Assembly: GCA_963662465.1 (NCBI GenBank)
Contig: OY759599.1
Location: 3,776,001 to 3,840,000 of the forward strand
Direction of reading: 5' to 3'
Length of the DNA: 64,000 bases
Source of the DNA: Desulfatiglandales bacterium
GTDB lineage: Bacteria > Desulfobacterota > DSM-4660 > Desulfatiglandales > Desulfatiglandaceae
Part shown: positions 1-64,000 of the stretch, piece after piece
How positions within the stretch are numbered: the stretch's first letter is position 1
Layout: every line of letters starts with the position of its first letter
Made by a program: the position numbers and the translations under genes
Notes under the pieces: generated by a model
What the model saw: only the letters and a program-made list of their open reading frames with translations
The model's database searches: none
What the model was told of the DNA's origin: nothing

Positions 1-773
1 AGCGTCTGTTGTACCGAATAGGGGAGATTTCCCACTTCATCCAGGAACAGTGTTCCGCCTTGCGCCAATTCGAAATGTCCGATTTTGTCCGTATGGGCGC
101 CGGTAAACGCTCCCTTCCGATAGCCGAAAAGTTCACTTTCAATGAGGGTTTCGGGAATGGCCCCGCAATCCACTGCCACGAAAGGCCCGTCCTTGACCCT
201 GCTCAGATCATGAATGGCGCCGGCCACAAGTTCTTTTCCCGTACCGCTCTCCCCCTCGATCAGGACCGTGAACGCGGTTGGCGCGACCTTTTTTACGTGC
301 CGAACCAGGGTTTTGACGGCATCGCTTTGCCCCATGCGCTCGTAGAGGGGGGGGCGATCGTTCAGCATGTGTTTTAAGTGTGCTACTTCCTGCTCAAGGC
401 CCTGTTTTTCCAGTGCCCTTTGAATGGCAAACATGAAATTGTCCGGGTTAACCGGTTTGGTAACGTAGTCGTAGACGCCCATTTTCATGGCTTTGACGGC
501 GATTTTGATCTCTGCGTATCCCGTTATAATGACGATGGGCGCTTTCGGCGACAGGCGTTTGATTTCTTCGGCAATTTGAAGACCGTCCCGTCCCGGCATG
601 CGGTAATCCAGCAGGACCAGATCCGGGCGATCATTTTTAAAGCGTGAAAGGGCTTCTTCTCCGTCCCGGGCCTGAAGGACCTCGTAATCCGTTTTTTCCA
701 GCATTTGGGTTGTCAGCCAGAGGAAATCCTCATTGTCATCCACCAGCAGTATTTTCTTTTTGGGTGTACTCAT
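1..773 (-). CDS. Sigma54-dependent NtrC-family response regulator (REC-AAA+), 3' end beyond window edge
   Basis: Translated by hand (not in ORF track): ATG at 773 overlaps the upstream stop as ATGA; MSTPKKKILLVDDNEDF...LLDYRMPG...GESGTGKELVA...ESELFGYRKGAFTGA...LFLDEVGNL. Close paralogue of 26549..27985. Confidence 0.92.
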   Translation of the reverse strand, partial: MSTPKKKILLVDDNEDFLWLTTQMLEKTDYEVLQARDGEEALSRFKNDRPDLVLLDYRMPGRDGLQIAEEIKRLSPKAPIVIITGYAEIKIAVKAMKMGVYDYVTKPVNPDNFMFAIQRALEKQGLEQEVAHLKHMLNDRPPLYERMGQSDAVKTLVRHVKKVAPTAFTVLIEGESGTGKELVAGAIHDLSRVKDGPFVAVDCGAIPETLIESELFGYRKGAFTGAHTDKIGHFELAQGGTLFLDEVGNLPYSVQQT

Positions 774-2749
774 CCCTGTCCCCCGCAAAACACGGCATCG
801 CTTATTTCTTCTAATTGCGCCACGCCACGAACCGGATTGGGAAAAAGGGGCGCCCGCACGATGGTCCTCTGGTGAAAACGGGATTGGATTTCCCGAATAC
901 AGTCTTGCTGCTCGTACCGTTTGAGGGTACAGAACCCGCAATCCGTCGGGGGCAGCACCATATTGACGATAATATGTTCGCACGGTACGTTGGCTTTTAG
1001 AAGGGCGTTCATGAGGCGTTCCAACTCCAGAAAGCCCATCCGTTCGGGAATGGTGACGCTTACGAACCGGGTCTTTTGCGTATCGATCAGCGCTTCCTGA
1101 ATTTGCCGCACATTTTTTGAAAGTGCCAGCGCTTTCTCCGCGGCCCCCGTTAAACGGACCACCCCCTTATATTTCATCAGGAGTCTGAAAAAGACCCGAA
1201 GCCATTGTCTCACCAGGTGGGGCAGTTCCAGAAAACGCAGGAGATGGCCCGTGGGCGAGGTGTCCAAAACAAAAATGTCAAATTGATTTTCCTTTCGTAA
1301 ATCCATCATCTTATCAAGACTCATGATTTCATCCAGTCCGGGCGGGGCCATCTCGAGGATTTCGGTCATCACCTGGCGATCGAATTGGATATCCGTCCCT
1401 TTGGACAGAAAATGGTCAAACAGATCTTTCACCTCCTGCTTAAAGGTCTCTTTGAAATTGAACCATAGCTGTTCCGGATCAATTTCAAGGGCATGGAGGT
1501 TGCTGTCGGCATTAGATGCTGGATTGTATGGTATGGGCGTCAGACGGTTGCCAATGGGGATATCAAAGGAATCGGAGAGGGAATGCGCGGGATCGGTAGA
1601 GAAAAGCAGTATCTTTTTCTCCGGATGCCGATGGGCCAGATGGAGGGCCGCGGCAGCGGCAAGGGTGGTTTTCCCGACGCCGCCTTTTCCCCCGAAAAGA
1701 ATGAATTCCAGGTCGGAATTTAAGGAAACGCAGTCATCGGATTCCGGAACGGATGCTGTGATTTTAACCGGGTTTTCCGATACGGGAAGTCCAACGAGAT
1801 AATCCGCTGTTTTTTTCAGGGCCGAAACACCGTTTATTTCATGGGCAAAAAGGGGGACCTGAATTTTTTCCAAACCGGAAAACGCCGTATCTATTTTTTG
1901 AAGCGCCTGTTTCTGATTTTCCTTTCTGGACCTGCAAAATGGACACGCATCACCTTGCGCCACACGGTTGACAAGCATTTCCCGAACTGGAACGTTTATT
2001 TTTTCGAGGGATTTCAACAATCTTATGGTTTCAAGGACGCTCATCAGTTCCGGAATCAACACGGGAACAAATCGTGTGCTTTCCCGGTTGGAAAGCATCT
2101 TTCGCACCATGTTGATGTCTGAGGAGAGGTTGATTAAAAAAAGGTCGCATTCATCTTTGATATACTTCTTTCCCGTGAAGTGCCTGAACATATAGCGATG
2201 TTTATGCTGCATCAGGTCCATCACGGCAATCCACTTTTTCATCTGGTTTGGCAGGTCAAGCATCCTGACTGTGTGTCCCGTGGGCGCCGTGTCTACAATC
2301 AGGGTGTCGAAGGCGTGTTCTTTTAAGAGTCTCGCCATTTCAATAATGGCCATGACTTCATCCATGCCGGGCAGGGAAAGGTCCAGAAAGTCGGCGATGT
2401 CCTCCTGGTCGAAATACGTCCCCCGTTCCGCCAGTTTCCTGATGACCTCCTGGTTTTTCTCTTTGAAATGGTTCATGAGTTGGGCCGCATCCAGTTCATG
2501 GGCGAAGAGGTTGGACGTGGGGCCTGCCACGGGGGTGATATGATCCCCGATCTGAATGCCGAGGCTGTCCGACAGGGAATGGGCCGGGTCCGTGGAGATG
2601 ATGAGGATTTTCTTCCGTCCACGGGAATTTTCGGCAAGATAAAGGGCCGTCATGGCGGCCATGGTGGTTTTGCCCACGCCGCCCTTTCCACCGAAGAGAA
2701 TGAGGCGGAGGTCTTTGTTTTGCAGGAATTCAGGGATATTGTTCGTCAT
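770..2749 (-). CDS. Tandem-domain ArsA/Get3(TRC40)-family ATPase
   Basis: Two GGKGGVGKTT P-loops, two STDPAHSLSD switch I motifs, DTAPTGH/DTSPTGH switch II, and CPFC/CGFC motifs near each domain end. Start set at MTNNIPE (ORF track extends to 2800). Confidence 0.9.
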   Translation of the reverse strand: MTNNIPEFLQNKDLRLILFGGKGGVGKTTMAAMTALYLAENSRGRKKILIISTDPAHSLSDSLGIQIGDHITPVAGPTSNLFAHELDAAQLMNHFKEKNQEVIRKLAERGTYFDQEDIADFLDLSLPGMDEVMAIIEMARLLKEHAFDTLIVDTAPTGHTVRMLDLPNQMKKWIAVMDLMQHKHRYMFRHFTGKKYIKDECDLFLINLSSDINMVRKMLSNRESTRFVPVLIPELMSVLETIRLLKSLEKINVPVREMLVNRVAQGDACPFCRSRKENQKQALQKIDTAFSGLEKIQVPLFAHEINGVSALKKTADYLVGLPVSENPVKITASVPESDDCVSLNSDLEFILFGGKGGVGKTTLAAAAALHLAHRHPEKKILLFSTDPAHSLSDSFDIPIGNRLTPIPYNPASNADSNLHALEIDPEQLWFNFKETFKQEVKDLFDHFLSKGTDIQFDRQVMTEILEMAPPGLDEIMSLDKMMDLRKENQFDIFVLDTSPTGHLLRFLELPHLVRQWLRVFFRLLMKYKGVVRLTGAAEKALALSKNVRQIQEALIDTQKTRFVSVTIPERMGFLELERLMNALLKANVPCEHIIVNMVLPPTDCGFCTLKRYEQQDCIREIQSRFHQRTIVRAPLFPNPVRGVAQLEEISDAVFCGGQG

Positions 2750-2802
2750 TATAACCGCCCAAAAACATTGATTTACGCGCCTAAATGTGTTAAGCGGCAA
2801 AC

Positions 2803-2988
2803 ATGGAGATAACAGATGATAGATTAAAAAACTTGGCTAAATTAATTTACGATGTCGGTAAATTGACGTTTGGTGCGCTTGTCCTTGGTAGTTTGATCTC
2901 AACGGATCCTTTTAAGCTAAAGTATTTCATAGGTGGCTTGACCTTATTCATAATTTGTTTTGCCATCGCATTCATTCTTGACAGATAG
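2803..2988 (+). CDS. Small two-TM membrane protein (61 aa), resembles DUF6722-like small proteins
   Basis: LAKLIYDVGKLTFGALVLGSL...YFIGGLTLFIICFAIAFIL; AT-rich, antisense to the surrounding operon. Confidence 0.6.
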   Translation: MEITDDRLKNLAKLIYDVGKLTFGALVLGSLISTDPFKLKYFIGGLTLFIICFAIAFILDR

Positions 2989-2997
2989 GAGATTCTT

Positions 2998-3096
2998 ATG
3001 GATGGTCTGACCCTGCTTCTTTTTGGTGGTTCATTGTTCATCTTAGTATTTGGTCTGTTCGTTTACTATTTAAAAAAACACCAACAGGCTCAATAG
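2998..3096 (+). CDS. 32-aa single-TM peptide
   Basis: AGGAG-type RBS then ATG at 2998; MDGLTLLLFGGSLFILVFGLFVYYLKKHQQAQ*. Below the ORF-track length cutoff. Confidence 0.55.
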   Translation: MDGLTLLLFGGSLFILVFGLFVYYLKKHQQAQ

Positions 3097-3097
3097 C

Positions 3098-4024
3098 TCA
3101 AGAAAGTACCGAACCGAAAGAATCCTTGTTGAATCTTATTTCCAGCAGGTTGTTTCGAATCCGCAGTTCATAGCCTTCCGGGCTGACCCTCGCCCCCAGG
3201 GAAAGATCCACCCGTAATGAAGCACCGATTTTGTGGCATCTGACCGTGACATGGTCGCCGTGAAAATCAAGCTTCAAATCGTCCGGCAAAACCCCTTTGA
3301 TCTCCATGATGACCCGGATTTGTTCTCCTTCGTCAAAAATGTCCACCAGTCGATCCCCATTGGGCAGGAAACGCTCTTTTCTTCCAATGAGCCACCAGCT
3401 GAAGGTGATGATTTCTCCGGTTTCCGGATCGGGTTTTCTTTTTTCAAAGGAGAGGATAGGGCATCCCAGCTCTTTTTCGGCAATGGGATTGATGGTTTCG
3501 CGAATGACCAGCAGGACATGCATATGATTGGGGGCCTGGATTACCTCAGCCAGGCGGTTGATCGTGGAGTGCCCGTTTTCCCAGAGATGCCATAAAATAT
3601 CCCGACCGTCGGAATCCAATTGTCCTGAAATTTTTTGAATGGTTGCCAGATCCACCTTCAGGAAACGAAGCTGCAGTATTTTCTTTTTCCATATATGGAT
3701 CTTGTTGGTGACAAAAAGAACATTGCCGATTCTTGAACCCGTTTTACCCTGATAAGTGATTCGCAGGGTGGGCCTGGTTTTCAGAACGTAATAATGCTTT
3801 TCATCGTGCAGCTTTTGAATGTCTTCAAGGGAAACCTGAAATCGAATCTCGGGTCTCAAAAAAAAGATCAGCCGTTTGTTGGTCAGAAAACACTCCACGG
3901 GTCGCCAGCCGGCCCGATGGGTTTGCCGAAAGCCGCCCTGATCCGTGAGAATGACATCCTCCCCGGGCAGAAACTCAGGTTTTGATCTGGGCAGCGGCGG
4001 CATGCTTCGTTTGGCCTGTCTCAT
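3098..4024 (-). CDS. Multidomain protein: PH/GRAM-like N-domain, winged-helix-like middle, C-terminal Hsp20/GvpH-like domain
   Basis: GWRPVECFLTNKRLIFF (PH/GRAM-like); DILWHLWENGHSTINRLAEVI (HTH-like); VDIFDEGEQIRVIMEIKGV...RNNLLEIRF (alpha-crystallin-like). Confidence 0.65.
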   Translation of the reverse strand: MRQAKRSMPPLPRSKPEFLPGEDVILTDQGGFRQTHRAGWRPVECFLTNKRLIFFLRPEIRFQVSLEDIQKLHDEKHYYVLKTRPTLRITYQGKTGSRIGNVLFVTNKIHIWKKKILQLRFLKVDLATIQKISGQLDSDGRDILWHLWENGHSTINRLAEVIQAPNHMHVLLVIRETINPIAEKELGCPILSFEKRKPDPETGEIITFSWWLIGRKERFLPNGDRLVDIFDEGEQIRVIMEIKGVLPDDLKLDFHGDHVTVRCHKIGASLRVDLSLGARVSPEGYELRIRNNLLEIRFNKDSFGSVLS

Positions 4025-4051
4025 AGGTCCTCAAATGGATTTTGGGTTAAA

Positions 4052-4077
4052 GGGCAACCACAGGGGGTTGCCCCTAC
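4052..4077 (-). repeat. GTAG-type REP-like palindrome overlapping the dnaK stop codon
   Basis: Minus strand GTAGGGGCAACCCCCTGTGGTTGCCC: GTAG tetranucleotide followed by a GGGCAACC/GGTTGCCC hairpin. Confidence 0.6.
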
Positions 4078-5786
4078 GCCTCTTTCAAAAGCTCCCGTAA
4101 CTGCCCGGTCAAGTCTTTTATGATGCCGGGGTCGCCTTCAAACAAGGCCTCTTTCAGATCAAAAACAACGTCTTCGATTTTATTTTCATAAGCCTTTGAC
4201 ATGCCCTTTTTTTCCGTCAGGGTGCATTCCGCCGCACGCATCATGCTGTCGGCCCGAATGTTGATCTCGGTTTCTTCCCGTCTTTTCATGTCCTCCAGAA
4301 CAGCGACTTCCGCTTCCCCAATAGCCCTGGCCACTTCTTCGTCGGACAACAGGTGTGAGGCGTCGATTTCGATGCCCGTTTGTTGTTCCGTATAGAGGTC
4401 CGTGGCGGACACGTGAACAATGCCGTTCACATCAATTTCAAAATTGACCTCTACCTTGCCTTTTCCCCTGGGAAGGGGCGGAAGTCCGGTCAATTTGAAC
4501 TGGCCGAGGCTGATGTTGTCTTCGGCCATTTCCCGTTCTCCCTGAAGCACGTGAAAATCCATTTCCACCTGGTTGTCCTCCGCGTTGGTGAAGATCTGTC
4601 CAGCGGAGGTGGGGATGGTGGCATTTCTTTCAATGATTCGGGCAAAAAGGCCCCCTTCCGTTTCAATTCCCAGGGAAAGAGGCGTGACGTCCACCAGAAC
4701 CACATCGTCAATTTCCCCCGTGAGAACGCCGGCCTGAATAGCGGCGCCGATTCCCACCACTTCATCGGGGTTGATGCGGATAAAGGGCTTTCGGTGAAAG
4801 GTCTTTTCCACCATACGTCGTATGGCGGGCATCCGTGTGGCGCCGCCCACCAGAACAACCCGATCGATTTGCTCGGGGGTCAACCGGGCATCTTTCAAGG
4901 CCTGCAGGGTTGGGGGCAGGAGTCCATCGCGCAAATCAGCGGTGATGGCTTCAAAGGTGTCCCGCTCCAGGGAGATGGTTTCCGTGTCTCCCGTATGATG
5001 GGCTATTTTCAGGAAATGCAGGGGGATATCGATGCGCGGTTTGAAAGAAAGGTCCCTCTTGGCTTTTTCCGCCACTTCCTTCAACTGTTCCATTTCCATT
5101 GCGTCGGAACGGATGCGGCGTCCGAATTGATGCAAAATCTGGTCGGATAGATGGGCGACCAGCCTTTCATCCCAGTCGTCCCCGCCTAGCCGGGTATTGC
5201 CGTTGACCGCTTTTACGTGAAAGATGCCGTCTCCCAGCTCCAGAATGGATACATCAAAGGTGCCGCCGCCCAGGTCCCATACCAGAATGGTTTGAATGTT
5301 TTCGCGGTCCAGACCGTAGGCCAAGGCGGCGGCCGTGGGTTCATTGATGATGCGCATCACATCGAGGCCAGCCAGGATTCCCGCCTCCCGGGTAGTTTGG
5401 CGTTGGGCGTCAGTGAAATAGGCGGGCACGGTAATGACTGCCTTTTTAACTGGCATTTTCAGGTAGGTTTCCGCATCGGTTTTTATTTTTCGCAGGATAA
5501 AAGCGGAAATTTCCTGGGGGGAATAGGCCTTGCCATTAAGGGAGACCCTGTGATCCATACCCATATATCGTTTAATAGAGCTGATGGTATTGGCTGGATT
5601 GGCCGCCGCCTGTCTTTTAGCCACTGAGCCCACCAGGCGATGTCCGAGGGCTGTTTCCGCCACAACGGAAGGCGTCAGATTTTCGCCTTCAGCGTTGGGA
5701 ATGACCCTGGCCCGTCCGTTTTCTATTACGGCAGCCACCGAATAGGTGGTGCCCAGGTCTATGCCGATTGCTTTATCCATGTCCAT
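4074..5786 (-). CDS. dnaK: Hsp70/DnaK chaperone (cluster-specific paralogue, short C-terminus)
   Basis: GIDLGTT, TVPAYF, INEPTAAALAYG, DLGGGTFDVS, LVGGATRMP, DVVLVDVTPLSLGIET linker, intact substrate-binding domain. Confidence 0.93.
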   Translation of the reverse strand: MDMDKAIGIDLGTTYSVAAVIENGRARVIPNAEGENLTPSVVAETALGHRLVGSVAKRQAAANPANTISSIKRYMGMDHRVSLNGKAYSPQEISAFILRKIKTDAETYLKMPVKKAVITVPAYFTDAQRQTTREAGILAGLDVMRIINEPTAAALAYGLDRENIQTILVWDLGGGTFDVSILELGDGIFHVKAVNGNTRLGGDDWDERLVAHLSDQILHQFGRRIRSDAMEMEQLKEVAEKAKRDLSFKPRIDIPLHFLKIAHHTGDTETISLERDTFEAITADLRDGLLPPTLQALKDARLTPEQIDRVVLVGGATRMPAIRRMVEKTFHRKPFIRINPDEVVGIGAAIQAGVLTGEIDDVVLVDVTPLSLGIETEGGLFARIIERNATIPTSAGQIFTNAEDNQVEMDFHVLQGEREMAEDNISLGQFKLTGLPPLPRGKGKVEVNFEIDVNGIVHVSATDLYTEQQTGIEIDASHLLSDEEVARAIGEAEVAVLEDMKRREETEINIRADSMMRAAECTLTEKKGMSKAYENKIEDVVFDLKEALFEGDPGIIKDLTGQLRELLKEA

Positions 5787-6399
5787 TGCTATCGCTTTCC
5801 TGAAACTGGTTGAGGGTCTGAAGGATTTTTTCTTCCGTGAAGGGTTTATCGATAAAGCTGTGAACCCCTTTTTCCTTGGCGTCCACCATCCGGTCCTCGC
5901 TGCCGTATGCGCTGATAATCACCACAAAGGTTTCAGAGCATTTTGCCTTGATGACGGGAAGCATGTTCATTCCGTCGCCATCGGGCAGTTTCAGGTCCAG
6001 CAAGATGAGATCGGGTTTTTTTCCCAGGGATCGAATGCCCTCACGAATGGTGTTGGCGGTGCATACATTGTAACCCTTTTCCTTCAAGGCGATCGACAGG
6101 AGCCAGCACAGATCTTCCTCATCGTCTACGATCAGAATATTTCTGATCTTTTTTTTGTGAATGAGGGGAGGGGCTTGTTCGGCCTGTTTTCTTCTCAGCC
6201 GTTCTTTTTCTCGCTTTTCAAAATATGGTTTTAATTCTTTCAATTCTTCGGGCTTGCGCCACCCGGAAAGGCCGCTTCGCCATACAAGGGCCTCGTCCCG
6301 CTTGATGATTCCCTTGAGTATCCAGCTCTTGAGCCTGGCATGATACACCGCGCTGTAGGTGTCCGCTCCTCGCCTCACATCGTATTTGAATTCTCGCAT
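5773..6399 (-). CDS. GYF_2/DUF4339-like domain fused to a response-regulator receiver domain
   Basis: LKSWILKGIIKRDEALVWRSGLSGWRKPEELKEL (GYF_2-like), then ILIVDDEE...LLDLKLPDGDG...ISAY...KPF. Confidence 0.8.
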   Translation of the reverse strand: MREFKYDVRRGADTYSAVYHARLKSWILKGIIKRDEALVWRSGLSGWRKPEELKELKPYFEKREKERLRRKQAEQAPPLIHKKKIRNILIVDDEEDLCWLLSIALKEKGYNVCTANTIREGIRSLGKKPDLILLDLKLPDGDGMNMLPVIKAKCSETFVVIISAYGSEDRMVDAKEKGVHSFIDKPFTEEKILQTLNQFQESDSNGHG

Positions 6400-6408
6400 A
6401 AGCCTTCT

Positions 6409-7131
6409 CTAATGCATGGGTAGCGAAATGGTAAAAAGTGCCCCTTTTCCCCGTTGACTTTCGACGCTGATGGTACCGCCATGACTGACCACGGTCCCAT
6501 AGGTCACGGACAATCCAAGACCGATTCCGGAAGCCTTGGTGCTGAAAAACGGGTCGAATATGCGAATAATATCCTCTTCCGGGATGCCGAGCCCCGTATC
6601 CTTGATTTTGATCACGAAATAGCGTCCTTCAATCCCGGTCTCAAGGGTCATGACGCCCCCGTCGGGCATGGCGTCCAAGGCGTTGATCATGACGTTTGAA
6701 AAGACCCGGGTAATCTGTTCCCGGTCCACGTTGATGACCGGGAACCCCGGGCAATAGGCTTTGCGGATGCCGACCTGTTGGGCGGTAATCTTGGCTTTGA
6801 TGGAATCCAGCGTGTTTTCCAGGATGCCGTTGATGTCATGGGGTTGAATATTGAGCTTGGGGGGCCTTGCACAGTTTAACAATTCGGTAATCAAAAAATT
6901 GATCCGTTCCGTATTCCGAACCAGGATTTCGATATGTTTGGCCCAGGGACTATCCTTAGGAAAGGCTTCCCTCAGTTGTCTGACCGACATGGACACATTG
7001 GTCAGGGGATTTCGGATTTCATGGGCGATGCTGGCGGCGATTCGCCCTGTAAAGGCAAGCCTCTCTGAGAGAACGAACTCTTCCTTTCTGGTTTTTCGTT
7101 CTTCGCTGTCGGTTGTAACGGGTGCGTCCAT
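6409..7131 (-). CDS. Cytoplasmic histidine kinase without sensor domain (HisKA-HATPase)
   Basis: AHEIRNPL H-box, NVMINALDAM N-box, DTGLGI, FDPFFSTK, GIGLGL. Start at MDAPV with GAGGG upstream (ORF track start 7218). Confidence 0.9.
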   Translation of the reverse strand: MDAPVTTDSEERKTRKEEFVLSERLAFTGRIAASIAHEIRNPLTNVSMSVRQLREAFPKDSPWAKHIEILVRNTERINFLITELLNCARPPKLNIQPHDINGILENTLDSIKAKITAQQVGIRKAYCPGFPVINVDREQITRVFSNVMINALDAMPDGGVMTLETGIEGRYFVIKIKDTGLGIPEEDIIRIFDPFFSTKASGIGLGLSVTYGTVVSHGGTISVESQRGKGALFTISLPMH

Positions 7132-7157
7132 TTTTTCCCTCATATGAAAGTGGCGGG

Positions 7158-7880
7158 TTAGACCGATGCCCTGATCTCCGGAATTTTTCCAGCTGAAACA
7201 GGACTGCGCCAGCCACATTCGGCGCAGCCGTTTTCAAGCAGTATTTGAACCAAATCAAGCTTCCCGCATTGGGGGCAGGTCTCTCTTTCTTTTTCCGAAA
7301 GGTCCTGAACATCGAAACCTGAATCGAGAATGGCGGCTTCCAGGTTTTTGCGCAATTGCCGAATATGCAGCGATGTCAATCGGCGCCACCGGTTCCCTTT
7401 CAACAGAAGATGCAGTTCCCGTCGCGGTTTTTTCCCGGGAGATGCTTCTTCCTCACTGTGCGCCAGGCCCCGTATTTCGGCAAGGGGCGTTTCGAACAGG
7501 ATCTTTTGGAAATCTTCATGATAAAGGATCAAACGCCCGGGCGTCAGGTAAAAGCGGCCGTACTGCCAGGTATTGAACAACCCGTCGGTCGAGTGGCAGG
7601 CGCCCGGTACTTTGAGGAGTACTTTTTCCCCGGCGATCAAATCATCCTGCTTCTCCTGTCTGTTTTTCCGTTCCCACTCCCTGGTTTTCTCGTCCCACGC
7701 CTGCATGACCCCGTATTTCAGCATGGTTTCCATGCCTGCCAACGCCGCCCGGAGATTGACGCCAATGAGCGGAATGCCCGCAACAGATACGATGAGGTCC
7801 GCATGAATGACCAGGCCCTTGTCCAGAACGCGATCCAGGAGGTCGACTAACGTTGCGTGGGTATTTCGTTTGGGGATCAT
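7158..7880 (-). CDS. gvpM: GvpM-like (GvpA/J family) protein fused to a PH/GRAM-like domain and a C-terminal Zn ribbon
   Basis: LVDLLDRVLDKGLVIHADLIVSVAGIPLIGVNLRAALAGMETMLKYG resembles haloarchaeal GvpM (ADIPLIGISLRAAIAGM); then WQYGRFYLTPGRLIL and CPQC...GCAECGW. Confidence 0.8.
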   Translation of the reverse strand: MIPKRNTHATLVDLLDRVLDKGLVIHADLIVSVAGIPLIGVNLRAALAGMETMLKYGVMQAWDEKTREWERKNRQEKQDDLIAGEKVLLKVPGACHSTDGLFNTWQYGRFYLTPGRLILYHEDFQKILFETPLAEIRGLAHSEEEASPGKKPRRELHLLLKGNRWRRLTSLHIRQLRKNLEAAILDSGFDVQDLSEKERETCPQCGKLDLVQILLENGCAECGWRSPVSAGKIPEIRASV

Positions 7881-7882
7881 AA

Positions 7883-7959
7883 TATCAGTTTTCAGTGGTC
7901 AGTTGTCAGTTATCAGAAGTTTCTATTCAGTGATCCCTGTCCCCTGATCCCTGCCCCCT
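7883..7959. repeat. Degenerate heptamer tandem repeats (TCAGTT-type and GATCCCT-type)
   Basis: atcagtt ttcagtg gtcagtt gtcagtt atcag and gatccct gtcccct gatccct gccccct in the gvpL-gvpM spacer. Confidence 0.7.
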
Positions 7960-7960
7960 T

Positions 7961-8965
7961 TTAAACAAAACTGTACGGTGGCCATGGGCCGGTGTAACGA
8001 ACGGAAAAGCCTTCCCGCCCGTCAATTTTTTCCAGCGCTTCGCCCAGTTTTTCACTTTGATCTTTTGGGAGCAGGCAGGACAGGTTCAAGAGCATCTGCC
8101 GCTCTTCATCATCGGTTTTTTTGGTCTTTTCAACCCGAATATCATCGGTATAATTTCTGATCTCTTCATAAAATTCCTGAAAGCATTGATCCGCCTTGTT
8201 TGCCATCTCATTTTTCAGCAGTTCTTCCAGTTTTTGGCGATACATATAGGCGATTCCTTTGGGTTTTGTTTTGATCTCCTCCCGCAATTGGTTTATTGGG
8301 GCGCTCTCATCGCTGATTTGTTGGGCCATGGTCTTCGTTTCCCAGAAGATTTGTACGCCGTATTCGGCTTTATTCCTGATTTTGGTCATTTTCAAGGTCA
8401 AATTGTCGTAATCGCCTTCAATCCATTGTTGCATATTCTTTTTCGGGTCTTGATCCCCTTTGCCGCAAATGATGGTGTCAAAGCCCATGGGAATGATGGT
8501 CCCGAATTTTTCCCCAGCCGCATCCACCACCTTCTGATGGGTTAGCACCCAGACTTTGACAATGTCTTGGTCGTCAGACTGATAGGGTTCGGCGGTGCAG
8601 TTATGGACGATTGCGGAGAGGTTGCCGAAGGGAATGGTGTAAACTTCATTTGCTTCAAGTCCCATATTGCCGAGGGTTATTTCGTGGTCGCCGTCGGCAA
8701 TGCCGTAAAGATAAAGGCCGATTGCGGATTGCGGATTGCGGATTGCGGATTGCGGGTCTCTCAACTCAGGCTTCCGGGTTTCCTCCTTTTCATCTTCAGG
8801 ATTCCATTCCGGTAGTTCACCCAGGGTATGGGTGATTTCCGCTCGAATGGCCGCTCTGAGTTGCGGCAGAAGGGATGTTGCCACAATCTCTTTTATGGTT
8901 TCCCTGTTTTCCGAAAGGATGGCGTTGATTTCCTCTCGTACCATTTTTTCGATGATTGCTTTCAA
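7961..8965 (-). CDS. gvpL: GvpL/GvpF-family protein with N-terminal extension
   Basis: GLYLYGI, HQKVVD, IPMGFDTI, EYGVQIF and C-terminal YTGPWPPYSFV. Confidence 0.88.
   Translation of the reverse strand: MKAIIEKMVREEINAILSENRETIKEIVATSLLPQLRAAIRAEITHTLGELPEWNPEDEKEETRKPELRDPQSAIRNPQSAIGLYLYGIADGDHEITLGNMGLEANEVYTIPFGNLSAIVHNCTAEPYQSDDQDIVKVWVLTHQKVVDAAGEKFGTIIPMGFDTIICGKGDQDPKKNMQQWIEGDYDNLTLKMTKIRNKAEYGVQIFWETKTMAQQISDESAPINQLREEIKTKPKGIAYMYRQKLEELLKNEMANKADQCFQEFYEEIRNYTDDIRVEKTKKTDDEERQMLLNLSCLLPKDQSEKLGEALEKIDGREGFSVRYTGPWPPYSFV
8721..8755 (+). repeat. (ATTGCGG)5 heptamer array inside the gvpL coding sequence
   Basis: Five perfect units, translated on the minus strand as PQSAIRNPQSAI. 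Confidence 0.95.
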
Positions 8966-8983
8966 TTGACGGCTTTTCGCTCC

Positions 8984-9295
8984 CTAATGATCTCTATCTT
9001 CCCACCTTTCCGGGTTGATGATTTGATCCAGTATATCGTCCACAATGCTGTCCAAACCGTCCCGGACCGACTTAACCGATTCCGTGATGCCCTGTTCGAT
9101 CTTCATTTCTTCGATGGCCGTGTCCAGGTCCATCAGGGCTTCACCCAGTCGATTGGTTTCCTCTTCCGTCAGGGTTCCCCCTTCCATGCGTTTCAGGGCC
9201 TGCAGCCTGAGCGCGTCCTTGATGATTTCCACCAGGGCCACCACCAGGCCCAGCACCCCGTGCTTGAGGTTTTTTTCGTCAATGTCGATGGACAT
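8984..9295 (-). CDS. gvpK: Gas vesicle protein K
   Basis: LGLVVALVEIIKDALRLQALKRMEGGTLTEEETNRLGEAL is a typical GvpK pattern. Confidence 0.92.
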   Translation of the reverse strand: MSIDIDEKNLKHGVLGLVVALVEIIKDALRLQALKRMEGGTLTEEETNRLGEALMDLDTAIEEMKIEQGITESVKSVRDGLDSIVDDILDQIINPERWEDRDH

Positions 9296-9298
9296 TTT

Positions 9299-9330
9299 AG
9301 TGAAAAGTGAAAAGTGAAGAGTGAAGAGTG
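9299..9330 (+). repeat. (AGTGAAR)4 heptamer array
   Basis: agtgaaa agtgaaa agtgaag agtgaag agtg directly upstream of gvpK. Confidence 0.85.
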
Positions 9331-9354
9331 GGTGGAACTGCCGGCCACTGCTTA

Positions 9355-9729
9355 CTAGTCACTGATCACTTCCTTTGCCTTGGCACTGATCCAGCCGCAC
9401 CAGGGACAGCCGGTGGTGATAAGATCCTCCAGTACAACCCTTTTTTCGCATTGGGGACAGTGCTCCTTGGCGATGACCGCGTCTTCCCAGGCGGGGGTTT
9501 TCAGACTGGTCCCCGAGGGAAATTCCAAACCGTATTTGGCGGCGGTTTCAAAGGACGCCAGCGCCGCCCTGATTTTGATGCCCAGCAGTTCAACGCCCAC
9601 CACCGATACGGTGATGTCCGCATTGATGACCAGGCCTTTGTCTAAAATTCTGTCGATGACGTCCGCCAGGCCGCCGGCCCTTTCGTCTCGGGAAGGTTCC
9701 ATGGCCATTGCGTTAGTTTCTCCCGCCAT
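9355..9729 (-). CDS. gvpJ: GvpJ with C-terminal Zn ribbon
   Basis: LADVIDRILDKGLVINADITVSVVGVELLGIKIRAALASFETAAKYGLEFPSGT (haloarchaeal GvpJ-like), then CPQC...GCPWCGW. Start may be at 9702. Confidence 0.9.
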   Translation of the reverse strand: MAGETNAMAMEPSRDERAGGLADVIDRILDKGLVINADITVSVVGVELLGIKIRAALASFETAAKYGLEFPSGTSLKTPAWEDAVIAKEHCPQCEKRVVLEDLITTGCPWCGWISAKAKEVISD

Positions 9730-10489
9730 TGCTTCCGGCGATGTGATTTTCTCTCACATGAACAACGCCCTTGCCGCTGCATTTGAGACAGGTCAGGCCG
9801 GTTCCCTGCTCGGTTCCCGATCCTTTACAGTCGCTGCACGGCGCAATAGGGGGGTGAACCGAAACAACGCCTTTGCCGCGGCATACGGGGCAAGTTCGTC
9901 CTGATTTTCGTTCCATGCCCCGGCCTTTGCAAAAAGCGCATGAAACGGCCGGAGGAGCGATGCCGACACTACCGCTTCCCCGGCAGATGGGACATTTGGC
10001 CCCCTTCTCTTTTTTCCCGGTTCCCCCGCAAAATCCGCATGCGTGGGTGTTTTCGGTCATCAGGCGTGTTCCGCCGTTTCCACCGGCCCTTCCCGACATG
10101 GTTCCATTCCCGTAGGTCATGGTGTTCCAACCCACCTCATCCTGGCCCGGTTTAAAAAAACTGTTTGGGGACTGGTTGGGGTTTGCCTTGAAGGTTCTGA
10201 AAGACCGCCATTGGAATTCTTCTCTCTGGAGACTTTTAAAGGGGACCCTCTGTTCCGTTTCGATGGTTCTTTCTTCATGGGACCAACCCAGCGCTTTTTT
10301 CCCCTTTGACGTGATTTTAAAGCGACCCCGGTCTTCCTGATCAAGATGTTTGCTTTTGATGAGGTTCGTACATAGAACCGTTGCGTAGTAAGCGTCAATC
10401 CCCAATTGTCGGCTCACCAGGCGAGTGGTTGTTTTGCCGTGTTCCCTGCTTACGGTCTTCAATGCCTTCATTTCGCTCCCTGAAACCAT
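9713..10489 (-). CDS. Winged-helix-like domain plus DnaJ-type Cys-rich Zn-finger protein
   Basis: N-terminal wHTH-like (VSRQLGIDAYY...GRFKITSKGKKAL); six CxxCxGxG repeats; no J-domain HPD motif. Confidence 0.75.
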   Translation of the reverse strand: MVSGSEMKALKTVSREHGKTTTRLVSRQLGIDAYYATVLCTNLIKSKHLDQEDRGRFKITSKGKKALGWSHEERTIETEQRVPFKSLQREEFQWRSFRTFKANPNQSPNSFFKPGQDEVGWNTMTYGNGTMSGRAGGNGGTRLMTENTHACGFCGGTGKKEKGAKCPICRGSGSVGIAPPAVSCAFCKGRGMERKSGRTCPVCRGKGVVSVHPPIAPCSDCKGSGTEQGTGLTCLKCSGKGVVHVRENHIAGSNGGRN

Positions 10490-10501
10490 CAGAAATGTCT
10501 C

Positions 10502-10768
10502 CTACTCCGACGCCGATTCGGTATCAATACGCCTTCTCATGCCGGTGCGCCGAAAATCCAGCATATTGCCTTCCCCATCCAGCCGGGTTTCGTAGGCGGC
10601 CAGGATATCCATACTTTCGGGGATAGAATGTTTTTCCACCACTTCAAGGACGACCCGCCATTCATCTTCTTCTCTGGCGACTTCGATGGTGGATGAGACC
10701 TCCAAACCCGTTAGGGCATTCAATTCGGACCTTGCATTCTTGACGATTTGTGCCATGCCGACAGCCAT
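10502..10768 (-). CDS. gvpO: Gas vesicle protein O (GvpO/GvpR family)
   Basis: WRVVLEVVEKHSIPESMDILAAYETRLDGEGNMLDFRR. Confidence 0.9.
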   Translation of the reverse strand: MAVGMAQIVKNARSELNALTGLEVSSTIEVAREEDEWRVVLEVVEKHSIPESMDILAAYETRLDGEGNMLDFRRTGMRRRIDTESASE

Positions 10769-10841
10769 TTTTTTCTCCTTTAACGCTAGATTCCAAAAAG
10801 CTCAATTATTCAATTTTAATGACAAAAATGAAATCTACATG

Positions 10842-10874
10842 AATCCGCAATCCGAAATCCGCAATCCGAAATCC
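10842..10874 (+). repeat. (AATCCGM)n heptamer array, reverse complement of the array inside gvpL
   Basis: aatccgc aatccga aatccgc aatccga aatcc. Confidence 0.85.
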
Positions 10875-11114
10875 CTATCCCTCTTCCTTCATCTTCCGGA
10901 TCATCTCAAGTTGTTCCATAAGGCGTGTTTCCTGTTTCTCATATTCTTCTTCGCTGATTTCATCCATTTCAAACTGCATCTGGAGATGAAGCAGCCCTTC
11001 GTGGATTTTTGATTCATCCGTCATTTCGTTGTAAGCCGCGTCCCGCAATTTTTGACCCAGCCAGATGGTCAGCTTAAGGGGTGAAAAAAGAATGTCATCC
11101 AGAATAAAAGCCAT
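10875..11114 (-). CDS. gvpG: Gas vesicle protein G
   Basis: MAFILDDILFSPL...LQMQFEMDEISEEEYEKQETRL. Confidence 0.92.
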   Translation of the reverse strand: MAFILDDILFSPLKLTIWLGQKLRDAAYNEMTDESKIHEGLLHLQMQFEMDEISEEEYEKQETRLMEQLEMIRKMKEEG

Positions 11115-11130
11115 AACCTAGCATCCTCCC

Positions 11131-11154
11131 CCTGCACCCTGCACCCTGCACCCT
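11131..11154 (+). repeat. (CCTGCAC)3 heptamer array
   Basis: cctgcac x3 plus cct between gvpF and gvpG. Confidence 0.8.
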
Positions 11155-11159
11155 ATTTT

Positions 11160-11912
11160 CTACCATTTCACCACGATTTCCACGAAATTGCAGGGCGGAA
11201 TAGGCCCCACATACTTCAGCGTCATTTTTCCCGCATAAAGGTCCTTGACTTTTTCAACCGCAAGATCGAACGCTTTTTCCTTTTCTTTTTCTATCAGAAA
11301 TGCCGTGTTGGTAATCATTTGATCTCCGAAATGATTATTCAGTTTTCTTTCCACCCAGAGCCCTTCAAGGGGGACCAGGATGGATTGTTCTTTCTGTTCT
11401 TTCCAGGCCTCAAGGGCCTTTTTGACCATCTCTCCCAGGCGGACCTGATCCCGCTGAACGCCGCCCCGGCGCTTAATCAGTCGGTCGCGCAGTCGACTGA
11501 TATCCGTGTTCTGGGTGGCAATTTCATCGAAGACGGGCTTCATGTCTTTCCAGATGGCCTTGATGCCCAATTCAATCTTGCCGTGCATATAGGCTAACGC
11601 TTCAACCAGTTCCCCTCGCCTGTCTTTCAGGAGTTTTTCCCGGATCGGAAGCAATCCCTCGCTGACCGTTCCGAATCGTACCGGGAGCATGGGATATTCC
11701 AGCATCACCCTTTCCATGACTTTCTGATGGGCCATGGTATTGGCCCGGGTAACCGGGTATTGCTTGATGGGAGAATCGCTGACCACCGCCCCGAGCCCGT
11801 CCTGAACAATGGTATAGATTTCGCTGTTGTGTTTGCCGACGCCGGCGTCGCCGAAATGTGCTTCCCGATCCGTTTCAATGATGGCGTAGATGTATTGTCC
11901 TACCTCGGTCAT
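11160..11912 (-). CDS. gvpF: GvpF/GvpL-family protein
   Basis: GQYIYAII, AHQKVME, LPVRFGT, ELGIKAIW, YVGPIPPCNFV. Confidence 0.9.
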   Translation of the reverse strand: MTEVGQYIYAIIETDREAHFGDAGVGKHNSEIYTIVQDGLGAVVSDSPIKQYPVTRANTMAHQKVMERVMLEYPMLPVRFGTVSEGLLPIREKLLKDRRGELVEALAYMHGKIELGIKAIWKDMKPVFDEIATQNTDISRLRDRLIKRRGGVQRDQVRLGEMVKKALEAWKEQKEQSILVPLEGLWVERKLNNHFGDQMITNTAFLIEKEKEKAFDLAVEKVKDLYAGKMTLKYVGPIPPCNFVEIVVKW

Positions 11913-11931
11913 ATCAGTGGTTCCCTTCCCC

Positions 11932-12951
11932 CTAATTGCCCACGGTCGTTATGGAGACCCAGCTTTTGATATCCGTTTCCCGAAAGGAACAAATCGGGTC
12001 TCGGCAGTAATCATTTACCAACTTGTAGGCATGGCTGATTTTTTCGAAATGCTTCTGGGCGTCCCGGTCGCCCGGGAATTTGTCCGGATGGAATTTTTTG
12101 GTCAGTTGCCGGTAATTATCCCGGATCTCCTGTTGGGTGGTTTCTTCTTCCAGTTGAAGCAGCTTCCTGGCATCGTTCAATGGCGCATATTCGGCGGTTT
12201 TGATCTCAAAGGTATGAAAACTGTAAGGGGGCAAAGGGCCGATGATGCGAAAATTGATCCGGTCTTCATAACGCTGGTCCAGTCCCGAGACGATGCCTTC
12301 CAGCCGGGGTGCATTTTCCTTTCTAATCAGGAAAGCGGCGTTCATGATCATGCCATCGTCCATGAGGGAATGAATGCAGTGCTTTTCCGCGATGCTCAGC
12401 AGGGGGGGCAAAATGACGGATTTCAGGGATTCCCGTTTTTGGTCCAGCAGGGCCTTTACCTGTTTTCCGGCTTGGATCCTTAGTTCCAAACCATTGCCGT
12501 CCGATTCGGCAGCTGCGGTTTCCTTGAGCGCCTTGATCTCCTCGGTCTGTCCAATTTCCGCCAGTACGGCATTCAAGTCCGGCCAGAGCGCCACCACGTC
12601 AAGCTCGATCTTGTTTTCCATTTCGTTCAGACTTTTAACAATTTCATCCTCTCCCCGTTTCAAAATCCGGATGACCGCCTCATCCCCTTCAAGCAGTGCC
12701 CCGAATTTGACGGGGATCACCGGATGCGCGTTCATCACCTGCTCAATGACCGATTGGTAAACCGTCAGATTTCGCAGGAGGGTTTCCTTGGGCAGCGCCT
12801 CAAACCCCTGGCGGGGCAGGTTACTGACGATGGCGGATATGCCCTCAATCGGCACGGTGTAAACTTCCCTGCCGTCAATTCCGATGGCGCCGAACCCGCG
12901 GGGTTCATTCCCTTCGATGAGTCCGTAAATGGTTCTCCCTTCATCCGGCAT
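11932..12951 (-). CDS. GvpF/GvpL-family protein fused to a C-terminal DnaJ J-domain
   Basis: GvpF/L core ending GPLPPYSF, then ARKLLQL...EIRDNYRQLTKKFHPDKFPGD...FEKISHAYKLV (J-domain with HPD). Confidence 0.9.
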   Translation of the reverse strand: MPDEGRTIYGLIEGNEPRGFGAIGIDGREVYTVPIEGISAIVSNLPRQGFEALPKETLLRNLTVYQSVIEQVMNAHPVIPVKFGALLEGDEAVIRILKRGEDEIVKSLNEMENKIELDVVALWPDLNAVLAEIGQTEEIKALKETAAAESDGNGLELRIQAGKQVKALLDQKRESLKSVILPPLLSIAEKHCIHSLMDDGMIMNAAFLIRKENAPRLEGIVSGLDQRYEDRINFRIIGPLPPYSFHTFEIKTAEYAPLNDARKLLQLEEETTQQEIRDNYRQLTKKFHPDKFPGDRDAQKHFEKISHAYKLVNDYCRDPICSFRETDIKSWVSITTVGN

Positions 12952-12985
12952 TCCGGTTCCTCCATTCTGGTTCTTTTGGGGTGAA

Positions 12986-15118
12986 TCAGGGCTTGTTTAT
13001 CTCTTCAAGAGCATTCTGAAAATGTTTTCCCCGTATTTTGAATTCGGCATAGTCGCTTTCTCCGCTTTCGATGAATTCCCGAATGGCCTTCATGGCCGCC
13101 TTTTTGCAGATGGATTCCAGGTCGGCCCCCACCAGATTTTCGGAAGCCTCAGCAAGGACTTCAAGGTCCACGTCTTCGGCCAGAGGTTTTTGCCGGGTAT
13201 GCACTTTCAGGATCTCCAGCCTGGCCTTTTTGTCCGGAAGCGGGATTTCAAAATGAAAATCGAACCTTCCCGCCCTGAGCAGGGCCTCGTCAATGATATC
13301 CGGACGGTTGGTGGCGGCCAGAACCATGATCCCTTTCAGTTCCTCGATGCCGTCCATTTCCGTTAAAAACTGGCTGATAACCCGATCCGCCACATGGGAA
13401 GATCCATCCATCCCCCGCCTGGGGGCCACACTGTCGATCTCATCGAAAAAGATGATGCAGGGGGAGGCCTGTTTGGCCTTTTTGAAAATTTCCCGGATCC
13501 CTTTTTCGCTCTCCCCCACCCATTTGCTCATGAGTTCAGGCCCTTTGACGGAGATGAAATTGACTTCCGATTCCGATGCCACCGCCTTGGCCAACAGGGT
13601 CTTTCCGGAACCGGGGGGACCGTATAGCAGGATGCCTTTGGACGGCGTGGTTCCGGCGTGTTCGAATAAATCGTTGTATTTCAGGGGCCATTCAATGGTT
13701 TCCTTGAGAACCCGCTTGACCTCTTCCAGGCCGCCCACGTCGCTCCACTTCACGTCGGGAACCTCGGTAAAAACCTCCCGAATGGCGGAGGGTTCCACCT
13801 CCCTGAGGGCTTCCCTGAAGTCGTCCATGGACACCTGGAGCTTCATCAGGGTTTCGTAGGGAATTTCTTCCAGCTCAAAATCGATTCTGGGAAAGATTTT
13901 TCGAAGGGTTGCCATGGCCGCTTCCCTGGAGAGCGCCTCCAGATCCGCCCCCACAAATCCGTGAGTAATTTCAGCGAGTCGGTTCAGATCAACGTCCTCT
14001 GAAAGGGGCATGCCCCGGGTGTGCACATTCAGAATGGCCAAACGTCCGTTCATGTCCGGAATGCCGATTTCGATTTCCCGATCGAAACGGCCCGGTCTTC
14101 TGAGTGCCGGATCAAGGACATTGGGAATATTGGTGGCGCCGATAACAATGACCTGGCCCCGGGACGCAAGACCGTCCATCAGAGCAAGCAGTTGGGCTAC
14201 CACCCGCTTTTCCACCTGTTTCTCTCCGCCCATCTCCTCCCTTTTGGGAGCAATGGCGTCAATTTCGTCCAGGAAAATGATACTGGGGGCTTTGGCCGTG
14301 GCCTCGTCAAATATTTTACGCAGGTTGGCCTCGCTCTGGCCATAGAATTTGTGCATGATCTCCGGGCCGCTGATGGTCCGGAAAAAGGCGTCGGTCTCGT
14401 TGGCCACGGCGCGGGCAATGAGGGTTTTTCCACAGCCCGGAGGCCCGTGGAGGAGTACCCCCCTTGGGGGATCAATGCCCAGCCGTTCAAAGATCTGGGG
14501 ATATTTTAGCGGGAGTTCGATCATCTCCCGGATTTTTCGAATTTCCCGCCCCAGGCCCCCGATGTCTTCATAGGAAATGCGGGTTTTTCCTTCGCCCGGT
14601 TCCTTTTGCTGCTGAACTTCCATTGCCGTCTGGGGATGAATCATGACCACCCCCGATGGGCTTGTGGCAACCACTTTGAAATCCTGGGTTCGGGAACCAA
14701 TGAGCCTGGCCCGTACCAGATCCCCTTCCACCAGGGGAAGCCCTTCCAGAAGGCTTCCGATATAGCGGGCATCGTAGGATCGCATGACGGTGAGGGGCGC
14801 CACCACAATTTTCCGGGCCGGCTGAAAGTCGCAGGCGGCGATTTTCACTTTTTCATCGATGCCCACTTGCGCATTTTCCCGGGTAATGCCGTCCAGCCGG
14901 ATCAACCCTTGTCCACGGTCCTCCATGTAAGCGGGAAGCACCTTGGCAACGGTTTTTCGTTTGCCTTCCACCGTCACCACATCACCCACCTGAACGCTCA
15001 GTTTTTCAAACTCCCCCGGGTCAAACCGGACAATGCCGCGACCCACGTCCTTGGTGACCGCTTCCGCCACCTTGAGGGTCAGGGGTTTTGCCGTTGTTGT
15101 TTTCTTTTCAGAAGTCAT
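12986..15118 (-). CDS. cdc48: CDC48/VCP/VAT-family double AAA+ ATPase (archaeal type)
   Basis: N-domain (LKVAEA...DVGRGIVR); D1 SYEDIGGL...GPPGCGKT...[18 protein letters not shown]2 VKWSDVGGL...GPPGSGKT...KWVGESEK. Confidence 0.93.
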
Positions 15119-15145
15119 GGGTAATCCTTGTTGGTTATTAGAAGG

Positions 15146-15898
15146 TTACAGCTTCATCTCAATGCTCACGAAATTGAAGGGGGGCGCCGGTCCCACAAGC
15201 TTGAAATCCGCTTCGTTGCTGTATTCATCCGCCAGGTCTTCCACCAGGAAATCAACCTGTTTTTCTCTGGTTCTGTCGATGAGGAATACGGCGTTTAAGA
15301 ACATGTCGTCTCCCATCACGTCGTTTTGGTGCGTATCCAGGGTCAGCCTCTTGAATTGGCGCAGGATTTTCTCGGCGAGTTGCTTCTTTTTTTCATCCAA
15401 AGCCGCCTTCACTGCTTTTCCCAGATCGACTTTTTCATTGCCGTCGGCTTCTTTGCCGTGTTCCGCAACCTTCTTTTTGAGTTCTTTCACGTCGGGGTCG
15501 GTTTGGGCGATTTCCTCAAAGATCTTTTCCATGTGGGTCCAGCGGGCTTTGAGTCCCATTTCCACTTTGTTGTCGAGATCATGAAGCAGCCCTTTGAATT
15601 CAGCATGTTGTCGTCTGAGAAATGTGCGAACCTCCTCGGCGCTGTTGGCGATGGTGCAGAATCTCACCGGCAAAACCGTGTAGTCCTTCATAACTTCTTC
15701 GATGACCTTTTCATGGGCCATGAGATTTTCGGGGTCAATTACGTACCGGGTGATCGGCGAGCTGCTGATGACCGCGCTGATGTCGTTGAACCCGATGGTG
15801 GATACAATGTCGCCCCGTTTGCCGATTCCCATGGGACCGAAGTTTCTGCCTTCATCGCCGTTGATGATGCAGTATATGTATTTACCTTCTTTGGCCAT
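15146..15898 (-). CDS. gvpF: GvpF/GvpL-family protein
   Basis: GKYIYCII, AHEKVIEEVM, VLPVRF, VGPAPPFNFV. Confidence 0.9.
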   Translation of the reverse strand: MAKEGKYIYCIINGDEGRNFGPMGIGKRGDIVSTIGFNDISAVISSSPITRYVIDPENLMAHEKVIEEVMKDYTVLPVRFCTIANSAEEVRTFLRRQHAEFKGLLHDLDNKVEMGLKARWTHMEKIFEEIAQTDPDVKELKKKVAEHGKEADGNEKVDLGKAVKAALDEKKKQLAEKILRQFKRLTLDTHQNDVMGDDMFLNAVFLIDRTREKQVDFLVEDLADEYSNEADFKLVGPAPPFNFVSIEMKL

Positions 15899-15917
15899 AA
15901 TCTCTCCACAGTCGCTG

Positions 15918-16232
15918 TCAATAATCCATCGTCATGACCTTCATGTTGCCCTTGGGCCTGATTTTCCGGGCATCGTTGCCTTCCAGCAGTTTTGCCTTTT
16001 TTTCCAATTCCTGGGCATCCAGCTCCGCGATCCTGTTTTCGATATCTTCAATCCGGGTTTCAATCACTTTTTTTCGCTGGCTGACGCTTACCAGTTCTTT
16101 CCTGGAAAGGGAGAGGTTATTTTTCAAAAGGTAGATCTCGGCGTCATTTGCCCGATCCGCCTTGGGGAGGGAACGGTGTTTCATTCCCATAAGCGTTTTG
16201 ATGTGACCCAGCGAACGAATCTCTTTTCCCAT
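15918..16232 (-). CDS. gvpV: Coiled-coil protein, GvpV-like
   Basis: Directly after gvpN, as in the Serratia 39006 cluster; RSLGHIKT N-motif, central coiled coil, C-terminal Tyr. Similarity judged from memory. Confidence 0.6.
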   Translation of the reverse strand: MGKEIRSLGHIKTLMGMKHRSLPKADRANDAEIYLLKNNLSLSRKELVSVSQRKKVIETRIEDIENRIAELDAQELEKKAKLLEGNDARKIRPKGNMKVMTMDY

Positions 16233-16252
16233 GAAATCTCTCCTTATGATCG

Positions 16253-17167
16253 CTAACAGATTTGATCGATTAATTCGTTGATGACCCTTTTAACCCTTTT
16301 CTGGCTTCCGGCGGTGCCGATGCGGCTGGTTTCGGATGATAGGATATCCATACAGGTCTGCCTGAAAATCGGGTCATTCTTGTCTACCGCCGCCTCGCGG
16401 ACCACCAGGGTTTTGGCGATCATGATACATCCCCGGATGGTTGGGGCGAACTCATAGACGTCGGATTCGCGCAATCCTCTCACGATGCGGACAATTTTCG
16501 TCGCATCCCCATCCAGCAGACCGGATTTGAACTCGGTGATGCGAATTTCCGTCTCTTCATCGAAATAGTCCACATCCAGGGTGATCATTCGGTCGCGAAG
16601 GGCGTCCTGACTTCGGTGAACCCCCGCATATTCTTCCGGATTGCTGGTGAAAATGGCTGTAAAATCAGGGTGGACCTTGAGATAATTCCCTTCTCCCTGT
16701 CTGGGGGCCGGCAGATCCAGCATCCTTTCCTGAAGCACCGACAGCAGAATGTTGTTGGCCTCGGGTCTGGTTCGGGTGAACTCATCATAAATGAGGGTAA
16801 ACCCGTTTTTACAGGCCACGGTGAGACGGTTGTCGGCCCATCTTTTCTGCATGTCCTCTTCAGTTTTCTTGACCGTGTGAATATAATTGTCCACCACTTT
16901 GCGTCTGTGAAAACCGGTCTCTCCGCCCACAAGGTCCGATGTAGAAAACTCCTCGTCCCCATGAATCATGACTACGGGTCGCCCGATCATGGCCGCCACA
17001 TGCATGGCCAGGGTGGTTTTGCCGGTTCCCGAGATGCCTCGAAAATGGATGGGAAAGCCCGCAGCGATATAGGCCATGGCTCTTTCCGCCATGTCCTGGA
17101 CATAGGGGGTTTCTACGAAGTTCGGCAGAGAGCGAGGCTCCAGAACCGTTGTACTGTTAGTTGACAT
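16253..17167 (-). CDS. gvpN: Gas vesicle AAA+ ATPase GvpN
   Basis: GISGTGKTTLA, VVDNYIHTVKK, YDEFTRTRPEANN, FTSNPEEYAGVH, QDALRDR. Confidence 0.96.
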   Translation of the reverse strand: MSTNSTTVLEPRSLPNFVETPYVQDMAERAMAYIAAGFPIHFRGISGTGKTTLAMHVAAMIGRPVVMIHGDEEFSTSDLVGGETGFHRRKVVDNYIHTVKKTEEDMQKRWADNRLTVACKNGFTLIYDEFTRTRPEANNILLSVLQERMLDLPAPRQGEGNYLKVHPDFTAIFTSNPEEYAGVHRSQDALRDRMITLDVDYFDEETEIRITEFKSGLLDGDATKIVRIVRGLRESDVYEFAPTIRGCIMIAKTLVVREAAVDKNDPIFRQTCMDILSSETSRIGTAGSQKRVKRVINELIDQIC

Positions 17168-17201
17168 AAAATTCTCCTTATGAACTGGATAGCGGCAGGT
17201 T

Positions 17202-17244
17202 GAAGGCGGAGCGCCGTTATGGATGCCGATCGCGCTCCGCCTTC
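17202..17244. other. Intergenic stem-loop upstream of gvpN
   Basis: 13-bp perfect stem GAAGGCGGAGCGC/GCGCTCCGCCTTC with a 17-nt loop; no clear U-tract. Confidence 0.7.
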
Positions 17245-17254
17245 TGCGTACTGC

Positions 17255-17623
17255 CTACTTTTTAGTAACCACGCCTTTGCCGCCACAGGTCAAACAGGGG
17301 AGGTATTGCCCCGGCTGTAAGCCTTTCCCTGCGCAATCAGGACATGTTTTCAGGGGTTTCACGGCTGAAACCACCCCTTTTCCGGCACAGACCGTACAAA
17401 CCATTCTTCGCTGGGGTTGGACCGCTGTGCCGTTGCAATAGGCGCACGGTCTAACCGCTCCGTATATGCTGATCCGTCCTTTTCCGCCACAAACCTGACA
17501 ACGGGAAGCGCCGTAGAGCAGTCCAAACGGGTCAATGCCGGTTCCCCGACAAAACGTACACGCCAGGGTGTTCTTTTCCTCAGTGGTCATGCTTGCTGAG
17601 TCGGTCATTGCACTTCCTTCCAT
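17255..17623 (-). CDS. Stand-alone DnaJ-type Cys-rich Zn-finger protein
   Basis: Six CxxCxGxG-like repeats (CTFCRGTG, CQVCGGKG, CAYCNGT, CTVCAGKG, CPDCAGKG, CLTCGGKG). Confidence 0.82.
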   Translation of the reverse strand: MEGSAMTDSASMTTEEKNTLACTFCRGTGIDPFGLLYGASRCQVCGGKGRISIYGAVRPCAYCNGTAVQPQRRMVCTVCAGKGVVSAVKPLKTCPDCAGKGLQPGQYLPCLTCGGKGVVTKK

Positions 17624-17699
17624 TGTCTCCGGCGGGCCATGGCGGTATCCGGATCACGTTTTCCCTTCCATCCACCGCCTTAGGCCTGTCCGAGGACCG

Positions 17700-19250
17700 T
17701 TAAATCGCAAAGTATGTTAAGTCTTCTTTTTTGACTTCGCCATCATCCAGCAATTCTCTCATAACGGAGATCAGGGAACGCCAGTTTTCCACCCCCAGTT
17801 TTTCCGCAATTTCAACCATTCGCAGCCCATCCGGGGCATCCTTCAAAATGGCGACGATGTCACTGTGTGAGGTTTGCAAATTGATTTCAGCACCGTCGGT
17901 CTGGAAGGATTCTTCCGAGGTTACTTCCGCCTCCTTTTCCTCAGCATCTGTTTCTGACGACGCTTCGCCCCGGGGTTCTATGACGTTTTCTGTTGCTTCG
18001 ACTGGTGCTTCTTCGGTTTTCTTATCCTCGACAACCTTAACTTCCCTTTCCGGCGCCGACGCCGCTTTTTCGGGGGTGGTGAGGGTCATGGTTCCGGTGG
18101 AGGAACGTACGGCTGAAAGGATTTCGTGCCAGGCCCGGGCTGCTTCCGAACGATCCTTATTGAGCTCTCCCAGCATTTGCGTCACACTGGTGGACAGATT
18201 TGAGCTGAAATCGCGCAGGTTTGCTTTGAGCTCTTCGCCCTTTTCCTTCATGTCACGCACGACGGTTTCCAGTCGTTCCTTCTCACCGTTTTCCAGATCC
18301 GCCTTGAATTGAGCCAGTCCGGTAGTAAAGGATTCCAACTCGGACTTCAAAGTGCGCCACATCTCTTTTCGAGCGTTTTCGAAGTCGTTGATCATATTGC
18401 GGGTATCTCCCTTGAGATTCCCGATATGCTCGCGGCGGTCCGCTATTTCCCGGCCCATGGTCTCTTGTCGATCCGCCTCCGCTCGGTCCAGATCTGCTTT
18501 GAATCGGGCCAATTCGGAGGTAAAGGCATCCAGTTGCCCTTTCAAGTCCGCCCACATTTCTTTTCGCGCATTTGAAAAGGCTTTCAGCATATCCTGGGTG
18601 CCGCCGAGAATTCCCCGCAGATCCTGCTTCCGTTCACCGATTTCCGCCAGCGCTTCGGCCTTCCGGTTGCTTTCAGCTTGATCCAGGTTCCCCTTGAACT
18701 GTTTCAACATAGACATAAATCCGGACAATTCGTTTCTGAGGTTATCCCCCATTTCCTTGAGTTCAGTGCGGATCGTAGCGATACGTTCTTCGTTGGCGTT
18801 AACCATCGCATTTCTGAAATTCGCCAGTTCCGACGTGAAGTTCTGCAATCTGGATTTCAAATTTCCCCACATTTCCTGCCTGGCGCCTTCGAAGTCGTTG
18901 ATCAGGCTTCGGGTGTCATTGCGCAGACCTGAAATATATCTGCCGCGATCGGCGATTTCTTCTTGGGCTTCGTTCTTGCGATTTTTCTCCGCTTCATCCA
19001 GATCCGTTTTGAATCCGGCCAGTTGGGTGCTGAAGTCCTTCAAATCGGACCTCAGGGTATCGCCCATGTCTTTCAGTTCGGCCCGGACGGTGTCGGCGCG
19101 TTCTTTATTGGATTCCTCCAGATTGTTCCTGAAATCCGCCAGTTTTTCCGCTGTTTCCGTTTTCAGTTCCGAAATGCTTCGCATCCGTTCCTCGTATGCG
19201 CCCGCAATTTCTTCAGCCAGTCTTCTCAAATCATCTGCCAACATGACCAC
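17700..19250 (-). CDS. gvpC: GvpC-like repetitive helical protein with acidic linker and C-terminal winged helix
   Basis: Lies between gvpA and gvpN; repeats EI(A/G)(D/E)R...F..AR(Q/K)EMW..LK..L..FT..LA.F three times; C-terminal PDGLRMVEIAEKLGVENWRSL...GEVKKEDLTYF. Confidence 0.72.
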   Translation of the reverse strand: MVMLADDLRRLAEEIAGAYEERMRSISELKTETAEKLADFRNNLEESNKERADTVRAELKDMGDTLRSDLKDFSTQLAGFKTDLDEAEKNRKNEAQEEIADRGRYISGLRNDTRSLINDFEGARQEMWGNLKSRLQNFTSELANFRNAMVNANEERIATIRTELKEMGDNLRNELSGFMSMLKQFKGNLDQAESNRKAEALAEIGERKQDLRGILGGTQDMLKAFSNARKEMWADLKGQLDAFTSELARFKADLDRAEADRQETMGREIADRREHIGNLKGDTRNMINDFENARKEMWRTLKSELESFTTGLAQFKADLENGEKERLETVVRDMKEKGEELKANLRDFSSNLSTSVTQMLGELNKDRSEAARAWHEILSAVRSSTGTMTLTTPEKAASAPEREVKVVEDKKTEEAPVEATENVIEPRGEASSETDAEEKEAEVTSEESFQTDGAEINLQTSHSDIVAILKDAPDGLRMVEIAEKLGVENWRSLISVMRELLDDGEVKKEDLTYFAI

Positions 19251-19492
19251 TCCTCCTTAAAATTTTGATTTTTTGAAGACATGCTTGAGATTCCCGTATT
19301 CACGGAAATGCGGTTTTGCGAAAATGAGGGTAAGCAAGCGTACACTCCATCGCATCCTCAAGGACATCTTATAAATTTCCGTTGGCGAATCCGGCGGGGA
19401 TATGAATGGCTCCGGCGCGGATTGGCAAAGGTTTAAATTTACGGTTTACGGTTGCCGATTTCAGCAAAGGCGAAAAATCTTTCGCCGCGACG

Positions 19493-20122
19493 TCAACCCG
19501 CTACCGCCGTCTGCCATTGACTTCGAACTCTTTCCCTCACCAGATCAAGGTCTTCCAGAAGCCGGCCAACCTGATTGTCTCGAACCCCTTGCTGAACTTT
19601 GAGGGATTTGAGCATGAGCTTAAAGTCTTTGAGTTTTACGGTTTCTCCCTTAAGCAGTAGTTTCTTGAGAGCTGTTTTCAACTCTTCCTGCTCCATCTGA
19701 ATGCGCTTCAGCGCCTGAACGATTCCGGTTTCCCGTTCTTTCTGCCTTTTCAGAATATCTTCCTTGATGATTTCCATATCGTCGAGATTTGGCCGGCCTC
19801 CGGAGACAATAACGTTCCGCAATCGACCGATCATCTCTTTTTCTTCCTTATGGAAATTTTGAAAAACCCTTTCCGCTTCCTCTTCCCTGGCGTTTCGTCT
19901 GGCCGTGAGCCCACTCATCATCCGGTCAAAATCCTTCTTTCGAAGACTTTCCGATTTGGCGAGGTTATCTTTCAATTGAACCATCATCTCTTGCAGTTCC
20001 GTATGAAAGCTTTCCAGGAAATGATAAGCCTGTTCCATGAGATTGTTTACAGTTTTGACGCGCATTTCATAGGAATCAATGATGCTGTTCGCCAGGTTTC
20101 TTAAGTTTTCTTCGGTTACCAC
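19493..20122 (-). CDS. All-helical coiled-coil protein, possibly a second GvpC-related protein
   Basis: GTG start at 20122 with GAGG RBS (ORF track start 20182 lies in the terminator hairpin). N-terminus LRNLANSIIDSYEMRV resembles LRRLAEEIAGAYEERM of the adjacent GvpC-like protein. Confidence 0.7.
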   Translation of the reverse strand: MVTEENLRNLANSIIDSYEMRVKTVNNLMEQAYHFLESFHTELQEMMVQLKDNLAKSESLRKKDFDRMMSGLTARRNAREEEAERVFQNFHKEEKEMIGRLRNVIVSGGRPNLDDMEIIKEDILKRQKERETGIVQALKRIQMEQEELKTALKKLLLKGETVKLKDFKLMLKSLKVQQGVRDNQVGRLLEDLDLVRERVRSQWQTAVAG

Positions 20123-20141
20123 TTTTTTTACCTCGTTAAAC

Positions 20142-20263
20142 AAAAAAAACCGCAAATAACTCAGACAATTTGGTCTACCCATACCAACAACGGGAAGGGA
20201 GCATTGTCAGACTTATTTACGGTCTTCCAGTGGTCTGATGGAGATTTCAGATATGCCCAAGAC
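20142..20263 (-). terminator. Intrinsic terminator with an overlapping upstream hairpin (candidate attenuator)
   Basis: Imperfect 22-bp stem (20203-20224 with 20148-20169) followed by a U8 tract; upstream hairpin GUCUU...UCUGA-loop-UCAGA...AAGAC overlaps the terminator 5' arm. Confidence 0.7.
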
Positions 20264-20369
20264 TTTCCTGATGAAATCCTTTGCGTCGGGAGAGGGGTTC
20301 ATGGAACGCCTCTCGGATCTCAAGGATATCCGGCAATCTCCCTTCGATTCTAAATATGCTGCTTAAGAA

Positions 20370-20573
20370 TTACGCGGTCGCGGTAAGCCCCACGGCCTCG
20401 GCATATTTGAGGTATGTCTCAACGCCGGCAACCACGGCCCTTGCTTCGATGGCCAGCAGTTCAATTCCCACGAGAGAAACCCTTGCCCATGCGTCGACGA
20501 CCACGCCCTTATCCAAAATTCTGTCGACTACTTCAGCCAAACTTGCGGATGCCATTGATTTTTCCATTGCCAT
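20370..20573 (-). CDS. gvpA: Major gas vesicle structural protein GvpA (copy 2)
   Basis: [64 protein letters not shown]. Confidence 0.98.
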
Positions 20574-20641
20574 GATGAATCTCCTTTCATAAATGAGTCA
20601 GGTATGTTGCGTTACGCCCGTTGTGGTACATTAATTGCTTA

Positions 20642-20845
20642 CTATGCGGTCGCGGTAAGTCCCACGGCCTCGGCATATTTGAGGTATGTCTCAACGCCGG
20701 CAACCACGGCCCTTGCTTCGATGGCCAGCAGTTCAATTCCCACGAGAGAAACCCTTGCCCATGCGTCGACGACCACGCCCTTATCTAAAATTCTGTCGAC
20801 CACTTCAGCCAAACTTGCGGATGCCATTGATTTTTCCATTGCCAT
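20642..20845 (-). CDS. gvpA: Major gas vesicle structural protein GvpA (copy 1)
   Basis: Same protein as copy 2; first gene after the sigma54 promoter. Confidence 0.98.
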
Positions 20846-20902
20846 GATGAATCTCCTTTCTCATTTTGGGTTTTTCAGTTAAACACGATTGTTTTCTAAG
20901 GA

Positions 20903-20918
20903 TGCATTTGTCGTGCCA
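20903..20918 (-). promoter_or_regulatory. Sigma54 (-24/-12) promoter of the gvpA operon
   Basis: Minus strand TGGCACGACAAATGCA, with exact GG-N10-GC spacing, about 60 nt before the gvpA start. Confidence 0.85.
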
Positions 20919-21003
20919 CAACGAGTGTTATTCTTATCTGACCGGATTTGCTATGATATTTTTTGATCCATTTAAATATGTGAGGACTTGGGGCATGAAA
21001 GGG

Positions 21004-21041
21004 TATGGCATTGAACACCCAATTGGGGCTTGGGTGCCATA
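21004..21041. promoter_or_regulatory. Nested dyad, candidate upstream activating sequence for a sigma54 activator
   Basis: TATGGCA-N7-CCCAATTGGG-N7-TGCCATA, both dyads sharing one centre, about 85-125 bp upstream of the -24 box. Confidence 0.55.
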
Positions 21042-21069
21042 AGCTACGTTGAAAGCCGCTTTGACTTTT

Positions 21070-23871
21070 CTATCCCACCCGCAACAAAATGCCTGAGGGA
21101 AGGGATTCCCCGAAGATCCGGCTTTCCTCCTGGCTTGCGACGGGGATCACCTCCTCAAGAACATGAATGTAAGGCGCCGCCCACTCGTGGGGCAAAAGCC
21201 AATCGATAATCTCTTTGATGACCACAGGCGTCACATCCCGTTTTCGGTCTCCGGTAAGTCGAGCCATCTGGGACAGGGCCATACCCACGGGTCGGGGGTT
21301 TTTCCAGTTTTCAGATAGAATGGTTTGGGTCCAGGCCTCAATCACTTGGGGTGAAATGACCCGGTCAATGGGGCCGTAAAGAGGCTCCCGGGCGCCGATC
21401 CTGGACAGGGCCCACCAATGCTGGGGCCGGGCTTTCTTGGGGGACAGGCCTTTGAGCAGCTGTTTTCCCCTGGCGACCTTGTCTTCTTCTGAAATCCGTT
21501 CCAGATTGGCCAGGGTCATCCACATTTCCATTTCTTCCTGGGGGGCAAGATTGGGTTTTTTGCCGCCTTTTTGGGGTTTAACCAGGGATGAAATGCTTAA
21601 GAATACCTGGCGCTGCTGGCTCGCGGAAAGGCCGCCGGCAATTCGACGCCACAACACCCACCATTCCGACCTGACCTGAACATTTTTGACATGGTTGGGC
21701 CCATCACGGAAAAATTTCCACAATTTTTCGATGCGGTGTTCATCCAGCGCATCCCCGAATCCGGGTCTCAGACAAAATCCGATCAAATTGAGCCAACGGC
21801 TTTCGTGTTCAATGCTGAGGTTTCGGGATGAAACCAGGCTCATGAGCTCATCGGCTGCCTGGCGAATAAATCCGAGAGGCCATTTTTCCTTGGGCGTATG
21901 AACCGTTTCCGTGATGCCCTTGATGAGGCTTGCCGGCTGGTTTTTGGCGGCCTCACCCGAAAAGGTCTCCCTGATCAATTGTATGGCCTGGTTCACAACG
22001 GATTCTTCAAAAACCTCCCTATCCGAAACTGGAACAGGCTGCTCCGCGGTACGCAGTTGAAATTGGAAACGCCATCGGTGAGGACTTTTTATGGACTGAC
22101 ACCACAGGGCCAGGGTGCCCATTTCGGTATAATGGGCTTCCATTTTTACGGGAATGGAAACACCCCCCTTGGCTTTTTTTCCGAATTTGATCACCGTGTG
22201 AAGGGGGGGAAGGGTTGTCAAGGTATCATCCACATGAATGACCTTGCCTACCGTGTCTCCCGAGCGAAAACTGGAGCTGTACAGGTGAAAGCGTACCGGC
22301 TGGTTGGCCAGGACGGAAAACTGTTTGTCATGAAGTTCGTTTCGGGTTCCCTCGGGCATGCCCCGTTCCACCAGGCAGACGGCCATGGTGGGATCCCCAT
22401 TGCCGTTCTGATCGCTTTGCGTCGTGTTTTCATCCAAATGAACACCCAGATAATATCCCCTGGCACTGCCGCTGTCCACCTGGACGCCGTATCCCTTTCG
22501 AACCCGTCCGTAATAAGAAGCGCCCAGGGCCACGGCGATATCCGGATCAGGATTGGTCAACATTCGCGGCGGGAATTCTCTCGTATCATGAAAGCGCGTG
22601 GAGACAGCGGCCCGGATACGCTCCTGGAGGATGGCGGGTTTGAGGGCCGCGCCGTTGAACATGATCAGGTCCGGTTCAATGTTATCCCGATCCAGGATTT
22701 CTTTCAGGTCTCCTCGATGCTGTTCCAGAAATCGAATAAGGTGCCGTGTAATGGCGGGGTCCTGGGCGTAGGGAAGGCCGAACTCCGTCATGCCCCGGCG
22801 GGGTTTCAGATCGAGAGATTCCGTAAGGGAGACCAGGGGAAAGAACCCGTCCAGAATAACATCTTCCACGTCCGAACGATTGAGTTTGCTGGTTTTGGTG
22901 CCGGCAATCAGTTTGCGGCCTTCACCGATCAGGGTGATGGTTGCTTCATCTTCAAGCTCTCCCAGGATATTTTCCTTGGCCTGGCGGCACTGGTTGCACA
23001 GGGACTGCCAGCGACCCAGACTTAATTTTTCCTTCCGGTCTCCCTGAAGTCGGCTTTCCGAAAGATGGGCCAGGGCCAGGTCCATGTTGTCCCCGCCCAG
23101 AATCAGGTGGTCCCCCACGGCAATTCTTTCAAATACGGGATGACCCTCTTTCTCCCGCAGGGTAATCAGGGTAAAATCCGTGGTGCCGCCGCCCACATCG
23201 CAGATCAGGATCAATTCTCCGGGGCTGACCAATTGCTCCCATTCCTGTTCGTGAACATCCAGCCAGCTGTAAAAGGCAGCCAGGGGTTCTTCCAGAAGGG
23301 TGATATTGGTGATGCCGGCTTTTGACGCCGCTTCCACGGTCAGGTCCCGGGCCACCTCGTCAAAGGAAGCGGGTACGGTAATCACCACGTCCTGGTTTTC
23401 GAGGCGGGATTCTTCATCATCAACGACGCTATGGTTCCACGCGTCCTTTATGTGCTTTAAATAAGCGGCGGTGACGGTTATGGGAGACCGCTTTTCGCCC
23501 GGGTCGTCCGCGCCCCATGGGAGGATGGGGGCGCTTCGATCCACCTTCCCGTGGCAAAGCCATGATTTGGCGGAAGAGACCATCCGTTTGGGGGATTTCG
23601 CGCCCTGTTCCCGGGCCAGTATGCCCACAAAGTCCCCGTCATGGGCGGCATCCCAGGGCAGGGCCAGGGCGTCGGCGGGAAATTCGTGATCGCTGGGCAG
23701 GTAAAGGAAAGACGGCAGCACCTTCTCCTTTGATATCTCTCCGGGTCCCGTGAGTTGAGGGATTTGAAAATGCCGGATAACCGGCCTTGATCTGTCCTTG
23801 TTTGCGGCGAGATCGATATAGGTAACCGCGGAATTGGTGGTTCCCAGATCTATTCCGATAATATATTTCAT
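21070..23871 (-). CDS. Atypical Hsp70-family protein with long C-terminal (DUF3731-like) domain
   Basis: GIDLGTTNS, TVPASFD, LLEEPLAAFY, DVGGGTTDF, VGDHLILGGDNMD; C-terminal WLNLIGFCLRPGFG, WWVLWRRIAGGL, FGESLPSG. Confidence 0.88.
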   Translation of the reverse strand: MKYIIGIDLGTTNSAVTYIDLAANKDRSRPVIRHFQIPQLTGPGEISKEKVLPSFLYLPSDHEFPADALALPWDAAHDGDFVGILAREQGAKSPKRMVSSAKSWLCHGKVDRSAPILPWGADDPGEKRSPITVTAAYLKHIKDAWNHSVVDDEESRLENQDVVITVPASFDEVARDLTVEAASKAGITNITLLEEPLAAFYSWLDVHEQEWEQLVSPGELILICDVGGGTTDFTLITLREKEGHPVFERIAVGDHLILGGDNMDLALAHLSESRLQGDRKEKLSLGRWQSLCNQCRQAKENILGELEDEATITLIGEGRKLIAGTKTSKLNRSDVEDVILDGFFPLVSLTESLDLKPRRGMTEFGLPYAQDPAITRHLIRFLEQHRGDLKEILDRDNIEPDLIMFNGAALKPAILQERIRAAVSTRFHDTREFPPRMLTNPDPDIAVALGASYYGRVRKGYGVQVDSGSARGYYLGVHLDENTTQSDQNGNGDPTMAVCLVERGMPEGTRNELHDKQFSVLANQPVRFHLYSSSFRSGDTVGKVIHVDDTLTTLPPLHTVIKFGKKAKGGVSIPVKMEAHYTEMGTLALWCQSIKSPHRWRFQFQLRTAEQPVPVSDREVFEESVVNQAIQLIRETFSGEAAKNQPASLIKGITETVHTPKEKWPLGFIRQAADELMSLVSSRNLSIEHESRWLNLIGFCLRPGFGDALDEHRIEKLWKFFRDGPNHVKNVQVRSEWWVLWRRIAGGLSASQQRQVFLSISSLVKPQKGGKKPNLAPQEEMEMWMTLANLERISEEDKVARGKQLLKGLSPKKARPQHWWALSRIGAREPLYGPIDRVISPQVIEAWTQTILSENWKNPRPVGMALSQMARLTGDRKRDVTPVVIKEIIDWLLPHEWAAPYIHVLEEVIPVASQEESRIFGESLPSGILLRVG

Positions 23872-23893
23872 GAATTATTCATTCTCTTTCTCT

Positions 23894-25723
23894 TCACTCG
23901 TCACTTTCTCTGACATTGAATTCCAGCTTGAACTTTTTGTCATCCTCCTGGGATACACACCACAGCTCCAGGGTACCCACCTCCGTTATCCGGGTTTCGA
24001 GGGTGACCGGAACGATGGCGCCGGGTTCGCCTTCCAGACGGGTTTCAAGGGTGGCAACCGGTTCAATTTCCCCTTCCCAGTCTTCAGCAACCGTGCCCAT
24101 GGCATCGTGATGCCGGGTGTTGGACCCCAGGAATTCAAATTTAACCGGTTCTCCCACCACCAGCCCGAATTCTCTGTTTTGAAGCGCCATTTCCGTCCCT
24201 TCTTCCATGCCGAAGGGCGCTACGCACAGGGCTTTTACGGGAGCGGGAATCCCCGGCACCGCCGGCATCGCCGCTTCCACGCCGATATAGTAGGTTTTGG
24301 CAAGACCGCCGCGGATGCGGATCCCGTTGCCTTTTCTCGCCAGGCCGTAGTAGGCCGCTCCCCGGGCAACGGCCAGATCAAAATCAAGGCTTTCAACCTC
24401 TCTGGGTGCGGGACAACCGGCCTCGGCGGTCCAGGAGGAGAGGATTTCCAGGATCCTGTTTCTCAGGCCTCGCGCTTTCATGACGCCGCCGTTAAAAAGA
24501 ATGGCGGTAGGACAAACAAAGTCGCCCCGAGCTGATCCGGAAGTGTCCTGCTGGTTCAGAAATTGGGCCAGATGATGGCTGATGGCGGGATCCGACGCAT
24601 AGGAGAGACCCATCTCCCGCATGCCGGTTCGGCGGTCCTCCCGGGGGCGGGAATCCCTATTGCATTTCGGGAAAAACCCCTCTTTCAGGACCGATTCGAC
24701 CTGCTCTCGCGTTAATTCGGTTTTGATAGCGCCGCCAATGAGTTTGCTGCCCCGCCCCAGGATGGCAATGGGATAGGATTGTGCTTCTACATTTGAGAAA
24801 AGATGCTCTTTGGCCGATCTGCAACCATAGCAAAGTCCCCGCATCTGGTGCGCATTGAGCTTCTGACCCGTTGCGGCCATTTTGCCGGCGATGTCGTAGG
24901 CCAGGGTCAGGTCCATGTTGTCCCCGCCTACCAGGAGATGCTTTCCGACGGAAATCCGTTCCAGGTTTAAATCGCCCTGAGCTTCGGACACCTTTATGAG
25001 GCTCAAATCGGTGGTTCCGCCGCCCACGTCCGTCACCATGATCAGATCATCTACTTTGATTTTATTTCGCCATTTGCCGCGCGTACTGTCGATCCAGGCG
25101 TAAAATGCAGCCTGGGGTTCCTCCAGCAGGGTGGTTTTGGGAAGTCCCGCCATTTCAGCGGCTTCGATGGTGAGGTTTCGGGCCACTGCGTCAAAGGAAG
25201 CGGGCACCGTCAAAAATATCTCCTGATCCTCCAGGCGCAACCGGTTGTCCTCGCGGGCAAAGGTATAATTCCAGCTTTCCCGGATGTGCCCGAGAATCGC
25301 TGCGGACGCCGCTACCGGCGAGAGTTTTTCCCGGTCGTCGGGTCCTTCCCATGGCAGAATCGGTTTGTTTCGGTCCACGCCGGTGTGACAGAGCCATGAT
25401 TTGGATGATGCGATCATGCGCATGGGGATTTCGGCGCCCCTATCCCGGGCAAAGGTTCCGACGGCCATGTTGCTCTGGGGGTCCCATGGCAGTGCCAGGC
25501 CGCCTTCCGCAACATCATGGGGACCCGGCAGCAGTATGAATGAGGGCAGAATGCTCTTTTCCCCCAGAGAGCCCGATGCCACCAGTTGAGGGATTTTGAA
25601 AATTCGAATATCGGGTTCCCTTTGATCATTTACAGCAGCTTCCGTATAGGCCACCACGCTGTTGGTGGTGCCCAGGTCAATGCCCACCACGTAGGTGGGA
25701 TTTGGATTGGTTTCGTTGGTCAT
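23894..25723 (-). CDS. Atypical Hsp70-family protein, paralogue of the adjacent gene
   Basis: GIDLGTTNS, SSKSWLCH, TVPASFD, LLEEPQAAFY, DVGGGTTDL, GGDNMD, AVARGAAYYG. Confidence 0.9.
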   Translation of the reverse strand: MTNETNPNPTYVVGIDLGTTNSVVAYTEAAVNDQREPDIRIFKIPQLVASGSLGEKSILPSFILLPGPHDVAEGGLALPWDPQSNMAVGTFARDRGAEIPMRMIASSKSWLCHTGVDRNKPILPWEGPDDREKLSPVAASAAILGHIRESWNYTFAREDNRLRLEDQEIFLTVPASFDAVARNLTIEAAEMAGLPKTTLLEEPQAAFYAWIDSTRGKWRNKIKVDDLIMVTDVGGGTTDLSLIKVSEAQGDLNLERISVGKHLLVGGDNMDLTLAYDIAGKMAATGQKLNAHQMRGLCYGCRSAKEHLFSNVEAQSYPIAILGRGSKLIGGAIKTELTREQVESVLKEGFFPKCNRDSRPREDRRTGMREMGLSYASDPAISHHLAQFLNQQDTSGSARGDFVCPTAILFNGGVMKARGLRNRILEILSSWTAEAGCPAPREVESLDFDLAVARGAAYYGLARKGNGIRIRGGLAKTYYIGVEAAMPAVPGIPAPVKALCVAPFGMEEGTEMALQNREFGLVVGEPVKFEFLGSNTRHHDAMGTVAEDWEGEIEPVATLETRLEGEPGAIVPVTLETRITEVGTLELWCVSQEDDKKFKLEFNVRESDE

Positions 25724-25752
25724 AGCTCACTCTTCACTTTTCACTAAAAAAA

Positions 25753-26493
25753 TCAAGGAATCTCCACTTCCGCGGGTGCAATAACGCCGGGGTCCGGAGA
25801 ACCGGAAAGGGTCGGCAGGTCAAATTTTCCCACCCGCCAGCCCCGGTGTTCCAGAGCGCCCTTGAAGGGCGGTTCTCCGGATACATTGCCCGTCAGCTTT
25901 ATAGCGGAAGCGTCAAAGCCTTTTTCCACCGTAATCTCTTCACCTTCTTCCCGATCGATAACAGCTTCCAGGGACAGATATTTTTTCAGGGCCTTTTGAC
26001 AGTTCTCTTGAATATTTCGAACAGCCGCGCCGATCTGAGCGTCTTCATAGCCCTTAAGGTCTTCCGCCAGAAAATCCACCAGGCGCCCCTCTCTTTGAAG
26101 CAGGCTCAACAGATGCAAGGACCTGCGCTGGTCTTCCCTGGCGCGGACTTCTTTTTCCTCCGGCGTTGGGCGGTGCGGCTGGGCTTTCGTCACTTTTTTC
26201 GGAGTGGGCGCAACGGGTTTGGGCTGCGCCATTTTTGCCAGGCTTCGCCCAATGGAAGCGCGCAGGGTCAACCAGAGGAGGATTCCAAAAATCACCAGGC
26301 TTCCCCCAAGGACCTGCAGGGATAGTATTCCACCGTTTTCCAACAGCAGTATTAACCCTTCCAGGCCAGCTTTCCCCGGAATTTGCTGCTGAATTTTCCA
26401 GTAACTGAAGCCGGCAAGGGCCAGACCCAGCAGAAGAAGCCACACGAATATCCAAAGGGATAATTTGCTTGAGATTTTCTTTTTCGTTTCCAT
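25753..26493 (-). CDS. DUF2760-domain membrane-anchored protein
   Basis: Two N-terminal TM segments; LLSLLQREGRLVDFL...IGAAVR...LTGNVSGEPPFKGALEHRGW...PAEVEI. Start set at METKK. Confidence 0.85.
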   Translation of the reverse strand: METKKKISSKLSLWIFVWLLLLGLALAGFSYWKIQQQIPGKAGLEGLILLLENGGILSLQVLGGSLVIFGILLWLTLRASIGRSLAKMAQPKPVAPTPKKVTKAQPHRPTPEEKEVRAREDQRRSLHLLSLLQREGRLVDFLAEDLKGYEDAQIGAAVRNIQENCQKALKKYLSLEAVIDREEGEEITVEKGFDASAIKLTGNVSGEPPFKGALEHRGWRVGKFDLPTLSGSPDPGVIAPAEVEIP

Positions 26494-26548
26494 GATTGCA
26501 TCCTTTCTCTTTGCTGAGGTCCTTAAACCCATAAATTCGTCTCAACGT

Positions 26549-27985
26549 TCAATAATTAATGGCCAGACCTTTGACTTTTCGAAGCAATGTTTTGTAATCC
26601 ATTCCCAGCTTTCTAGCCACCCGGCTTTTGTTTCCATTTGATTCCTTCAAAACCGTTCCGATGATTTGTTTTTCCACGGCTTCCACATGGGCGTTGACGA
26701 TTTCCTTGAGGGATTTTCCACCATTAAGCGGCTTTCCGGAAACGGCGTTTGTATTTGTTGATGCAGAGGCAAAAAATGTTTTGTCCCCACATTGCGTGCT
26801 GAACATTAAGTGCTGTCTTTGAATGGGCACATTTTCTTCACAAAGGAGTACGGCCTGGCGGATCACGTTTCGCAGTTCTCGCACATTTCCAGGCCAATGA
26901 TAGGCATCCAGCGATAGCAAGGTTTCCTTGGAGAATCCACCGCATTTTTTGTTCAGCTCTATCTCCACCTCATCCACGAACTTCTTGGCCAGATAGGGGA
27001 TATCCTCCACTCTGTCCTTGAGAGCCGGCATTTTCAGGGAAAATTCATTTAATCGAAAGTACAGATCCGATCTGAAATTCCCCGATTTTATGTCCTTTTC
27101 CAGGGACTGGTTGGTGGCGGCAATGATTCGGACCTTCACGGGCACGGAATTTTTGCCGCCCAACCGCCTGATCATCCGTTCCTGAATCGCCCGAAGAAGT
27201 TTCTGTTGCACGGCATAGGAAAGATTTCCCACCTCGTCCAAAAAAATGGTCCCACCATGGGCCAGCTCAAAATGGCCCGGTTTGTCACTGTCCGCACCGG
27301 TAAAAGCGCCTTTCATGTAGCCGAACAGCTCGCTTTCGATGAGCGTTTCGGGAATGGCGCCGCAGTCCAGGGCCACAAAAGGGCCATCCTTTACGTGGCT
27401 CGCGTTGTGAATGGCGCGGGCAACCAGCTCTTTGCCCGTACCGCTCTCGCCTTCTATGAGAACCGTGAACAGGGTGGGCGCTACCTTTTCCACGTGACGG
27501 ACCAGTTTTTTGATGGGATCGCTGTTCCCCATCAGTTTGTAGAGGAGGGCGCGTTCATTCAGAACCGTTCTCAGATGTTCCACCTCCTGCACCAGATCCT
27601 GTTTTTCCAGGGCCCGTTTGATAGTAAACAGGAGATCGTTGTTGTCAATGGGCTTTGTAACGTAATCGTAAATGCCCATTTTCATGGCCTGGACTGCGGA
27701 ATCAACTTCCGCATAGGCCGTGATCATGACGATGGGCACCGCCGGTATTTTCCGCTTTATCTCAGCACTGACCGTTAATCCGTTCTCCCCGGGCATCCGA
27801 TAGTCCATGAGTACCAGGTTGGGGATATCCCTTTCCAGAAAGTTCAGCGCTTCATGGCCGTTCACCGCATCAATACATTGGTATCCTATGGCGCCCAGGA
27901 TATTCCCCATGGCCCATCGAAAGTCTTCGTCGTCATCCACCACCAGTATTTTGATTTTGGGTTTAATTTCCGTTTCAGCGGTCAT
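26549..27985 (-). CDS. Sigma54-dependent NtrC-family response regulator (REC-AAA+-Fis HTH), GvrA-like
   Basis: ILVVDDD, GESGTGKE, GAFTGA, FLDEVG, WPGNVRELRN, C-terminal HTH. Confidence 0.95.
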   Translation of the reverse strand: MTAETEIKPKIKILVVDDDEDFRWAMGNILGAIGYQCIDAVNGHEALNFLERDIPNLVLMDYRMPGENGLTVSAEIKRKIPAVPIVMITAYAEVDSAVQAMKMGIYDYVTKPIDNNDLLFTIKRALEKQDLVQEVEHLRTVLNERALLYKLMGNSDPIKKLVRHVEKVAPTLFTVLIEGESGTGKELVARAIHNASHVKDGPFVALDCGAIPETLIESELFGYMKGAFTGADSDKPGHFELAHGGTIFLDEVGNLSYAVQQKLLRAIQERMIRRLGGKNSVPVKVRIIAATNQSLEKDIKSGNFRSDLYFRLNEFSLKMPALKDRVEDIPYLAKKFVDEVEIELNKKCGGFSKETLLSLDAYHWPGNVRELRNVIRQAVLLCEENVPIQRQHLMFSTQCGDKTFFASASTNTNAVSGKPLNGGKSLKEIVNAHVEAVEKQIIGTVLKESNGNKSRVARKLGMDYKTLLRKVKGLAINY

Positions 27986-28079
27986 AGCGATGCTCGGTTG
28001 TTTTGTCCTGTTTTACCATGAAAATACAGCCATTAGCTGTTAGCCGTTAGCTTAAAAGCGGTAGATGTTATTTTCATGT

Positions 28080-29615
28080 TTAGGGGTGAATCCCGCGTAA
28101 TTCATGAGTGTTTACCGGTAGTTTTACAGTGATTCGGGTCCCCCCCTGTTCTCCGCATTCCACAGTGATGTTTCCATGGTGTTGTTCCACGATGGCGTGG
28201 CAAATGCTGAGACCCAGACCCGTGCCGCCATCCTTGGTGGTAAAAAACGGGTCAAATATCCGCTGTCGGTACTCCCGGGGGATCCCCGGGCCATCGTCCG
28301 CAACGCTGATTTCCAGCATTTGATCCCCTGTGGGGGCCACCCTGGTTTCAAGGCTAATGGTTCCTTTTCCGGGCAGGGCCTGAATGGCATTTTGGATCAG
28401 ATTAAGGCAGATCTGCCCCAGTTTTTCCTCATCGCCCGGGATCTCGGGCAGCCCCTCTTCAAGCCGCTTTACAAAGGTAATACGGGAAGAATCCACCTCC
28501 AGTTCAGCCATACGCAGCATTCTTTCAAACAGTGGGTTCAGGTCCACGGATTTCAAGTTAAGGCGGTCCGGTCGGGCAAAGGCCAGCAATTCGCTGATAA
28601 GCTTGCCGGCCCGCTGACTGTTTCGATGAATGACCTGGAAATTTTCAGCGACCAGCCCTTCAGGGTTCATGTTTTCCATACAGAACTGGGCACATGAGCT
28701 GATGACCGCCAGTGGATTCCTGAGTTCGTGAGCAAGTCCCGCTGAAAGTTGTCCCAGGGAAGACATTTTTTCCGACCGGATCAGCATCTCTTCCATGCGT
28801 TTCTGTTGCGAGATATCCCGAAGAAAATTGAAGGTAGCCGGTCTGTCCTGCCATGTGGTGGCCACTGTCTGGCACACCACCCATAGAAAAGAACCGTCCT
28901 TTTTCCGTATTCTGAATTTGTTTTCGGTGGGCAAATGCTTCCCTGCCATTCGCTGACGGTATCGTTTTAGGGCTTCGGTACGATCATCGGGATGAAGCAG
29001 GGTTGAGAGGGGCGTATCCAGAATTTCGTCTCGGGAAAAACCCGTCAGTTCCACTCCCCTTTTATTGACAAACTTCAAGAGACCATTTTGAAGGACCACG
29101 ATGGCATCCGTGGAGTTGTTGACGATATTTTTATACTTGATCTGGGATTCCCTCAACCGAAAGGTTTTTTCCTTGAAGTCCCGTTCCAACTCAACAATAC
29201 GGTTTCTCAGTTCCTTCAGAACGGAGGTGTTTCTTAATGTCTGCTCCCTGTTGTTCAGTGCCCGTTGAACCGTCAGTTTGAGTTCCATCATATCGAAGGG
29301 TTTTATCAGGTAATCAATGGCGCCGTAGCGAAAAAATACCTTTTTGAGACCTCCCAGTTCAATGTTCCCGGTAATCATGATCACTTGAATATAGTGATCA
29401 ATTGCCTTGATCTGCTTGAGTGCTTCCACACCGCCCATTTTCGGCATGGCCACATCCAGGATGGCCACGTCGATGGGGTGCTTTTGGGTAAGCGCTACCG
29501 CCTCTTCGCCATCGCATGCGAAAAACAGGCTGTAGGCATCGTTTCGAAGCAGCTTTTCAAGCATTTTTCGAATACTCGGTTCGTCGTCGGCGATCAGGAT
29601 GTTTTTTTCAGCCAT
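28080..29615 (-). CDS. Soluble hybrid histidine kinase REC-PAS-HisKA-HATPase
   Basis: ILIADDE...LDVAMPKMGG; PAS (LLHPDDR...RKKDGSFLWV); AHELRNPL; GGTGLGL; no TM segment. Start at MAEKNI (ORF track start 29630). Confidence 0.92.
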   Translation of the reverse strand: MAEKNILIADDEPSIRKMLEKLLRNDAYSLFFACDGEEAVALTQKHPIDVAILDVAMPKMGGVEALKQIKAIDHYIQVIMITGNIELGGLKKVFFRYGAIDYLIKPFDMMELKLTVQRALNNREQTLRNTSVLKELRNRIVELERDFKEKTFRLRESQIKYKNIVNNSTDAIVVLQNGLLKFVNKRGVELTGFSRDEILDTPLSTLLHPDDRTEALKRYRQRMAGKHLPTENKFRIRKKDGSFLWVVCQTVATTWQDRPATFNFLRDISQQKRMEEMLIRSEKMSSLGQLSAGLAHELRNPLAVISSCAQFCMENMNPEGLVAENFQVIHRNSQRAGKLISELLAFARPDRLNLKSVDLNPLFERMLRMAELEVDSSRITFVKRLEEGLPEIPGDEEKLGQICLNLIQNAIQALPGKGTISLETRVAPTGDQMLEISVADDGPGIPREYRQRIFDPFFTTKDGGTGLGLSICHAIVEQHHGNITVECGEQGGTRITVKLPVNTHELRGIHP

Positions 29616-29800
29616 GGAGATTTTTTTCAAGAAATTGGGTTCAGGTCCGTCGACGCCCGTTCGGGCACAAGGGAAAACCGAGGTTTAAATTTTAATAACT
29701 TGCCCTGCAAAATGGCTGCAACATGCTGGAATAGCAGATTTAGTCAGCTTTTCGAGAGGACCAGGAAATAAAGAATGCTACTCCAGTTTTGTCGAGGATG

Positions 29801-30475
29801 TCAAGAAGAGATGTGCGAGACCATATAGTCGGACAATATTGCCTGTTTTTCCCGCAGCCCTGGCGTGTACAGGGTTTTGAAATAATCCCGCACCTTTTTG
29901 ATTTCTTTGAGTTCCAAAACATCTATGTCGTCTTCAAGATAAGACTTCACTCGATGGAAAGCCCCCATAAACAGAACGCCGCGACGTTCCAGGGTTTTGT
30001 TGATGCTTTCAGCCGTAAAGCGATCCCGATCCGCCATTAAGCGATCGCCGGTGAGACGCTTCCGAAAGGTTGACATTTCTGCTTTCCCATGGGAATTTTC
30101 CCGGGAAAGTTGGCGTGTTCGTTGGAGTTCCTGTTGAAGTAGCGCAAGGTCTTCGGTTTTTTTGATGATGCCGCCCCGGTTCATCAAGTCAAGGACAATC
30201 CGGTAATTGATACTTCCCCTTTTCACGCCTTCCCGGATAATTCTGTGGGCGAGTTCCCCGCCCACGGGAAGGCCGTCCTGAAATATTTCCAGACCATTGG
30301 CATCCATTTTAGCAAAATAGTCGGAGATTCGATCCCAGAACAATGCCACGGTTTTTTGGTGGTTTTGCCATTTACTTTCCCCGCATATTTCAAGTCCTTT
30401 TTCATTGGCAACGGCTGCCAGGCTTCCCAGGTCCGCTTCCTCGTGAATGATCGGAACATAAATCAAGCTTCTCAT
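29801..30475 (-). CDS. Hypothetical protein with TraB/Tiki-like motifs
   Basis: GGAG RBS then MRSLIYVPIIHEEADLGS...FQDGLP...RDRFTAESI...LFMGAFH. Confidence 0.7.
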   Translation of the reverse strand: MRSLIYVPIIHEEADLGSLAAVANEKGLEICGESKWQNHQKTVALFWDRISDYFAKMDANGLEIFQDGLPVGGELAHRIIREGVKRGSINYRIVLDLMNRGGIIKKTEDLALLQQELQRTRQLSRENSHGKAEMSTFRKRLTGDRLMADRDRFTAESINKTLERRGVLFMGAFHRVKSYLEDDIDVLELKEIKKVRDYFKTLYTPGLREKQAILSDYMVSHISS

Positions 30476-30532
30476 GGAGCGAATCTCCTTTTGATCAAGG
30501 GTCGGATGCAGGCAGCCGTAAACATTCGTCAA

Positions 30533-31621
30533 TCAATGCTTGCCCGTTGGCATTTTTATTTCCAGCATGCCATTCTTATAGGACCAAGTCATCTGATCGG
30601 CAGTTGCTTCGCGGGAAAGAAGAATTTCTTTCTGGTATTTTCGGTTGAGCCCGTCAGCAGTAATATTCAGGATGTCTCCCTTGATTTCGATGTGGACATC
30701 CTTTTCATCGATCCCGGGCATTTCAGCCACCACATTGATTTCTTCCGGTTCATCAAAGACGTCGATGATGGGTTCGCGCATCTCTTCCACCACCGGGCCC
30801 TTGGGTGTCTTTTTAATCGTCTTCTTAATATTCCCGAAAGGCTGAACCGATGGCCTGCCGTTCGCCATGGTGCCCACCCGGACACCGTAAACACCTTTCA
30901 GATCCTGGAGTCCCTTGATTTTATCAAGGCCACTGAAATCAAATTCTCCCGATTTAGATAATCCTTCGCCCTTTTCCGCCAGTTTTGACGCCGCTTCAAT
31001 CAAGTCTCCCAGCCCTTTAAAAAGGCCGCCAAGTCCAAAGCCCGCATCCACTTTTTTTTCATCCATGTCCGTTCCCTCCTGCTTAGTGTCTGTTTGTTGC
31101 TTATGGGTTATTTCCCAAACCCCTTCTTTTTCCGCACAGTTCAGATCGTTTGCTTCAAGAATCGCTTTGAGTCCCTTGACAAGTCCATATCCGGCCAAAC
31201 TTGAAAGAACTGGGACAGCGCTCACGACGGATGTGGATAGGTCCAATGATGCGCTCGCGATGGTTCCCAGCCCGGCCAGAATGCCCGAAGGCGTAAGGGC
31301 CTTCATCATATGGGTATTGATGTCATTAGCAAAATCATCAGCGTTTTCCCCGATTTCAGTCATGAACAGCGCGAATCGACCCCTGTCTAATTGAGAAAGT
31401 TCTCGAAATTTGGATAGACCGATCAGTTGAATGGCTTTGAGTCGATTTAAAAGGTCTTCCGACGGGATGCTTTGTCCCGCTTCGATCCTCATGACCGTGC
31501 TTCTCGATACGCCGAGTGTTTTGGCCAGGTCCGCCATGGACATGCTCCCGAACCGCTGCCGTATTTCTTTCAGGGTTATGCCACAGTTGTCACGCGTTAC
31601 CTTTTGGGGCATTTCTTTCAT
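30533..31621 (-). CDS. XRE-type HTH domain fused in frame to an archaeal-type Hsp20 (GvpH-like), with a probable internal start at 31066
   Basis: N-terminal LKEIRQR...MADLAKTLGVSRSTVMRIEAG; C-terminal REPIIDVFDE...AEMPGI...YKNGMLEIK; GGAGGG 7 nt before the internal ATG at 31066. Confidence 0.8.
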   Translation of the reverse strand: MKEMPQKVTRDNCGITLKEIRQRFGSMSMADLAKTLGVSRSTVMRIEAGQSIPSEDLLNRLKAIQLIGLSKFRELSQLDRGRFALFMTEIGENADDFANDINTHMMKALTPSGILAGLGTIASASLDLSTSVVSAVPVLSSLAGYGLVKGLKAILEANDLNCAEKEGVWEITHKQQTDTKQEGTDMDEKKVDAGFGLGGLFKGLGDLIEAASKLAEKGEGLSKSGEFDFSGLDKIKGLQDLKGVYGVRVGTMANGRPSVQPFGNIKKTIKKTPKGPVVEEMREPIIDVFDEPEEINVVAEMPGIDEKDVHIEIKGDILNITADGLNRKYQKEILLSREATADQMTWSYKNGMLEIKMPTGKH

Positions 31622-31770
31622 GGTGCGAGTCCCTTCTCCGCGCCTTGTGTTGCAATACGTTGCATGTTGTTCCGATTGAATCCAAAAGTAACCATTCGGA
31701 AACGTGTGTCAACTTTTTTTCCTGAATTGTAACTCTGGTTTCAATGCGCTAAAGGTTGATTGCAGATTAA

Positions 31771-31901
31771 CGTGAAATCGCGCTTTGAGACTGTTTCGGT
31801 TCGGGCTGTAGGTGCAACTTTAGTTGCACAGGGTAGGCTTAATGTGCGACTAAAGTCGCACCTACAATCGGCTCAGAAGCCAAATCTCACGCGAATTTAC
31901 G
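31771..31901. repeat. Inverted REP doublet (REPIN/BIME-like)
   Basis: GTAGGTGCAACTTTAGTTGCAC (31808-31829) and GTGCGACTAAAGTCGCACCTAC (31844-31865) in inverted orientation, with imperfect outer inverted arms. Confidence 0.75.
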
Positions 31902-32060
31902 ATGAGTCAAATGAAAGAAAGAATGCCGCTGGAACGGATTAATGTAGCTTTTGATGATCCGGATATAAAGTGGAGCAAGATGGTCATGGCGGACGCCATT
32001 GTAAAACTACCAACGTGGAAGAAATGTATGGCAAAAATGAGACAAGGGGATGTTAATCCA

Positions 32061-33698
32061 TCACCCCTCCTTCCGACGTTCCTCCTCGCTTCGAATCTCG
32101 CGCCGGAGCAATTTCCCCACCTTGCTTGTGGGGAGCATATCCCGAAACTCGATATGCTGGGGCACCTTGTATCCGGCCAGCCGTTTGCGGCACCACTTAA
32201 TAAGATCGTATCCGGTGACGCCCTTCACATCCTCCTTGAGAACCACGAAAGCCTTGATGCGTTCTCCCACCTTTTCGTCGGGGATGCCCACCACGCAGGC
32301 GCCGACGACCGCCTGGTTTTCCTGCAAGACCCCTTCGATTTCGGAAGAGGACACCCGGTAACCTTTATGCTTGATGGTGTCGACCGTGCGGTCCACGAAA
32401 TAATACTGACCTTTCTCGTCAATAGTCAAGACATCGGCTGTCCGGTAATAGAGCAGATTGTCGATTTCCACAAAGGCTTCTTTGGTTTCCTCCGGTTTGT
32501 TCCAGTAGGCCCTGACCATGCGGTCCGAATGCACCAAGGCCTCGCCCTGCTCACCCGGGGCAACGGGTTCCAGGGTAGCGGGATCTACCAGCTTGACGGT
32601 TTTGCTGGGCACCACCCTGCCGATGCTCTTGGGGGGATTGTCTTCATCGGTATGGCACATGGTAACCCCGCCGCAGGTTTCGGTGGCCCCATACCCCTGG
32701 TAGATGGGACGATCAAACTTTTCATGCCACCGTCTGCTGATTTCTTCCGGCAGAACGTCGCCTCCGTTGAAAGCGTACCGAAGGGAAGAGAGATCATAAA
32801 AATCGATGCGGTTATGATCCAGGATCATGCGGTAGAGGGTGGGAACCCCGATGAGCGTTTTGGCCTTGTGCCGATGAATGGCGTCAAAAATGGCGTCCAG
32901 ATTGACTTTCGGCATCAGAATAATGGCCCCGCCCACCAGAAGGGTACTTAGGGAACAGGTCTGCCCCAGGATATGAAAGAGCGGCGCGGACCCTAAGACC
33001 ACATTTTCCTCGGGTTTAAAAAGAGGATCACAGACGGAAATCTGTTCGCCTGCCGACTCCAGATACAGACCGTGGGAGATGGGAACCCCTTTCGGAAATT
33101 TGGTGGTGCCGCCGGTGTAGATGATTTCCACCGTATCCGTTCCTTTCCGGTTCAGGGACGGCAAAGTCTTGGCGTTCCCCTTGACCATATCCCCGAACCA
33201 GAGGGTATCGTCTTCCCGGGAGACCTTCCCCTTGGGCACCCGGTCGAAGGTCCAGCCGAAGAGTTTTTTCCATCCCGGCAAGAGATCCGTAAGTTTAATG
33301 GCAATGGCTTTTTTGAGATCGGTTTCGGGAATGGCCTGTTTCACATAACCGAAATTGGTATCGGAGCAAACGATGTGTTTTGCTCCGGAATCATTGGCAA
33401 TATAGACCAGGTCATGTTTCGTATAGATGGGCGTGATAGGAACCACCACAGCCCCGGCTCGCTGGATGCCCAGCCAGGCCACCACCCAGTGAACGCTGTT
33501 GGGCACATATAGGATGATACGCTCCCCTTCTTCCACACCGACTGCTTTAAGTGAAGCGGCGAAATTTTCGGCAAAATTTAGAATGGCTTTGTAAGAAAAG
33601 CGGGTGCCCAGATAAATGATGGCCGTTTTGTTGGCGTTTTTATTGGCAGCCGAAGCAAAGGCGTCAAAGATATTTCCGTCGGGGTTCAGTGAGGTCAT
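32061..33698 (-). CDS. AMP-dependent acyl-CoA ligase
   Basis: YTGGTTKFPKG, QGYGATE, YRTAD, LPTSKVGK. Confidence 0.92.
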   Translation of the reverse strand: MTSLNPDGNIFDAFASAANKNANKTAIIYLGTRFSYKAILNFAENFAASLKAVGVEEGERIILYVPNSVHWVVAWLGIQRAGAVVVPITPIYTKHDLVYIANDSGAKHIVCSDTNFGYVKQAIPETDLKKAIAIKLTDLLPGWKKLFGWTFDRVPKGKVSREDDTLWFGDMVKGNAKTLPSLNRKGTDTVEIIYTGGTTKFPKGVPISHGLYLESAGEQISVCDPLFKPEENVVLGSAPLFHILGQTCSLSTLLVGGAIILMPKVNLDAIFDAIHRHKAKTLIGVPTLYRMILDHNRIDFYDLSSLRYAFNGGDVLPEEISRRWHEKFDRPIYQGYGATETCGGVTMCHTDEDNPPKSIGRVVPSKTVKLVDPATLEPVAPGEQGEALVHSDRMVRAYWNKPEETKEAFVEIDNLLYYRTADVLTIDEKGQYYFVDRTVDTIKHKGYRVSSSEIEGVLQENQAVVGACVVGIPDEKVGERIKAFVVLKEDVKGVTGYDLIKWCRKRLAGYKVPQHIEFRDMLPTSKVGKLLRREIRSEEERRKEG

Positions 33699-33700
33699 GG

Positions 33701-34447
33701 TTAAATCCCAAAATAGGCGGCTTTGACTTCCGGGTTATCCATCAGTTCGGCGCCTGTGCCGGTTAATGTCAACATGCCGTTTTCAATGATGTAGCCGAAA
33801 TCAATCATGGGGAGCACGGGCCGGGCAAACTGCTCGCTGATAATCACGGTAATCCCCGATTTCGCTTTCAAGCCCTTGATAGCGTCCACCAGCACGTGCT
33901 GCATCATGGGGCTCAGGCCCAGGAGGGGTTCGTCCAACAACAGTAGTTGCGGTCGGGGCGCCAGGGCCATACCCACGGCCAGCATCTGTTGCTCGCCGCC
34001 GCTCATGAACCCCGCTTTCCGGGATTTTAAAGGAACCAGCGCCGGAAACAGCTCAAACACCTCCGAAATGTTTTTCCGGATTTCCGATTTTGTACGCAGA
34101 TACCCCGCCATTCGAAGATTCTGGAGAACATCGCTTTCAGGGAAAATAGGGTGGCGCTCGCGGCAGAGGACAATCCCCTTTCTGACCCTTTCGCTGGGCC
34201 GGGTGTCGGTGATATCCTCCCCTTTGAAGAAAACCTTTCCATAGACCGTAATCCGTTCGCCCCCCCGGCGTTTTTCCTTGATCCGCATATCGATGATAAG
34301 CCCAGACAGGGTGTTCATCAAGGTGGTTTTCCCGGCGCTGTTGCTCCCGATGACCCCCACCACCTGCCCCTCGCGCACTTCCATGCTGAAATCATTTAAG
34401 GCCAGGGCGTTTTCAAAAAAGACCATCAGGTTTTGAACGTCAAGCAT
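33701..34447 (-). CDS. HAAT ABC transporter ATPase (LivF-like)
   Basis: GSNSAGKTT, MSGGEQQM, LLDEP. Confidence 0.9.
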   Translation of the reverse strand: MLDVQNLMVFFENALALNDFSMEVREGQVVGVIGSNSAGKTTLMNTLSGLIIDMRIKEKRRGGERITVYGKVFFKGEDITDTRPSERVRKGIVLCRERHPIFPESDVLQNLRMAGYLRTKSEIRKNISEVFELFPALVPLKSRKAGFMSGGEQQMLAVGMALAPRPQLLLLDEPLLGLSPMMQHVLVDAIKGLKAKSGITVIISEQFARPVLPMIDFGYIIENGMLTLTGTGAELMDNPEVKAAYFGI

Positions 34448-34458
34448 GGTTTTCCCTT

Positions 34459-35217
34459 TCACTCCGCTTCGCTGCCCAGATAGGCTTCCTTTACGTCCGG
34501 GCTTTCCATGACATCCTTCGCCTGGCCCTCGGCAATCTTTCGACCATAGTTCAGCACCATCACCCGGTCGGCGATGCGGAACAGTTCTTTTAAGCGATGT
34601 TCAATCATGATAATGGTTTTGCCCTGGTGTTTGAGTTTCTCGATAATAGGCACGATACTGGAGACTTCCGCCAGACTCAGGCCTGAAAACAGCTCATCCA
34701 AAATGATCAGATCCGGCCTAAGGGCCATTGATTTGGCCAGTTCCAGTCTTTTCAAATACCCTTGGGGAAGTGCGCCCGCTTTTTTGTAGCTCACATGGGC
34801 GTCCCGTTCAAAGCCCACTTCTTCCAGCAGGTCCAGGGCCACCGCGTCCCGATTCCCGTACTTTCCCCCGGCCAGTTTTTTGACCCGGGGGGAGTAGAGT
34901 GGGACGATGAGGTTCTTGTAGGCCGGCAGTTGGTAAAAGGGGCGGACCATCTGGAAGGTTCTGGAAATCCCCTGGCTCACCACATTGTAGGGAGGCCACC
35001 CGGTAATGTCTTTCCCCCGGAATTCAATGTTGCCCGCCGTCGGCTTCACAAACCCGGTGATGAGGTTTACCAGGGTGGTTTTCCCGCTGCCGTTGGGACC
35101 AATCACCCCCAGAAGCTTTCCTTCCTGAAGATCGAAACTCATGTTCGAAACGGCGGTGACGCCACCGAAGGTTTTGGTCAGTCCTGATACCCTGAGCAAG
35201 GGCGCCGAAGCTGTCAT
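34459..35217 (-). CDS. HAAT ABC transporter ATPase (LivG-like)
   Basis: GPNGSGKTT, SRTFQ, ILDE, IEH. Start MTASAP at 35217 overlaps the upstream permease stop. Confidence 0.9.
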   Translation of the reverse strand: MTASAPLLRVSGLTKTFGGVTAVSNMSFDLQEGKLLGVIGPNGSGKTTLVNLITGFVKPTAGNIEFRGKDITGWPPYNVVSQGISRTFQMVRPFYQLPAYKNLIVPLYSPRVKKLAGGKYGNRDAVALDLLEEVGFERDAHVSYKKAGALPQGYLKRLELAKSMALRPDLIILDELFSGLSLAEVSSIVPIIEKLKHQGKTIIMIEHRLKELFRIADRVMVLNYGRKIAEGQAKDVMESPDVKEAYLGSEAE

Positions 35218-36215
35218 GATACGTCCACCCATCTTTCCACCTGCTGATATTTTCGCTGAATATAAGCAAAGATCCCCTCGGGCATCCCCACCACGAAGAC
35301 CACCAGGAACAGTCCATAGAAAACCATCCTGAGCGCCCCCAGGGCCCTTAGCATTTCCGAGAGGGGTACCAGGATAAAGGCCCCGATCAGGGGGCCTGCG
35401 AAGGTACCGACGCCCCCCACCACGGCGGCCGCCACCGGCATGATGGAGTAATCCAGGGCAAATCCGGGCATACCCGCAAACATGTCCATGTGAGTGCCGA
35501 AGGCCCCCGCGAAACATCCTACGGATGCGCCCAGAAAGAGGACCTGGGCCTTGTACCAGTAGATGTTGAGCCCTGCGCTCATGACGGACCGGTCATTGTC
35601 GCTGATCCCCTTGACCACCAGGCCGTAATCGCTTCCCATAATCCGCCGGAATCCAAAGAGGGTTGCCAGAAGCGCCAGTTGAATGATAAAGAGCGCCGTC
35701 AACTGGTTGGGAAAAGGGGTCAGTCCCGTGAGCCCTTCCGTACCCCCTAAAATGCGCGTGGCCTCCACCAGCCGGCTCAGCATGAGGGGCACCACGAGGG
35801 TCACCATGGCAAAATAGATGCCGCGCAACCGCAACACGGGCAGCAACAATACCGTGCAGAGCAATCCCCCCCCGATGGTGGCAATGGGCATGGTCAAAAT
35901 GGGCGGCAATCCCCCGTAATAGTTGAGGGAACCCGCAAGATATGACCCGATCCCGAAAAAGAGGGACTGCCCCAGGGAAAGGAGACCCACGCACATGAGC
36001 ATATCCCAGCTTATGGCCAGAAGGGCATAGATGGCCGTTGAGATAATCACTTCCCGCCAGTAATCGCTGAGCATGGGCGAAAAGCAGATGAGGGCCACCA
36101 CGGGAATGGCCCCGGGAATCATTAAATACAACATCTCCCGGTAGCTTGTGAGGGCGAATATGTCCGCCGAGCGGGCTTTAACGCCGCGATCGATTCGTTC
36201 CTTACGCCGTTCCAT
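35214..36215 (-). CDS. HAAT ABC transporter permease (LivM-like)
   Basis: Multi-TM; SLGQSLFFGIG, LRLRGIYFAMVTL, VVGGVGTFAGPLIGA. Confidence 0.9.
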   Translation of the reverse strand: MERRKERIDRGVKARSADIFALTSYREMLYLMIPGAIPVVALICFSPMLSDYWREVIISTAIYALLAISWDMLMCVGLLSLGQSLFFGIGSYLAGSLNYYGGLPPILTMPIATIGGGLLCTVLLLPVLRLRGIYFAMVTLVVPLMLSRLVEATRILGGTEGLTGLTPFPNQLTALFIIQLALLATLFGFRRIMGSDYGLVVKGISDNDRSVMSAGLNIYWYKAQVLFLGASVGCFAGAFGTHMDMFAGMPGFALDYSIMPVAAAVVGGVGTFAGPLIGAFILVPLSEMLRALGALRMVFYGLFLVVFVVGMPEGIFAYIQRKYQQVERWVDVS

Positions 36216-36223
36216 GTTTTTCT

Positions 36224-37096
36224 CTATATTCTCTCTTCAAGTTCTTTCTGGTGGCTGAAAAGCCCGGATGGCTTGACGATCAACACCACGGCAATGGCGA
36301 TGAGGCTCACCAGCATCATCCAGTGGGGTTCCAGGTAATTGGCCGTAATGGTCTGGGAATACCCGATGAGTACGCTGGCCACCAGAATACCCACGGTACT
36401 GCCGAGCCCCCCTACGATGCACACGGCCAGGGCATTGATGAGAACCTCATACCCCCCTTCCACCGCAATGGTACCCAGCGGCAGGATCACCACCGCCGCG
36501 ATGGCGGCCAAGGCGCACCCCAGGGCCATACTCAGGGCCCCCACCAGGTCGGCATCGATGCCGAAGGTCAGGGCCGTCCGCTCATCCTGGGCAATGGCCC
36601 TGAAAGCGAGCCCCGTCCGGGTATGGTTGGTAAAGAGGTACAGGCACAGGGTGAGACCCACGGCAATAAGACCGATGATCATCCGCTGGTAGTCGATGTA
36701 CACATCTCCCATGCTGAAGCTGCCGTCGACGAAGACGGGCAGGGTATAGCGAAACCCCACAAAATCAAAATACCGGAACAGCTCCATGATGGCCAGACCC
36801 AAACCGAAGGTGGCCATGACCTCGGATAAGGGCATGCCTTTGATTCTCAAGATAACCCCGTAATAGATGGCTAATCCCATGAGCGCTGCCAGCAGGATGG
36901 CAATCAAAACGGCCAACAGGTAGGGAATCCCCAGGGTGTTTAAGAGAATCCACACGGAAAATCCGGAAAAAATGTAGACGGCCCCATAGGCGAAATTGGC
37001 CACGCCGCTGATGCCGAAGGTCAGGTTGAACCCCATGGCCAAGAGGGCCAGGATCGCACTGTTGACAAAACCGTAGATAAGGGTGCCTAGAAGCAT
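36224..37096 (-). CDS. HAAT ABC transporter permease (LivH-like)
   Basis: GFNLTFGISGVANFAYG, TRTGLAFRAIAQD, IVGGLGS, KPSGLF. Confidence 0.9.
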   Translation of the reverse strand: MLLGTLIYGFVNSAILALLAMGFNLTFGISGVANFAYGAVYIFSGFSVWILLNTLGIPYLLAVLIAILLAALMGLAIYYGVILRIKGMPLSEVMATFGLGLAIMELFRYFDFVGFRYTLPVFVDGSFSMGDVYIDYQRMIIGLIAVGLTLCLYLFTNHTRTGLAFRAIAQDERTALTFGIDADLVGALSMALGCALAAIAAVVILPLGTIAVEGGYEVLINALAVCIVGGLGSTVGILVASVLIGYSQTITANYLEPHWMMLVSLIAIAVVLIVKPSGLFSHQKELEERI

Positions 37097-37119
37097 GGAA
37101 ATTCCTTTTTTGAAGACTT

Positions 37120-37181
37120 CAGTTATCAGTTGTCAGGGTGCAGGAGAGCACTTGCCCGCTTCTTTTGACAACTGATAACTG
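37120..37181. other. Stem-loop built from inverted heptamer repeats between binding-protein and permease genes
   Basis: Perfect 16-bp arms CAGTTATCAGTTGTCA / TGACAACTGATAACTG. Confidence 0.75.
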
Positions 37182-37186
37182 ATAAC

Positions 37187-38470
37187 TTATTTTAAGCTTT
37201 TGAGCCCTTCGGGTAATTGAATCTTGGCTTCTGCCACCGACGGGGGATAGACGATGACCCGTTTTCCCGGTTCCTGCCACTGGATCATGCATCCCAGGGC
37301 TTCCACTTCGGGGTCGTTGCCGTAGATGACCTGGTGGTCCTTGCCGAACTTGATGCGGCCCATGGCGCCCTGGCGGTCGGTTTTTTCAAGCGCCGCCACC
37401 ACCTTGTCGCCATTAACGGAGCCAGCCCGTTCAATGGCCTCTTTCAGCATATAGACCATCTCGTAGGCAGGGGCCGGGGAATGGCCCGCTTCAATGGGCT
37501 TGCCGTATTTTTTCTGATATTTTTCGTAGAACTCAACGGATTTGGGAACTTTCGGGACCGGCATGTTGCCGATTTCAAAGATGCAGTTCATGGCGCCGGA
37601 AATTTTTCCATCAAAGAGTTTCCAGGCGCCGGGTCCTGCCAAAGGTGAGATAAATCCGGCCATGAGGGCGGGGATGCGCATAATCTTCCACTGTTTTACC
37701 AGTATCCCGCTCTGGGGCATGTCAAAGATGGGCAGGATCACCTGGGCGCCCTTGGCCTTGGCCTTCATGAGGCCGGCTGAAAAATCTGAGCTTCCCGTGG
37801 GATACTGCTGGCGGCCCACCACTTCCCAGCCCATTTTTTCAAAAACCAGTTTGATCATGAGATCGCCGGTCTTTCGGGCCCAGGCCACATCCTGATTCAT
37901 GATATAGACCTTGTTGAAGCCGAATTCCTTGTTCAGGTAGGCCATGGTGCCGCCCAGGTATTTGATGAGGTAGACCGCGTTCAAACAGGCCCTGAAGGTG
38001 TATTTGTACTTGTCGTAATCGGTGGTTACCTTTTTTTGCATGCCGGGAGACATGGCCGTTCCGAGGATCATGGGAACCTGGTGCTGGGCCACCACATCCA
38101 TGCAGGCGATGGCGCACTCGGACCGAAATGATCCGAAGACGATGAAATCCGCCTTGTCTTCCAGGATGAGCTTTTTATGGGCTCGAATGACGTCGCTTAC
38201 GGGAACGCCGGGTTCCGCGCCCCGAGCGTCGATGGCAATGACCTTGAAGGGACGCGTTTCATTGCCCACCTTGACGCCCCCCGCTTCGTTGATTTCATCC
38301 ACGGCCATATTGACGCAGGCAAGCCCTTCCTTCCCTTCAAGGAACCCCAGCGATGTGGGAACCCCCAGGATAATAGGTTCGGCGGCATGGGAACGATGAA
38401 CCGGAACCAGCAAAAAAACCAGTAAAGCCAACACAACGGACAAAAAACAGACGCTCTTTTTCATGAACAC
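37187..38470 (-). CDS. Periplasmic binding protein (PBP type 1, LivK-like)
   Basis: Signal peptide; MAVDEINEAGGV; AIERAGS; adjacent to the liv-like genes. Confidence 0.9.
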   Translation of the reverse strand: MFMKKSVCFLSVVLALLVFLLVPVHRSHAAEPIILGVPTSLGFLEGKEGLACVNMAVDEINEAGGVKVGNETRPFKVIAIDARGAEPGVPVSDVIRAHKKLILEDKADFIVFGSFRSECAIACMDVVAQHQVPMILGTAMSPGMQKKVTTDYDKYKYTFRACLNAVYLIKYLGGTMAYLNKEFGFNKVYIMNQDVAWARKTGDLMIKLVFEKMGWEVVGRQQYPTGSSDFSAGLMKAKAKGAQVILPIFDMPQSGILVKQWKIMRIPALMAGFISPLAGPGAWKLFDGKISGAMNCIFEIGNMPVPKVPKSVEFYEKYQKKYGKPIEAGHSPAPAYEMVYMLKEAIERAGSVNGDKVVAALEKTDRQGAMGRIKFGKDHQVIYGNDPEVEALGCMIQWQEPGKRVIVYPPSVAEAKIQLPEGLKSLK

Positions 38471-38591
38471 TCCCTCCTCATCAATAAAAGATTTGGTATA
38501 TCCATCAAGGACCTATTGTCCTTTGATCAACGTCTTAAATGTTGAAGAGCTTCCCTGTTCTTTGCCCGCAAACAAAGCGGAAAAACACTAT

Positions 38592-40166
38592 TTAAGGAAG
38601 CAACCCAGTCTGGGTATCGAGATCCTTTCTAAGCTTATATTTCAATATCTTCCCACTGGCACTCATGGGCAAAAAATCAACGAAAAGAATTTTTTTGGGA
38701 ATTTTATACCCGGCAATCTCGCCCCGGCAAAAAAGCTTGATATCCTCTTCCGGGATTTCCGATCCATTTTTCTTGACCACCATCGCCGTTACAATTTCTC
38801 CCCATTTCCGGTCCGGCGTACCGATGACGGCGGCCTGTGAAATCCCCGGATGCTTGTACAGAACATTTTCAACTTCGGCCGGATAAACATTTTCACCGCC
38901 CGTGATGATCATATCCTTTTTCCGATCCACCACGTAAATGAAGCCTTTCTCGTCGACCCGGCACATGTCCAATGGATAGTACCAGCCATTTCTGAAGTCC
39001 TTTCTTGTTTCAGCCGCCTTGTTCCAGTAACCCAGGGTATTTCCCAATCCCCGAACCTTGATTTCACCCACCATACCCGGTGAAACCGGCTGGTCATTTT
39101 CATCCACAACGACGCTCTGCATATCGACGAAGGATCTGCCGCAGGAACCCAGAATTTCCGTATTGCCCGATTCCAGGGCCTTGGCAACATCCTCGGTTTT
39201 TAGAATGGTCGTTTGCCCCACTGTTTCGGTGGTTCCGAAAAGGTGCAGAAAAACATTGCCGAACCGCTCGATGGCTTTCTGAAAGATCACGGGGGTCACC
39301 GGCGCTCCCGCAAAAAACATTTTTTTCAAACTGCTTAGATCATATTTGTCAACATGAGGATAGTCAATAAGAAAAAGCAACATGGGGGTTGCCAGCATCC
39401 CCATGGTCACTTTGTGTTTTTCCACAAGACCCATGAATTCTTCCACATCCCATTGGGGCATGATGACGGCCGTGGTTCCGCTGTACATGCAGGTCATCAA
39501 GACGACTTCGCCCGTGGCATGAAACAAAGGCGATGGGATGATGCCGAAGTCCTCCGAATCCATTTTCAGCTCAAGGGTCAAGCTTCTGCCGGCATGGTAA
39601 TAGTTGCGGTGAATGGCCATGCACCCTTTCGGGGCGCCGGTTGTGCCGCTGGTGTACATGAGGGCGGCCAGGTCATTTTCCGTGACATCTATATTTGGCG
39701 TCTCAGGGGAAGATTCCTGGATCAGCGTTTCATAATGATGCCAACCTTCCGGTGTTTTTGATGAATCGCCAATGAATATAAAGTGTTTAACAAAAGAAAG
39801 TTCGTCTTTTATTTTTTCAATATGAGGAAGATAACTTTCCCTCACCATGAGTACGGAGGCTTGGGAGTCGGACAGAATCGTTTGAATTTCCATGGGGGCC
39901 AGCCTGAAATTCAACATCACCAGGGCCAAACCGGCATTGGGAATGCTAAAATATGATTCCGCGTTTTCCATGCTGTTGTGGCTTAAAATGGCCACCCGAT
40001 CCCCTTTGTTGAGTCCCATGGCCAACAGGGCGTTGCCCATTCTGTTGGTTCTTTCCGAGAATTCTCTGAAGGTATATTGGCGATCCCCTTCAATCAAGGC
40101 CGGTTTATTCGGATGGTATTCCAAATTTCGGGTCAGCATATTTCTGAGTGTACATATTGTATTCAT
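38592..40166 (-). CDS. Long-chain acyl-CoA synthetase / AMP-binding enzyme
   Basis: YTSGTTGAPKG, FGTTET, DRKKDMIITGGENVYPAEVE, LPMSASGK. Confidence 0.92.
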   Translation of the reverse strand: MNTICTLRNMLTRNLEYHPNKPALIEGDRQYTFREFSERTNRMGNALLAMGLNKGDRVAILSHNSMENAESYFSIPNAGLALVMLNFRLAPMEIQTILSDSQASVLMVRESYLPHIEKIKDELSFVKHFIFIGDSSKTPEGWHHYETLIQESSPETPNIDVTENDLAALMYTSGTTGAPKGCMAIHRNYYHAGRSLTLELKMDSEDFGIIPSPLFHATGEVVLMTCMYSGTTAVIMPQWDVEEFMGLVEKHKVTMGMLATPMLLFLIDYPHVDKYDLSSLKKMFFAGAPVTPVIFQKAIERFGNVFLHLFGTTETVGQTTILKTEDVAKALESGNTEILGSCGRSFVDMQSVVVDENDQPVSPGMVGEIKVRGLGNTLGYWNKAAETRKDFRNGWYYPLDMCRVDEKGFIYVVDRKKDMIITGGENVYPAEVENVLYKHPGISQAAVIGTPDRKWGEIVTAMVVKKNGSEIPEEDIKLFCRGEIAGYKIPKKILFVDFLPMSASGKILKYKLRKDLDTQTGLLP

Positions 40167-40273
40167 TAGATGTCCTCACTGATATGGGTCTTATATAAAC
40201 AGGATGCTCGGCGTTTTTTTTATTGATCAGCCTTTCGAACAATCCTGAAGGAAGTAATCATCCTACCTGCGCA

Positions 40274-40289
40274 AGCAAAGGCCGTGCCA
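40274..40289 (-). promoter_or_regulatory. Sigma54 promoter for the acyl-CoA ligase/ABC operon
   Basis: Minus strand TGGCACGGCCTTTGCT matches the consensus TGGCACG-N4-TTGCW. Confidence 0.9.
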
Positions 40290-40368
40290 TAAGAAAATAA
40301 TAAGCTTAACATGCTTAAAATAAAAGGTTTATTCCTATGGATCTCTCCTCAACGGAATTGACCGTGAC

Positions 40369-40385
40369 TGTAAGAATTCGTTACA
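40369..40385. promoter_or_regulatory. Palindrome, candidate activator UAS
   Basis: TGTAA-N7-TTACA about 80-95 bp upstream of the -24 box; a related GTTACC-N3-GGTGAC dyad lies near 40474-40488. Confidence 0.5.
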
Positions 40386-40528
40386 ATCGGTTTGGAAGAA
40401 GAGGGTTCCGGATAAGATGGAGAAATAGAAATATGTTTATAAACAATAAGTTGACTTGTTTGTCCTGCCAGGCGTTACCAAAGGTGACGCGCAGAGGGAA
40501 TGCGTAAGAAAAGGTAACACCCGTCTGG

Positions 40529-41809
40529 TCAGTGGGACTTCCCGGCGGATTTCATAAAGGCAGGGAGCGCAATATGTCCCTCGGCGATGGTGTGGGGGAA
40601 CACAATGACGCGTTTTCCGGGCGGCTGCCACTGAACCACGCAGGCCAGGACATCTTGTTCGGGATTACGACCGAAAATGGCCTGGTGACCCCTGTGGAAA
40701 ATAACACGTCCCATCACCCCTTTTCGATCGGTGGCCGCCAGTGCTTCCGCCACTCGATCCGGGTCCAGGGTTTGGGCCCGTTCAAAAGCCTGGGCCAGAA
40801 TGTAAACTGATTCGTAGGCCGGGGCCGGTCCGTGGCCCGCCTGAATAGGAGAACCGTATCTGTCTTGATAGGCTTCGTAAAAAACTTGTGCCGGAGGATA
40901 TTTGAGTGACGGCAGGTTCCCCAGTTCAAATATGACGTTGATTACACCCTCCACCCCTCCCTGGAAAGAGGCCCAGGCATGGGGTCCGGAAGCCGGTGAA
41001 ATGAAGCCGCATAACATGGCCGGCGGTTTCATTTTATACCACGCTTGAACCAGGTTTTTACTGGTGGGCATGTCAAAAACGGCCAGAATCACTTGCGCTC
41101 CGGTTGCCTTTGCCCGGCTTAGCGACGGGTGGAAATTCGTTGTTTCAGCGGGAAGGTTTTCCTGCCCCAAAACTTTCCATCCGGATCGATCCAGATACAG
41201 TTTCAACATTAGGTAAGCCGTGGAACGGGCCCATGCCACATCCTGATTCAAGATAAGTACTTTTTCAAAACCGAATTCCTGTTTCATCAGCTTCATGGTT
41301 TTGATGAGATAAGCGACAAGGTATTTGGTGCTGAGCCCCACGCGAAAAATGTACTTATATTTGGCATTGCTCAGGATTTTGGCATCCACGGCCGGAGACA
41401 TGGCAATACATTCCAGGGTGGGCAGTTTTTTTTCAGCCAGAAGATCCATGGAAGCCAGAAGCACTTCCGAACGAAATGGCCCGACGACCAGAGCATGGGG
41501 GTTTTTCTCTCTGATAAAGGTTCGAAGTTTTGTCACAACTTCGGCGGGAGAAGAGGCGCCCGGCCCGACCTCATTCAGATCAAAGGGCGCCACCCTGAAC
41601 TTGTAATGTTTCCCTTTCAGGGTTACGCCTCCGGCGCCATTGATTTCCGCCACGGCCATTTGGACCGATTTTAAACTCTCCGACCCTTCGAGTGTTTTTA
41701 AGGATGTGGGCGCGCCCAAAAGGATCTCACTATCCCCACCGGCGATAGCAAACGAGACCCAATAGAGTACCATTACAAAAAGGGTCAGTATCCATAGCCA
41801 TCTGCTCAT
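40529..41809 (-). CDS. Second PBP1 binding protein, paralogue of 37187..38470, in the regulator operon
   Basis: Shared motifs (LGAPTSL, GPFRSE, NQDVAWAR, FDMPTS, GFISP, AGHGPAPAYE, QWQPPGKRVIV); start overlaps the regulator stop. Confidence 0.9.
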   Translation of the reverse strand: MSRWLWILTLFVMVLYWVSFAIAGGDSEILLGAPTSLKTLEGSESLKSVQMAVAEINGAGGVTLKGKHYKFRVAPFDLNEVGPGASSPAEVVTKLRTFIREKNPHALVVGPFRSEVLLASMDLLAEKKLPTLECIAMSPAVDAKILSNAKYKYIFRVGLSTKYLVAYLIKTMKLMKQEFGFEKVLILNQDVAWARSTAYLMLKLYLDRSGWKVLGQENLPAETTNFHPSLSRAKATGAQVILAVFDMPTSKNLVQAWYKMKPPAMLCGFISPASGPHAWASFQGGVEGVINVIFELGNLPSLKYPPAQVFYEAYQDRYGSPIQAGHGPAPAYESVYILAQAFERAQTLDPDRVAEALAATDRKGVMGRVIFHRGHQAIFGRNPEQDVLACVVQWQPPGKRVIVFPHTIAEGHIALPAFMKSAGKSH

Positions 41810-43224
41810 TCAGACATCTCCCGGCCGGGAACCATGATGTCTCTGATTCCCAATCGCTCCATCTTTTCGTAAAGCCCTTTCCGTGATATGCCGAGTACTT
41901 TGGCTGCCAGGGTTTTGTTGGCATGGCATCGTTTCATGGTACTAATAATCAGATGGGTCTCCATATCCTTGAGGGTTGGGCCTTTAGCGGAAGGATCTCC
42001 CTGGATTTCCGGGCCGAAAGGTCCCTCCGCGTGAGATGCCCGGCATACAATTTTCCGGGGAAGATCTTCCATGGCCAGATAGGGTTTTTTGGAGAGAATA
42101 ACGGACCTGGCGAGAGCGTTTTTCAGCTCCCGGATATTGCCCGGCCAATGGTAGTCCATCAATGCCCGCATGGCTTCCGGGGATACCCCCTCCATGGCTC
42201 TCAGATACCGTCTGGCATATCGATTGACAAAATGCTCCACCAGAAGGGGAATGTCTTCCGTTCGCTCCCTGAGAGGGGGGAGGTGGATGGGAATGACTTC
42301 GATGCGGTACAGTAAATCGCTCATGAACCGGCCGGAAGCAATTTGTTCCTCAAGGTTCGCATTGGTAGCGGCCACCAGTCGTACATTGACCCTTTTTTCT
42401 CTGTGATCCCCCACAGGCTCAAAAGTGCCGTCCTGTAGAAATCTCAGAAACTTGGACTGGAGGTTCAAGGACATATGACCGATCTCATCCAGAAACAGGG
42501 TCCCCTTGTGCGCCGATTCAAGCCTCCCTTTTCTGTCTGCCAAGGCCCCCGTGAAGGCCCCCTTTGCATGACCGAACAGTTCCGCCTCCAGAAGACTTTC
42601 CGTGAGCGCCGCGCAATTGATGCAGACGATTGGTTTTTCCCGTCGCCCGGACTCTATGTGGAGTGCCCTGGCCAGGAGTTCTTTTCCGGTGCCGGTCTCT
42701 CCCGTGATGAGTACGGACGCGTCTGTTGGACCTACCGTATGCACCATCTCAAAGATATCCCGCATGGTGGAACTGGCCCCCAGAATGCCGTGAAAGCTGC
42801 TCTCCTTTCTAACCTGACGTTGTAAGGTCGCCAATTTGAGACTTATTTCCGCCTGACGGCAGGCATTGGACAACACAATGGGAAGTTCCTCATAATTGAG
42901 GGGTTTGATGAGATAATCCGTTACCCCTTCCTTGAGGGCCATAATCGCCGTTTCCACCGTGGCATAAGCGGTCATGATAATAAAAGGAGGTGTGGGACCG
43001 GCGTGAACCATGGACCGGTAAAGATCCAATCCGGTCATGCCCGGCATGTTCATGTCGGCCAGCACCACGTCGATGTCTGTGTTTTTCCCAAAAATTTTCA
43101 ACGCTTCCCCGCCGCTGGATGCTTTTAAAACCCGGTAGCCCTTATCGGCCAGAAACAGCATCAACACCTTCAGGGTGTTGATTCTGTCGTCCACCACAAG
43201 GATGGTCCTTTCCGATGCAATCAT
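41806..43224 (-). CDS. Sigma54-dependent response regulator (REC-AAA+-HTH)
   Basis: GETGTGKE, GAFTGA, FLDEIG, WPGNIRELKN, HTH. Confidence 0.95.
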   Translation of the reverse strand: MIASERTILVVDDRINTLKVLMLFLADKGYRVLKASSGGEALKIFGKNTDIDVVLADMNMPGMTGLDLYRSMVHAGPTPPFIIMTAYATVETAIMALKEGVTDYLIKPLNYEELPIVLSNACRQAEISLKLATLQRQVRKESSFHGILGASSTMRDIFEMVHTVGPTDASVLITGETGTGKELLARALHIESGRREKPIVCINCAALTESLLEAELFGHAKGAFTGALADRKGRLESAHKGTLFLDEIGHMSLNLQSKFLRFLQDGTFEPVGDHREKRVNVRLVAATNANLEEQIASGRFMSDLLYRIEVIPIHLPPLRERTEDIPLLVEHFVNRYARRYLRAMEGVSPEAMRALMDYHWPGNIRELKNALARSVILSKKPYLAMEDLPRKIVCRASHAEGPFGPEIQGDPSAKGPTLKDMETHLIISTMKRCHANKTLAAKVLGISRKGLYEKMERLGIRDIMVPGREMSE

Positions 43225-43227
43225 TTT

Positions 43228-45051
43228 TTATGTCCTCCCGGTTCCGGCCACTGGCAGAAAAATGGTGACCTGGGTCCCCCTGCCCGCCTGGCTGTCGATC
43301 TGGATGGCGCCCCCATGGGCTTCGACAATGCCAAGGCTGAGGGGCAATCCCAGCCCCGTACCGTCCTCCTTTGTGGTGAAAAAAGGGTCAAACACGTTGG
43401 GCAAATCCTGATCGTTGATGCCGACGCCGTTATCTTTCACCACCAGCAGCAACTTTTGTCCACCGGCCATATCAAGAACGAGGGCGCCCACTTCAATTTC
43501 ACCCCCCTCCTTCAGTGCATCCATGGCATTGATGAAGAGATTGAGGAGAACCTGTTCCATCTGATGGGTATCCAGTTGCACCAGTGGGAGGGAGGGTTCC
43601 AGCCGATTTTGGAACCTGATGCCCTTCTTTTGCGCCTCCCCAGCCAATAGATCCTCCGTCCCCAGAATGATTTTATTGATCTCAACCGTCTCAAATCTGG
43701 GGGGCGCCTGTTTGGAGAAATACAAAAATTCCGATACCACCCGGTCCAGACGATCGATTTCCTCCGCCACCAACTGTGTATACTGCCGTATCAATGGTTC
43801 ATGCCCATATTTTTGTCCCAAATGAACCATGGCGCCCTTCATGGCATTCAACGGGTTTCGGATCTCATGAGCAACGCCGGCTGACAACCGTCCCAGGGAA
43901 ATGAGTTTTTCCGAGCGGACCAGTTCTTTTTGAATGCGGGAAAGGTTATTGACCATTCGGTTGAAGGAACGGGTCAAATCCCCTAATTCGTCGCTGGATT
44001 TTACCGGAATCATCTGACTCATGTCGCCGCCGGCCAGGCGGTTCGTAGCCGTCACCAATCTGCGTACGGGTCTCAGAAGATGGTATGAAAGGACAAATGC
44101 ACCCAGAAGGGTTACCAGAATCGTCGCCACAACCAGCTGAATGACCTTGGTTCTGATGGCCTGGGCTTCCTTGCCGAATTCCTCAATGGGAATGGTGACG
44201 GCCATGGACCAGTTCATGGTGGGAATGGGGGCAAAAGCCGCCACCTTCTTTCGGCCCTGGAAGGTGTATTCCTGCCATCCCGTGGCCCCCGCTGCCATGT
44301 CATTGGCCAAACGAACCAGGCTTTGGTCCGGACTGTTTTTGGCATCATACTCATATGGCCCATAGAAGGGATGGACCAGGGTTTTCCCCTCATTGTCCGT
44401 CAAAAATGAATACCCCTCTTCGCCGATGCGGATGGCGCCTATAAAATGCCTTATTTTTTTAAAATCAACATCAATCACGATAACGCCCGCAAATTCCTGC
44501 CAACCCGTAAAAAATGCCTTGCTGCAATGAACCACATACCCCTCCCGGTCCCGGCAATGGACCAGACCCGAAAAATGGACGCCCACGGGTCTCATGGATG
44601 GGTTTTTCCCGAAAAAAAGCTTCCGGCTTTGATCATCTAAGGGATTAACAGCGCCGGGGCCCCCTACGCTGATCAATTCCTCTTCATGTTCATTCAACAC
44701 CCGTATCCCGTAATAAAAGGGGGTGCGGGCGAGAATATCCTCAAACAATTTACGCAGGTTGTCCCGGTTGAATTCGGCTTCGGCCTCCAGACGAAACAAC
44801 CTGGCGAGATGATACTCGGCCAGGATCGGGGACCGCGAAATGGTGGTCAAATCAACCCGGCAATGATAGAAAATATCATCGATTTTGTTGGCGGCCGCTT
44901 CCACCTGGACCATTTGTTCCTGGCGAACCAAACGGTTGACCCTTTCCACCGAAGCCTGAATGGAGGAATAGCCCACCACCGCAACCGGCAGGCATACCAT
45001 GGGGATAATAAACATCAGCAATTTGCTGAAGATGGAAATGCGGATCCGCAA
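43228..45051 (-). CDS. Membrane sensor histidine kinase (Cache-HAMP-HisKA-HATPase)
   Basis: Two TMs flanking a Cache-like domain (GEEGYSFLTD...LVHP), HAMP (SDELGDLTRSFNRM), AHEIRNPL. Confidence 0.93.
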   Translation of the reverse strand: MRIRISIFSKLLMFIIPMVCLPVAVVGYSSIQASVERVNRLVRQEQMVQVEAAANKIDDIFYHCRVDLTTISRSPILAEYHLARLFRLEAEAEFNRDNLRKLFEDILARTPFYYGIRVLNEHEEELISVGGPGAVNPLDDQSRKLFFGKNPSMRPVGVHFSGLVHCRDREGYVVHCSKAFFTGWQEFAGVIVIDVDFKKIRHFIGAIRIGEEGYSFLTDNEGKTLVHPFYGPYEYDAKNSPDQSLVRLANDMAAGATGWQEYTFQGRKKVAAFAPIPTMNWSMAVTIPIEEFGKEAQAIRTKVIQLVVATILVTLLGAFVLSYHLLRPVRRLVTATNRLAGGDMSQMIPVKSSDELGDLTRSFNRMVNNLSRIQKELVRSEKLISLGRLSAGVAHEIRNPLNAMKGAMVHLGQKYGHEPLIRQYTQLVAEEIDRLDRVVSEFLYFSKQAPPRFETVEINKIILGTEDLLAGEAQKKGIRFQNRLEPSLPLVQLDTHQMEQVLLNLFINAMDALKEGGEIEVGALVLDMAGGQKLLLVVKDNGVGINDQDLPNVFDPFFTTKEDGTGLGLPLSLGIVEAHGGAIQIDSQAGRGTQVTIFLPVAGTGRT

Positions 45052-45292
45052 ATGTTGCCTCCATCCACCCTTTCCGGGTAGGACTTACCGTAGGGGCTCA
45101 CCGTTCCCCTGTTTTCATCGAAAATCAATTCTTACCCCTTTTCGCTTTTAGAGTCAATTCCGGCAAAAGCGCCTGGATTTTATCTAAGTAGGGTCTGACG
45201 ACTTTGGTTTGACATTTGGTCATGCTTGTATAAAACTGTGAGGAAGTAACAACGAAGCGTTGTTCCCTAAATTGACGACCAGGAGATTGAAA

Positions 45293-46576
45293 ATGGAGCA
45301 TCTGCCGGCGGAAAACATTTTTTTGAACAGGGCGCGGGAAACAATGAATTGGAAAAAGCGTCGTGACCGTTTGGACCGGCGGTTTGCGGCAACGGTTGCC
45401 CACGCTTATGGGCAATCGAAGGCCTACCGTGAAATGTTTGATGCGGCGGGTATTGACGTTTCGAACATCCGCGGTCTCGATGATCTGGAAACCCTTCCCA
45501 TCCTGAGGATGGCGGGTCTTGCGGAGCGTCAGCAGAAAGATCCGCCATTTGGTGGGTTCAATACCGTCAACCCCGAAGACCTTCAAAGAATATATGTGAA
45601 TCCCGGATTTATCCTGCAGCCGGGCGAACGGCAATACGAGGACACGTCATGGGCCGAAGCGCTTTGCGGGGCCGGGTTTTCCGCCGGAGACCGGATTATC
45701 AATACCTTTAACTATCATCTCTGGCCGTTGGCTTTCATGTTGGATGAATCCGTGAAAATGATTGGCGGAACGGTTGTTCCCACGGGCGTCGGCAACACCA
45801 TGATGCAAGCTCGGATCATGCAGAAACTAAAGGTCAACGGATTTGTGGGAACCCCCAGTTTCCTGATGACCATTATTCAGCGGGCCGAGGGGATGGGACT
45901 CGATTTCAAGAAGGATATGGCGTTGAAAAAGGCGTTTGTGGGCGCTGAAATGCTGCCTGAATCCATGCGGTTACGGTTGGAACATAGACTTGAAATGACC
46001 ATCCGGGAGGCGTATGGTACAGTTCTTCTGGGATGCATTGGGTATGAGTGCGGGCATAGAACGGGTCTCCATGTCCCGGACGGCATGGTGGTGGAGGTGG
46101 TGGATCCTCACACGGGAAAAGGAGTGAAAGAAGGGGCGATGGGCGAAATTGTTGCCACGAATTTCAATGAAACCTACCCCATGATCCGCATGGCTACCGG
46201 GGATCTTTCCGTATTGACCCACCAAGGGTGCTCTTGCGGGCGAACCGGTCCCATGTTAAAGAAGATATTGGGCCGGACCGATCAGGCCGCCAAGGTGAAA
46301 GGAACCTTTATTCACCCCTGGCAGACGGATGAGGTGATGCACCGGTTTCCCGAAGTGTTCAAGTACCAGGTGGTGATCACACGGAAAGAATTGAAGGATG
46401 TGATGACCTTTGTGGTGGAGTTGAAAGAAGATATGGCCGAAACCTCCGTGTTTGGCGCACGCATGGAGCGGGATATCAAGGACCTCCTGACCGTCAGAGG
46501 GTTCGTTCGGATTGTGTCTCGGGGAACCATTCCCGATTTCCACAAAAAAATTGATGACCGGCGAACCTGGGAATGA
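45293..46576 (+). CDS. Phenylacetate-CoA ligase (PaaK)-family protein
   Basis: AGGAG RBS; DPPFGGF, GTPSFL, GAEMLP, EVVDP, PMIRMATGD, GRTDQ. Confidence 0.85.
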   Translation: MEHLPAENIFLNRARETMNWKKRRDRLDRRFAATVAHAYGQSKAYREMFDAAGIDVSNIRGLDDLETLPILRMAGLAERQQKDPPFGGFNTVNPEDLQRIYVNPGFILQPGERQYEDTSWAEALCGAGFSAGDRIINTFNYHLWPLAFMLDESVKMIGGTVVPTGVGNTMMQARIMQKLKVNGFVGTPSFLMTIIQRAEGMGLDFKKDMALKKAFVGAEMLPESMRLRLEHRLEMTIREAYGTVLLGCIGYECGHRTGLHVPDGMVVEVVDPHTGKGVKEGAMGEIVATNFNETYPMIRMATGDLSVLTHQGCSCGRTGPMLKKILGRTDQAAKVKGTFIHPWQTDEVMHRFPEVFKYQVVITRKELKDVMTFVVELKEDMAETSVFGARMERDIKDLLTVRGFVRIVSRGTIPDFHKKIDDRRTWE

Positions 46577-46602
46577 CGCCCTTGGCTGGGAGATGGAATG
46601 CA

Positions 46603-47106
46603 ATGGAAAAGGTGAAAATCGGCGGCATCATGCAAAGCGACGGGCGGGCCCTGGTAAAGATCATGTCCGTACCCGATCATGTGGGTGTGGCCGGCGCCGT
46701 TCTGGGCGCCATGGGAAAGCATCATATCAATATAGAATTGCTGGTGGAAAGCTTTGACCTGGATGACTGCGGCAATTTTGCGATGGTCATTGACCAAAAA
46801 GATCTGGATCAGGCTCTTTTGGCACTGGAAGAAATAAAACCCGCCACCCATGCCAAGGCCGTTTCCTATGCGCCGGATGTAGCGGTCATTACGGTTTTTG
46901 CCCCCCATTTAAGGGAGAAACCCTTTGTTCATGGCGCCATGTTCGCTTCATTGGCCGCCGAGGGCATCAGTTCTCTTGCCATCTGTACCTCCATTTCGAG
47001 TATCTCCTGTGTGGTGGAAGGGCAATATATGGCGATGGCGGTTTTATCCCTTGAACAGGTGTTCATTACCCCATCCCAGGTGAAGGAGCGGCCCAAGGAT
47101 TATTAG
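46603..47106 (+). CDS. Tandem ACT-domain protein (aspartokinase beta-like)
   Basis: PDHVGVAGAVLGAMGKHHINI, ICTSISSISCVV. Confidence 0.8.
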   Translation: MEKVKIGGIMQSDGRALVKIMSVPDHVGVAGAVLGAMGKHHINIELLVESFDLDDCGNFAMVIDQKDLDQALLALEEIKPATHAKAVSYAPDVAVITVFAPHLREKPFVHGAMFASLAAEGISSLAICTSISSISCVVEGQYMAMAVLSLEQVFITPSQVKERPKDY

Positions 47107-47116
47107 GAGGTCCAAC

Positions 47117-48253
47117 ATTAAATCGATCATCCTTCAAAATATTCTGGAAAGTATTCCGGTCGGTCTTCTGGTAATTAACCCCGATGGCGAGATTGTCACC
47201 AGCAATCAGTCGGCTTCGGTGATCCTGGGGTATCCCTGCTGCATGTTCGAAGGAAAGGGGTGGGGCGACCTGTTTCTGGAGGATTTGAGAAATCTGGCAT
47301 TTAACCAGGTTATACTGGATGTAATTCAGGAAAAAAAGGTAAATCTCCATCGCAGGGTCTCCTATGTACAACCGGGGGGTAAGATCCTTCAATTGTCCAT
47401 TAGGGGATCTTTTTTAAGGGAGGATGACGCGATCGCGGGCATTGTCCTGATCCTTCATGACGTAAGTGAGTTGACACGGCTCCATGACCGTGAAAAAAAG
47501 GTCTTGAAGGAAAAACACCGTTTGGAGCGGGAGCGGGCTGAAGGATTGACGCGGCTGGCCCTGGCCATTGCCCACCAGATCCGTAATCCCGTGATGTCCA
47601 TCGGGGGATTTGCCGTGCGAATCCTCAAAAAAATCAATGGAAATGCCACGATAACCGCTTACTTGAAAAATATTTTGAGCGATGCACGGCGGCTTGAAGA
47701 GATTGTAAAGGTGGTCAGCAATTACACCCGGATTCCTACGCCGGCCCCTGTAAGGGTTTCTCTTTCAGCTATCTTTGAAAAAGAGATGTTGCGGCTTCAG
47801 GGGAAAGCCTCCGAACTTTCAAAAACGGTCACGGGGTCTCTCCAGCTTGTGGTGACTGAGTTTATGGTTGATCCGGCGCTTTTTTCAAGAGCGATTTATG
47901 AGGTGTTGTTAAATGCTCTGGAGTTTTCAAAAAGCGAGGGATGCGCCGTCAAAATTTTTGTGACAGCGGATCAAAACGGCTTGTTGGTAGAAATCATCGA
48001 TGACGGCATCGGCATTTCGGAAAAAGATATGCCCTATGTTTTTGATCCATTTTTCACCTCCAAGGCCGTCGGGGTCGGCATGGGTCTGTGTCATGTGCGG
48101 CGGATTATCGGCGAGCATGGGGGGGGTGTACGGATTGACAGCGCGCCCGGAAAAGGCGCCAGAGTGATCATAAGGCTCCCCAACCGGTTATTGGAACCGG
48201 TTTTAACAACATCAGGCATGGAGGAAATAATGGATGTTGCCAAAAAAAAATGA
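47117..48253 (+). CDS. PAS-domain histidine kinase with probable ATT start
   Basis: PAS N-cap ILESIPVGLLVINPDGEI lies upstream of the ORF-track GTG (47219); AHQIRNPV H-box; GVGMGL. Confidence 0.85.
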   Translation: MKSIILQNILESIPVGLLVINPDGEIVTSNQSASVILGYPCCMFEGKGWGDLFLEDLRNLAFNQVILDVIQEKKVNLHRRVSYVQPGGKILQLSIRGSFLREDDAIAGIVLILHDVSELTRLHDREKKVLKEKHRLERERAEGLTRLALAIAHQIRNPVMSIGGFAVRILKKINGNATITAYLKNILSDARRLEEIVKVVSNYTRIPTPAPVRVSLSAIFEKEMLRLQGKASELSKTVTGSLQLVVTEFMVDPALFSRAIYEVLLNALEFSKSEGCAVKIFVTADQNGLLVEIIDDGIGISEKDMPYVFDPFFTSKAVGVGMGLCHVRRIIGEHGGGVRIDSAPGKGARVIIRLPNRLLEPVLTTSGMEEIMDVAKKK

Positions 48254-48668
48254 TACGGTAACACGAAATTATCATGTTTTCCTGTTGCTTTTGGTCTGTT
48301 GCATGGTCTATTCCTGCACCAGCCCCTACAGGGGGAAAGAATGCGTCGATGTCAGGGAGATTGTCTGGGATTGTCAGTCTTATTGCGAAAATTCTAAAGA
48401 TCAGGGCATAACCGACCCCATGGCGTGCAAGGGGGGATGCTGGTTGATATCCGAATATGCAAAGCCATTGTTCCGTGAAATCGTCAGCATCGGCATGTGT
48501 GTGGAGCCGGACTATACCACCCGGTGTTGCGCGGCGCTGGATGAGGCACTCAGGGAATGCATGGATGAAAACAGGGAAGTGATGACCTGGGATGTGGAAG
48601 CGGGTGTGTTCAAGTTTGTGCATGATCTGGAAGACCGTTGTTTCAAGCTCTCTGAAAACGGCACTTGA
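48234..48668 (+). CDS. Cys-rich putative lipoprotein
   Basis: Hydrophobic leader ending VYSC; many further Cys residues. Confidence 0.6.
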   Translation: MLPKKNDTVTRNYHVFLLLLVCCMVYSCTSPYRGKECVDVREIVWDCQSYCENSKDQGITDPMACKGGCWLISEYAKPLFREIVSIGMCVEPDYTTRCCAALDEALRECMDENREVMTWDVEAGVFKFVHDLEDRCFKLSENGT

Positions 48669-48696
48669 GTAAACAATAGGGATGGGGAGGACCGGA

Positions 48697-49260
48697 ATGG
48701 GAAAAGGATTGCTCTTTTGGGCGGTCGTGGTGGTACTTTTTTTCGGCGCCTGTGCGTCGTCGAAACCCGTATTCAAGGGGGGGTCGTCTGAGACGGAGGT
48801 TGCCTCCGAAGGGGAACCCAACCTGGTGAGGGTGAGTTACAACCTGGCCGATAGCCTGATCCTCAATCTGAGGGAACCGCTGGCCCGTGATAAAACCATC
48901 CTGGTGGCCTCTTTTGTGGATGTCCGGTATATGCAGCGGTCATCCAATTTTGGTCGAATGATGGCGGAATACATTTGTTCCCGTCTGGGGCAGAAGGGCT
49001 ATAAAGTCATTGAGATAAAGCTTCGAAATGCTGTCTATGTCAAGGAGAAGGGCGGCGAATTCCTGCTGAGCCGTGCCGTCAAAGAGATTTCAGATGCCCA
49101 TGACGCCCAGGCGGTGGTGGTGGGCACTTACGCCCAAGCCATGACGAATGTGTATATTTCAACGCGGGTTGTTCAAGCCGACAACGGAGAAATTATTTCA
49201 TCATGCGACATCAAACTGCCCCTGGATATCGGTCTCAGGTCCATGCTGCATTCATCCTGA
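48697..49260 (+). CDS. FlgO-family outer-membrane lipoprotein
   Basis: Lipobox FGAC; ILVASFVD...FGRMMAE...GEFLLSR...AVVVGTY. Confidence 0.75.
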   Translation: MGKGLLFWAVVVVLFFGACASSKPVFKGGSSETEVASEGEPNLVRVSYNLADSLILNLREPLARDKTILVASFVDVRYMQRSSNFGRMMAEYICSRLGQKGYKVIEIKLRNAVYVKEKGGEFLLSRAVKEISDAHDAQAVVVGTYAQAMTNVYISTRVVQADNGEIISSCDIKLPLDIGLRSMLHSS

Positions 49261-49317
49261 AACGGTACGGGCCCATAACCGGGAGCAGGTTGGGCGGTGC
49301 CAATGGGAGAAAACGGG

Positions 49318-49665
49318 ATGGAGATAGCGGAAGAAAATGTTAATGACCTTAGTGTGATAACGCTAAACGGGCGATTGGATGCAGGGACCGCGAAACGCCT
49401 GCTGGCCTGTGTAAAAGAACTGGTGAAGTGCAATCGGCTCAACATCATACTTGATATGAGCGGTGTGGCGTTTATTGACAGCGCGGGAGTGGGCATTCTT
49501 CTGGCCTCTTACCGGGCGGTTGACGCTCAGGGCGGCGTTATGAAAATATGTGCCATTCAGAACCAGGTAAAGAGCGTCTTCAGCCTGACGCGGCTGGGGG
49601 AATTTTTCGAGCTTTTTGATGACCGGGCTTCCGCTGTAAAGGATTTTGATGCGGTTCTTCCGTAG
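49318..49665 (+). CDS. STAS-domain anti-sigma-factor antagonist
   Basis: LNGRLDA...LDMSGVAFIDSAGVG...VFSLTRL. Confidence 0.9.
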   Translation: MEIAEENVNDLSVITLNGRLDAGTAKRLLACVKELVKCNRLNIILDMSGVAFIDSAGVGILLASYRAVDAQGGVMKICAIQNQVKSVFSLTRLGEFFELFDDRASAVKDFDAVLP

Positions 49666-49726
49666 ATCCCGGTTTCTTTGAAAAGCCATGCAGGATTATG
49701 AACATCATTGTAAGAGGTAACAGCGA

Positions 49727-50602
49727 ATGAAAATTCTGATTTCGGGTGGCACCGGGCAATTGGGACGGGATTGCACAACGGTTCTGGAAAAAAACCACCA
49801 GGTGATCCCTGTAGGTTCAAAAGCCCTTGATATTGGGGACGGTACGGCGGTAAATGCGTTTGTTCAGGATTTGCAGCCGGATGTGATCTTAAATTGCGCG
49901 GCATTTACCAGGGTGGATGACTGCGAAACAAAAAAGGAATTGGCCTGGCGGGTCAATGTGGAAGGGCCCAGGAATCTGGCGGCGGCAGCCGCGAATCGGG
50001 GGGCGCGGTTGATCCATATTTCAACGGACTATGTGTTTGATGGAAAAAAGCCGGTTCCGGAATATTATACGGAAACGGATAATCCCCATCCCATTTCCTA
50101 CTATGGTCTCACAAAGCTGGCGGCGGAGAAGGCTGTTATCGGGGAAACGGACCGTTACACGATTCTGCGCACAGCCTGGTTATATGGGGCGCAAGGGCAA
50201 AATTTTCTTAAAACCATGCTGAGACTGGCGCTTCAAGATCCCCAAAAAGCGATCAAAGTGGTCAATGATCAGTTCGGTTCTCCCACCTGGTCCTACCGAT
50301 TGGCGGAGCAGATTGAAAAAGTGATGGATGCGGATATGAGTGGTATCTTTCATGCCACATCAGCCGACTATTGCACCTGGTATGAACTGGCGACAGTATT
50401 CCTTCATGAAATGAGCATCCCCAACGCTTTTGTTCCCTGCACCACCGCCGAATATCCCACCCCCGCAGCCAGGCCCGCCAACTCAATCCTGGAAAATCAG
50501 CGGTTGAAGGAAACGGGCCTCCATATCATGCGGGATTGGCGGGCGGACCTGATGCAATTTGTTACCCTGTTCAAAGACCGTTTGCTCGATGAGGTGAAAT
50601 AA
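49727..50602 (+). CDS. rfbD: dTDP-4-dehydrorhamnose reductase
   Basis: GGTGQLG, HISTDYVFDG, YGLTKL, DQFGSPT. Confidence 0.95.
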   Translation: MKILISGGTGQLGRDCTTVLEKNHQVIPVGSKALDIGDGTAVNAFVQDLQPDVILNCAAFTRVDDCETKKELAWRVNVEGPRNLAAAAANRGARLIHISTDYVFDGKKPVPEYYTETDNPHPISYYGLTKLAAEKAVIGETDRYTILRTAWLYGAQGQNFLKTMLRLALQDPQKAIKVVNDQFGSPTWSYRLAEQIEKVMDADMSGIFHATSADYCTWYELATVFLHEMSIPNAFVPCTTAEYPTPAARPANSILENQRLKETGLHIMRDWRADLMQFVTLFKDRLLDEVK

Positions 50603-51654
50603 TGGAAAATATGCTGGTAACCGGTGGATGTGGTTTCATCGGGGCTAATTTTATTCGATATCTTTTGGACGAAAGCGACTTCAAGGGCCGCATCATCAAT
50701 GTGGACGCCCTGACCTATGCGGGAAATCCCGAAAGCCTGATGGATATGGCGGAAAAATACAAAGATCGCTATGTCTTTGTGAAAGCGGATATATGCGACC
50801 GGGAACGAATGAACGACCTGTTCGATGCATACAATCCGGATTCGGTCTGCCATTTTGCCGCCGAATCCCATGTGGACCGATCCATTGTGGGGCCCGGCGC
50901 TTTTATTCAGACCAATATCGTGGGGACCTTCAACCTGCTGGAAGCGGCTAGGAACCATGCAGACCAAATTAAACTTTTTCACCACATCAGCACCGATGAG
51001 GTGTTTGGAAGCCTCAGCGCCGAAGGTCTGTTTACGGAAACCACCCCATACCAACCCAACAGTCCCTACTCCGCTTCCAAGGCCTCTTCCGATCACCTGG
51101 TGCGGGCCTACCACGAAACCTACGGCCTACCCGTTACCATCAGCAATTGCTCCAATAATTACGGCCCCTACCAGTTTCCCGAAAAACTGATCCCCCTGGT
51201 CATCCTCAACGCCATGGAGAATAAGGCCCTTCCCATCTACGGAGATGGTCTGAATGTGAGGGACTGGCTTTACGTGCGGGACCATTGTACGGCAGTCTGG
51301 ACCATCATGAAAAGTGGAAAAAGAGGGGAAACCTACAACATCGGCGGCAACACCGAAATGGAAAACATTCGGATCGTGGAGACCATCTGTGATTTGATCG
51401 ATGATCTTCCCGCCATGGAAACAATGCCCTCCCGGCGAACGTTGATTACCTACGTAAAAGACCGCCCAGGCCATGATCGCCGATATGCCATCGATGCCGG
51501 CAAGTTGTACAAGGAACTGGGATGGGTTCCGGAAGAATCCTTTCAAACGGGAATCGCGAAAACCCTTACATGGTATCTGGATCACCCCTTATGGATTGAC
51601 CGTGTCAGGAGCGGGGCGTATCAGGAGTGGATACGTGAGCACTATGACAGATAA
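50602..51654 (+). CDS. rfbB: dTDP-glucose 4,6-dehydratase
   Basis: GGCGFIG, AAESHVDRS, STDEVFG, YSASKA, DRPGHDRRYA. Confidence 0.96.
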   Translation: MENMLVTGGCGFIGANFIRYLLDESDFKGRIINVDALTYAGNPESLMDMAEKYKDRYVFVKADICDRERMNDLFDAYNPDSVCHFAAESHVDRSIVGPGAFIQTNIVGTFNLLEAARNHADQIKLFHHISTDEVFGSLSAEGLFTETTPYQPNSPYSASKASSDHLVRAYHETYGLPVTISNCSNNYGPYQFPEKLIPLVILNAMENKALPIYGDGLNVRDWLYVRDHCTAVWTIMKSGKRGETYNIGGNTEMENIRIVETICDLIDDLPAMETMPSRRTLITYVKDRPGHDRRYAIDAGKLYKELGWVPEESFQTGIAKTLTWYLDHPLWIDRVRSGAYQEWIREHYDR

Positions 51655-52771
51655 CAGAGGTCAGAGGTCAGAAGACAGAAGACAGAGGTCAGAGGTCAGA
51701 AGGCGGAGATCAGAGGTCTGTCGTCCGTCCTCCTCACTCTTCACTCTTCACTCTTCACTCTTCACTTTCTTTCTGTGCCTGATCTTCTCCGTCCTCTGTA
51801 GCTGTTATCCCGCGCCCGTTGAGATTAAGGACGATACGCCGTTTAAGACCGTTGCATTCGAGTCCAGTATCCCCTATGTAACGCCTGAACTTCTGAAAAT
51901 CTACGACGCCAACCTGGACAAGGTGTATCTCATTGGTCCGGGGGATGTATTGAAGGTTGCCGTCTGGAACCGTCCCGATCTGGCAGGGGAACATGTGGTG
52001 GGACCCCACGGGCTTATTACGCTGCCCATGGTCGGCGTGTTCAAGATTGGCGGCATGAGCCGGGAGGATGCGGCACAAGCCATCAAGAAGTTGTATGTGA
52101 AATATTATGAAGATCCTTTGGTGACAGTCGGCATCACCGAATATAAAAACAACAAGGTTTTTGTTCTGGGCCGGGTGGATCATCCGGGCATTATTCATTT
52201 TGATGGGGCCGTTACCCTGCTTGAAGCCCTTTCCATGGCCGGCGGCCTTCCCACGGAGGATAAAAGCGTATTTCTATCAAAATGCTATATTGTTCGGGGC
52301 CGGGATCAGATCATCTGGGTAGATCTGCTGCGGCTCTTGCAGAAGGCGGACATGCGATTGAATGTGCGCTTGGCCAATAATGATATCGTTTATATTCCCG
52401 ACTCCATGGATGCCGCCGTCTTTGTGATGGGCGAAATCAATACGCCGGGTTCAGTGCCTATTCAGACCACGGCACTGACGATTCTGGATGCCATTAATCT
52501 GGCCGGTGGACCCACGGAAAATGCCAATATCGAAGAGATTCGCCTGATCCGGAAGGTGAAGGATCTGGAAGGGGTTAAAACCGTGAATTTAGAAACCATT
52601 CTGGCCCGGGGAGATTTCTCCCAAAACTATGTCCTTCAGGACAATGATATTATCTATCTTCCCAGAAAGGGGATCGCCAGGTTTAATTATTACTTAAGAC
52701 AGATTGATCCTTTGTTGAGAACCTTTATCAGCGGATCGGTTTTGTATGATATTTCAAGACCGAGCGACTAA
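51644..52771 (+). CDS. Polysaccharide export lipoprotein (Wza-like; Poly_export plus SLBB)
   Basis: Lipobox-like LCSC; YLIGPGDVLKVAVW, GLITLPMVG, SLBB repeats. Start at 51644 overlaps the rfbB end. Confidence 0.88.
   Translation: MTDNRGQRSEDRRQRSEVRRRRSEVCRPSSSLFTLHSSLFTFFLCLIFSVLCSCYPAPVEIKDDTPFKTVAFESSIPYVTPELLKIYDANLDKVYLIGPGDVLKVAVWNRPDLAGEHVVGPHGLITLPMVGVFKIGGMSREDAAQAIKKLYVKYYEDPLVTVGITEYKNNKVFVLGRVDHPGIIHFDGAVTLLEALSMAGGLPTEDKSVFLSKCYIVRGRDQIIWVDLLRLLQKADMRLNVRLANNDIVYIPDSMDAAVFVMGEINTPGSVPIQTTALTILDAINLAGGPTENANIEEIRLIRKVKDLEGVKTVNLETILARGDFSQNYVLQDNDIIYLPRKGIARFNYYLRQIDPLLRTFISGSVLYDISRPSD
51655..51769 (+). repeat. Heptamer arrays (CAGARRW)9 and (CACTCTT)4 within the wza-like 5' end
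   Basis: cagaggt/cagaaga-type units at 51655-51717; cactctt x4 at 51735-51762. Confidence 0.9.
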
Positions 52772-52813
52772 ATTTCGTGTCATGAGCTTATAAAAAAAAG
52801 CATACTGGAGAAA

Positions 52814-53797
52814 ATGATCATGAAAATTTCAGTGATTGTTGTCAGTTTCAATACAAATGCCATGCTCAAAAAATGCCTGGAATCGCTGTTTCAATATCCC
52901 GGCGGCCATGAGCTGGAAGTCTTTGTGGTGGACAACGACTCAAGAGATGATTCCGCGGCCATGGTCCGGGAATTCTTCAAGCAGGTCCATCTGATCGAAA
53001 ATAAAACCAATCTCGGGTTTGCCGCAGCCAACAACCAGGCCTATGAACTGGCGACCGGTCAATATATTGTTTTGCTGAATCCAGATGCCTACGTTAAACC
53101 GGGGGCCATGGAAAATGGAGTGACCTTCATGGAAGATCATCCGGAATGCGGACTCTGTGGCGGTCGTCTGGTAAACCTGGATGGTGATCTGGACCCATCC
53201 GCACGAAGATTTCCCAACAGTTTGTACAAATTCTTCACGTTGAGCGGCCTCAGCGATAAATATCGCTCTTCAAAGATTTTTGGTCGGGGGGATTTTAAGT
53301 ATTTTGATCACAACAGCGTTCAGGAGGTGGATTGGGTGCCGGGAACCTTTACCATCTACCGCCGTCGCATGCTGACCCAGACCGGTCTTTTTGACGAGCG
53401 GTTTTTTATCTACTATGAGGAGACGGACCTTTGCCTTCGCGCCAAACGAAATGGTTGGAAGGTGTTTTTTGTTCCCGATGCCGAGGTGATTCATGTGGGG
53501 GGCGGCAGTGCCAGGACCCGAAAGGACCAGAAGTTTGATAAGGGCGGCAGCCAGGTGCTCAAGTTCAGGATGCGGAGCGAATATCTCTATTTTCGAAAAA
53601 ATTTTGGGTTTTTTTCGCTCATGGCCAATGCCGGTGTTGAAATTGGTTGGCATGCGTTGCGGTATCTGGCAAACCTGAGACCCGGTAGTGAAAACCGTTC
53701 CCTGAAACGGGAGGAATCCTTTGGTTTTATTCAGCAGGGGGTTCAGGCTTTGTGGGATACCCGGCTGGGGCGGGTTTCGCCGGAGATACCCTGGTAG
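52814..53797 (+). CDS. GT2 glycosyltransferase (WbbL/rhamnosyltransferase-like)
   Basis: VVDNDSRD, NLGFAAANN, LLNPD, FDERFFIYYEETDLC. Confidence 0.9.
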   Translation: MIMKISVIVVSFNTNAMLKKCLESLFQYPGGHELEVFVVDNDSRDDSAAMVREFFKQVHLIENKTNLGFAAANNQAYELATGQYIVLLNPDAYVKPGAMENGVTFMEDHPECGLCGGRLVNLDGDLDPSARRFPNSLYKFFTLSGLSDKYRSSKIFGRGDFKYFDHNSVQEVDWVPGTFTIYRRRMLTQTGLFDERFFIYYEETDLCLRAKRNGWKVFFVPDAEVIHVGGGSARTRKDQKFDKGGSQVLKFRMRSEYLYFRKNFGFFSLMANAGVEIGWHALRYLANLRPGSENRSLKREESFGFIQQGVQALWDTRLGRVSPEIPW

Positions 53798-53854
53798 ATT
53801 AGTTAAGAGTTAAAAGTTAAGAGTGACAGGTGACGAGTGGTGTGAGGGGATGGT

Positions 53855-54361
53855 ATGGGGATTTTTCCGAATTTAAGAGAGGATTTGAAAACATACGGGG
53901 GGGACTGGGGGTGCCAGGGGTTCTGGGTCATGATCGTTTACCGGTTCGGTCGGTGGCGGTATACCATTTCTAATCCTTGGTTCCGAAAACCCTGTTCCTT
54001 TATGTATAAATTTATGTACAAAGGGATTCAAATCATTACGGGGATTGAGTTTCCCTGTGAGGTGCGGGTTGGTGAAAACTTCAGGATCGATCATTTCGGC
54101 GATATCGTGGTGAGCGGGTATGCCGAATTCGGCGATAACTGCATTATCCGGAACGGCGTCACCGTGGGGTTGAGCCATACGGCCCATCCAGTGGCGCCGC
54201 ATATCGGAAACAATGTGGACATCGGGGTGGGAGCGAAAATCCTGGGAGACATTACGGTGGGCGACAACGTGGTCATCGGCGCCAATGCGGTGGTGATCCG
54301 GGATGTGCCCCCCGACAGTGTTGCGGTGGGTATACCCGCCCGTATCATTTTTAAGTGTTAA
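53855..54361 (+). CDS. Hexapeptide-repeat acetyltransferase (WcaB/CysE-like)
   Basis: IGNNVDIGVGAKILGDITVGDNVVIGANAVV...GIPAR. Confidence 0.9.
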   Translation: MGIFPNLREDLKTYGGDWGCQGFWVMIVYRFGRWRYTISNPWFRKPCSFMYKFMYKGIQIITGIEFPCEVRVGENFRIDHFGDIVVSGYAEFGDNCIIRNGVTVGLSHTAHPVAPHIGNNVDIGVGAKILGDITVGDNVVIGANAVVIRDVPPDSVAVGIPARIIFKC

Positions 54362-54409
54362 GTTTTAGGTTTTAAGTTTTAAGTAAAAAAACGAAAGCGG
54401 AGTGAATCC

Positions 54410-56665
54410 ATGGATATTGATGTGGTAATCATCGGGGTCAATACGGAGAAGACCCTTGGAAAATGCATTGAAAGCGTCAAGGAAAGCCCTTACAAGGAAG
54501 GTAAAATCCACATCTGGTATGTGGATGGGGGGTCCATGGACGGCAGCGTCGCCGTTGCCGAAGGCCATGGTGGTGTAACGGTTATCCGGATTCATCCGGC
54601 CCATATTGTACAAACGGGGCCGACACCGGGTCTGGGTCGGAATGCGGGCTGGCGGGCCGGAAGCGCCCCTCTGGTTCAGTTTTTGGATTCGGATACCCTT
54701 ATGGATGCGGGCTGGCTTGAAAAGGCCGTTTCCACCATGTCGCCGGATGTGGGGGCCGTCCGGGGCAACCGCGAGGAGATCAACCCTTACGTATCGGTTT
54801 ACAACTGGATCGGGAGTTTGGAATGGAATGCGCGCCAGGGAGAATGCGAGGCTTTCGGTGGGGATGTGCTGATCCGACGTGCCATTCTGGAAGAGACGGA
54901 GGGTTACGACGAAGTCCTGGTGGGAGGAGAAGACCCCGAGCTGAGTCAGCGGGTGCGGCTCAAGGGGTGGAAAATTATTCAACTGGATGAACCCATGACC
55001 CGGCATGACCTGGCCATGACAAGGGTGAGCCAGTACTGGAAACGCTGTTTTCGCACCGGCTATGGGTTTGCCGCGGTAACAGCCCGCTTCGGCACTGCCA
55101 CCAAAGGCTTCTGGTTCCATGAGCTGATTCGCATCCTGATCCGGGGGGGTGGTTTTCTGGGGTTTGCTCTATTGGCGCTGGTGGGAATTTTCTTCAGCCC
55201 ATGGGCCATTCTTTTTCTGCTGCCGGGGTTGCTGCTCCTTTTTTTTCCCCGTATATTCAGGCTTTCTTATTTCATGAAGGACAAGGGGTTAACGCTGGAT
55301 CAGGCAAAGACCTATGCGCTGCACTGTTCCCTGATTGTGATTCCTGAATTTTTGGGTCTGGCCCGGTTCTTTTACGGACATCTGACGGGAAAGCCGTTGC
55401 GGAACAAGCGATCCGGTCTGGGAACCCCTATGACGATCACAAAGGAGAGAAGCATGGGAATCATGAAAAAGGTGGTTTATCTGGCCAGCGAGTATCCGGG
55501 CATTTCCCACACCTTTATTTTCAGGGAGATCCGCTCCTTGAGACAGCAGGGGTTTCATGTGATGACCGCTTCTATCAGAAGGCCCGGGAACCTGGAAAAA
55601 ATGACCGCCGAGGAAAAAGCGGATGCCGAAAAGACCCTATATATTAAAGATTCTTCGCTGTTGAAGGTGGTTACTTCCCATCTGGCACTGCTTTTTAATG
55701 GGCCGAAACCTTATTTCTTCATGCTGCGCCAGACCTTCAGGTTTTCGCGAATGGGTTTTCGCAATAGCCTCAAAGCCATGGCCTATTTTGCAGAGGCCGG
55801 GGTTCTGATCAGATGGATGCACCATCATCAAATGACCCACGTGCATGTTCATTTTGCCAACCCGGCTGCCACCGTTGCCATGATTGCCGCCACTTACGGC
55901 ACCTTGTCCTACAGCCTGAGCGTCCATGGGCCGGATGTGTTCTATAATGTGGATACCATTCTGCTGGCGGAAAAGGTGAAACGGGCCCGGGCCGTTCGGT
56001 GCATCAGTTATTATTGCCGAAGCCAGCTCATGCGTCTGGTGCCCCATGAACTGTGGTCCCGGTTTCATATCGTTCGCTGCGGTATCGATCCGGCCCGTTT
56101 TGCACCCCGACCGGACCCGGAAAATGAGATTCCCGAACTTCTCTGCCTGGGAAGGCTGGTGCCGGCCAAGGGGCAACATATTCTGCTGGAGGCGTGCGGG
56201 CTCCTGAAGCAGCGAAACCTGCCCTTTCACCTGACCTATGTGGGCGGCGGTGAGGACCGGGATTCCCTGGAAGCCCTGGCCCAAGATCTGGGGATCAGCC
56301 ATCTGGTAGAATTTACCGGCGCTGTGGGCCAGGACGAGGTTCACGGGTATTACGACCGGGCCGATATTTTTGTTCTGGCCAGTTTTGCCGAAGGGGTTCC
56401 GGTGGTCCTCATGGAGGCCATGGCCAAGGAGATTGTTTCCCTATCCACCCGGATCACCGGCATTCCGGAACTGATTGAAGATGGGGTGGATGGGGTATTG
56501 GTAGCGCCTTCTGATGTGGAAGGATTGGCGGACAGATTGCAGGCGTTGATTTCAGATCCGGATCTCAGGCGGAAATTGGGTAAACAGGGTCGTCTGAAGG
56601 TCCTTGAAATGTACGACCTGGATCGAAACTGCAAGGAAATGGCGGAATTTTTCAGTTATTGCTGA
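54410..56665 (+). CDS. Fused GT2 + GT4 glycosyltransferase
   Basis: N-half VDGGSMD/FLDSD/GEDPELS with TM segments; C-half HVHVHF, GRLVPAKG, EGVPVVLMEAMA. Confidence 0.88.
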   Translation: MDIDVVIIGVNTEKTLGKCIESVKESPYKEGKIHIWYVDGGSMDGSVAVAEGHGGVTVIRIHPAHIVQTGPTPGLGRNAGWRAGSAPLVQFLDSDTLMDAGWLEKAVSTMSPDVGAVRGNREEINPYVSVYNWIGSLEWNARQGECEAFGGDVLIRRAILEETEGYDEVLVGGEDPELSQRVRLKGWKIIQLDEPMTRHDLAMTRVSQYWKRCFRTGYGFAAVTARFGTATKGFWFHELIRILIRGGGFLGFALLALVGIFFSPWAILFLLPGLLLLFFPRIFRLSYFMKDKGLTLDQAKTYALHCSLIVIPEFLGLARFFYGHLTGKPLRNKRSGLGTPMTITKERSMGIMKKVVYLASEYPGISHTFIFREIRSLRQQGFHVMTASIRRPGNLEKMTAEEKADAEKTLYIKDSSLLKVVTSHLALLFNGPKPYFFMLRQTFRFSRMGFRNSLKAMAYFAEAGVLIRWMHHHQMTHVHVHFANPAATVAMIAATYGTLSYSLSVHGPDVFYNVDTILLAEKVKRARAVRCISYYCRSQLMRLVPHELWSRFHIVRCGIDPARFAPRPDPENEIPELLCLGRLVPAKGQHILLEACGLLKQRNLPFHLTYVGGGEDRDSLEALAQDLGISHLVEFTGAVGQDEVHGYYDRADIFVLASFAEGVPVVLMEAMAKEIVSLSTRITGIPELIEDGVDGVLVAPSDVEGLADRLQALISDPDLRRKLGKQGRLKVLEMYDLDRNCKEMAEFFSYC

Positions 56666-56672
56666 CATAAAA

Positions 56673-57722
56673 ATGAAGCAGCGAATCGAGTGGCTCGACA
56701 ATTTAAGGGCGATCGCCATATTTTTCGTGGTGCTGGGGCATACGGTGGGTCTTCCTGAGCATGTGGAAAAATTGATCTTTTCCTTTCACATGCCCATTTT
56801 TTTCTGGATTTCAGGGCTTTTTGCCAAAGAGAGCATTCGCGATGAATCCTTTTCCGGGTTTATTTCCAAAAGATGGCGAAAGCGCCTGATTCCCTACCTT
56901 TCCTTTTCCATCATCAGCTATGTGGCCTGGTTTTTCCTGTTCAGGCATTTCGGGAGCCAGGCAGAGATGAACATCAGCCCCATTCGACCGCTCATCGGGT
57001 TTTTTTATGGCAACGGCATCAACGACTGGTTGGTGACCAATACCGTATTGTGGTTTTTTCTGTGTTTGTTTATTACGGAAATTTTTTTCTACTTTGTGAT
57101 CAAGGTCCCTTCGAAGCTTTGGATGGTGCTGCTGCTGGCGGGGTTTTCCATGGTGGGATATCTGGATGTTCACTACAACCCGCCCGATAGTTTCAGACTG
57201 CCCTGGGACATGGATATTGCGCTTACCACAGTTGTTTTCTATGGTGCCGGCTATCTTTCAAAAGGATACGTACTCGGAAATAAAAAAGCCACCCCCTGGC
57301 GGTGGCTCGTCATGCTCCTCAGCCTTGTCATTTATACGGTTTTCAGCCTCTTGAATCGGAAAGTAGCCCTGGTGGCGGGCGTGTACGGCAATTATTTTTA
57401 TTTTTATGCAGCTGCCATGGCGGGCATCTGCTTCTGGATGGAGCTGGCCTACATGATTCCGACGTCACGGTTTTTTTCCAAGATCGGCCGGAACACCCTC
57501 ACCATATTCTCCCTGCACCTGCTGGTGTTCCCATTCATTACCGCTGTTTTGGTCTACGGACTGAAGATGCCTTCCCAACTGAAATTTGAGTCTGCATCCC
57601 TCTCCCTGGCCTATGCGGTCATCAGCATCCTGGTGCTGCTGCCCATATCCGATCTGATCAATCGATATGTTCCCTTCATTCTGGGGGAGTCCCGAAAACC
57701 GGCGTCACGAGTAACCCTTTAA
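56673..57722 (+). CDS. Acyltransferase_3-family membrane O-acyltransferase
   Basis: RIEWLDNLRAIAIFFVVLGH, FHMPIFFWISG, LWFFLCLF. Confidence 0.9.
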   Translation: MKQRIEWLDNLRAIAIFFVVLGHTVGLPEHVEKLIFSFHMPIFFWISGLFAKESIRDESFSGFISKRWRKRLIPYLSFSIISYVAWFFLFRHFGSQAEMNISPIRPLIGFFYGNGINDWLVTNTVLWFFLCLFITEIFFYFVIKVPSKLWMVLLLAGFSMVGYLDVHYNPPDSFRLPWDMDIALTTVVFYGAGYLSKGYVLGNKKATPWRWLVMLLSLVIYTVFSLLNRKVALVAGVYGNYFYFYAAAMAGICFWMELAYMIPTSRFFSKIGRNTLTIFSLHLLVFPFITAVLVYGLKMPSQLKFESASLSLAYAVISILVLLPISDLINRYVPFILGESRKPASRVTL

Positions 57723-57747
57723 CCTATAATTCCAATTGAGGTTCAAA

Positions 57748-58947
57748 ATGTTTATAATTCATCTTATGTTCACCCTGGTATTCCTGTATGTGATCATCAC
57801 AACCCTTTACCTCGTCATCCTGACCGTTGCCGCCTATTGTTTCACGAAGAAGCAAGGCTCTATTCCCGGCCCCTTTTCCATAGCGCTCATCATCCCCGCT
57901 CACAACGAGGCCCTTGAAATCAGGAAGACCATTGAAAATGTCAAGGCCTGCGGTTATCCTGAAGATGCCCATGGTATTGTGGTGATTGCCGATAATTGCG
58001 ACGATGAAACCGCTTCCCTGGCCCGGTCCGCGGGGGCTGTGGTGGTGGAGCGGACGGACATGGCAAACCGCGGGAAAGGCCAGGCCCTGGACTGGTTTTT
58101 CAAGAACCACGCTGACATTTATGGACGCTACGATGCCGTGGCCATCATGGATGCGGATACCCTCATGCATCCGGATTTTCTCTCTGAAATATCCTCGAGT
58201 CTTTCTTCTCCGGGGGTGAACGCGATGCAGGGCTATTATGGGGTTTCCAATCCCGAGGACAACTGGCGTACGGCATTGTCTTCCGCGGCCCTGAATGTAT
58301 TTCACCATATTCGTCCCGCCGGCCGCAACCGCATCGGGGGGACGGCAGGGCTCAAGGGAAACGGTATGGCCTTTAAAACCGACATCCTCAAAACATACGG
58401 CTGGCCCGCTTATTCTATTGTGGAAGATATTGAATTTTCCATGATCCTGCTTCACGACGGCATCCTGGTGCATTATAATCCGGACGCCATCGTTTATGGA
58501 GAGATGGCTACGGAAAAGAAACAGGCCGAAACCCAGCGAAAGCGCTGGGAAGGGGGGCGTTTCGAGGTCTTCAAGAAATACGGTTTGCCGCTGCTCAAAA
58601 TGTGGTCCAAGGACAAAAAAAAGGTGTGCTACCTGGATGGTTTCATGGAGTTGTTTACCCCGCCCCTTTCGCTTCTGGTGATGGGACAGATCCTCTTTTT
58701 TGGGGTGTCGGCCTTTATGTATCCGGCCCTGTTCAAACTTTCCATCTATTGCCTGCTGGGAACTGCCTTCTATGTCTTTTCCGGATTGATCCTCAAGAAG
58801 GCCCCTCTTTATGTTTGGAAATGCCTTTTTTCCGCCCCTTTCTTCATCCTGTGGAAAATTCCCATTTATTTGAAAATCGTAAAAAAAGGGGAGCAGCGTA
58901 CATGGGAGAGGACTCAGCGAAAATCTGAATTGGAGAAGAAAGAGTGA
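57748..58947 (+). CDS. Membrane GT2 glycosyltransferase (cellulose-synthase-like)
   Basis: IPAHNE, ADNCDD, DADT, VED, QRKRW. Confidence 0.9.
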   Translation: MFIIHLMFTLVFLYVIITTLYLVILTVAAYCFTKKQGSIPGPFSIALIIPAHNEALEIRKTIENVKACGYPEDAHGIVVIADNCDDETASLARSAGAVVVERTDMANRGKGQALDWFFKNHADIYGRYDAVAIMDADTLMHPDFLSEISSSLSSPGVNAMQGYYGVSNPEDNWRTALSSAALNVFHHIRPAGRNRIGGTAGLKGNGMAFKTDILKTYGWPAYSIVEDIEFSMILLHDGILVHYNPDAIVYGEMATEKKQAETQRKRWEGGRFEVFKKYGLPLLKMWSKDKKKVCYLDGFMELFTPPLSLLVMGQILFFGVSAFMYPALFKLSIYCLLGTAFYVFSGLILKKAPLYVWKCLFSAPFFILWKIPIYLKIVKKGEQRTWERTQRKSELEKKE

Positions 58948-59041
58948 TAGGCCATTCGGTTCGAGCGGGTTTGGTCAAAAAAACACACAGGATAAACCAG
59001 TGGTTTTCATGCTCGGTCCCTGTCCCTTATTGTTGGAGTAA

Positions 59042-59070
59042 TTGACAACGGACGCGGAGATTGGTATTAT
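59042..59070 (+). promoter_or_regulatory. Sigma70 promoter of the TA-like pair
   Basis: TTGACA-N17-TATTAT with extended TG; overlapped by two RTTG-N10-CAAC boxes. Confidence 0.75.
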
Positions 59071-59077
59071 TTCCAAC

Positions 59078-59374
59078 ATGAAAGCCTTTGAGCTCATTCG
59101 CACACGTATCGCCTATTCTGAGTCGGCCTTTGCTGAGCTGGTATTGTGGCGTCTCCCAAAGCCGATCGAAGGATCGTTACATGGATTCAAGTACAGGCTG
59201 GCGTACGTCGCACGAGGAGAGTGCGTTTTGCGTTACGACAACGAGGTCGGGAAAGGCGATCACCGGCATTTCGGTGGAAAGGAAAGTGCTTACGTGTTTA
59301 CGACACCGGAACAGTTGGTCGCGGATTTCCAGAATGACATTGCGAGGTGGAACCATGAAAACCTTAACCCTTGA
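59078..59374 (+). CDS. DUF6516 (TumE-like) putative toxin
   Basis: HGFKYRLAY...LRYDNEVGKGDHRH. Confidence 0.75.
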   Translation: MKAFELIRTRIAYSESAFAELVLWRLPKPIEGSLHGFKYRLAYVARGECVLRYDNEVGKGDHRHFGGKESAYVFTTPEQLVADFQNDIARWNHENLNP

Positions 59375-59702
59375 CGTACAAACGCCTACCGATTCAATGG
59401 CGAACTTTGCACGTGCTTGGAAGACAGGCAAACCCCAAAAGTCCACACGTATCAGCTTCGCAACTCCGGAACTGCTTTGGCGCGTGCTGACCGCAAAACG
59501 GTGGGTGTTGCTCAAGGCTCTTTGTGGAGCAGGCCCTGTATCAATCCGCGAAGCTGCTCGACGTGTTGGGCGCGATGTTAAAGCAGTCCACGGCGATGTT
59601 ACCGCACTACTTAACGCCGGCGTCCTTGATCGCACAGACGACGGACGGATCGTTTTTCCCTTCGAAGCCGTGAAAGTTGAATTCTTGTTGCATGCGGCAT
59701 AG
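59355..59702 (+). CDS. Winged-helix DNA-binding protein, putative antitoxin (HVO_A0114-like)
   Basis: LTAKRWVLLKAL...SIREAARRVGRDVKAVHGDVTAL; overlaps the putative toxin 3' end. Confidence 0.75.
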   Translation: MKTLTLDVQTPTDSMANFARAWKTGKPQKSTRISFATPELLWRVLTAKRWVLLKALCGAGPVSIREAARRVGRDVKAVHGDVTALLNAGVLDRTDDGRIVFPFEAVKVEFLLHAA

Positions 59703-59765
59703 CCCGGTGACATCTTGGGCCGAACAATTTTGATCTATGGCAAGCAGAAACGGAATCAGAGGAGT

Positions 59766-59835
59766 GGTGTCGGCGTTTATGTATCCGGCCCTGTTCAGAT
59801 TTTCCATCTACTGTCTGCTGGGAACCGTGTTCTAT
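59766..59835 (+). repeat. Diverged 70-bp copy of a GT2 gene segment (58704-58773)
   Basis: 62 of 70 nt identical by manual alignment. Confidence 0.85.
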
Positions 59836-59859
59836 AGAGGAAATGATCCGAAGGGATAT

Positions 59860-59965
59860 ATGAAACAAGATCGCCCCAGCCTGACTGCACATAAAGTCGC
59901 GATAATGCGGGCAGCACATCAGGTCCTCAATAATCCGAAAGTATTTGAAGATCCGGTAGCGTATG
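59860..59965 (+). pseudogene. N-terminal fragment of a SAM-dependent (LCM-type) methyltransferase
   Basis: MKQDRPSLTAHKVAIMRAAHQVLNNPKVFEDPVA matches the family N-terminus; downstream sequence is unrelated. Confidence 0.6.
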
Positions 59966-60579
59966 GAATTGAGTCGGAAGGGGGAACAACCCTCTGTAAA
60001 GGATTTGACCGAGAAGGAGAAAATCCAGCAGAAGGTGCTGGGTTTGTGATACCTGTTATGCCTATTCTTCTGCTGGATTTTTCGGGGAAAAAGCCAAGAT
60101 TAGATACGGTAGTTTTGACAGGATACGACCGATATAAGATACAAAGATCATGCAAGCTATTTTTTTTGTGGCCGGATAATCGGAAAATGGATCGGCTCCA
60201 ATATGTTGTGGTTGTAGGATTTTTGGATTAGAATTCAGGGACGTGAGGGCTATTTCAGATATGTAAGGCATATCGCAGGTTTTTTGACCTGCTGAAATGT
60301 TGAGATGTTGGAGTTATGTCAAATGGTTGGAGCCCCAAAGCGAATTTTTGCGCCTACTATATCTTGTGTCTGCGTAGCGTTTATAAATTTTCCGTTGCTA
60401 TAGAAAATTTTCTTCATTTCCTGGTGAGATCCCAGGGGATTGGTCTACGAAAGCGAAATCTGTGACTTCAAGGCTGACATATCTAACCTTGCGTTGGACA
60501 CTTCTAAATTTTTCGCTTTACAAGCAGTTGAAAATCGGCCTAAATTGGGCGAAACGAAACGCAAGATTTATGCACGAAT

Positions 60580-61066
60580 GTGCGCCACGAGCGCATTTTA
60601 TATAGAGTGCGCGCAACTGCGCGAGAGATGAGGGTTTGGCCCCTCGAAGTCGGCTTGCAGGAGCAGGCTTCAAACCACCTTAAGCTGCTGTGGTCAAAAG
60701 CCGTGGTGGTGAGCGTTAAGGGAAAGTCGCGGCTTAGGATCGTGGCAGGCGTGGATCATGGAGATGAGCGAAAGCAAACCACTGATGAGGTGTCGAAAAT
60801 AACAAGACGGTGTCAAAACTGGGGTTCATGCTTGGTTCCAGGATGAGTATGCGGGAGACCTGCTTACTGCCCATGCGGCACCCGGCATAAAGGTGGCATG
60901 AACTTGATCCAGGCTCTTGTACGGAACGTGGGAACTCTTCATGTGATGTTAAGAGAAAACCCTATAAGTGAGGCCCACGAAGGGGGAAAGTATCGATGCG
61001 CATGAAGGGGGCGGATCATCCTGTAGTAGCGGGGACCGGAGGTGAAATTCCTCCGGTCTACCCGAC
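60580..61066 (+). mobile_element. Internally deleted, ORF-less group II intron remnant (IIB-like)
   Basis: 5' GTGCG; domain I motifs (GTGTCGAAA, GGCATAAAGGTGGCATGAAC, GGAACGTGGGAAC, GGCGGA..CCTGTAGTAG) joined directly to a domain VI hairpin GACCGGAGG-TGAAATT-CCTCCGGTC followed by TACCCGAC. Confidence 0.8.
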
Positions 61067-61420
61067 CAGGCAATATGTTTTCAGGCCAACTGACAATGTG
61101 CATGTGCGGAAGTGATCCCACACCCGGTTTATTCAACCTGAAGGAGGCAAATCGATGAAAGAGCTTATTTTTTCAGAAATCAAGAGAACCCTGTTTTCCG
61201 CTTTTTTCCTGCTGTTTATTCCAATCGTTATACTGTTATGTCCTTCCGCTTCATCAGCCGTCTGCACGTGGACTGGAGCCTGGGACATTACGCAGCGTGT
61301 TGCTGGTCAGGAGATAACCCAAAGATTTACCCTTGACCAGAGCGGATCTCAGATAACCGGGTTCAGCGATAATGTAGGAACGGCCTCAGGCGAAACGGTC
61401 AGCTTTCCTGCCTGTTTCGT

Positions 61421-63213
61421 CAGCAATTCCCGCTCAGGAATTTACTCACCGAGTTTGTAACACAAATTTGAAAAATAAACGGTGAGATCAAAAACTTTTC
61501 AGAAGATTACTCCAAATTCACTGTTGGCTCCTTCGATTTTTCACAGATTGAGGCTTTCCAGAAGAGAAAGAACGTAAAAAGATCTGAGTCAGGACAGAGA
61601 TATCCATTTCCGGAAACTCCAGATTTTTTATTGAGAGCACTCTTGTATGCAAATTGGACATCGCAAATTCACCCAGTGTCATACAAAATGACTGGCGCTT
61701 GGAATTTCACACCATAATAGAGAGCTTCATAGAGCATCCTCATGGATTTGAATTCAAAATCTTTAAACAGAGCTCTCATACGTTCCCATAATTCTCTTTT
61801 GGAACCGAGTTTCTGCCATGCAGCTCGAAATAAGGGACAACAAAGCTGCTGCGTTTGATCAACCAGAAATGCAATCATCATAAGCATCGCGAAAACAACA
61901 CTCAGATTTTTCTTGCCAAGGCCGAAGTTATGTTCAAAATGATAACCTTGGTTTTTAAGAGTATTGAAGGTTTCATTTTCGATCTTCCATCTCGCACGAC
62001 CGCCTCGCATCAGCTCGTATGCATTGTCCTTTTCTATGATAAAATCAGTCACCCAACTGAAATGCTGTGTTTTTTCCGGTGTAATTTCCCAATATTCCAG
62101 AAAGTTAACCAGTACATCCTTGTTAGAGGCGTTGAGAGGTACATGGTTAAGGAATCGGAAGCGATGCGTTTTTTCCGGATCCTCTTTGTCGACCAATTCG
62201 AATTCAGTAACGCCACCATTTACCCGCGCTTGTTCGACATGATTAAATAAGAAAGGATGATCGCCTCGTTTAACTCCCAGAATATAATGAAAGTTTTGCT
62301 TTTGTATTTCCTCTATATGGGGTGCATTCGAACTTAACGCGTCTTCTGTAATGATGAGAGACAGATGCGGATGATCCCTTTTCAGCTTACTCAAGAAACG
62401 TTTCGCTGCATTACGCTCACAGTCGTTTTTGCTTTGGCCGTCCTGCTTTACTATGAATTCCGGAGCAAGCGGAATGACCTCTTTGAAATCGGGATGCACA
62501 ATCGCTGCCCCCAGCATCTGCTGGTAATAGGTCTTTTCGCCGGTTTTTTTCGATACTTTTACCAAACAATTATCAGAGTAGAGCTTTTTCGAAGAGAAAA
62601 AGCCCGTTCCATCCAAAGATAGAAGATAACATCCTTCGAAAAAAGTCATACGTTCAAGCACTTTTCCTCTTTGCAGTTCCCAGAAGATATTCCTAAACGG
62701 TTTCCGAAGTTCTTCTGCGAGTACTTCATCAAGAATAGTGCGCATCTGACTGTCGCAAGGAACTTTTCCTATATGGTATATTCCAGCCAGATTACTATCG
62801 GTTTTTCTTCTTCCATCAAAAGCAAGCAATGAGGGATCCTTGAGCGAAAACATTGAAAACCCGGACATCAGTGCATCCGCCATTGGGATTTCGGGATCCT
62901 CACGATAGTCAGACACCTCCGAAAAATCTTTATGCAAACGTTTGAGCATTGCGTCTGCATTTAGATGCTTGCGAATTCCAATCTTGCCCTTTTGTTTTTT
63001 TCTTTCTTGGCGTGTGATTCCCATAGGGAGTAATCATCGCTCAAGTTGCTCCCAAAGTCCAGTTTTTCCTGAAAGATGCCAAATTTTTTTTATTTCTTTT
63101 GAAAATTTGAGAAAAAAGCCTTTCTGGGTTATTCATTCAATGTAAACCTTTACGAAAAGGAAATACCAAAATGTACTGTTTTCAGGCCTTTCAAGGGTGA
63201 GCGGGAATTGCTG
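61421..63213 (-). mobile_element. Complete insertion sequence, 1793 bp, probably ISNCY ISDol1 group
   Basis: Perfect 16-bp IRs CAGCAATTCCCGCTCA / TGAGCGGGAATTGCTG; 9-bp TSD CTGTTTCGT at 61412-61420 and 63214-63222. Confidence 0.93.
61669..63024 (-). CDS. DDE transposase
   Basis: LSLDGT, KNDCERNA, TEDAL, RARWKIENETFNTLKNQGY. Confidence 0.93.
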   Translation of the reverse strand: MGITRQERKKQKGKIGIRKHLNADAMLKRLHKDFSEVSDYREDPEIPMADALMSGFSMFSLKDPSLLAFDGRRKTDSNLAGIYHIGKVPCDSQMRTILDEVLAEELRKPFRNIFWELQRGKVLERMTFFEGCYLLSLDGTGFFSSKKLYSDNCLVKVSKKTGEKTYYQQMLGAAIVHPDFKEVIPLAPEFIVKQDGQSKNDCERNAAKRFLSKLKRDHPHLSLIITEDALSSNAPHIEEIQKQNFHYILGVKRGDHPFLFNHVEQARVNGGVTEFELVDKEDPEKTHRFRFLNHVPLNASNKDVLVNFLEYWEITPEKTQHFSWVTDFIIEKDNAYELMRGGRARWKIENETFNTLKNQGYHFEHNFGLGKKNLSVVFAMLMMIAFLVDQTQQLCCPLFRAAWQKLGSKRELWERMRALFKDFEFKSMRMLYEALYYGVKFQAPVILYDTG

Positions 63214-64000
63214 CTGTTTCGTTAAGAGCAACGGAGCGTGCACCGCCTCAGGATATATTATCTGGACCATCCAGCCGGACTGTAACCATTTTACAGGGTA
63301 TTGTGAGTGGGACTACGATAAGACGGAATGTGCTTTCACGTGGAGTGGCGTACGTGTTGATGTGCCGAATCAGCCGCCTGAAGTAACTCTGAGTTATGAC
63401 CCCATCCACCCCTTTGCGGGCAAATTGATGACCTTTACTGTAGACGCCTTTGACCCTGATGGAGATTCCACTGGAATATACCTGGTATCTGGACGGCGCC
63501 GAACAGGCCGGCACATCGGAATTCCAATGGTCGAACCCGACCGTTGGTTACCATATTGTCAGTGTGCTGGTTTCAGACAAGAAAGGGGGAGATGAAGAGG
63601 ACTTTGTTGCGTTTGATGTGATTGAGCCAAAACGATACGTCATAGCGCCTGGAATGCAGGATGGGTCGGGGGAAGCCTGGGGGTTCGTTGATAAAATATT
63701 TATTGACGGCAAAGAGGTTACCGATGTTGAAAACACCGTTTTGTATTCCGGTTCTCAAATCAAGACCGGCCCGGGTGTGGAAATCCTGGTGCGGAGTTCC
63801 TATGGGGCGGTGACGAGGATTACAGAAGGCACGCAATATGAGGTAAAATCAACGCAGGTTGCAACCCCGACGACTCAAGAGGTATCCGGAAGACTTCTAA
63901 AAGGAGTTTGCGATTTCTATTGGCCGCCGGGTCGCGAAGCGGAAAAAAAGTTCGGAGTGGAAACAAACCGTGCAACCGTCGGTATAAAAGGCACGACGTT

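Follow-up and report, generated by a model that had tools for sequence, protein, structure and literature searches.

Known Gas Vesicle Clusters with Chaperone Genes

The gas vesicle cluster of Serratia sp. ATCC 39006 (PMC4982088) has a gvpA-C-N-V-F-G gene order, several gvpF paralogs, gvpH, NtrC, kinase, and receiver regulators, and a sigma-54 promoter before gvpA. Vesicles still formed after deletion of Serratia gvpH, gvpW, gvpY, or gvpZ, and the gvpH deletion left vesicle shape and stability unchanged (PMC4982088; PMC10344784), but in E. coli the loss of any of these four genes lowered or abolished the signal (PMC10344784). ArsA and Hsp20 homologs are encoded in gvp clusters of Geobacter uraniireducens, Pelodictyon luteolum, Polaribacter, and Anabaena/Nostoc (Castillo and Saier 2010, PMC2963123), and a 23.5-kb cluster from the anaerobe Desulfobacterium vacuolatum DSM 3385 made vesicles in E. 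coli (PMC10344784). An earlier note on the DNA analyzed here held that characterized clusters lack a comparable chaperone set and knew of no experimental characterization; neither statement finds support in this literature, and Serratia GvpZ and GvpW are likely Cdc48 and Get3-like proteins.

The window analyzed here is a 64,000-nt stretch of a Desulfatiglandales genome in which about 31 kb of co-oriented genes (770..31621), all on the minus strand, form a gas vesicle cluster of the Serratia/deltaproteobacterial type, as judged from gene content. It shares with the Serratia cluster the gene order, gvpF paralogs, and regulators named above, a GvpH-type Hsp20, and a candidate sigma-54 promoter (a consensus match) before gvpA, but is about twice as large and adds a GvpF–J-domain fusion (GvpF::J), a private DnaK, GvpO, zinc-finger, winged-helix, and PH-domain proteins, and a second NtrC. 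The clusters of Castillo and Saier likewise encode a two-domain ArsA/Get3 homolog and Hsp20 among gvp genes, whereas the text of that paper names neither Cdc48 nor DnaJ. The D. vacuolatum cluster, also deltaproteobacterial, is comparable by size and host type; its 23.5 kb compare with 21.5 kb here when measured between gvpA and the second ntrC. Among the genes listed for the plasmid clusters of Octadecabacter and Spartinivicinus there is neither a Cdc48 nor a DnaK nor a J-fusion.

Shell and Core gvp Genes

The earlier note's inventory proved largely accurate: two gvpA copies, gvpN, four gvpF/L genes, gvpG, O, J, K, and M, Cdc48, DnaK, GvpF::J with its HPD motif, the tandem ArsA/Get3-like ATPase, two Hsp20-domain proteins, and two divergent Hsp70s are all present. 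It left out two NtrC-type activators, two histidine kinases, a receiver protein, a DUF2760 protein, and a conserved 224-aa protein. The gvpA copies (20642..20845 and 20370..20573) are alike at 199 of 204 nt and encode the same protein, which scores 124 bits with PRK09371 (cut-off 100) and matches PDB 8GBS (E 3e-29, residues 1-67). This is a canonical shell protein, matching 8GBS and 7R1C over its full length, and core identity among 24 homologs is 70 to 100% (median 84%). GvpA thus gives no support to a gvp-derived compartment serving some purpose besides flotation, which the earlier note had raised and which we regard as highly improbable: many carriers are, by record title, metagenome-assembled genomes from groundwater or other anoxic settings, and gas storage has been suggested for some methanotrophs (PMC11008690), but the cluster contains no cargo or enzyme genes, and the vesicle producers tabulated in PMC10344784 (Table S1) include sulfate-reducing and syntrophic anaerobes.

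Adjoining gvpA is a gene for a conserved helical protein (19493..20182) that has no profile match and recurs beside gvpA. The genes that the earlier note called C-like and V-like keep those names on position, and for the former on helical repeats, neither protein having a GvpC or GvpV match in Pfam or NCBIfam: the GvpC-like protein (17700..19250), with helical repeats of ~65 aa, lies between gvpA and gvpN, and the small GvpV-like protein (15918..16232) is kept after gvpN in relatives. The AAA+ ATPase gene gvpN (16253..17167) scores 348 with TIGR02640 (cut-off 267), and Pfam matches above cut-off identify the other core accessory genes: gvpF/L (PF06386; 15146..15898, 11160..11912, and 7961..8965, the last with an N-terminal extension), gvpG (PF05120; 10875..11114), gvpK (PF05121; 8984..9295), and two PF00741 proteins, GvpJ with a C-terminal Cys ribbon (9355..9729) and a GvpM-type domain with a probable PH-like domain, as read from its sequence, and a Cys ribbon (7158..7880). 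The J and M names follow the best NCBIfam matches, which score below cut-off. GvpO (PF05800) is encoded at 10502..10768. Spacers from gvpN to the gene for the PH–winged-helix–Hsp20 protein are at most 106 nt.

A Cdc48 Unfoldase Linked to Gas Vesicle Genes

The only full-length Cdc48 of the genome is encoded within the cluster (12986..15118; TIGR01243 970 against a cut-off of 803). It shares the N-D1-D2 layout with archaeal VAT/Cdc48 and eukaryotic p97, and VAT is its best PDB match and best solved relative; it has an N-domain, two intact AAA modules, and aromatic pore loops in both rings, and the motifs were examined in 40 homologs. Archaeal and eukaryotic Cdc48 members have an HbYX tail and a 20S proteasome partner. 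Unlike them, the cluster protein sits in an organelle operon and lacks HbYX, the C-termini of the 40 homologs being variable, and no 20S proteasome was found in the genome, whose single proteasome-fold match is HslV-sized (184 aa).

Among 401 genomes of the phylum, Cdc48 occurs in 26 of 35 gvpA-positive but only 17 of 366 gvpA-negative genomes, and 19 of the 26 have both genes on one contig within 7 kb; the nine gvpA-positive genomes without a match include fragmented assemblies. In a quick tree, 42 gvp-linked Cdc48s and 21 others fell on opposite sides of one branch (SH-aLRT 85). In 31 of 40 clusters the gene immediately preceding Cdc48 encodes an Hsp20, which also adjoins Cdc48 in some archaea, but 20 non-gvp bacterial Cdc48 loci, some of them at contig ends, have no Hsp20 match next to them.

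A GvpF–J-Domain Fusion and a Cluster-Specific DnaK

The fourth GvpF/L protein (11932..12951) is fused to a J-domain with an intact HPD motif (PF06386 and PF00226, the latter 51 against 27.8). Both domains are present in 119 of its best 120 homologs, and HPD is kept in 27 of 31 fusions; the four Chloroflexota fusions that lost it retain DnaK. The cluster DnaK (4074..5786; 570 aa) has intact catalytic (ATPase) motifs and lacks both an acidic tail and an insertion found in housekeeping DnaKs. It is 48 to 50% identical to the two housekeeping DnaKs of the genome and falls short of the housekeeping equivalog TIGR02350 (687 against 823), though it passes PRK00290 (702 against 648); it is not HscA (TIGR01991 555 against 709) and does not lie in an isc operon. 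In a tree, 27 gvp DnaKs were split from 20 housekeeping DnaKs with a support of 100. Across 41 clusters every DnaK (27/27) is accompanied by GvpF::J, and three clusters on long contigs have GvpF::J with no DnaK in view, but this co-occurrence is not independent evidence because the 10 clusters with neither fall within one Cdc48 clade.

We found no publication on the GvpF::J/DnaK pair. The nearest parallel is the system in which HscB loads IscU onto HscA: the cluster would likewise pair a client-binding J-protein with a specialized Hsp70 paralog encoded with the client. In contrast to HscB, the J-domain here is C-terminal, on GvpF, and the client would be a polymerizing shell protein.

Get3-Like, Hsp20, Zinc-Finger, and GvpY-Like Proteins

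The tandem Get3-like ATPase, likely of the GvpW family (770..2800, likely start 2749; TIGR00345 489 against 135), contains P-loop, switch I/II, and CxxC motifs, each twice, and by these motifs falls in the tandem CxxC group of Get3/TRC40-like proteins; its best PDB matches are algal ArsA1 and an archaeal Get3-like protein. CxxC in both halves is also the mark of Get3 "Group 8" (PMC6593721), described in the portion of that paper available to us without reference to gas vesicles. It falls short of the arsenical pump ArsA equivalog (TIGR04291 237 against 650), and the locus has no ars genes.

One Hsp20 protein (30533..31621) is an in-frame fusion of an XRE-type helix–turn–helix (HTH) to a GvpH-type Hsp20 (Pfam HTH_3 and HSP20; best NCBIfam match archaeal Hsp20 NF041800, below cut-off). 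The fusion occurs in six further genomes, and an internal AGGAGG with ATG at 31066 would yield a free 177-aa Hsp20. The other (3098..4024), a second Hsp20 fusion in the earlier note, has no Pfam match, but its fold model supports an alpha-crystallin domain (Hsp20.1 ACD E 1e-5, Z 12.1) following PH (Z up to 12.8) and winged-helix domains. Two proteins carry the CXXCXGXG zinc finger (PF00684), both of them called free in the earlier note; only one is free (17255..17623), the other (9713..10489) having an N-terminal winged-helix-like domain, read from its sequence. The latter family recurs in clusters, its homolog in one relative (G404) is split into two ORFs, and zinc-finger ORFs occur in 22 of 41 clusters.

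The conserved 224-aa protein (29801..30475), likely of the GvpY family, occurs in 31 of 41 clusters and has no Pfam or NCBIfam match. Its model (pLDDT 89.5) gave nothing in Foldseek at E <= 0.001; structural matches were ChaN (Z 8.4, rmsd 4.6, 157 residues aligned), HopBA1 (7.8), and EreC (5.6), where a Z of ~8 can reflect a common arrangement. Five of the top six matches belong to what we take to be the EreA/ChaN/TIKI group, of which ChaN is a haem binder, and we predict, newly, that the GvpY family likely has an EreA/ChaN/TIKI-like fold. Alignment of the family shows conserved H11, D67, E108, E116, R150-D151, and H174, which suggest the active site of a putative peptidase or hydrolase.

Serratia Counterparts and Distribution of the Chaperone Set

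Translated primers of the Serratia deletion study encode Cdc48 motifs (GvpZ) and Get3-like motifs (GvpW). These peptides, which alone were compared, align to Cdc48 residues 245, 456, and 463 and Get3-like residue 488, the two strongest scoring 22 bits against 14 and 7 for the next family; the GvpY assignment comes from one 6-residue peptide. Serratia gvpW, gvpY, and gvpZ thus likely match the Get3-like, 224-aa predicted TIKI-fold, and Cdc48 genes here, a new mapping. A further new point from the primers is that the gvpZ deletion seemingly leaves the second ATPase ring (D2) in frame, and its null phenotype is therefore not clean.

A neighborhood search bore out the linkage of Cdc48, DnaK, the Get3-like ATPase, GvpF::J, and Hsp20 to gvp genes across many phyla, and the layout is common to many anaerobes, as the earlier note had thought possible. 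Of the 41 clusters in which gvpK is in view, 39 have Cdc48, 38 Hsp20, 31 each GvpF::J and the GvpY-like protein, 27 DnaK, and 23 the Get3-like ATPase; 32 of the 42 other clusters had been picked by GvpN similarity to the cluster here. In relatives the chaperone genes are interleaved among gvp genes and reshuffled in many orders, and the cluster chaperones are paralogs that group separately from the housekeeping proteins. That Cdc48 and Hsp20 are retained in nearly all 41 clusters would suit an essential pathway in this expanded cluster type, with DnaK and Cdc48 delivering and inserting GvpA, and so would the D2 ring apparently left by the gvpZ deletion. We nevertheless judge it distinctly unlikely, as the D2 ring by itself, with the N-domain and D1 gone, would probably not work, and as Bacillus, Anabaena, and haloarchaeal clusters are reported to make vesicles with GvpN alone (PMC9501494, PMC11445434).

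A Passenger Hsp70 Cassette

The earlier note counted two further Hsp70s in the chaperone set. They are passengers at the locus, belonging to a separate Pfam-defined cassette (21070..26532) of DUF2760, a divergent Hsp70 (609 aa), and a divergent Hsp70-DUF3731 protein (933 aa). Among the phylum genomes DUF3731 is absent from all 34 other gvpA-positive ones and present in 45 of the 366 gvpA-negative ones; the cassette is whole in one genome (G401), truncated in two (G406 and G407), and absent from the closer relatives L003-L005. The cassette shows that passengers enter the locus, and on Halobacterium pNRC200 a hsp20-cdc48 pair is located well away from the gvp genes, as might be expected of a general stress-chaperone island traveling with the cluster without acting on Gvp proteins. 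Such an island is very doubtful for the remaining chaperones, given their interleaving with gvp genes, the coupling of Hsp70 to a Gvp protein by GvpF::J, and the lack of an Hsp20 match beside the 20 non-gvp bacterial Cdc48 loci, some of which lie at contig ends.

Regulators and Promoter

Pfam matches identify an NtrC-type sigma-54 activator with GAFTGA (26549..27985; GvrA-like), a REC-PAS-histidine kinase (28080..29630; GvrB-like by position and synteny), and a second histidine kinase (6409..7218). The adjacent receiver protein with an N-terminal extra domain (5773..6399; PF00072) is GvrC-like by type. A further NtrC-type activator (472 aa; 62% to the GvrA-like one) begins at 773, where it overlaps the stop of the Get3-like ATPase, and runs past the window's left end (1..773 in view), so the locus continues beyond it. 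The 31 kb probably comprise more than one transcript because a putative sigma-54-type -24/-12 motif (20904..20918, a consensus match) precedes gvpA; such motifs occur in 16 of 62 gvpA upstream regions against 2.6% of random 300-nt windows, and the genome encodes rpoN.

The chaperones might instead be mainly regulatory, sensing unassembled Gvp proteins and adjusting both the sigma-54/two-component circuit and the HTH and winged-helix regulators of gvpA. Serratia gvpH and gvpZ sit in the gvrABC operon (PMC4982088), ntrC-hsp20-cdc48 are adjacent in ten relatives, Hsp20 domains are joined to HTH and winged-helix domains, and an archaeal regulator-hsp20 operon is known (PMC9133787). We consider this explanation unlikely, as the J-domain partner is GvpF, a shell-protein binder rather than a regulator, and the gvpH/W/Y/Z deletions mattered in E. 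coli under a heterologous promoter (PMC10344784).

A Proposed Quality-Control Line for Shell Proteins

We think it rather probable that the embedded chaperones are an accessory quality-control line for hydrophobic shell proteins, likely keeping the sticky protein soluble and clearing failed or collapsed shells. Since the Serratia deletions kept vesicles but cut the E. coli signal, the module is likely accessory rather than part of core assembly. The earlier note would be refuted if chaperone deletions left vesicles and their turnover unchanged; the Serratia gvpH/W/Y/Z strains, which kept vesicles, supply the vesicle half of that outcome. In a first tier, shared with Serratia-type clusters, Hsp20 (GvpH) and the Get3-like ATPase (GvpW) would hold stray GvpA, GvpJ, and GvpM, Cdc48 (GvpZ) would pull misassembled or collapsed shell protein apart, and GvpY, with its predicted TIKI-like fold, may cut the released protein. 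In a second tier, which a mostly anaerobic clade would have acquired on top, GvpF would bind monomeric GvpA, as published for GvpF homologs, and its J-domain would trigger the cluster DnaK to load the client onto a private Hsp70, as in HscB/IscU/HscA, with nucleotide exchange by a GrpE encoded elsewhere. The line would raise yield and limit toxicity or turn shells over, and vesicle building would not need it. Against it, pull-downs with collapsed vesicles gave no strong binder in two other species, according to a bioRxiv abstract.

A tentative and somewhat unlikely extension is a pathway devoted to vesicle disassembly and recycling, which a dozen phyla would encode together with the vesicles and which would dismantle collapsed beta-sheet shells. 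GvpF-guided Hsp70 (compare auxilin, Hsc70, and clathrin) would act with an Hsp20-fed Cdc48 segregase lacking a proteasome and the TIKI-fold peptidase GvpY. The "dispensable" Serratia gvpH/Y/Z would represent the pathway at its simplest, and it would have gone unnoticed because vesicle formation was the only readout and one ATPase ring survived the gvpZ deletion.

How cells keep GvpA soluble and clear collapsed shells is presented as open in the field (PMC11445434; 10.64898/2026.05.31.729101), and the toxicity of GvpA restricts the use of gas vesicles as ultrasound reporters (PMC12848028). Candidate machines for both tasks are supplied by the cluster, and the GvpF::J/DnaK pair could be tried as a ready add-on for such reporters. 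Because Serratia gvpH/W/Y/Z are likely the same genes, the idea is testable in existing genetics and the bARG-Ser reporter. If true, a bacterial Cdc48 lineage without a proteasome partner would gain a function.

Gene Content of the Locus

The locus comprises 30 co-oriented minus-strand genes, running from 31621 past the left end of the window, and bears out the run of gas-vesicle and chaperone genes described in an earlier note. Using Pfam and NCBIfam profiles, we identified a gas-vesicle set of two identical GvpA proteins, GvpN, four GvpF/L proteins, and GvpG, O, J, K, and M, together with a Cdc48-family ATPase (12986..15118), a private DnaK (4074..5786), a tandem ArsA/Get3-like ATPase (770..2800), two CXXCXGXG proteins, an HTH-Hsp20, two divergent Hsp70s, and a GvpF/L with a C-terminal J-domain whose HPD is intact (GvpF::J; 11932..12951). 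Both of the Hsp20-domain fusions claimed in that note were recovered, the HTH-Hsp20 by profile and the 308-aa product of 3098-4024 by predicted fold, which combines a PH domain, winged helix, and alpha-crystallin domain. The note's list left out two NtrC activators, which are 62% alike, as well as two kinases, a receiver protein, a DUF2760 protein, and a conserved 224-aa protein (29801..30475). The Cdc48 is the sole full-length copy in the 8.16-Mb genome, which outside the locus has two housekeeping DnaKs (48-50% to the private DnaK) and three GrpE matches. The GvpA is canonical, which argues against a compartment with a role other than flotation, to our minds the least probable explanation of the cluster.

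The receiver protein (5773-6399) has an 80-aa N-terminal domain that is kept in close relatives, has no Pfam match at 0.001, and looks GYF-like. Short arrays of 7-base repeats occupy intergenic spacers at 9296-9354, 7881-7960, and 25724-25752, and a similar repeat apparently extends through the N-terminal region of the GvpL encoded at 7961-8965. The same-strand upstream neighbors (32061-40166), two acyl-CoA ligases and a branched-chain-type ABC transporter, are unrelated to the cluster.

Distribution and Linkage of the Chaperone Genes

Among the retained GvpN relatives (best 80 of 183) were proteins from the Desulfobacteraceae, Syntrophales, Chloroflexota, Planctomycetota, Nitrospirota, Acidobacteria, Actinomycetota, Bacillota, Verrucomicrobiota, Elusimicrobia, and others, and the closest named relatives were from Desulfatiglandales MAGs. 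We extended the regions of 28 GvpN relatives and of 14 genomes from the phylum sample that carry gvp genes, picked for long contigs. Across the 41 regions with gvpK in view (window included), where limited region length makes the family counts lower bounds, Cdc48 was found in at least 39, Hsp20 in 38, GvpF::J in 31, the 224-aa family in 31, DnaK in 27, the Get3-like ATPase in 23, the Zn-finger protein in 22, and the PH-winged helix-Hsp20 in 14. The neighborhood search around gvpN homologs proposed in the earlier note thus finds Cdc48, DnaK, Get3-like ATPase, and GvpF::J recurring beside gvp genes. Gene order is shuffled between clusters, and the chaperone genes remain among the gvp genes; in 31 of 40 cases, Cdc48 has the Hsp20 gene immediately upstream, the window being an exception in which the Hsp20 gene has moved to the front. 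DnaK was accompanied by GvpF::J in all 27 regions, GvpF::J occurred without DnaK in four of the 41 (one at a contig end), and ten had neither gene. Those ten sit in a single Cdc48 subclade of a quick tree, so the J/DnaK pair appears to have been gained or lost once. The chaperone set is not universal among gvp clusters: the listed genes of two plasmid clusters (Octadecabacter and Spartinivicinus) included no Cdc48, DnaK, or J-fusion, and two methanotroph plasmids encode Hsp20, the 224-aa family, and Cdc48, with DnaK absent. The cluster is a real, widespread, expanded variant of the known organelle cluster. Among related clusters (L011, L016, L043, L044, L052, L075, and L081), many have a second gvpN, 50-57% identical, after a 370-395-aa ORF, and some hold several small winged-helix-like genes.

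Linkage was assessed in 401 evenly drawn genomes of the phylum by searches for the GvpA domain, CDC48_N, and DUF3731, and the resulting figures are counts rather than tests because kin are not independent. GvpA-domain genes were detected in 35 genomes and CDC48_N over the cut-off in 43, 26 of them gvpA-positive and 17 among the 366 gvpA-negative genomes. In 19 of those 26, the two genes lay no more than 7 kb apart on one contig; the remaining seven, from fragmented assemblies, had them on different contigs. DUF3731 was found in 46 genomes, and the window's genome was the only gvpA-positive one among them. These counts indicate that Cdc48 tracks the gvp cluster and that the DUF2760-Hsp70-Hsp70/DUF3731 cassette (21070..26532) does not. 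The earlier note had assigned the two further Hsp70s to the system; we reject them as gvp chaperones, since in the 401-genome sample DUF3731 is otherwise confined to gvpA-negative genomes. That the whole module is a hitch-hiking stress island we regard as very improbable.

The cassette lies between ntrC and gvpA in the window and its nearest relative (G401), with truncated remnants in two more genomes, and was seen nowhere else. A sigma-54-type motif at 20918-20904, between the cassette and gvpA, suggests that the structural operon starts downstream of the cassette; such motifs occur in 16 of 62 gvpA upstream regions vs. a 2.6% background. Scans for sigma-70 promoters and terminators gave chance-level results (15 vs. 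12.8 and 26 vs. 29.4, respectively). One RNA run contained 0.06 of the words, and the contigs obtained were all short and diverged. Six genomes of one family without gvpA (G042, G079, G111, G142, G231, and G258) encode an own-clade Cdc48 and a DUF3731 Hsp70 on different contigs.

Features of the Chaperone Paralogs

In the quick Cdc48 tree, which included one archaeal sequence and excluded one split Cdc48 (G195), gvp-linked Cdc48s (n = 42) were on one side of a branch and 21 others on the other (SH-aLRT 85). The Cdc48 of the locus has aromatic pore loops; with no HbYX proteasome-docking tail and no 20S genes found in the genome, a proteasome partnership was rejected. The gvp DnaKs (n = 27) were separated from 20 housekeeping DnaKs (support 100), keep the ATPase and linker motifs, and have no acidic tail; an insertion present in 20/20 housekeeping DnaKs is missing in 23/27 of them. 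This missing insertion, and archaeal Hsp20 and VAT being the best profiles for the module's Hsp20 and Cdc48, hint at a possible archaeal origin of the module. HPD is retained in 27 of 31 GvpF::J fusions. The four fusions without HPD come from one Chloroflexota clade (G416, G418, G420, and G423), in which the DnaKs are fast-evolving and two of the four have clear changes in a conserved ATPase-domain motif, a weak hint of co-degeneration. Arsenic resistance as the role of the tandem ATPase was ruled out by profile scores. Nine related regions (L055, L062, L064, L066, L067, L076, L077, L079, and L080) encode single-domain Get3-like ATPases of 310-330 aa, eight of them encoded either between hsp20 and cdc48 or immediately behind hsp20.

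The HTH-Hsp20 gene (30533-31621) encodes an Hsp20 with an in-frame N-terminal XRE-HTH and has an internal start. An artifact of a lost stop codon was ruled out, as the fusion is in frame in six further genomes (L033, L041, L042, L117, L118, and L122), the HTH being shorter in Chloroflexota. This one gene may give rise to both a long form, acting as a regulator, and a short one, acting as a chaperone; a regulatory role for the module as a whole is unlikely, if still the foremost alternative. On Halobacterium pNRC200 (L166), an hsp20-cdc48 pair at 14191-16841 lies ~140 kb from the plasmid's gvpN match.

The 224-aa protein gave a confident model (pLDDT 89.5) with middling matches to ChaN (Z 8.4), HopBA1 (7.8), and EreC (5.6), proteins of the EreA/ChaN/TIKI fold, to which some peptidases belong. 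His, Glu, and Asp residues conserved in the family suggest an active site, though any enzymatic activity is a guess. A search of the ESM Atlas with this protein returned unnamed clusters only.

Correspondence to Serratia Accessory Genes

Two-domain arsA and hsp20 genes in gvp clusters, with proposed biogenesis roles, were described by Castillo and Saier (PMC2963123), so the earlier note's claim that characterized clusters do not have this set fails for the Hsp20/ArsA part; Farkas et al. (PMC6593721) defined the tandem CxxC Get3 group. Serratia GvpV-Z are labeled "of unknown function" by Tashiro et al. (PMC4982088). Peptides translated from that study's gvpZ primers match residues 245, 456, and 463 of the Cdc48 profile, ordered and spaced as they should be were gvpZ a Cdc48. 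GLDEIM, from a primer upstream of gvpK (the gvpW site), maps to residue 488 of the Get3-like profile, and the N-terminal peptide from a gvpY primer differs by a single change from the 224-aa family (4/55). Exact primer-peptide matches occurred in 6/86 Cdc48 ORFs and 13/44 ATPase ORFs and in no other family. Two further Serratia primers did not map. That the gvpW deletion leaves a working half is a conjecture, its primers not having mapped. This likeness of the Serratia cluster to the locus, drawn from primer peptides, is indirect and consistent with gvpZ, gvpW, and gvpY encoding Cdc48, the Get3-like ATPase, and the 224-aa family. The Cdc48 is therefore likely the GvpZ already deleted in Serratia (PMC4982088); the earlier note knew of no experimental characterization. 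In the gvpZ deletion primer, residue 4 is fused directly to the beginning of the second AAA module, and D2 thus seems to be retained in the mutant.

The effect of deletion, which the earlier note named as a refutation test, differs between hosts: Serratia still makes vesicles when H, W, Y, or Z is deleted, with kinetics not measured according to the authors (PMC4982088), whereas in E. coli these deletions lowered or abolished the signal (PMC10344784). Also in E. coli, a cluster of 23.5 kb from the anaerobe D. vacuolatum (FWXY01000008, 1268-24724) gave vesicles (PMC10344784). Since vesicles are built in the absence of these genes by Serratia and by simpler clusters, an essential assembly route is improbable, and we favor accessory quality control. 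No published Cdc48, DnaK, or J-domain in gvp clusters was found in a literature that covered few subscription papers; Ramsay 2011 (PNAS) or database annotation may name GvpZ/GvpW, and figures or bioRxiv supplements the Cdc48, DnaK, and J-domain genes. For the GvpF::J/DnaK pair, no printed description was found.

Proposed Role of the Module

Gene content, linkage, intact motifs, and separate paralogs are the observed basis of the module. According to the literature, GvpF binds monomeric GvpA (PMC9501494, PMC11445434), GvpH prevents GvpM aggregation (PMC6107691), GvpA by itself is toxic (PMC12848028), and collapse induces disaggregation chaperones (bioRxiv 10.64898/2026.05.31.729101). GvpF::J would put shell proteins onto the private DnaK, and stray shell proteins would be held by Hsp20 and the Get3-like groove. 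Cdc48, working without a proteasome, would pull subunits out of failed or collapsed shells, and GvpY may cut the extracted subunits. Accessory quality control is thus our probable, though far from certain, reading, ranked ahead of a regulatory role, an essential assembly route, a hitch-hiking stress island, and a non-flotation compartment, in that order. The cluster makes vesicle turnover open to testing in existing strains.

Follow-up and report, generated by a model that had tools for sequence, protein, structure and literature searches.

A gas vesicle gene cluster in the 64-kb window (the whole stretch of DNA analysed) encodes a GvpF/L paralogue fused to a J-domain, GvpF-J, which judging by its sequence and predicted structure is a class C J-domain protein, together with a gas-vesicle-specific Hsp70, gvp-DnaK. 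It is quite probable that the two form a cognate pair. By analogy with HscB/HscA, this pair likely passes GvpA-family subunits on during assembly.

Organization of the gas vesicle gene cluster

The cluster is a continuous run of genes on one strand from gvpA to ArsA, with gaps of at most 106 nt between the gvpC-like gene and the Hsp20 gene:

20642..20845 and 20370..20573, minus strand: gvpA, two identical copies (shell protein; profile matches)
17700..19250, minus strand: GvpC-like helical repeat protein of 516 aa in the gvpC position (by position only)
17255..17623, minus strand: stand-alone zinc-finger protein of 122 aa with six CxxCxGx(G/A) repeats (Pfam DnaJ_CXXCXGXG)
16253..17167, minus strand: gvpN, AAA+ ATPase (TIGR02640, 347.9 bits, over the cut-off)
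15146..15898, minus strand: GvpF paralogue without J-domain (profile matches)
12986..15118, minus strand: Cdc48/p97-type double AAA+ ATPase (TIGR01243, 970 bits, cut-off 802.65)
11932..12951, minus strand: GvpF-J, 339 aa (Pfam GvpL_GvpF and DnaJ)
11160..11912, minus strand: second GvpF paralogue without J-domain (profile matches), followed by gvpG and gvpO
10875..11114, minus strand: gvpG (profile matches)
10502..10768, minus strand: gvpO (profile matches)
9713..10489, minus strand: zinc-finger protein of 258 aa with a weakly HTH-like N-terminus, directly after gvpO
9355..9729, minus strand: gvpJ with C-terminal CxxC..CxxC (profile matches)
8984..9295, minus strand: gvpK (profile matches)
7961..8965, minus strand: gvpL (profile matches)
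7158..7880, minus strand: gvpM with a long C-terminal extension and CxxC..CxxC (profile matches)
6409..7218, minus strand: histidine kinase core, inserted between gvpM and DnaK
5773..6399, minus strand: response regulator, inserted between gvpM and DnaK
4074..5786, minus strand: gas-vesicle-specific Hsp70 (gvp-DnaK), 570 aa (Pfam, E 3.9e-190)
3098..4024, minus strand: GvpH-like protein with Hsp20-type C-terminal domain and PH-like N-terminal part, directly after DnaK
770..2800, minus strand: duplicated ArsA/GET3-type ATPase (TIGR00345)

A preliminary description of this DNA had noted a DnaK in the same gene run, and 4074..5786 is indeed an Hsp70 gene on the same strand of the unbroken run. The cluster contains four GvpF/L copies, one of which is GvpF-J, and no grpE was found within it. 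The GvpC family profile did not match the 516-aa protein, whose gene is separated from gvpN by that of the 122-aa zinc-finger protein. The GvpH-like protein matched NF041800 below its cut-off (E 8.4e-9) and Vps36 weakly (E 0.057), and the histidine kinase and response regulator are missing from the gvpM-DnaK interval in many relatives. Metatranscriptome contigs from two runs of one study span the region, mostly at less than 95% identity, i.e., they come from relatives, and they may derive from DNA.

The accessible portions of PMC2963123 already describe the link of ArsA to gas vesicle clusters and the Serratia/Pelodictyon/Geobacter-type clusters, which like that of the window carry Hsp20 (GvpH) and a duplicated ArsA; in these portions DnaJ, DnaK and Hsp70 receive no mention. 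The clusters of this type examined here (L166-L172) have neither the fusion nor the DnaK and often include a zinc-finger gene.

A J-domain carried by a GvpF/L paralogue

GvpF-J consists of a GvpF/L domain (approximately residues 1-250; Pfam GvpL_GvpF at residues 8-245, E 6.7e-53), a J-domain (approximately 255-315; Pfam DnaJ at 263-314, E 1.6e-13, 51 bits vs a cut-off of 27.8) with HPD at residues 288-290, and a short tail. In the AlphaFold2 model (pLDDT 91.8, pTM 0.81), the GvpF part matches 6L5D by Foldseek (E 3.9e-16, about 248 columns) and the J part matches chain B of 5NRO (rmsd 1.2 over 55 columns). Since both Pfam domains are present in 93 of 94 homologues and HPD is invariant in all 70 that were aligned, the fusion is not a chance one; HPD is also kept at 80 of 80 related genome loci from many phyla. 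The reported HPD J-domain on a GvpF/L paralogue is thereby confirmed. It had been described as the C-terminus of the protein and does lie in the C-terminal part, but about 24 residues follow it, with two short strands predicted.

The genome's DnaJ aligns to GvpF-J with a meaningful blastp E-value at residues 260-314 only, so that the HPD-bearing J-domain fold is all the two share and is joined in GvpF-J to another domain, as in class C J-proteins. Profile match and fold place the remainder in the GvpF/GvpL family (PF06386; 6L5D, 4QSG), from whose other members GvpF-J, one of four paralogues, differs by its J-domain. It reaches neither the NCBIfam cut-off for cyanobacterial GvpF nor that for halophile GvpL; against the former it scores 69.2 bits vs 99.5 and 97 for the J-less paralogues.

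A separate clade of gas-vesicle Hsp70s

By its sequence, gvp-DnaK belongs to a separate gas-vesicle Hsp70 clade in which the catalytic residues are intact but remodelling has affected the pocket and arch, the linker, the GrpE loop and the tail. Its phylogeny was examined with a quick tree and FastTree. In the former, one branch (SH-aLRT 96) splits 29 gvp-DnaK rows from 18 housekeeping rows; in the latter, gvp-DnaK forms one group of 36 of the 98 rows with support 100, the nearest row being a Bacillota housekeeping DnaK, although the outgroups drawn around G059 were mostly insert-bearing DnaKs, leaving few monoderm or archaeal ones (L071_hk, L194, L196, L209 and two unclassified).

Comparison of the 29 gvp-DnaK with the 18 housekeeping rows found the catalytic and J-contact residues D8, K70, R167, E171, D193, T198, Q373 and P414 (housekeeping numbering) invariant; the K55 and E267 equivalents are retained in gvp-DnaK and that of R56 is variable. 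At V436, M occurs in 23/29 gvp-DnaK rows vs V in 18/18 housekeeping rows, and at M404, E/Q in 27/29 vs L in 17/18. The N537 equivalent is I in 28 gvp-DnaK rows, the T221 equivalent V in all 29, and D477 is conserved in just five. The linker is of the VLV type where housekeeping DnaK has LLL, the GrpE-signature loop is divergent rather than deleted, and the C-terminal tail is absent. In the window's copy, the arch and pocket residues are E377, M409 and F411 vs M, V and I in Geobacillus DnaK. The clade retains the ATPase and allostery residues of housekeeping DnaK and lacks its M/L404, V436, D477, LLL linker, charged tail and grpE/dnaJ operon. The window's DnaK scores 686.7 against TIGR02350, under the cut-off of 822.55, and 702.3 against NF001413, over the cut-off of 648.

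Part of this remodelling recalls HscA, for which the accessible part of Mayer 2021 (PMC8215388) lists V436M, a lost N537-M404 bond, a short tail and loss of the GrpE signature: gvp-DnaK likewise mostly has M at V436, has lost the N537-M404 contact, and has a short tail and an altered GrpE signature. Unlike HscA, it keeps A429 instead of F, its arch residue is E/Q and not M, and the window's copy retains both nucleotide-cleft salt bridges that are lost in HscA. Nor is it orthologous to HscA (TIGR01991, 555 bits vs a cut-off of 708.55), being nearest to monoderm DnaK. The arrangement as a whole resembles HscB/HscA-IscU of the isc operon, whose class C J-protein carries a client-binding domain and is accompanied by an Hsp70 paralogue in the client's operon, but the context here is gvp and the putative client is an organelle shell protein.

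Co-occurrence and the docking surface

The dependence between the two genes is one-way, gvp-DnaK being found only where the fusion is present. Among 400 genomes sampled from the phylum, 31 have gvpN, and the paralogue occurs in 6 of the 10 that are fusion-positive and in 0 of the 21 that are fusion-negative. At fusion loci with at least 9 kb downstream, gvp-DnaK was present in the locus or genome in 31/37 cases. Conversely, the fusion occurs without it at 23 of the 62 loci checked overall, many from incomplete genomes, and this extends to clusters well inside long contigs (L099, L105, L108). Consequently, the pairing is not obligatory and the private Hsp70 seems dispensable in some lineages. 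Occurrence of the fusion without the paralogue, which if common the preliminary description had named as part of the contrary evidence, is seen in a sizeable minority (4/10 genomes as well as the loci above). Because all genes of the cluster are passed on together, co-occurrence alone is no proof of a physical pair.

Gene linkage and the changes on both sides of the docking surface suggest that the J-domain likely prefers gvp-DnaK. At J-domain position 27, which contacts DnaK, a basic residue is found in 10 of 13 fusions lacking the paralogue vs 5 of 37 with it, a trend that comprises one supported independent pair (four in all), which puts significance out of reach; for positions 26, 27 and 29 and the helix II charge, phylogenetically independent pairs were likewise too few. 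As an insulation mechanism, a K48-D477 charge swap was rejected as a discriminator, since the K48 equivalent is non-basic with and without the paralogue and does not separate the two groups.

Proposed mechanism and alternatives

The mechanism we propose would start with a GvpA-family subunit bound to the GvpF part. The J-domain would then trigger gvp-DnaK to take over this subunit, and gvp-DnaK would release it for shell assembly; fusions without the paralogue would use housekeeping DnaK. The client may be GvpA or its relatives GvpJ and GvpM, as suggested by interactions published for other organisms: in the accessible text of these studies, GvpF binds GvpA and is a proposed GvpA chaperone (PMC11445434, PMC9501494), and GvpL binds GvpJ and GvpM (PMC9501494). 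A narrow specificity of gvp-DnaK would follow from the analogy with HscA. The J-less copies outscore GvpF-J against cyanobacterial GvpF and one lies beside gvpG, so GvpA may instead be bound by one of the other copies. A predicted complex between residues 1-255 (the GvpF domain) and GvpA scored 0.20 and 0.09 against a mark of 0.32, with controls not folded, and weighs neither for nor against binding. An IscU-like P-V/I-K/R motif was absent from GvpA, GvpJ, GvpM, GvpG and GvpK, matches being confined to folded cores of the GvpF copies, DnaK and ArsA. We rate the whole chain of cognate pair, handover and GvpA-family client as slightly better than an even proposition.

The pair could instead act on assembly-factor complexes or finished vesicles, Hsp70 and Cdc48 dismantling GvpF-GvpG-type complexes, aggregates or collapsed shells. 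The Cdc48 gene, the sole full-length copy of the genome, immediately precedes GvpF-J, and cdc48 is present at 20 of 22 fusion loci with both flanks of at least 9 kb; a shallower pocket with a polar arch would be better suited to a specific motif than to a leucine-rich hydrophobic strand, and in B. megaterium GvpG displaces GvpF from the shell protein (PMC11445434, accessible text). Yet Cdc48 also occurs in clusters without the fusion and DnaK (L027, L167), and we consider dismantling unlikely. Alternatively, the J-domain may mainly recruit housekeeping DnaK, leaving the cluster DnaK as an optional extra copy that just adds capacity or works with other partners, e.g., the adjacent Hsp20 protein. 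This would agree with the loci that have the fusion and no paralogue, with the distance of about 6 kb between DnaK and GvpF-J in the window, with gvpM and the Hsp20 gene as the steadiest neighbours of DnaK, and with a gvp-DnaK copy split into two frames (L215). Against it, an Hsp70 requires a J-protein and the cluster encodes none besides the fusion, the paralogue is absent from all 21 fusion-negative gas-vesicle genomes of the sample, and gvp-DnaK forms a single old clade whose changes at the J-docking linker are fixed, which makes a mainly housekeeping partnership quite improbable.

The preliminary description had further proposed a split DnaJ, a class A-like co-chaperone that would assemble from the J-domain carried by GvpF and zinc fingers supplied by other chains. 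The CxxCxGxG repeats that it reported are real: both proteins exceed the Pfam DnaJ_CXXCXGXG cut-off, with five exact repeats and one CxxCxGxA in the 122-aa protein and six exact repeats downstream of the N-terminal part in the 258-aa protein. Their repeat regions are 41-43% identical, both match the zinc finger of the genome's DnaJ (E 2e-8 and 3e-7), and zinc-finger genes are found at 18 of 22 long fusion loci. However, in the phylum sample these genes are commoner without the fusion (13/21 genomes) than with it (4/10), they are present in 2 of 6 genomes with gvp-DnaK, and complete clusters with fusion and DnaK do without them (L151, L152, L054, L110). They are linked to gvpN rather than to the J-domain or DnaK, lying upstream of gvpN, usually directly, in 16/17 genomes and at 25/35 loci. 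Each protein has six repeats vs four in DnaJ, and no cluster protein matched the C-terminal beta-sandwich of DnaJ at E 1 or through Pfam. GvpF-J shares with class A DnaJ its HPD J-domain, and the repeats occur in the same cluster, but it lacks the G/F region, beta-sandwich and dimerisation domain, and the repeats are on independently distributed genes. A split DnaJ is thus highly improbable. CxxCxGxG modules acting without a J-domain include anti-TRAP RtpA and plant BSD2-like proteins; the cluster proteins match RtpA weakly (36-37 bits vs a cut-off of 65) and differ from both by their six repeats and gvpN linkage. In the ESM Atlas, the 122-aa protein recovered only DnaJ-central/anti-TRAP clusters, with recognition under threshold, and stand-alone proteins of its type form a large group in their own right. 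The zinc-finger proteins are probably separate accessory factors linked to gvpN and gvpO.

Significance of the GvpF-J/gvp-DnaK module

The literature searched holds no description of this module, although the J-domain fusion survey of Barriot et al. (2020) may list the fusion. If our reading is correct, it would be a third operon-encoded specialised bacterial Hsp70 system, convergent with HscA. More tentatively, and with odds a little short of even, gvp-DnaK may represent an undescribed specialised Hsp70 subfamily beside HscA and HscC, whose interface with GvpF-J co-evolved and is insulated, and which together with Cdc48, Hsp20 and the GET3-type ATPase would form an ATP-driven chaperone relay feeding or recycling shell protein, having reached many anaerobic phyla as a unit.

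The module bears on how the very hydrophobic GvpA stays soluble and reaches the growing shell, a role for which GvpF has so far been proposed as chaperone (PMC11445434, PMC9501494, in their accessible text). A J-domain fusion with a matched Hsp70 would offer a clean handle, as one HPD mutation should stop the step and pocket swaps could define the client motif. Gas vesicles expressed in E. coli as ultrasound reporters bring proteotoxic stress, and the majority of mined clusters do not work (PMC12848028, PMC10344784); the GvpF-J/gvp-DnaK module is a candidate remedy for such expression problems.

A J-domain fused to GvpF in the gas vesicle cluster

The window sits within a single-contig genome of 8.16 Mb, and the closest named relatives among the genome-scan matches listed belong, by record titles, to the Desulfatiglandales and Desulfobacteraceae.

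Gene order of the gas vesicle cluster, 20845 to 770, minus strand
Start: gvpA (two copies), 229-aa unknown protein, 516-aa helical protein (gvpC position), 122-aa zinc-finger protein (17255..17623), gvpN
After gvpN: 104-aa coiled coil, gvpF, cdc48, GvpF-J fusion (11932..12951), gvpF, gvpG, gvpO
After gvpO: 258-aa zinc-finger protein (9713..10489), gvpJ, gvpK, gvpL, gvpM
After gvpM: kinase, regulator, dnaK (4074..5786), Hsp20-domain protein, duplicated ArsA/GET3 ATPase

The labels GvpC-like, GvpV-like and GvpH-like are presumptive and follow from position, without a family match. Hsp20 and ArsA genes are already known from gvp clusters (PMC2963123). The three components named in the preliminary description, namely a J-domain GvpF paralogue, zinc-finger proteins and a DnaK, were all recovered at the positions listed.

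The 339-aa GvpF-J protein carries Pfam domains GvpL_GvpF (residues 8-245) and DnaJ (263-314), with the HPD motif starting at 288. Its AlphaFold model is confident (pLDDT 91.8, pTM 0.81, input alignment of 70 rows); Foldseek matched the first part to two GvpF crystal structures (6L5D, 4QSG), and for the second part it returned J-domains, among them that of 5NRO in its DnaK-bound form. Both domains occur in 93 of 94 homologues, the remaining one being a partial sequence, and HPD is unchanged in 70/70 aligned homologues. In the genome scan, all 80 loci examined (the best 80 of 505 confirmed GvpF-family matches) encode an HPD-bearing fusion. Their titles name Desulfobacterota, Nitrospirota, Chloroflexota, Actinomycetota, Bacillota, Planctomycetota and Verrucomicrobiota, along with several candidate phyla and one Methanoperedens. 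A divergent fusion (24% identity, HPD intact) lies among two-component genes at L158:4140-5081 in genome G174, which has gvpN on a different contig and no gas-vesicle-specific DnaK (gvp-DnaK); it is possibly an early branch or a separate fusion.

The cluster DnaK was found with the fusion in the phylum sample

An unbiased sample from the phylum (400 genomes with completeness of 90% or more) yielded 31 with gvpN besides the genome under study. Ten of these encode the fusion, as nine full-length matches and the divergent L158 copy on its separate contig. The expected co-occurrence of fusion and dnaK paralogue stood in one direction: a cluster-type DnaK was found in 6/10 fusion genomes and in 0/21 fusion-negative gvpN genomes, counts that include kin genomes not independent of one another. 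Within the 21, seven Hsp70 copies (six genomes) were typed by signature and the others only by length, insertion and position, and some assemblies are fragmented (G212 and G274 have no GvpF match at threshold; the G095 cluster stops at a contig end). It did not stand in the other direction. Among the best 80 fusion loci, 62 were checked: the DnaK is encoded within the locus itself in 28, elsewhere in the genome in 11, and was not found in 23, many of these last coming from small, probably incomplete genomes. Where at least 9 kb of downstream sequence is available (n = 37), 31 loci have the DnaK and 6 do not; for five of these six, a search with the whole Hsp70 family returned one ordinary DnaK each and a distant Hsp70 in two. 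On the tree of the fusions, there are four changes in whether the DnaK is present. Dependence runs in a single direction: the DnaK requires the fusion, which itself can do without the DnaK.

A distinct Hsp70 clade

Besides the cluster copy (570 aa), the genome encodes more distant Hsp70s and two ordinary DnaKs (one behind grpE), to which the cluster DnaK is 48-50% identical. In trees, cluster DnaKs of different phyla group together, apart from host DnaKs: a quick IQ-TREE run split 29 cluster from 18 ordinary rows at SH-aLRT 96, and FastTree placed 36 of 98 full-length rows, the gvp-DnaKs as defined by two signature residues, in one group with support 100, nearest to a Bacillota grpE-dnaK-dnaJ copy at 90 (excluding rows shorter than 520 aa and one Hsp70 on a long branch). 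Six new signature-bearing loci of that tree have gvp or Hsp20 neighbours. The diderm insertion is absent from most cluster DnaKs; a sub-clade (L082, L098, L103, L210) has its own insertion at that site, apparently a duplicated segment. At L215 (G475), a gvp-DnaK lies in two frames between gvpM and an Hsp20 gene, representing a frameshift, a pseudogene or an assembly error.

Residues were compared between the 29 cluster and 18 ordinary rows using E. coli numbering from Mayer 2021, transferred by motif. Catalytic residues are unchanged, as are the equivalents of the HPD partners R167, L391, Q378 and P419. In this mapping, pocket floor V436 is M in 23/29 cluster rows, arch M404 is E or Q in 27/29, lid N537 is I in 28/29, T221 is V in 29/29 and D477 is retained in just 5/29. 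Cluster DnaKs further have a divergent GrpE-signature loop, no acidic tail and a VLV-like linker in place of LLL. The best solved relative is 2V7Y, which we take to be Geobacillus DnaK; its M, A, V and I correspond to E377, A402, M409 and F411 of the window's protein.

HscA, as described in Mayer 2021 (PMC8215388), works together with the class C J-protein HscB on a single client and is marked by V436M, loss of the N537-M404 bond, a short tail and loss of the GrpE signature. By this comparison, the cluster DnaK resembles HscA in design but is not HscA itself, since it shares the M at 436, the changed N537/M404, the missing tail and the divergent GrpE-signature loop, but retains A429, keeps both cleft salt bridges in the window's copy and there scores below the HscA model threshold.

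The J-domain interface shows a trend. Position 27, one of the basic residues docking on DnaK, is K or R in 10/14 ordinary DnaJs and 10/13 fusions without the paralogue versus 5/37 fusions with it; in these three groups helix II carries a mean charge of 4.6, 3.2 and 1.8, respectively. E217, which faces this position, is H or Q in 21/35 cluster DnaKs. In a later separate set, position 27 was non-basic in 5/6 fusions with the paralogue and basic in 7/14 without. The pattern is compatible with an insulated pair but counts as a lead, since it includes only a single supported independent contrast. The K48 position does not separate the two kinds of fusion.

Zinc-finger proteins are probably not parts of a split DnaJ

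The preliminary description read the cluster as a split DnaJ, with the J-domain on GvpF and zinc fingers on separate proteins. In favor of this reading, zinc-finger proteins occur in 18/22 long fusion loci. They do not, however, track the fusion: relatives of the 122-aa protein are present in 17/31 gvpN genomes, 4/10 with the fusion and 13/21 without (two genomes lacking one are fragmented assemblies), and in 2/6 genomes with the cluster DnaK. In 16 of these 17 genomes, no more than about 550 nt separate the match from gvpN downstream of it, and 25/35 fusion loci share this arrangement. Whole clusters have fusion and DnaK without a zinc finger (L151, L152, L054, L110), and others have a zinc finger without fusion or DnaK (L166-L168, L170, L171). 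The cluster's zinc-finger proteins have six repeats as against four in DnaJ, and no cluster protein matched the DnaJ beta-sandwich. Judged from these sequence comparisons, the zinc-finger proteins do not behave as split-DnaJ pieces, and the framing should be dropped. Small stand-alone genes in L064, L069, L096 and L102, up to four in tandem, match the 258-aa protein over its N-terminal quarter alone; a second gvpN copy was noted with these loci and is found in many clusters.

Proposed role of the module

The GvpF-J/cluster DnaK module is real and conserved. It is apparently undescribed: a full-text search, covering listings and abstract starts with most subscription papers outside its reach, returned no description of the fusion or of a gas-vesicle Hsp70, and one supplementary file of PMC10410713 contained no Gvp terms. 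The pairing of GvpF and J domains is already visible in Pfam annotations.

As set out in PMC8215388, J-domains act through HPD to make Hsp70 hydrolyse ATP and trap its client, and class C J-proteins supply their own client domain. Published results from other organisms show binding of GvpF to monomeric GvpA, its displacement by GvpG, and binding of GvpL to GvpJ and GvpM (PMC11445434, PMC9501494). We propose that GvpF-J would hold a GvpA-family subunit and pass it to a narrow-specificity Hsp70, which would release it for assembly; Cdc48, Hsp20 and ArsA would handle aggregates. The step may be either delivery or disassembly of the putative client. By family profile scores, the two J-less GvpF copies are nearer the studied GvpF than GvpF-J is. 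The module would represent a variation on the dedicated J-protein/Hsp70 theme.

Other features of the cluster and its surroundings

Directly upstream of gvpA (21070..26532, minus strand) lie two genes for distant Hsp70-like proteins, one of them carrying DUF3731, together with a DUF2760 gene. They are probably a separate module, since in G010 and G003, though not in G004, gvpA is likewise preceded by such Hsp70-like genes. Further upstream, 30533..31621 (minus strand) encodes an HTH-Hsp20 fusion, and both G003 and G004 have a similar gene upstream of their clusters. The GvpJ (9355..9729) and GvpM (7158..7880) paralogues end in CxxC-x(13)-CxxC ribbons, and GvpM contains an insert of about 130 aa that has no family match and is PH-like by eye. 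The kinase core, which has no sensor domain, and the response regulator (5773..6399), whose N-terminal segment resembles GYF_2 (E 0.0015, below cut-off), form a pair inserted between gvpM and dnaK. The protein at 3098..4024, found 3' of gvp-DnaK in most relatives, has PH-like, helical middle and Hsp20-type parts. The duplicated ArsA/GET3 ATPase (770..2800) has one CxxC per half (286, 621), presumably the GET3 zinc-binding motif.
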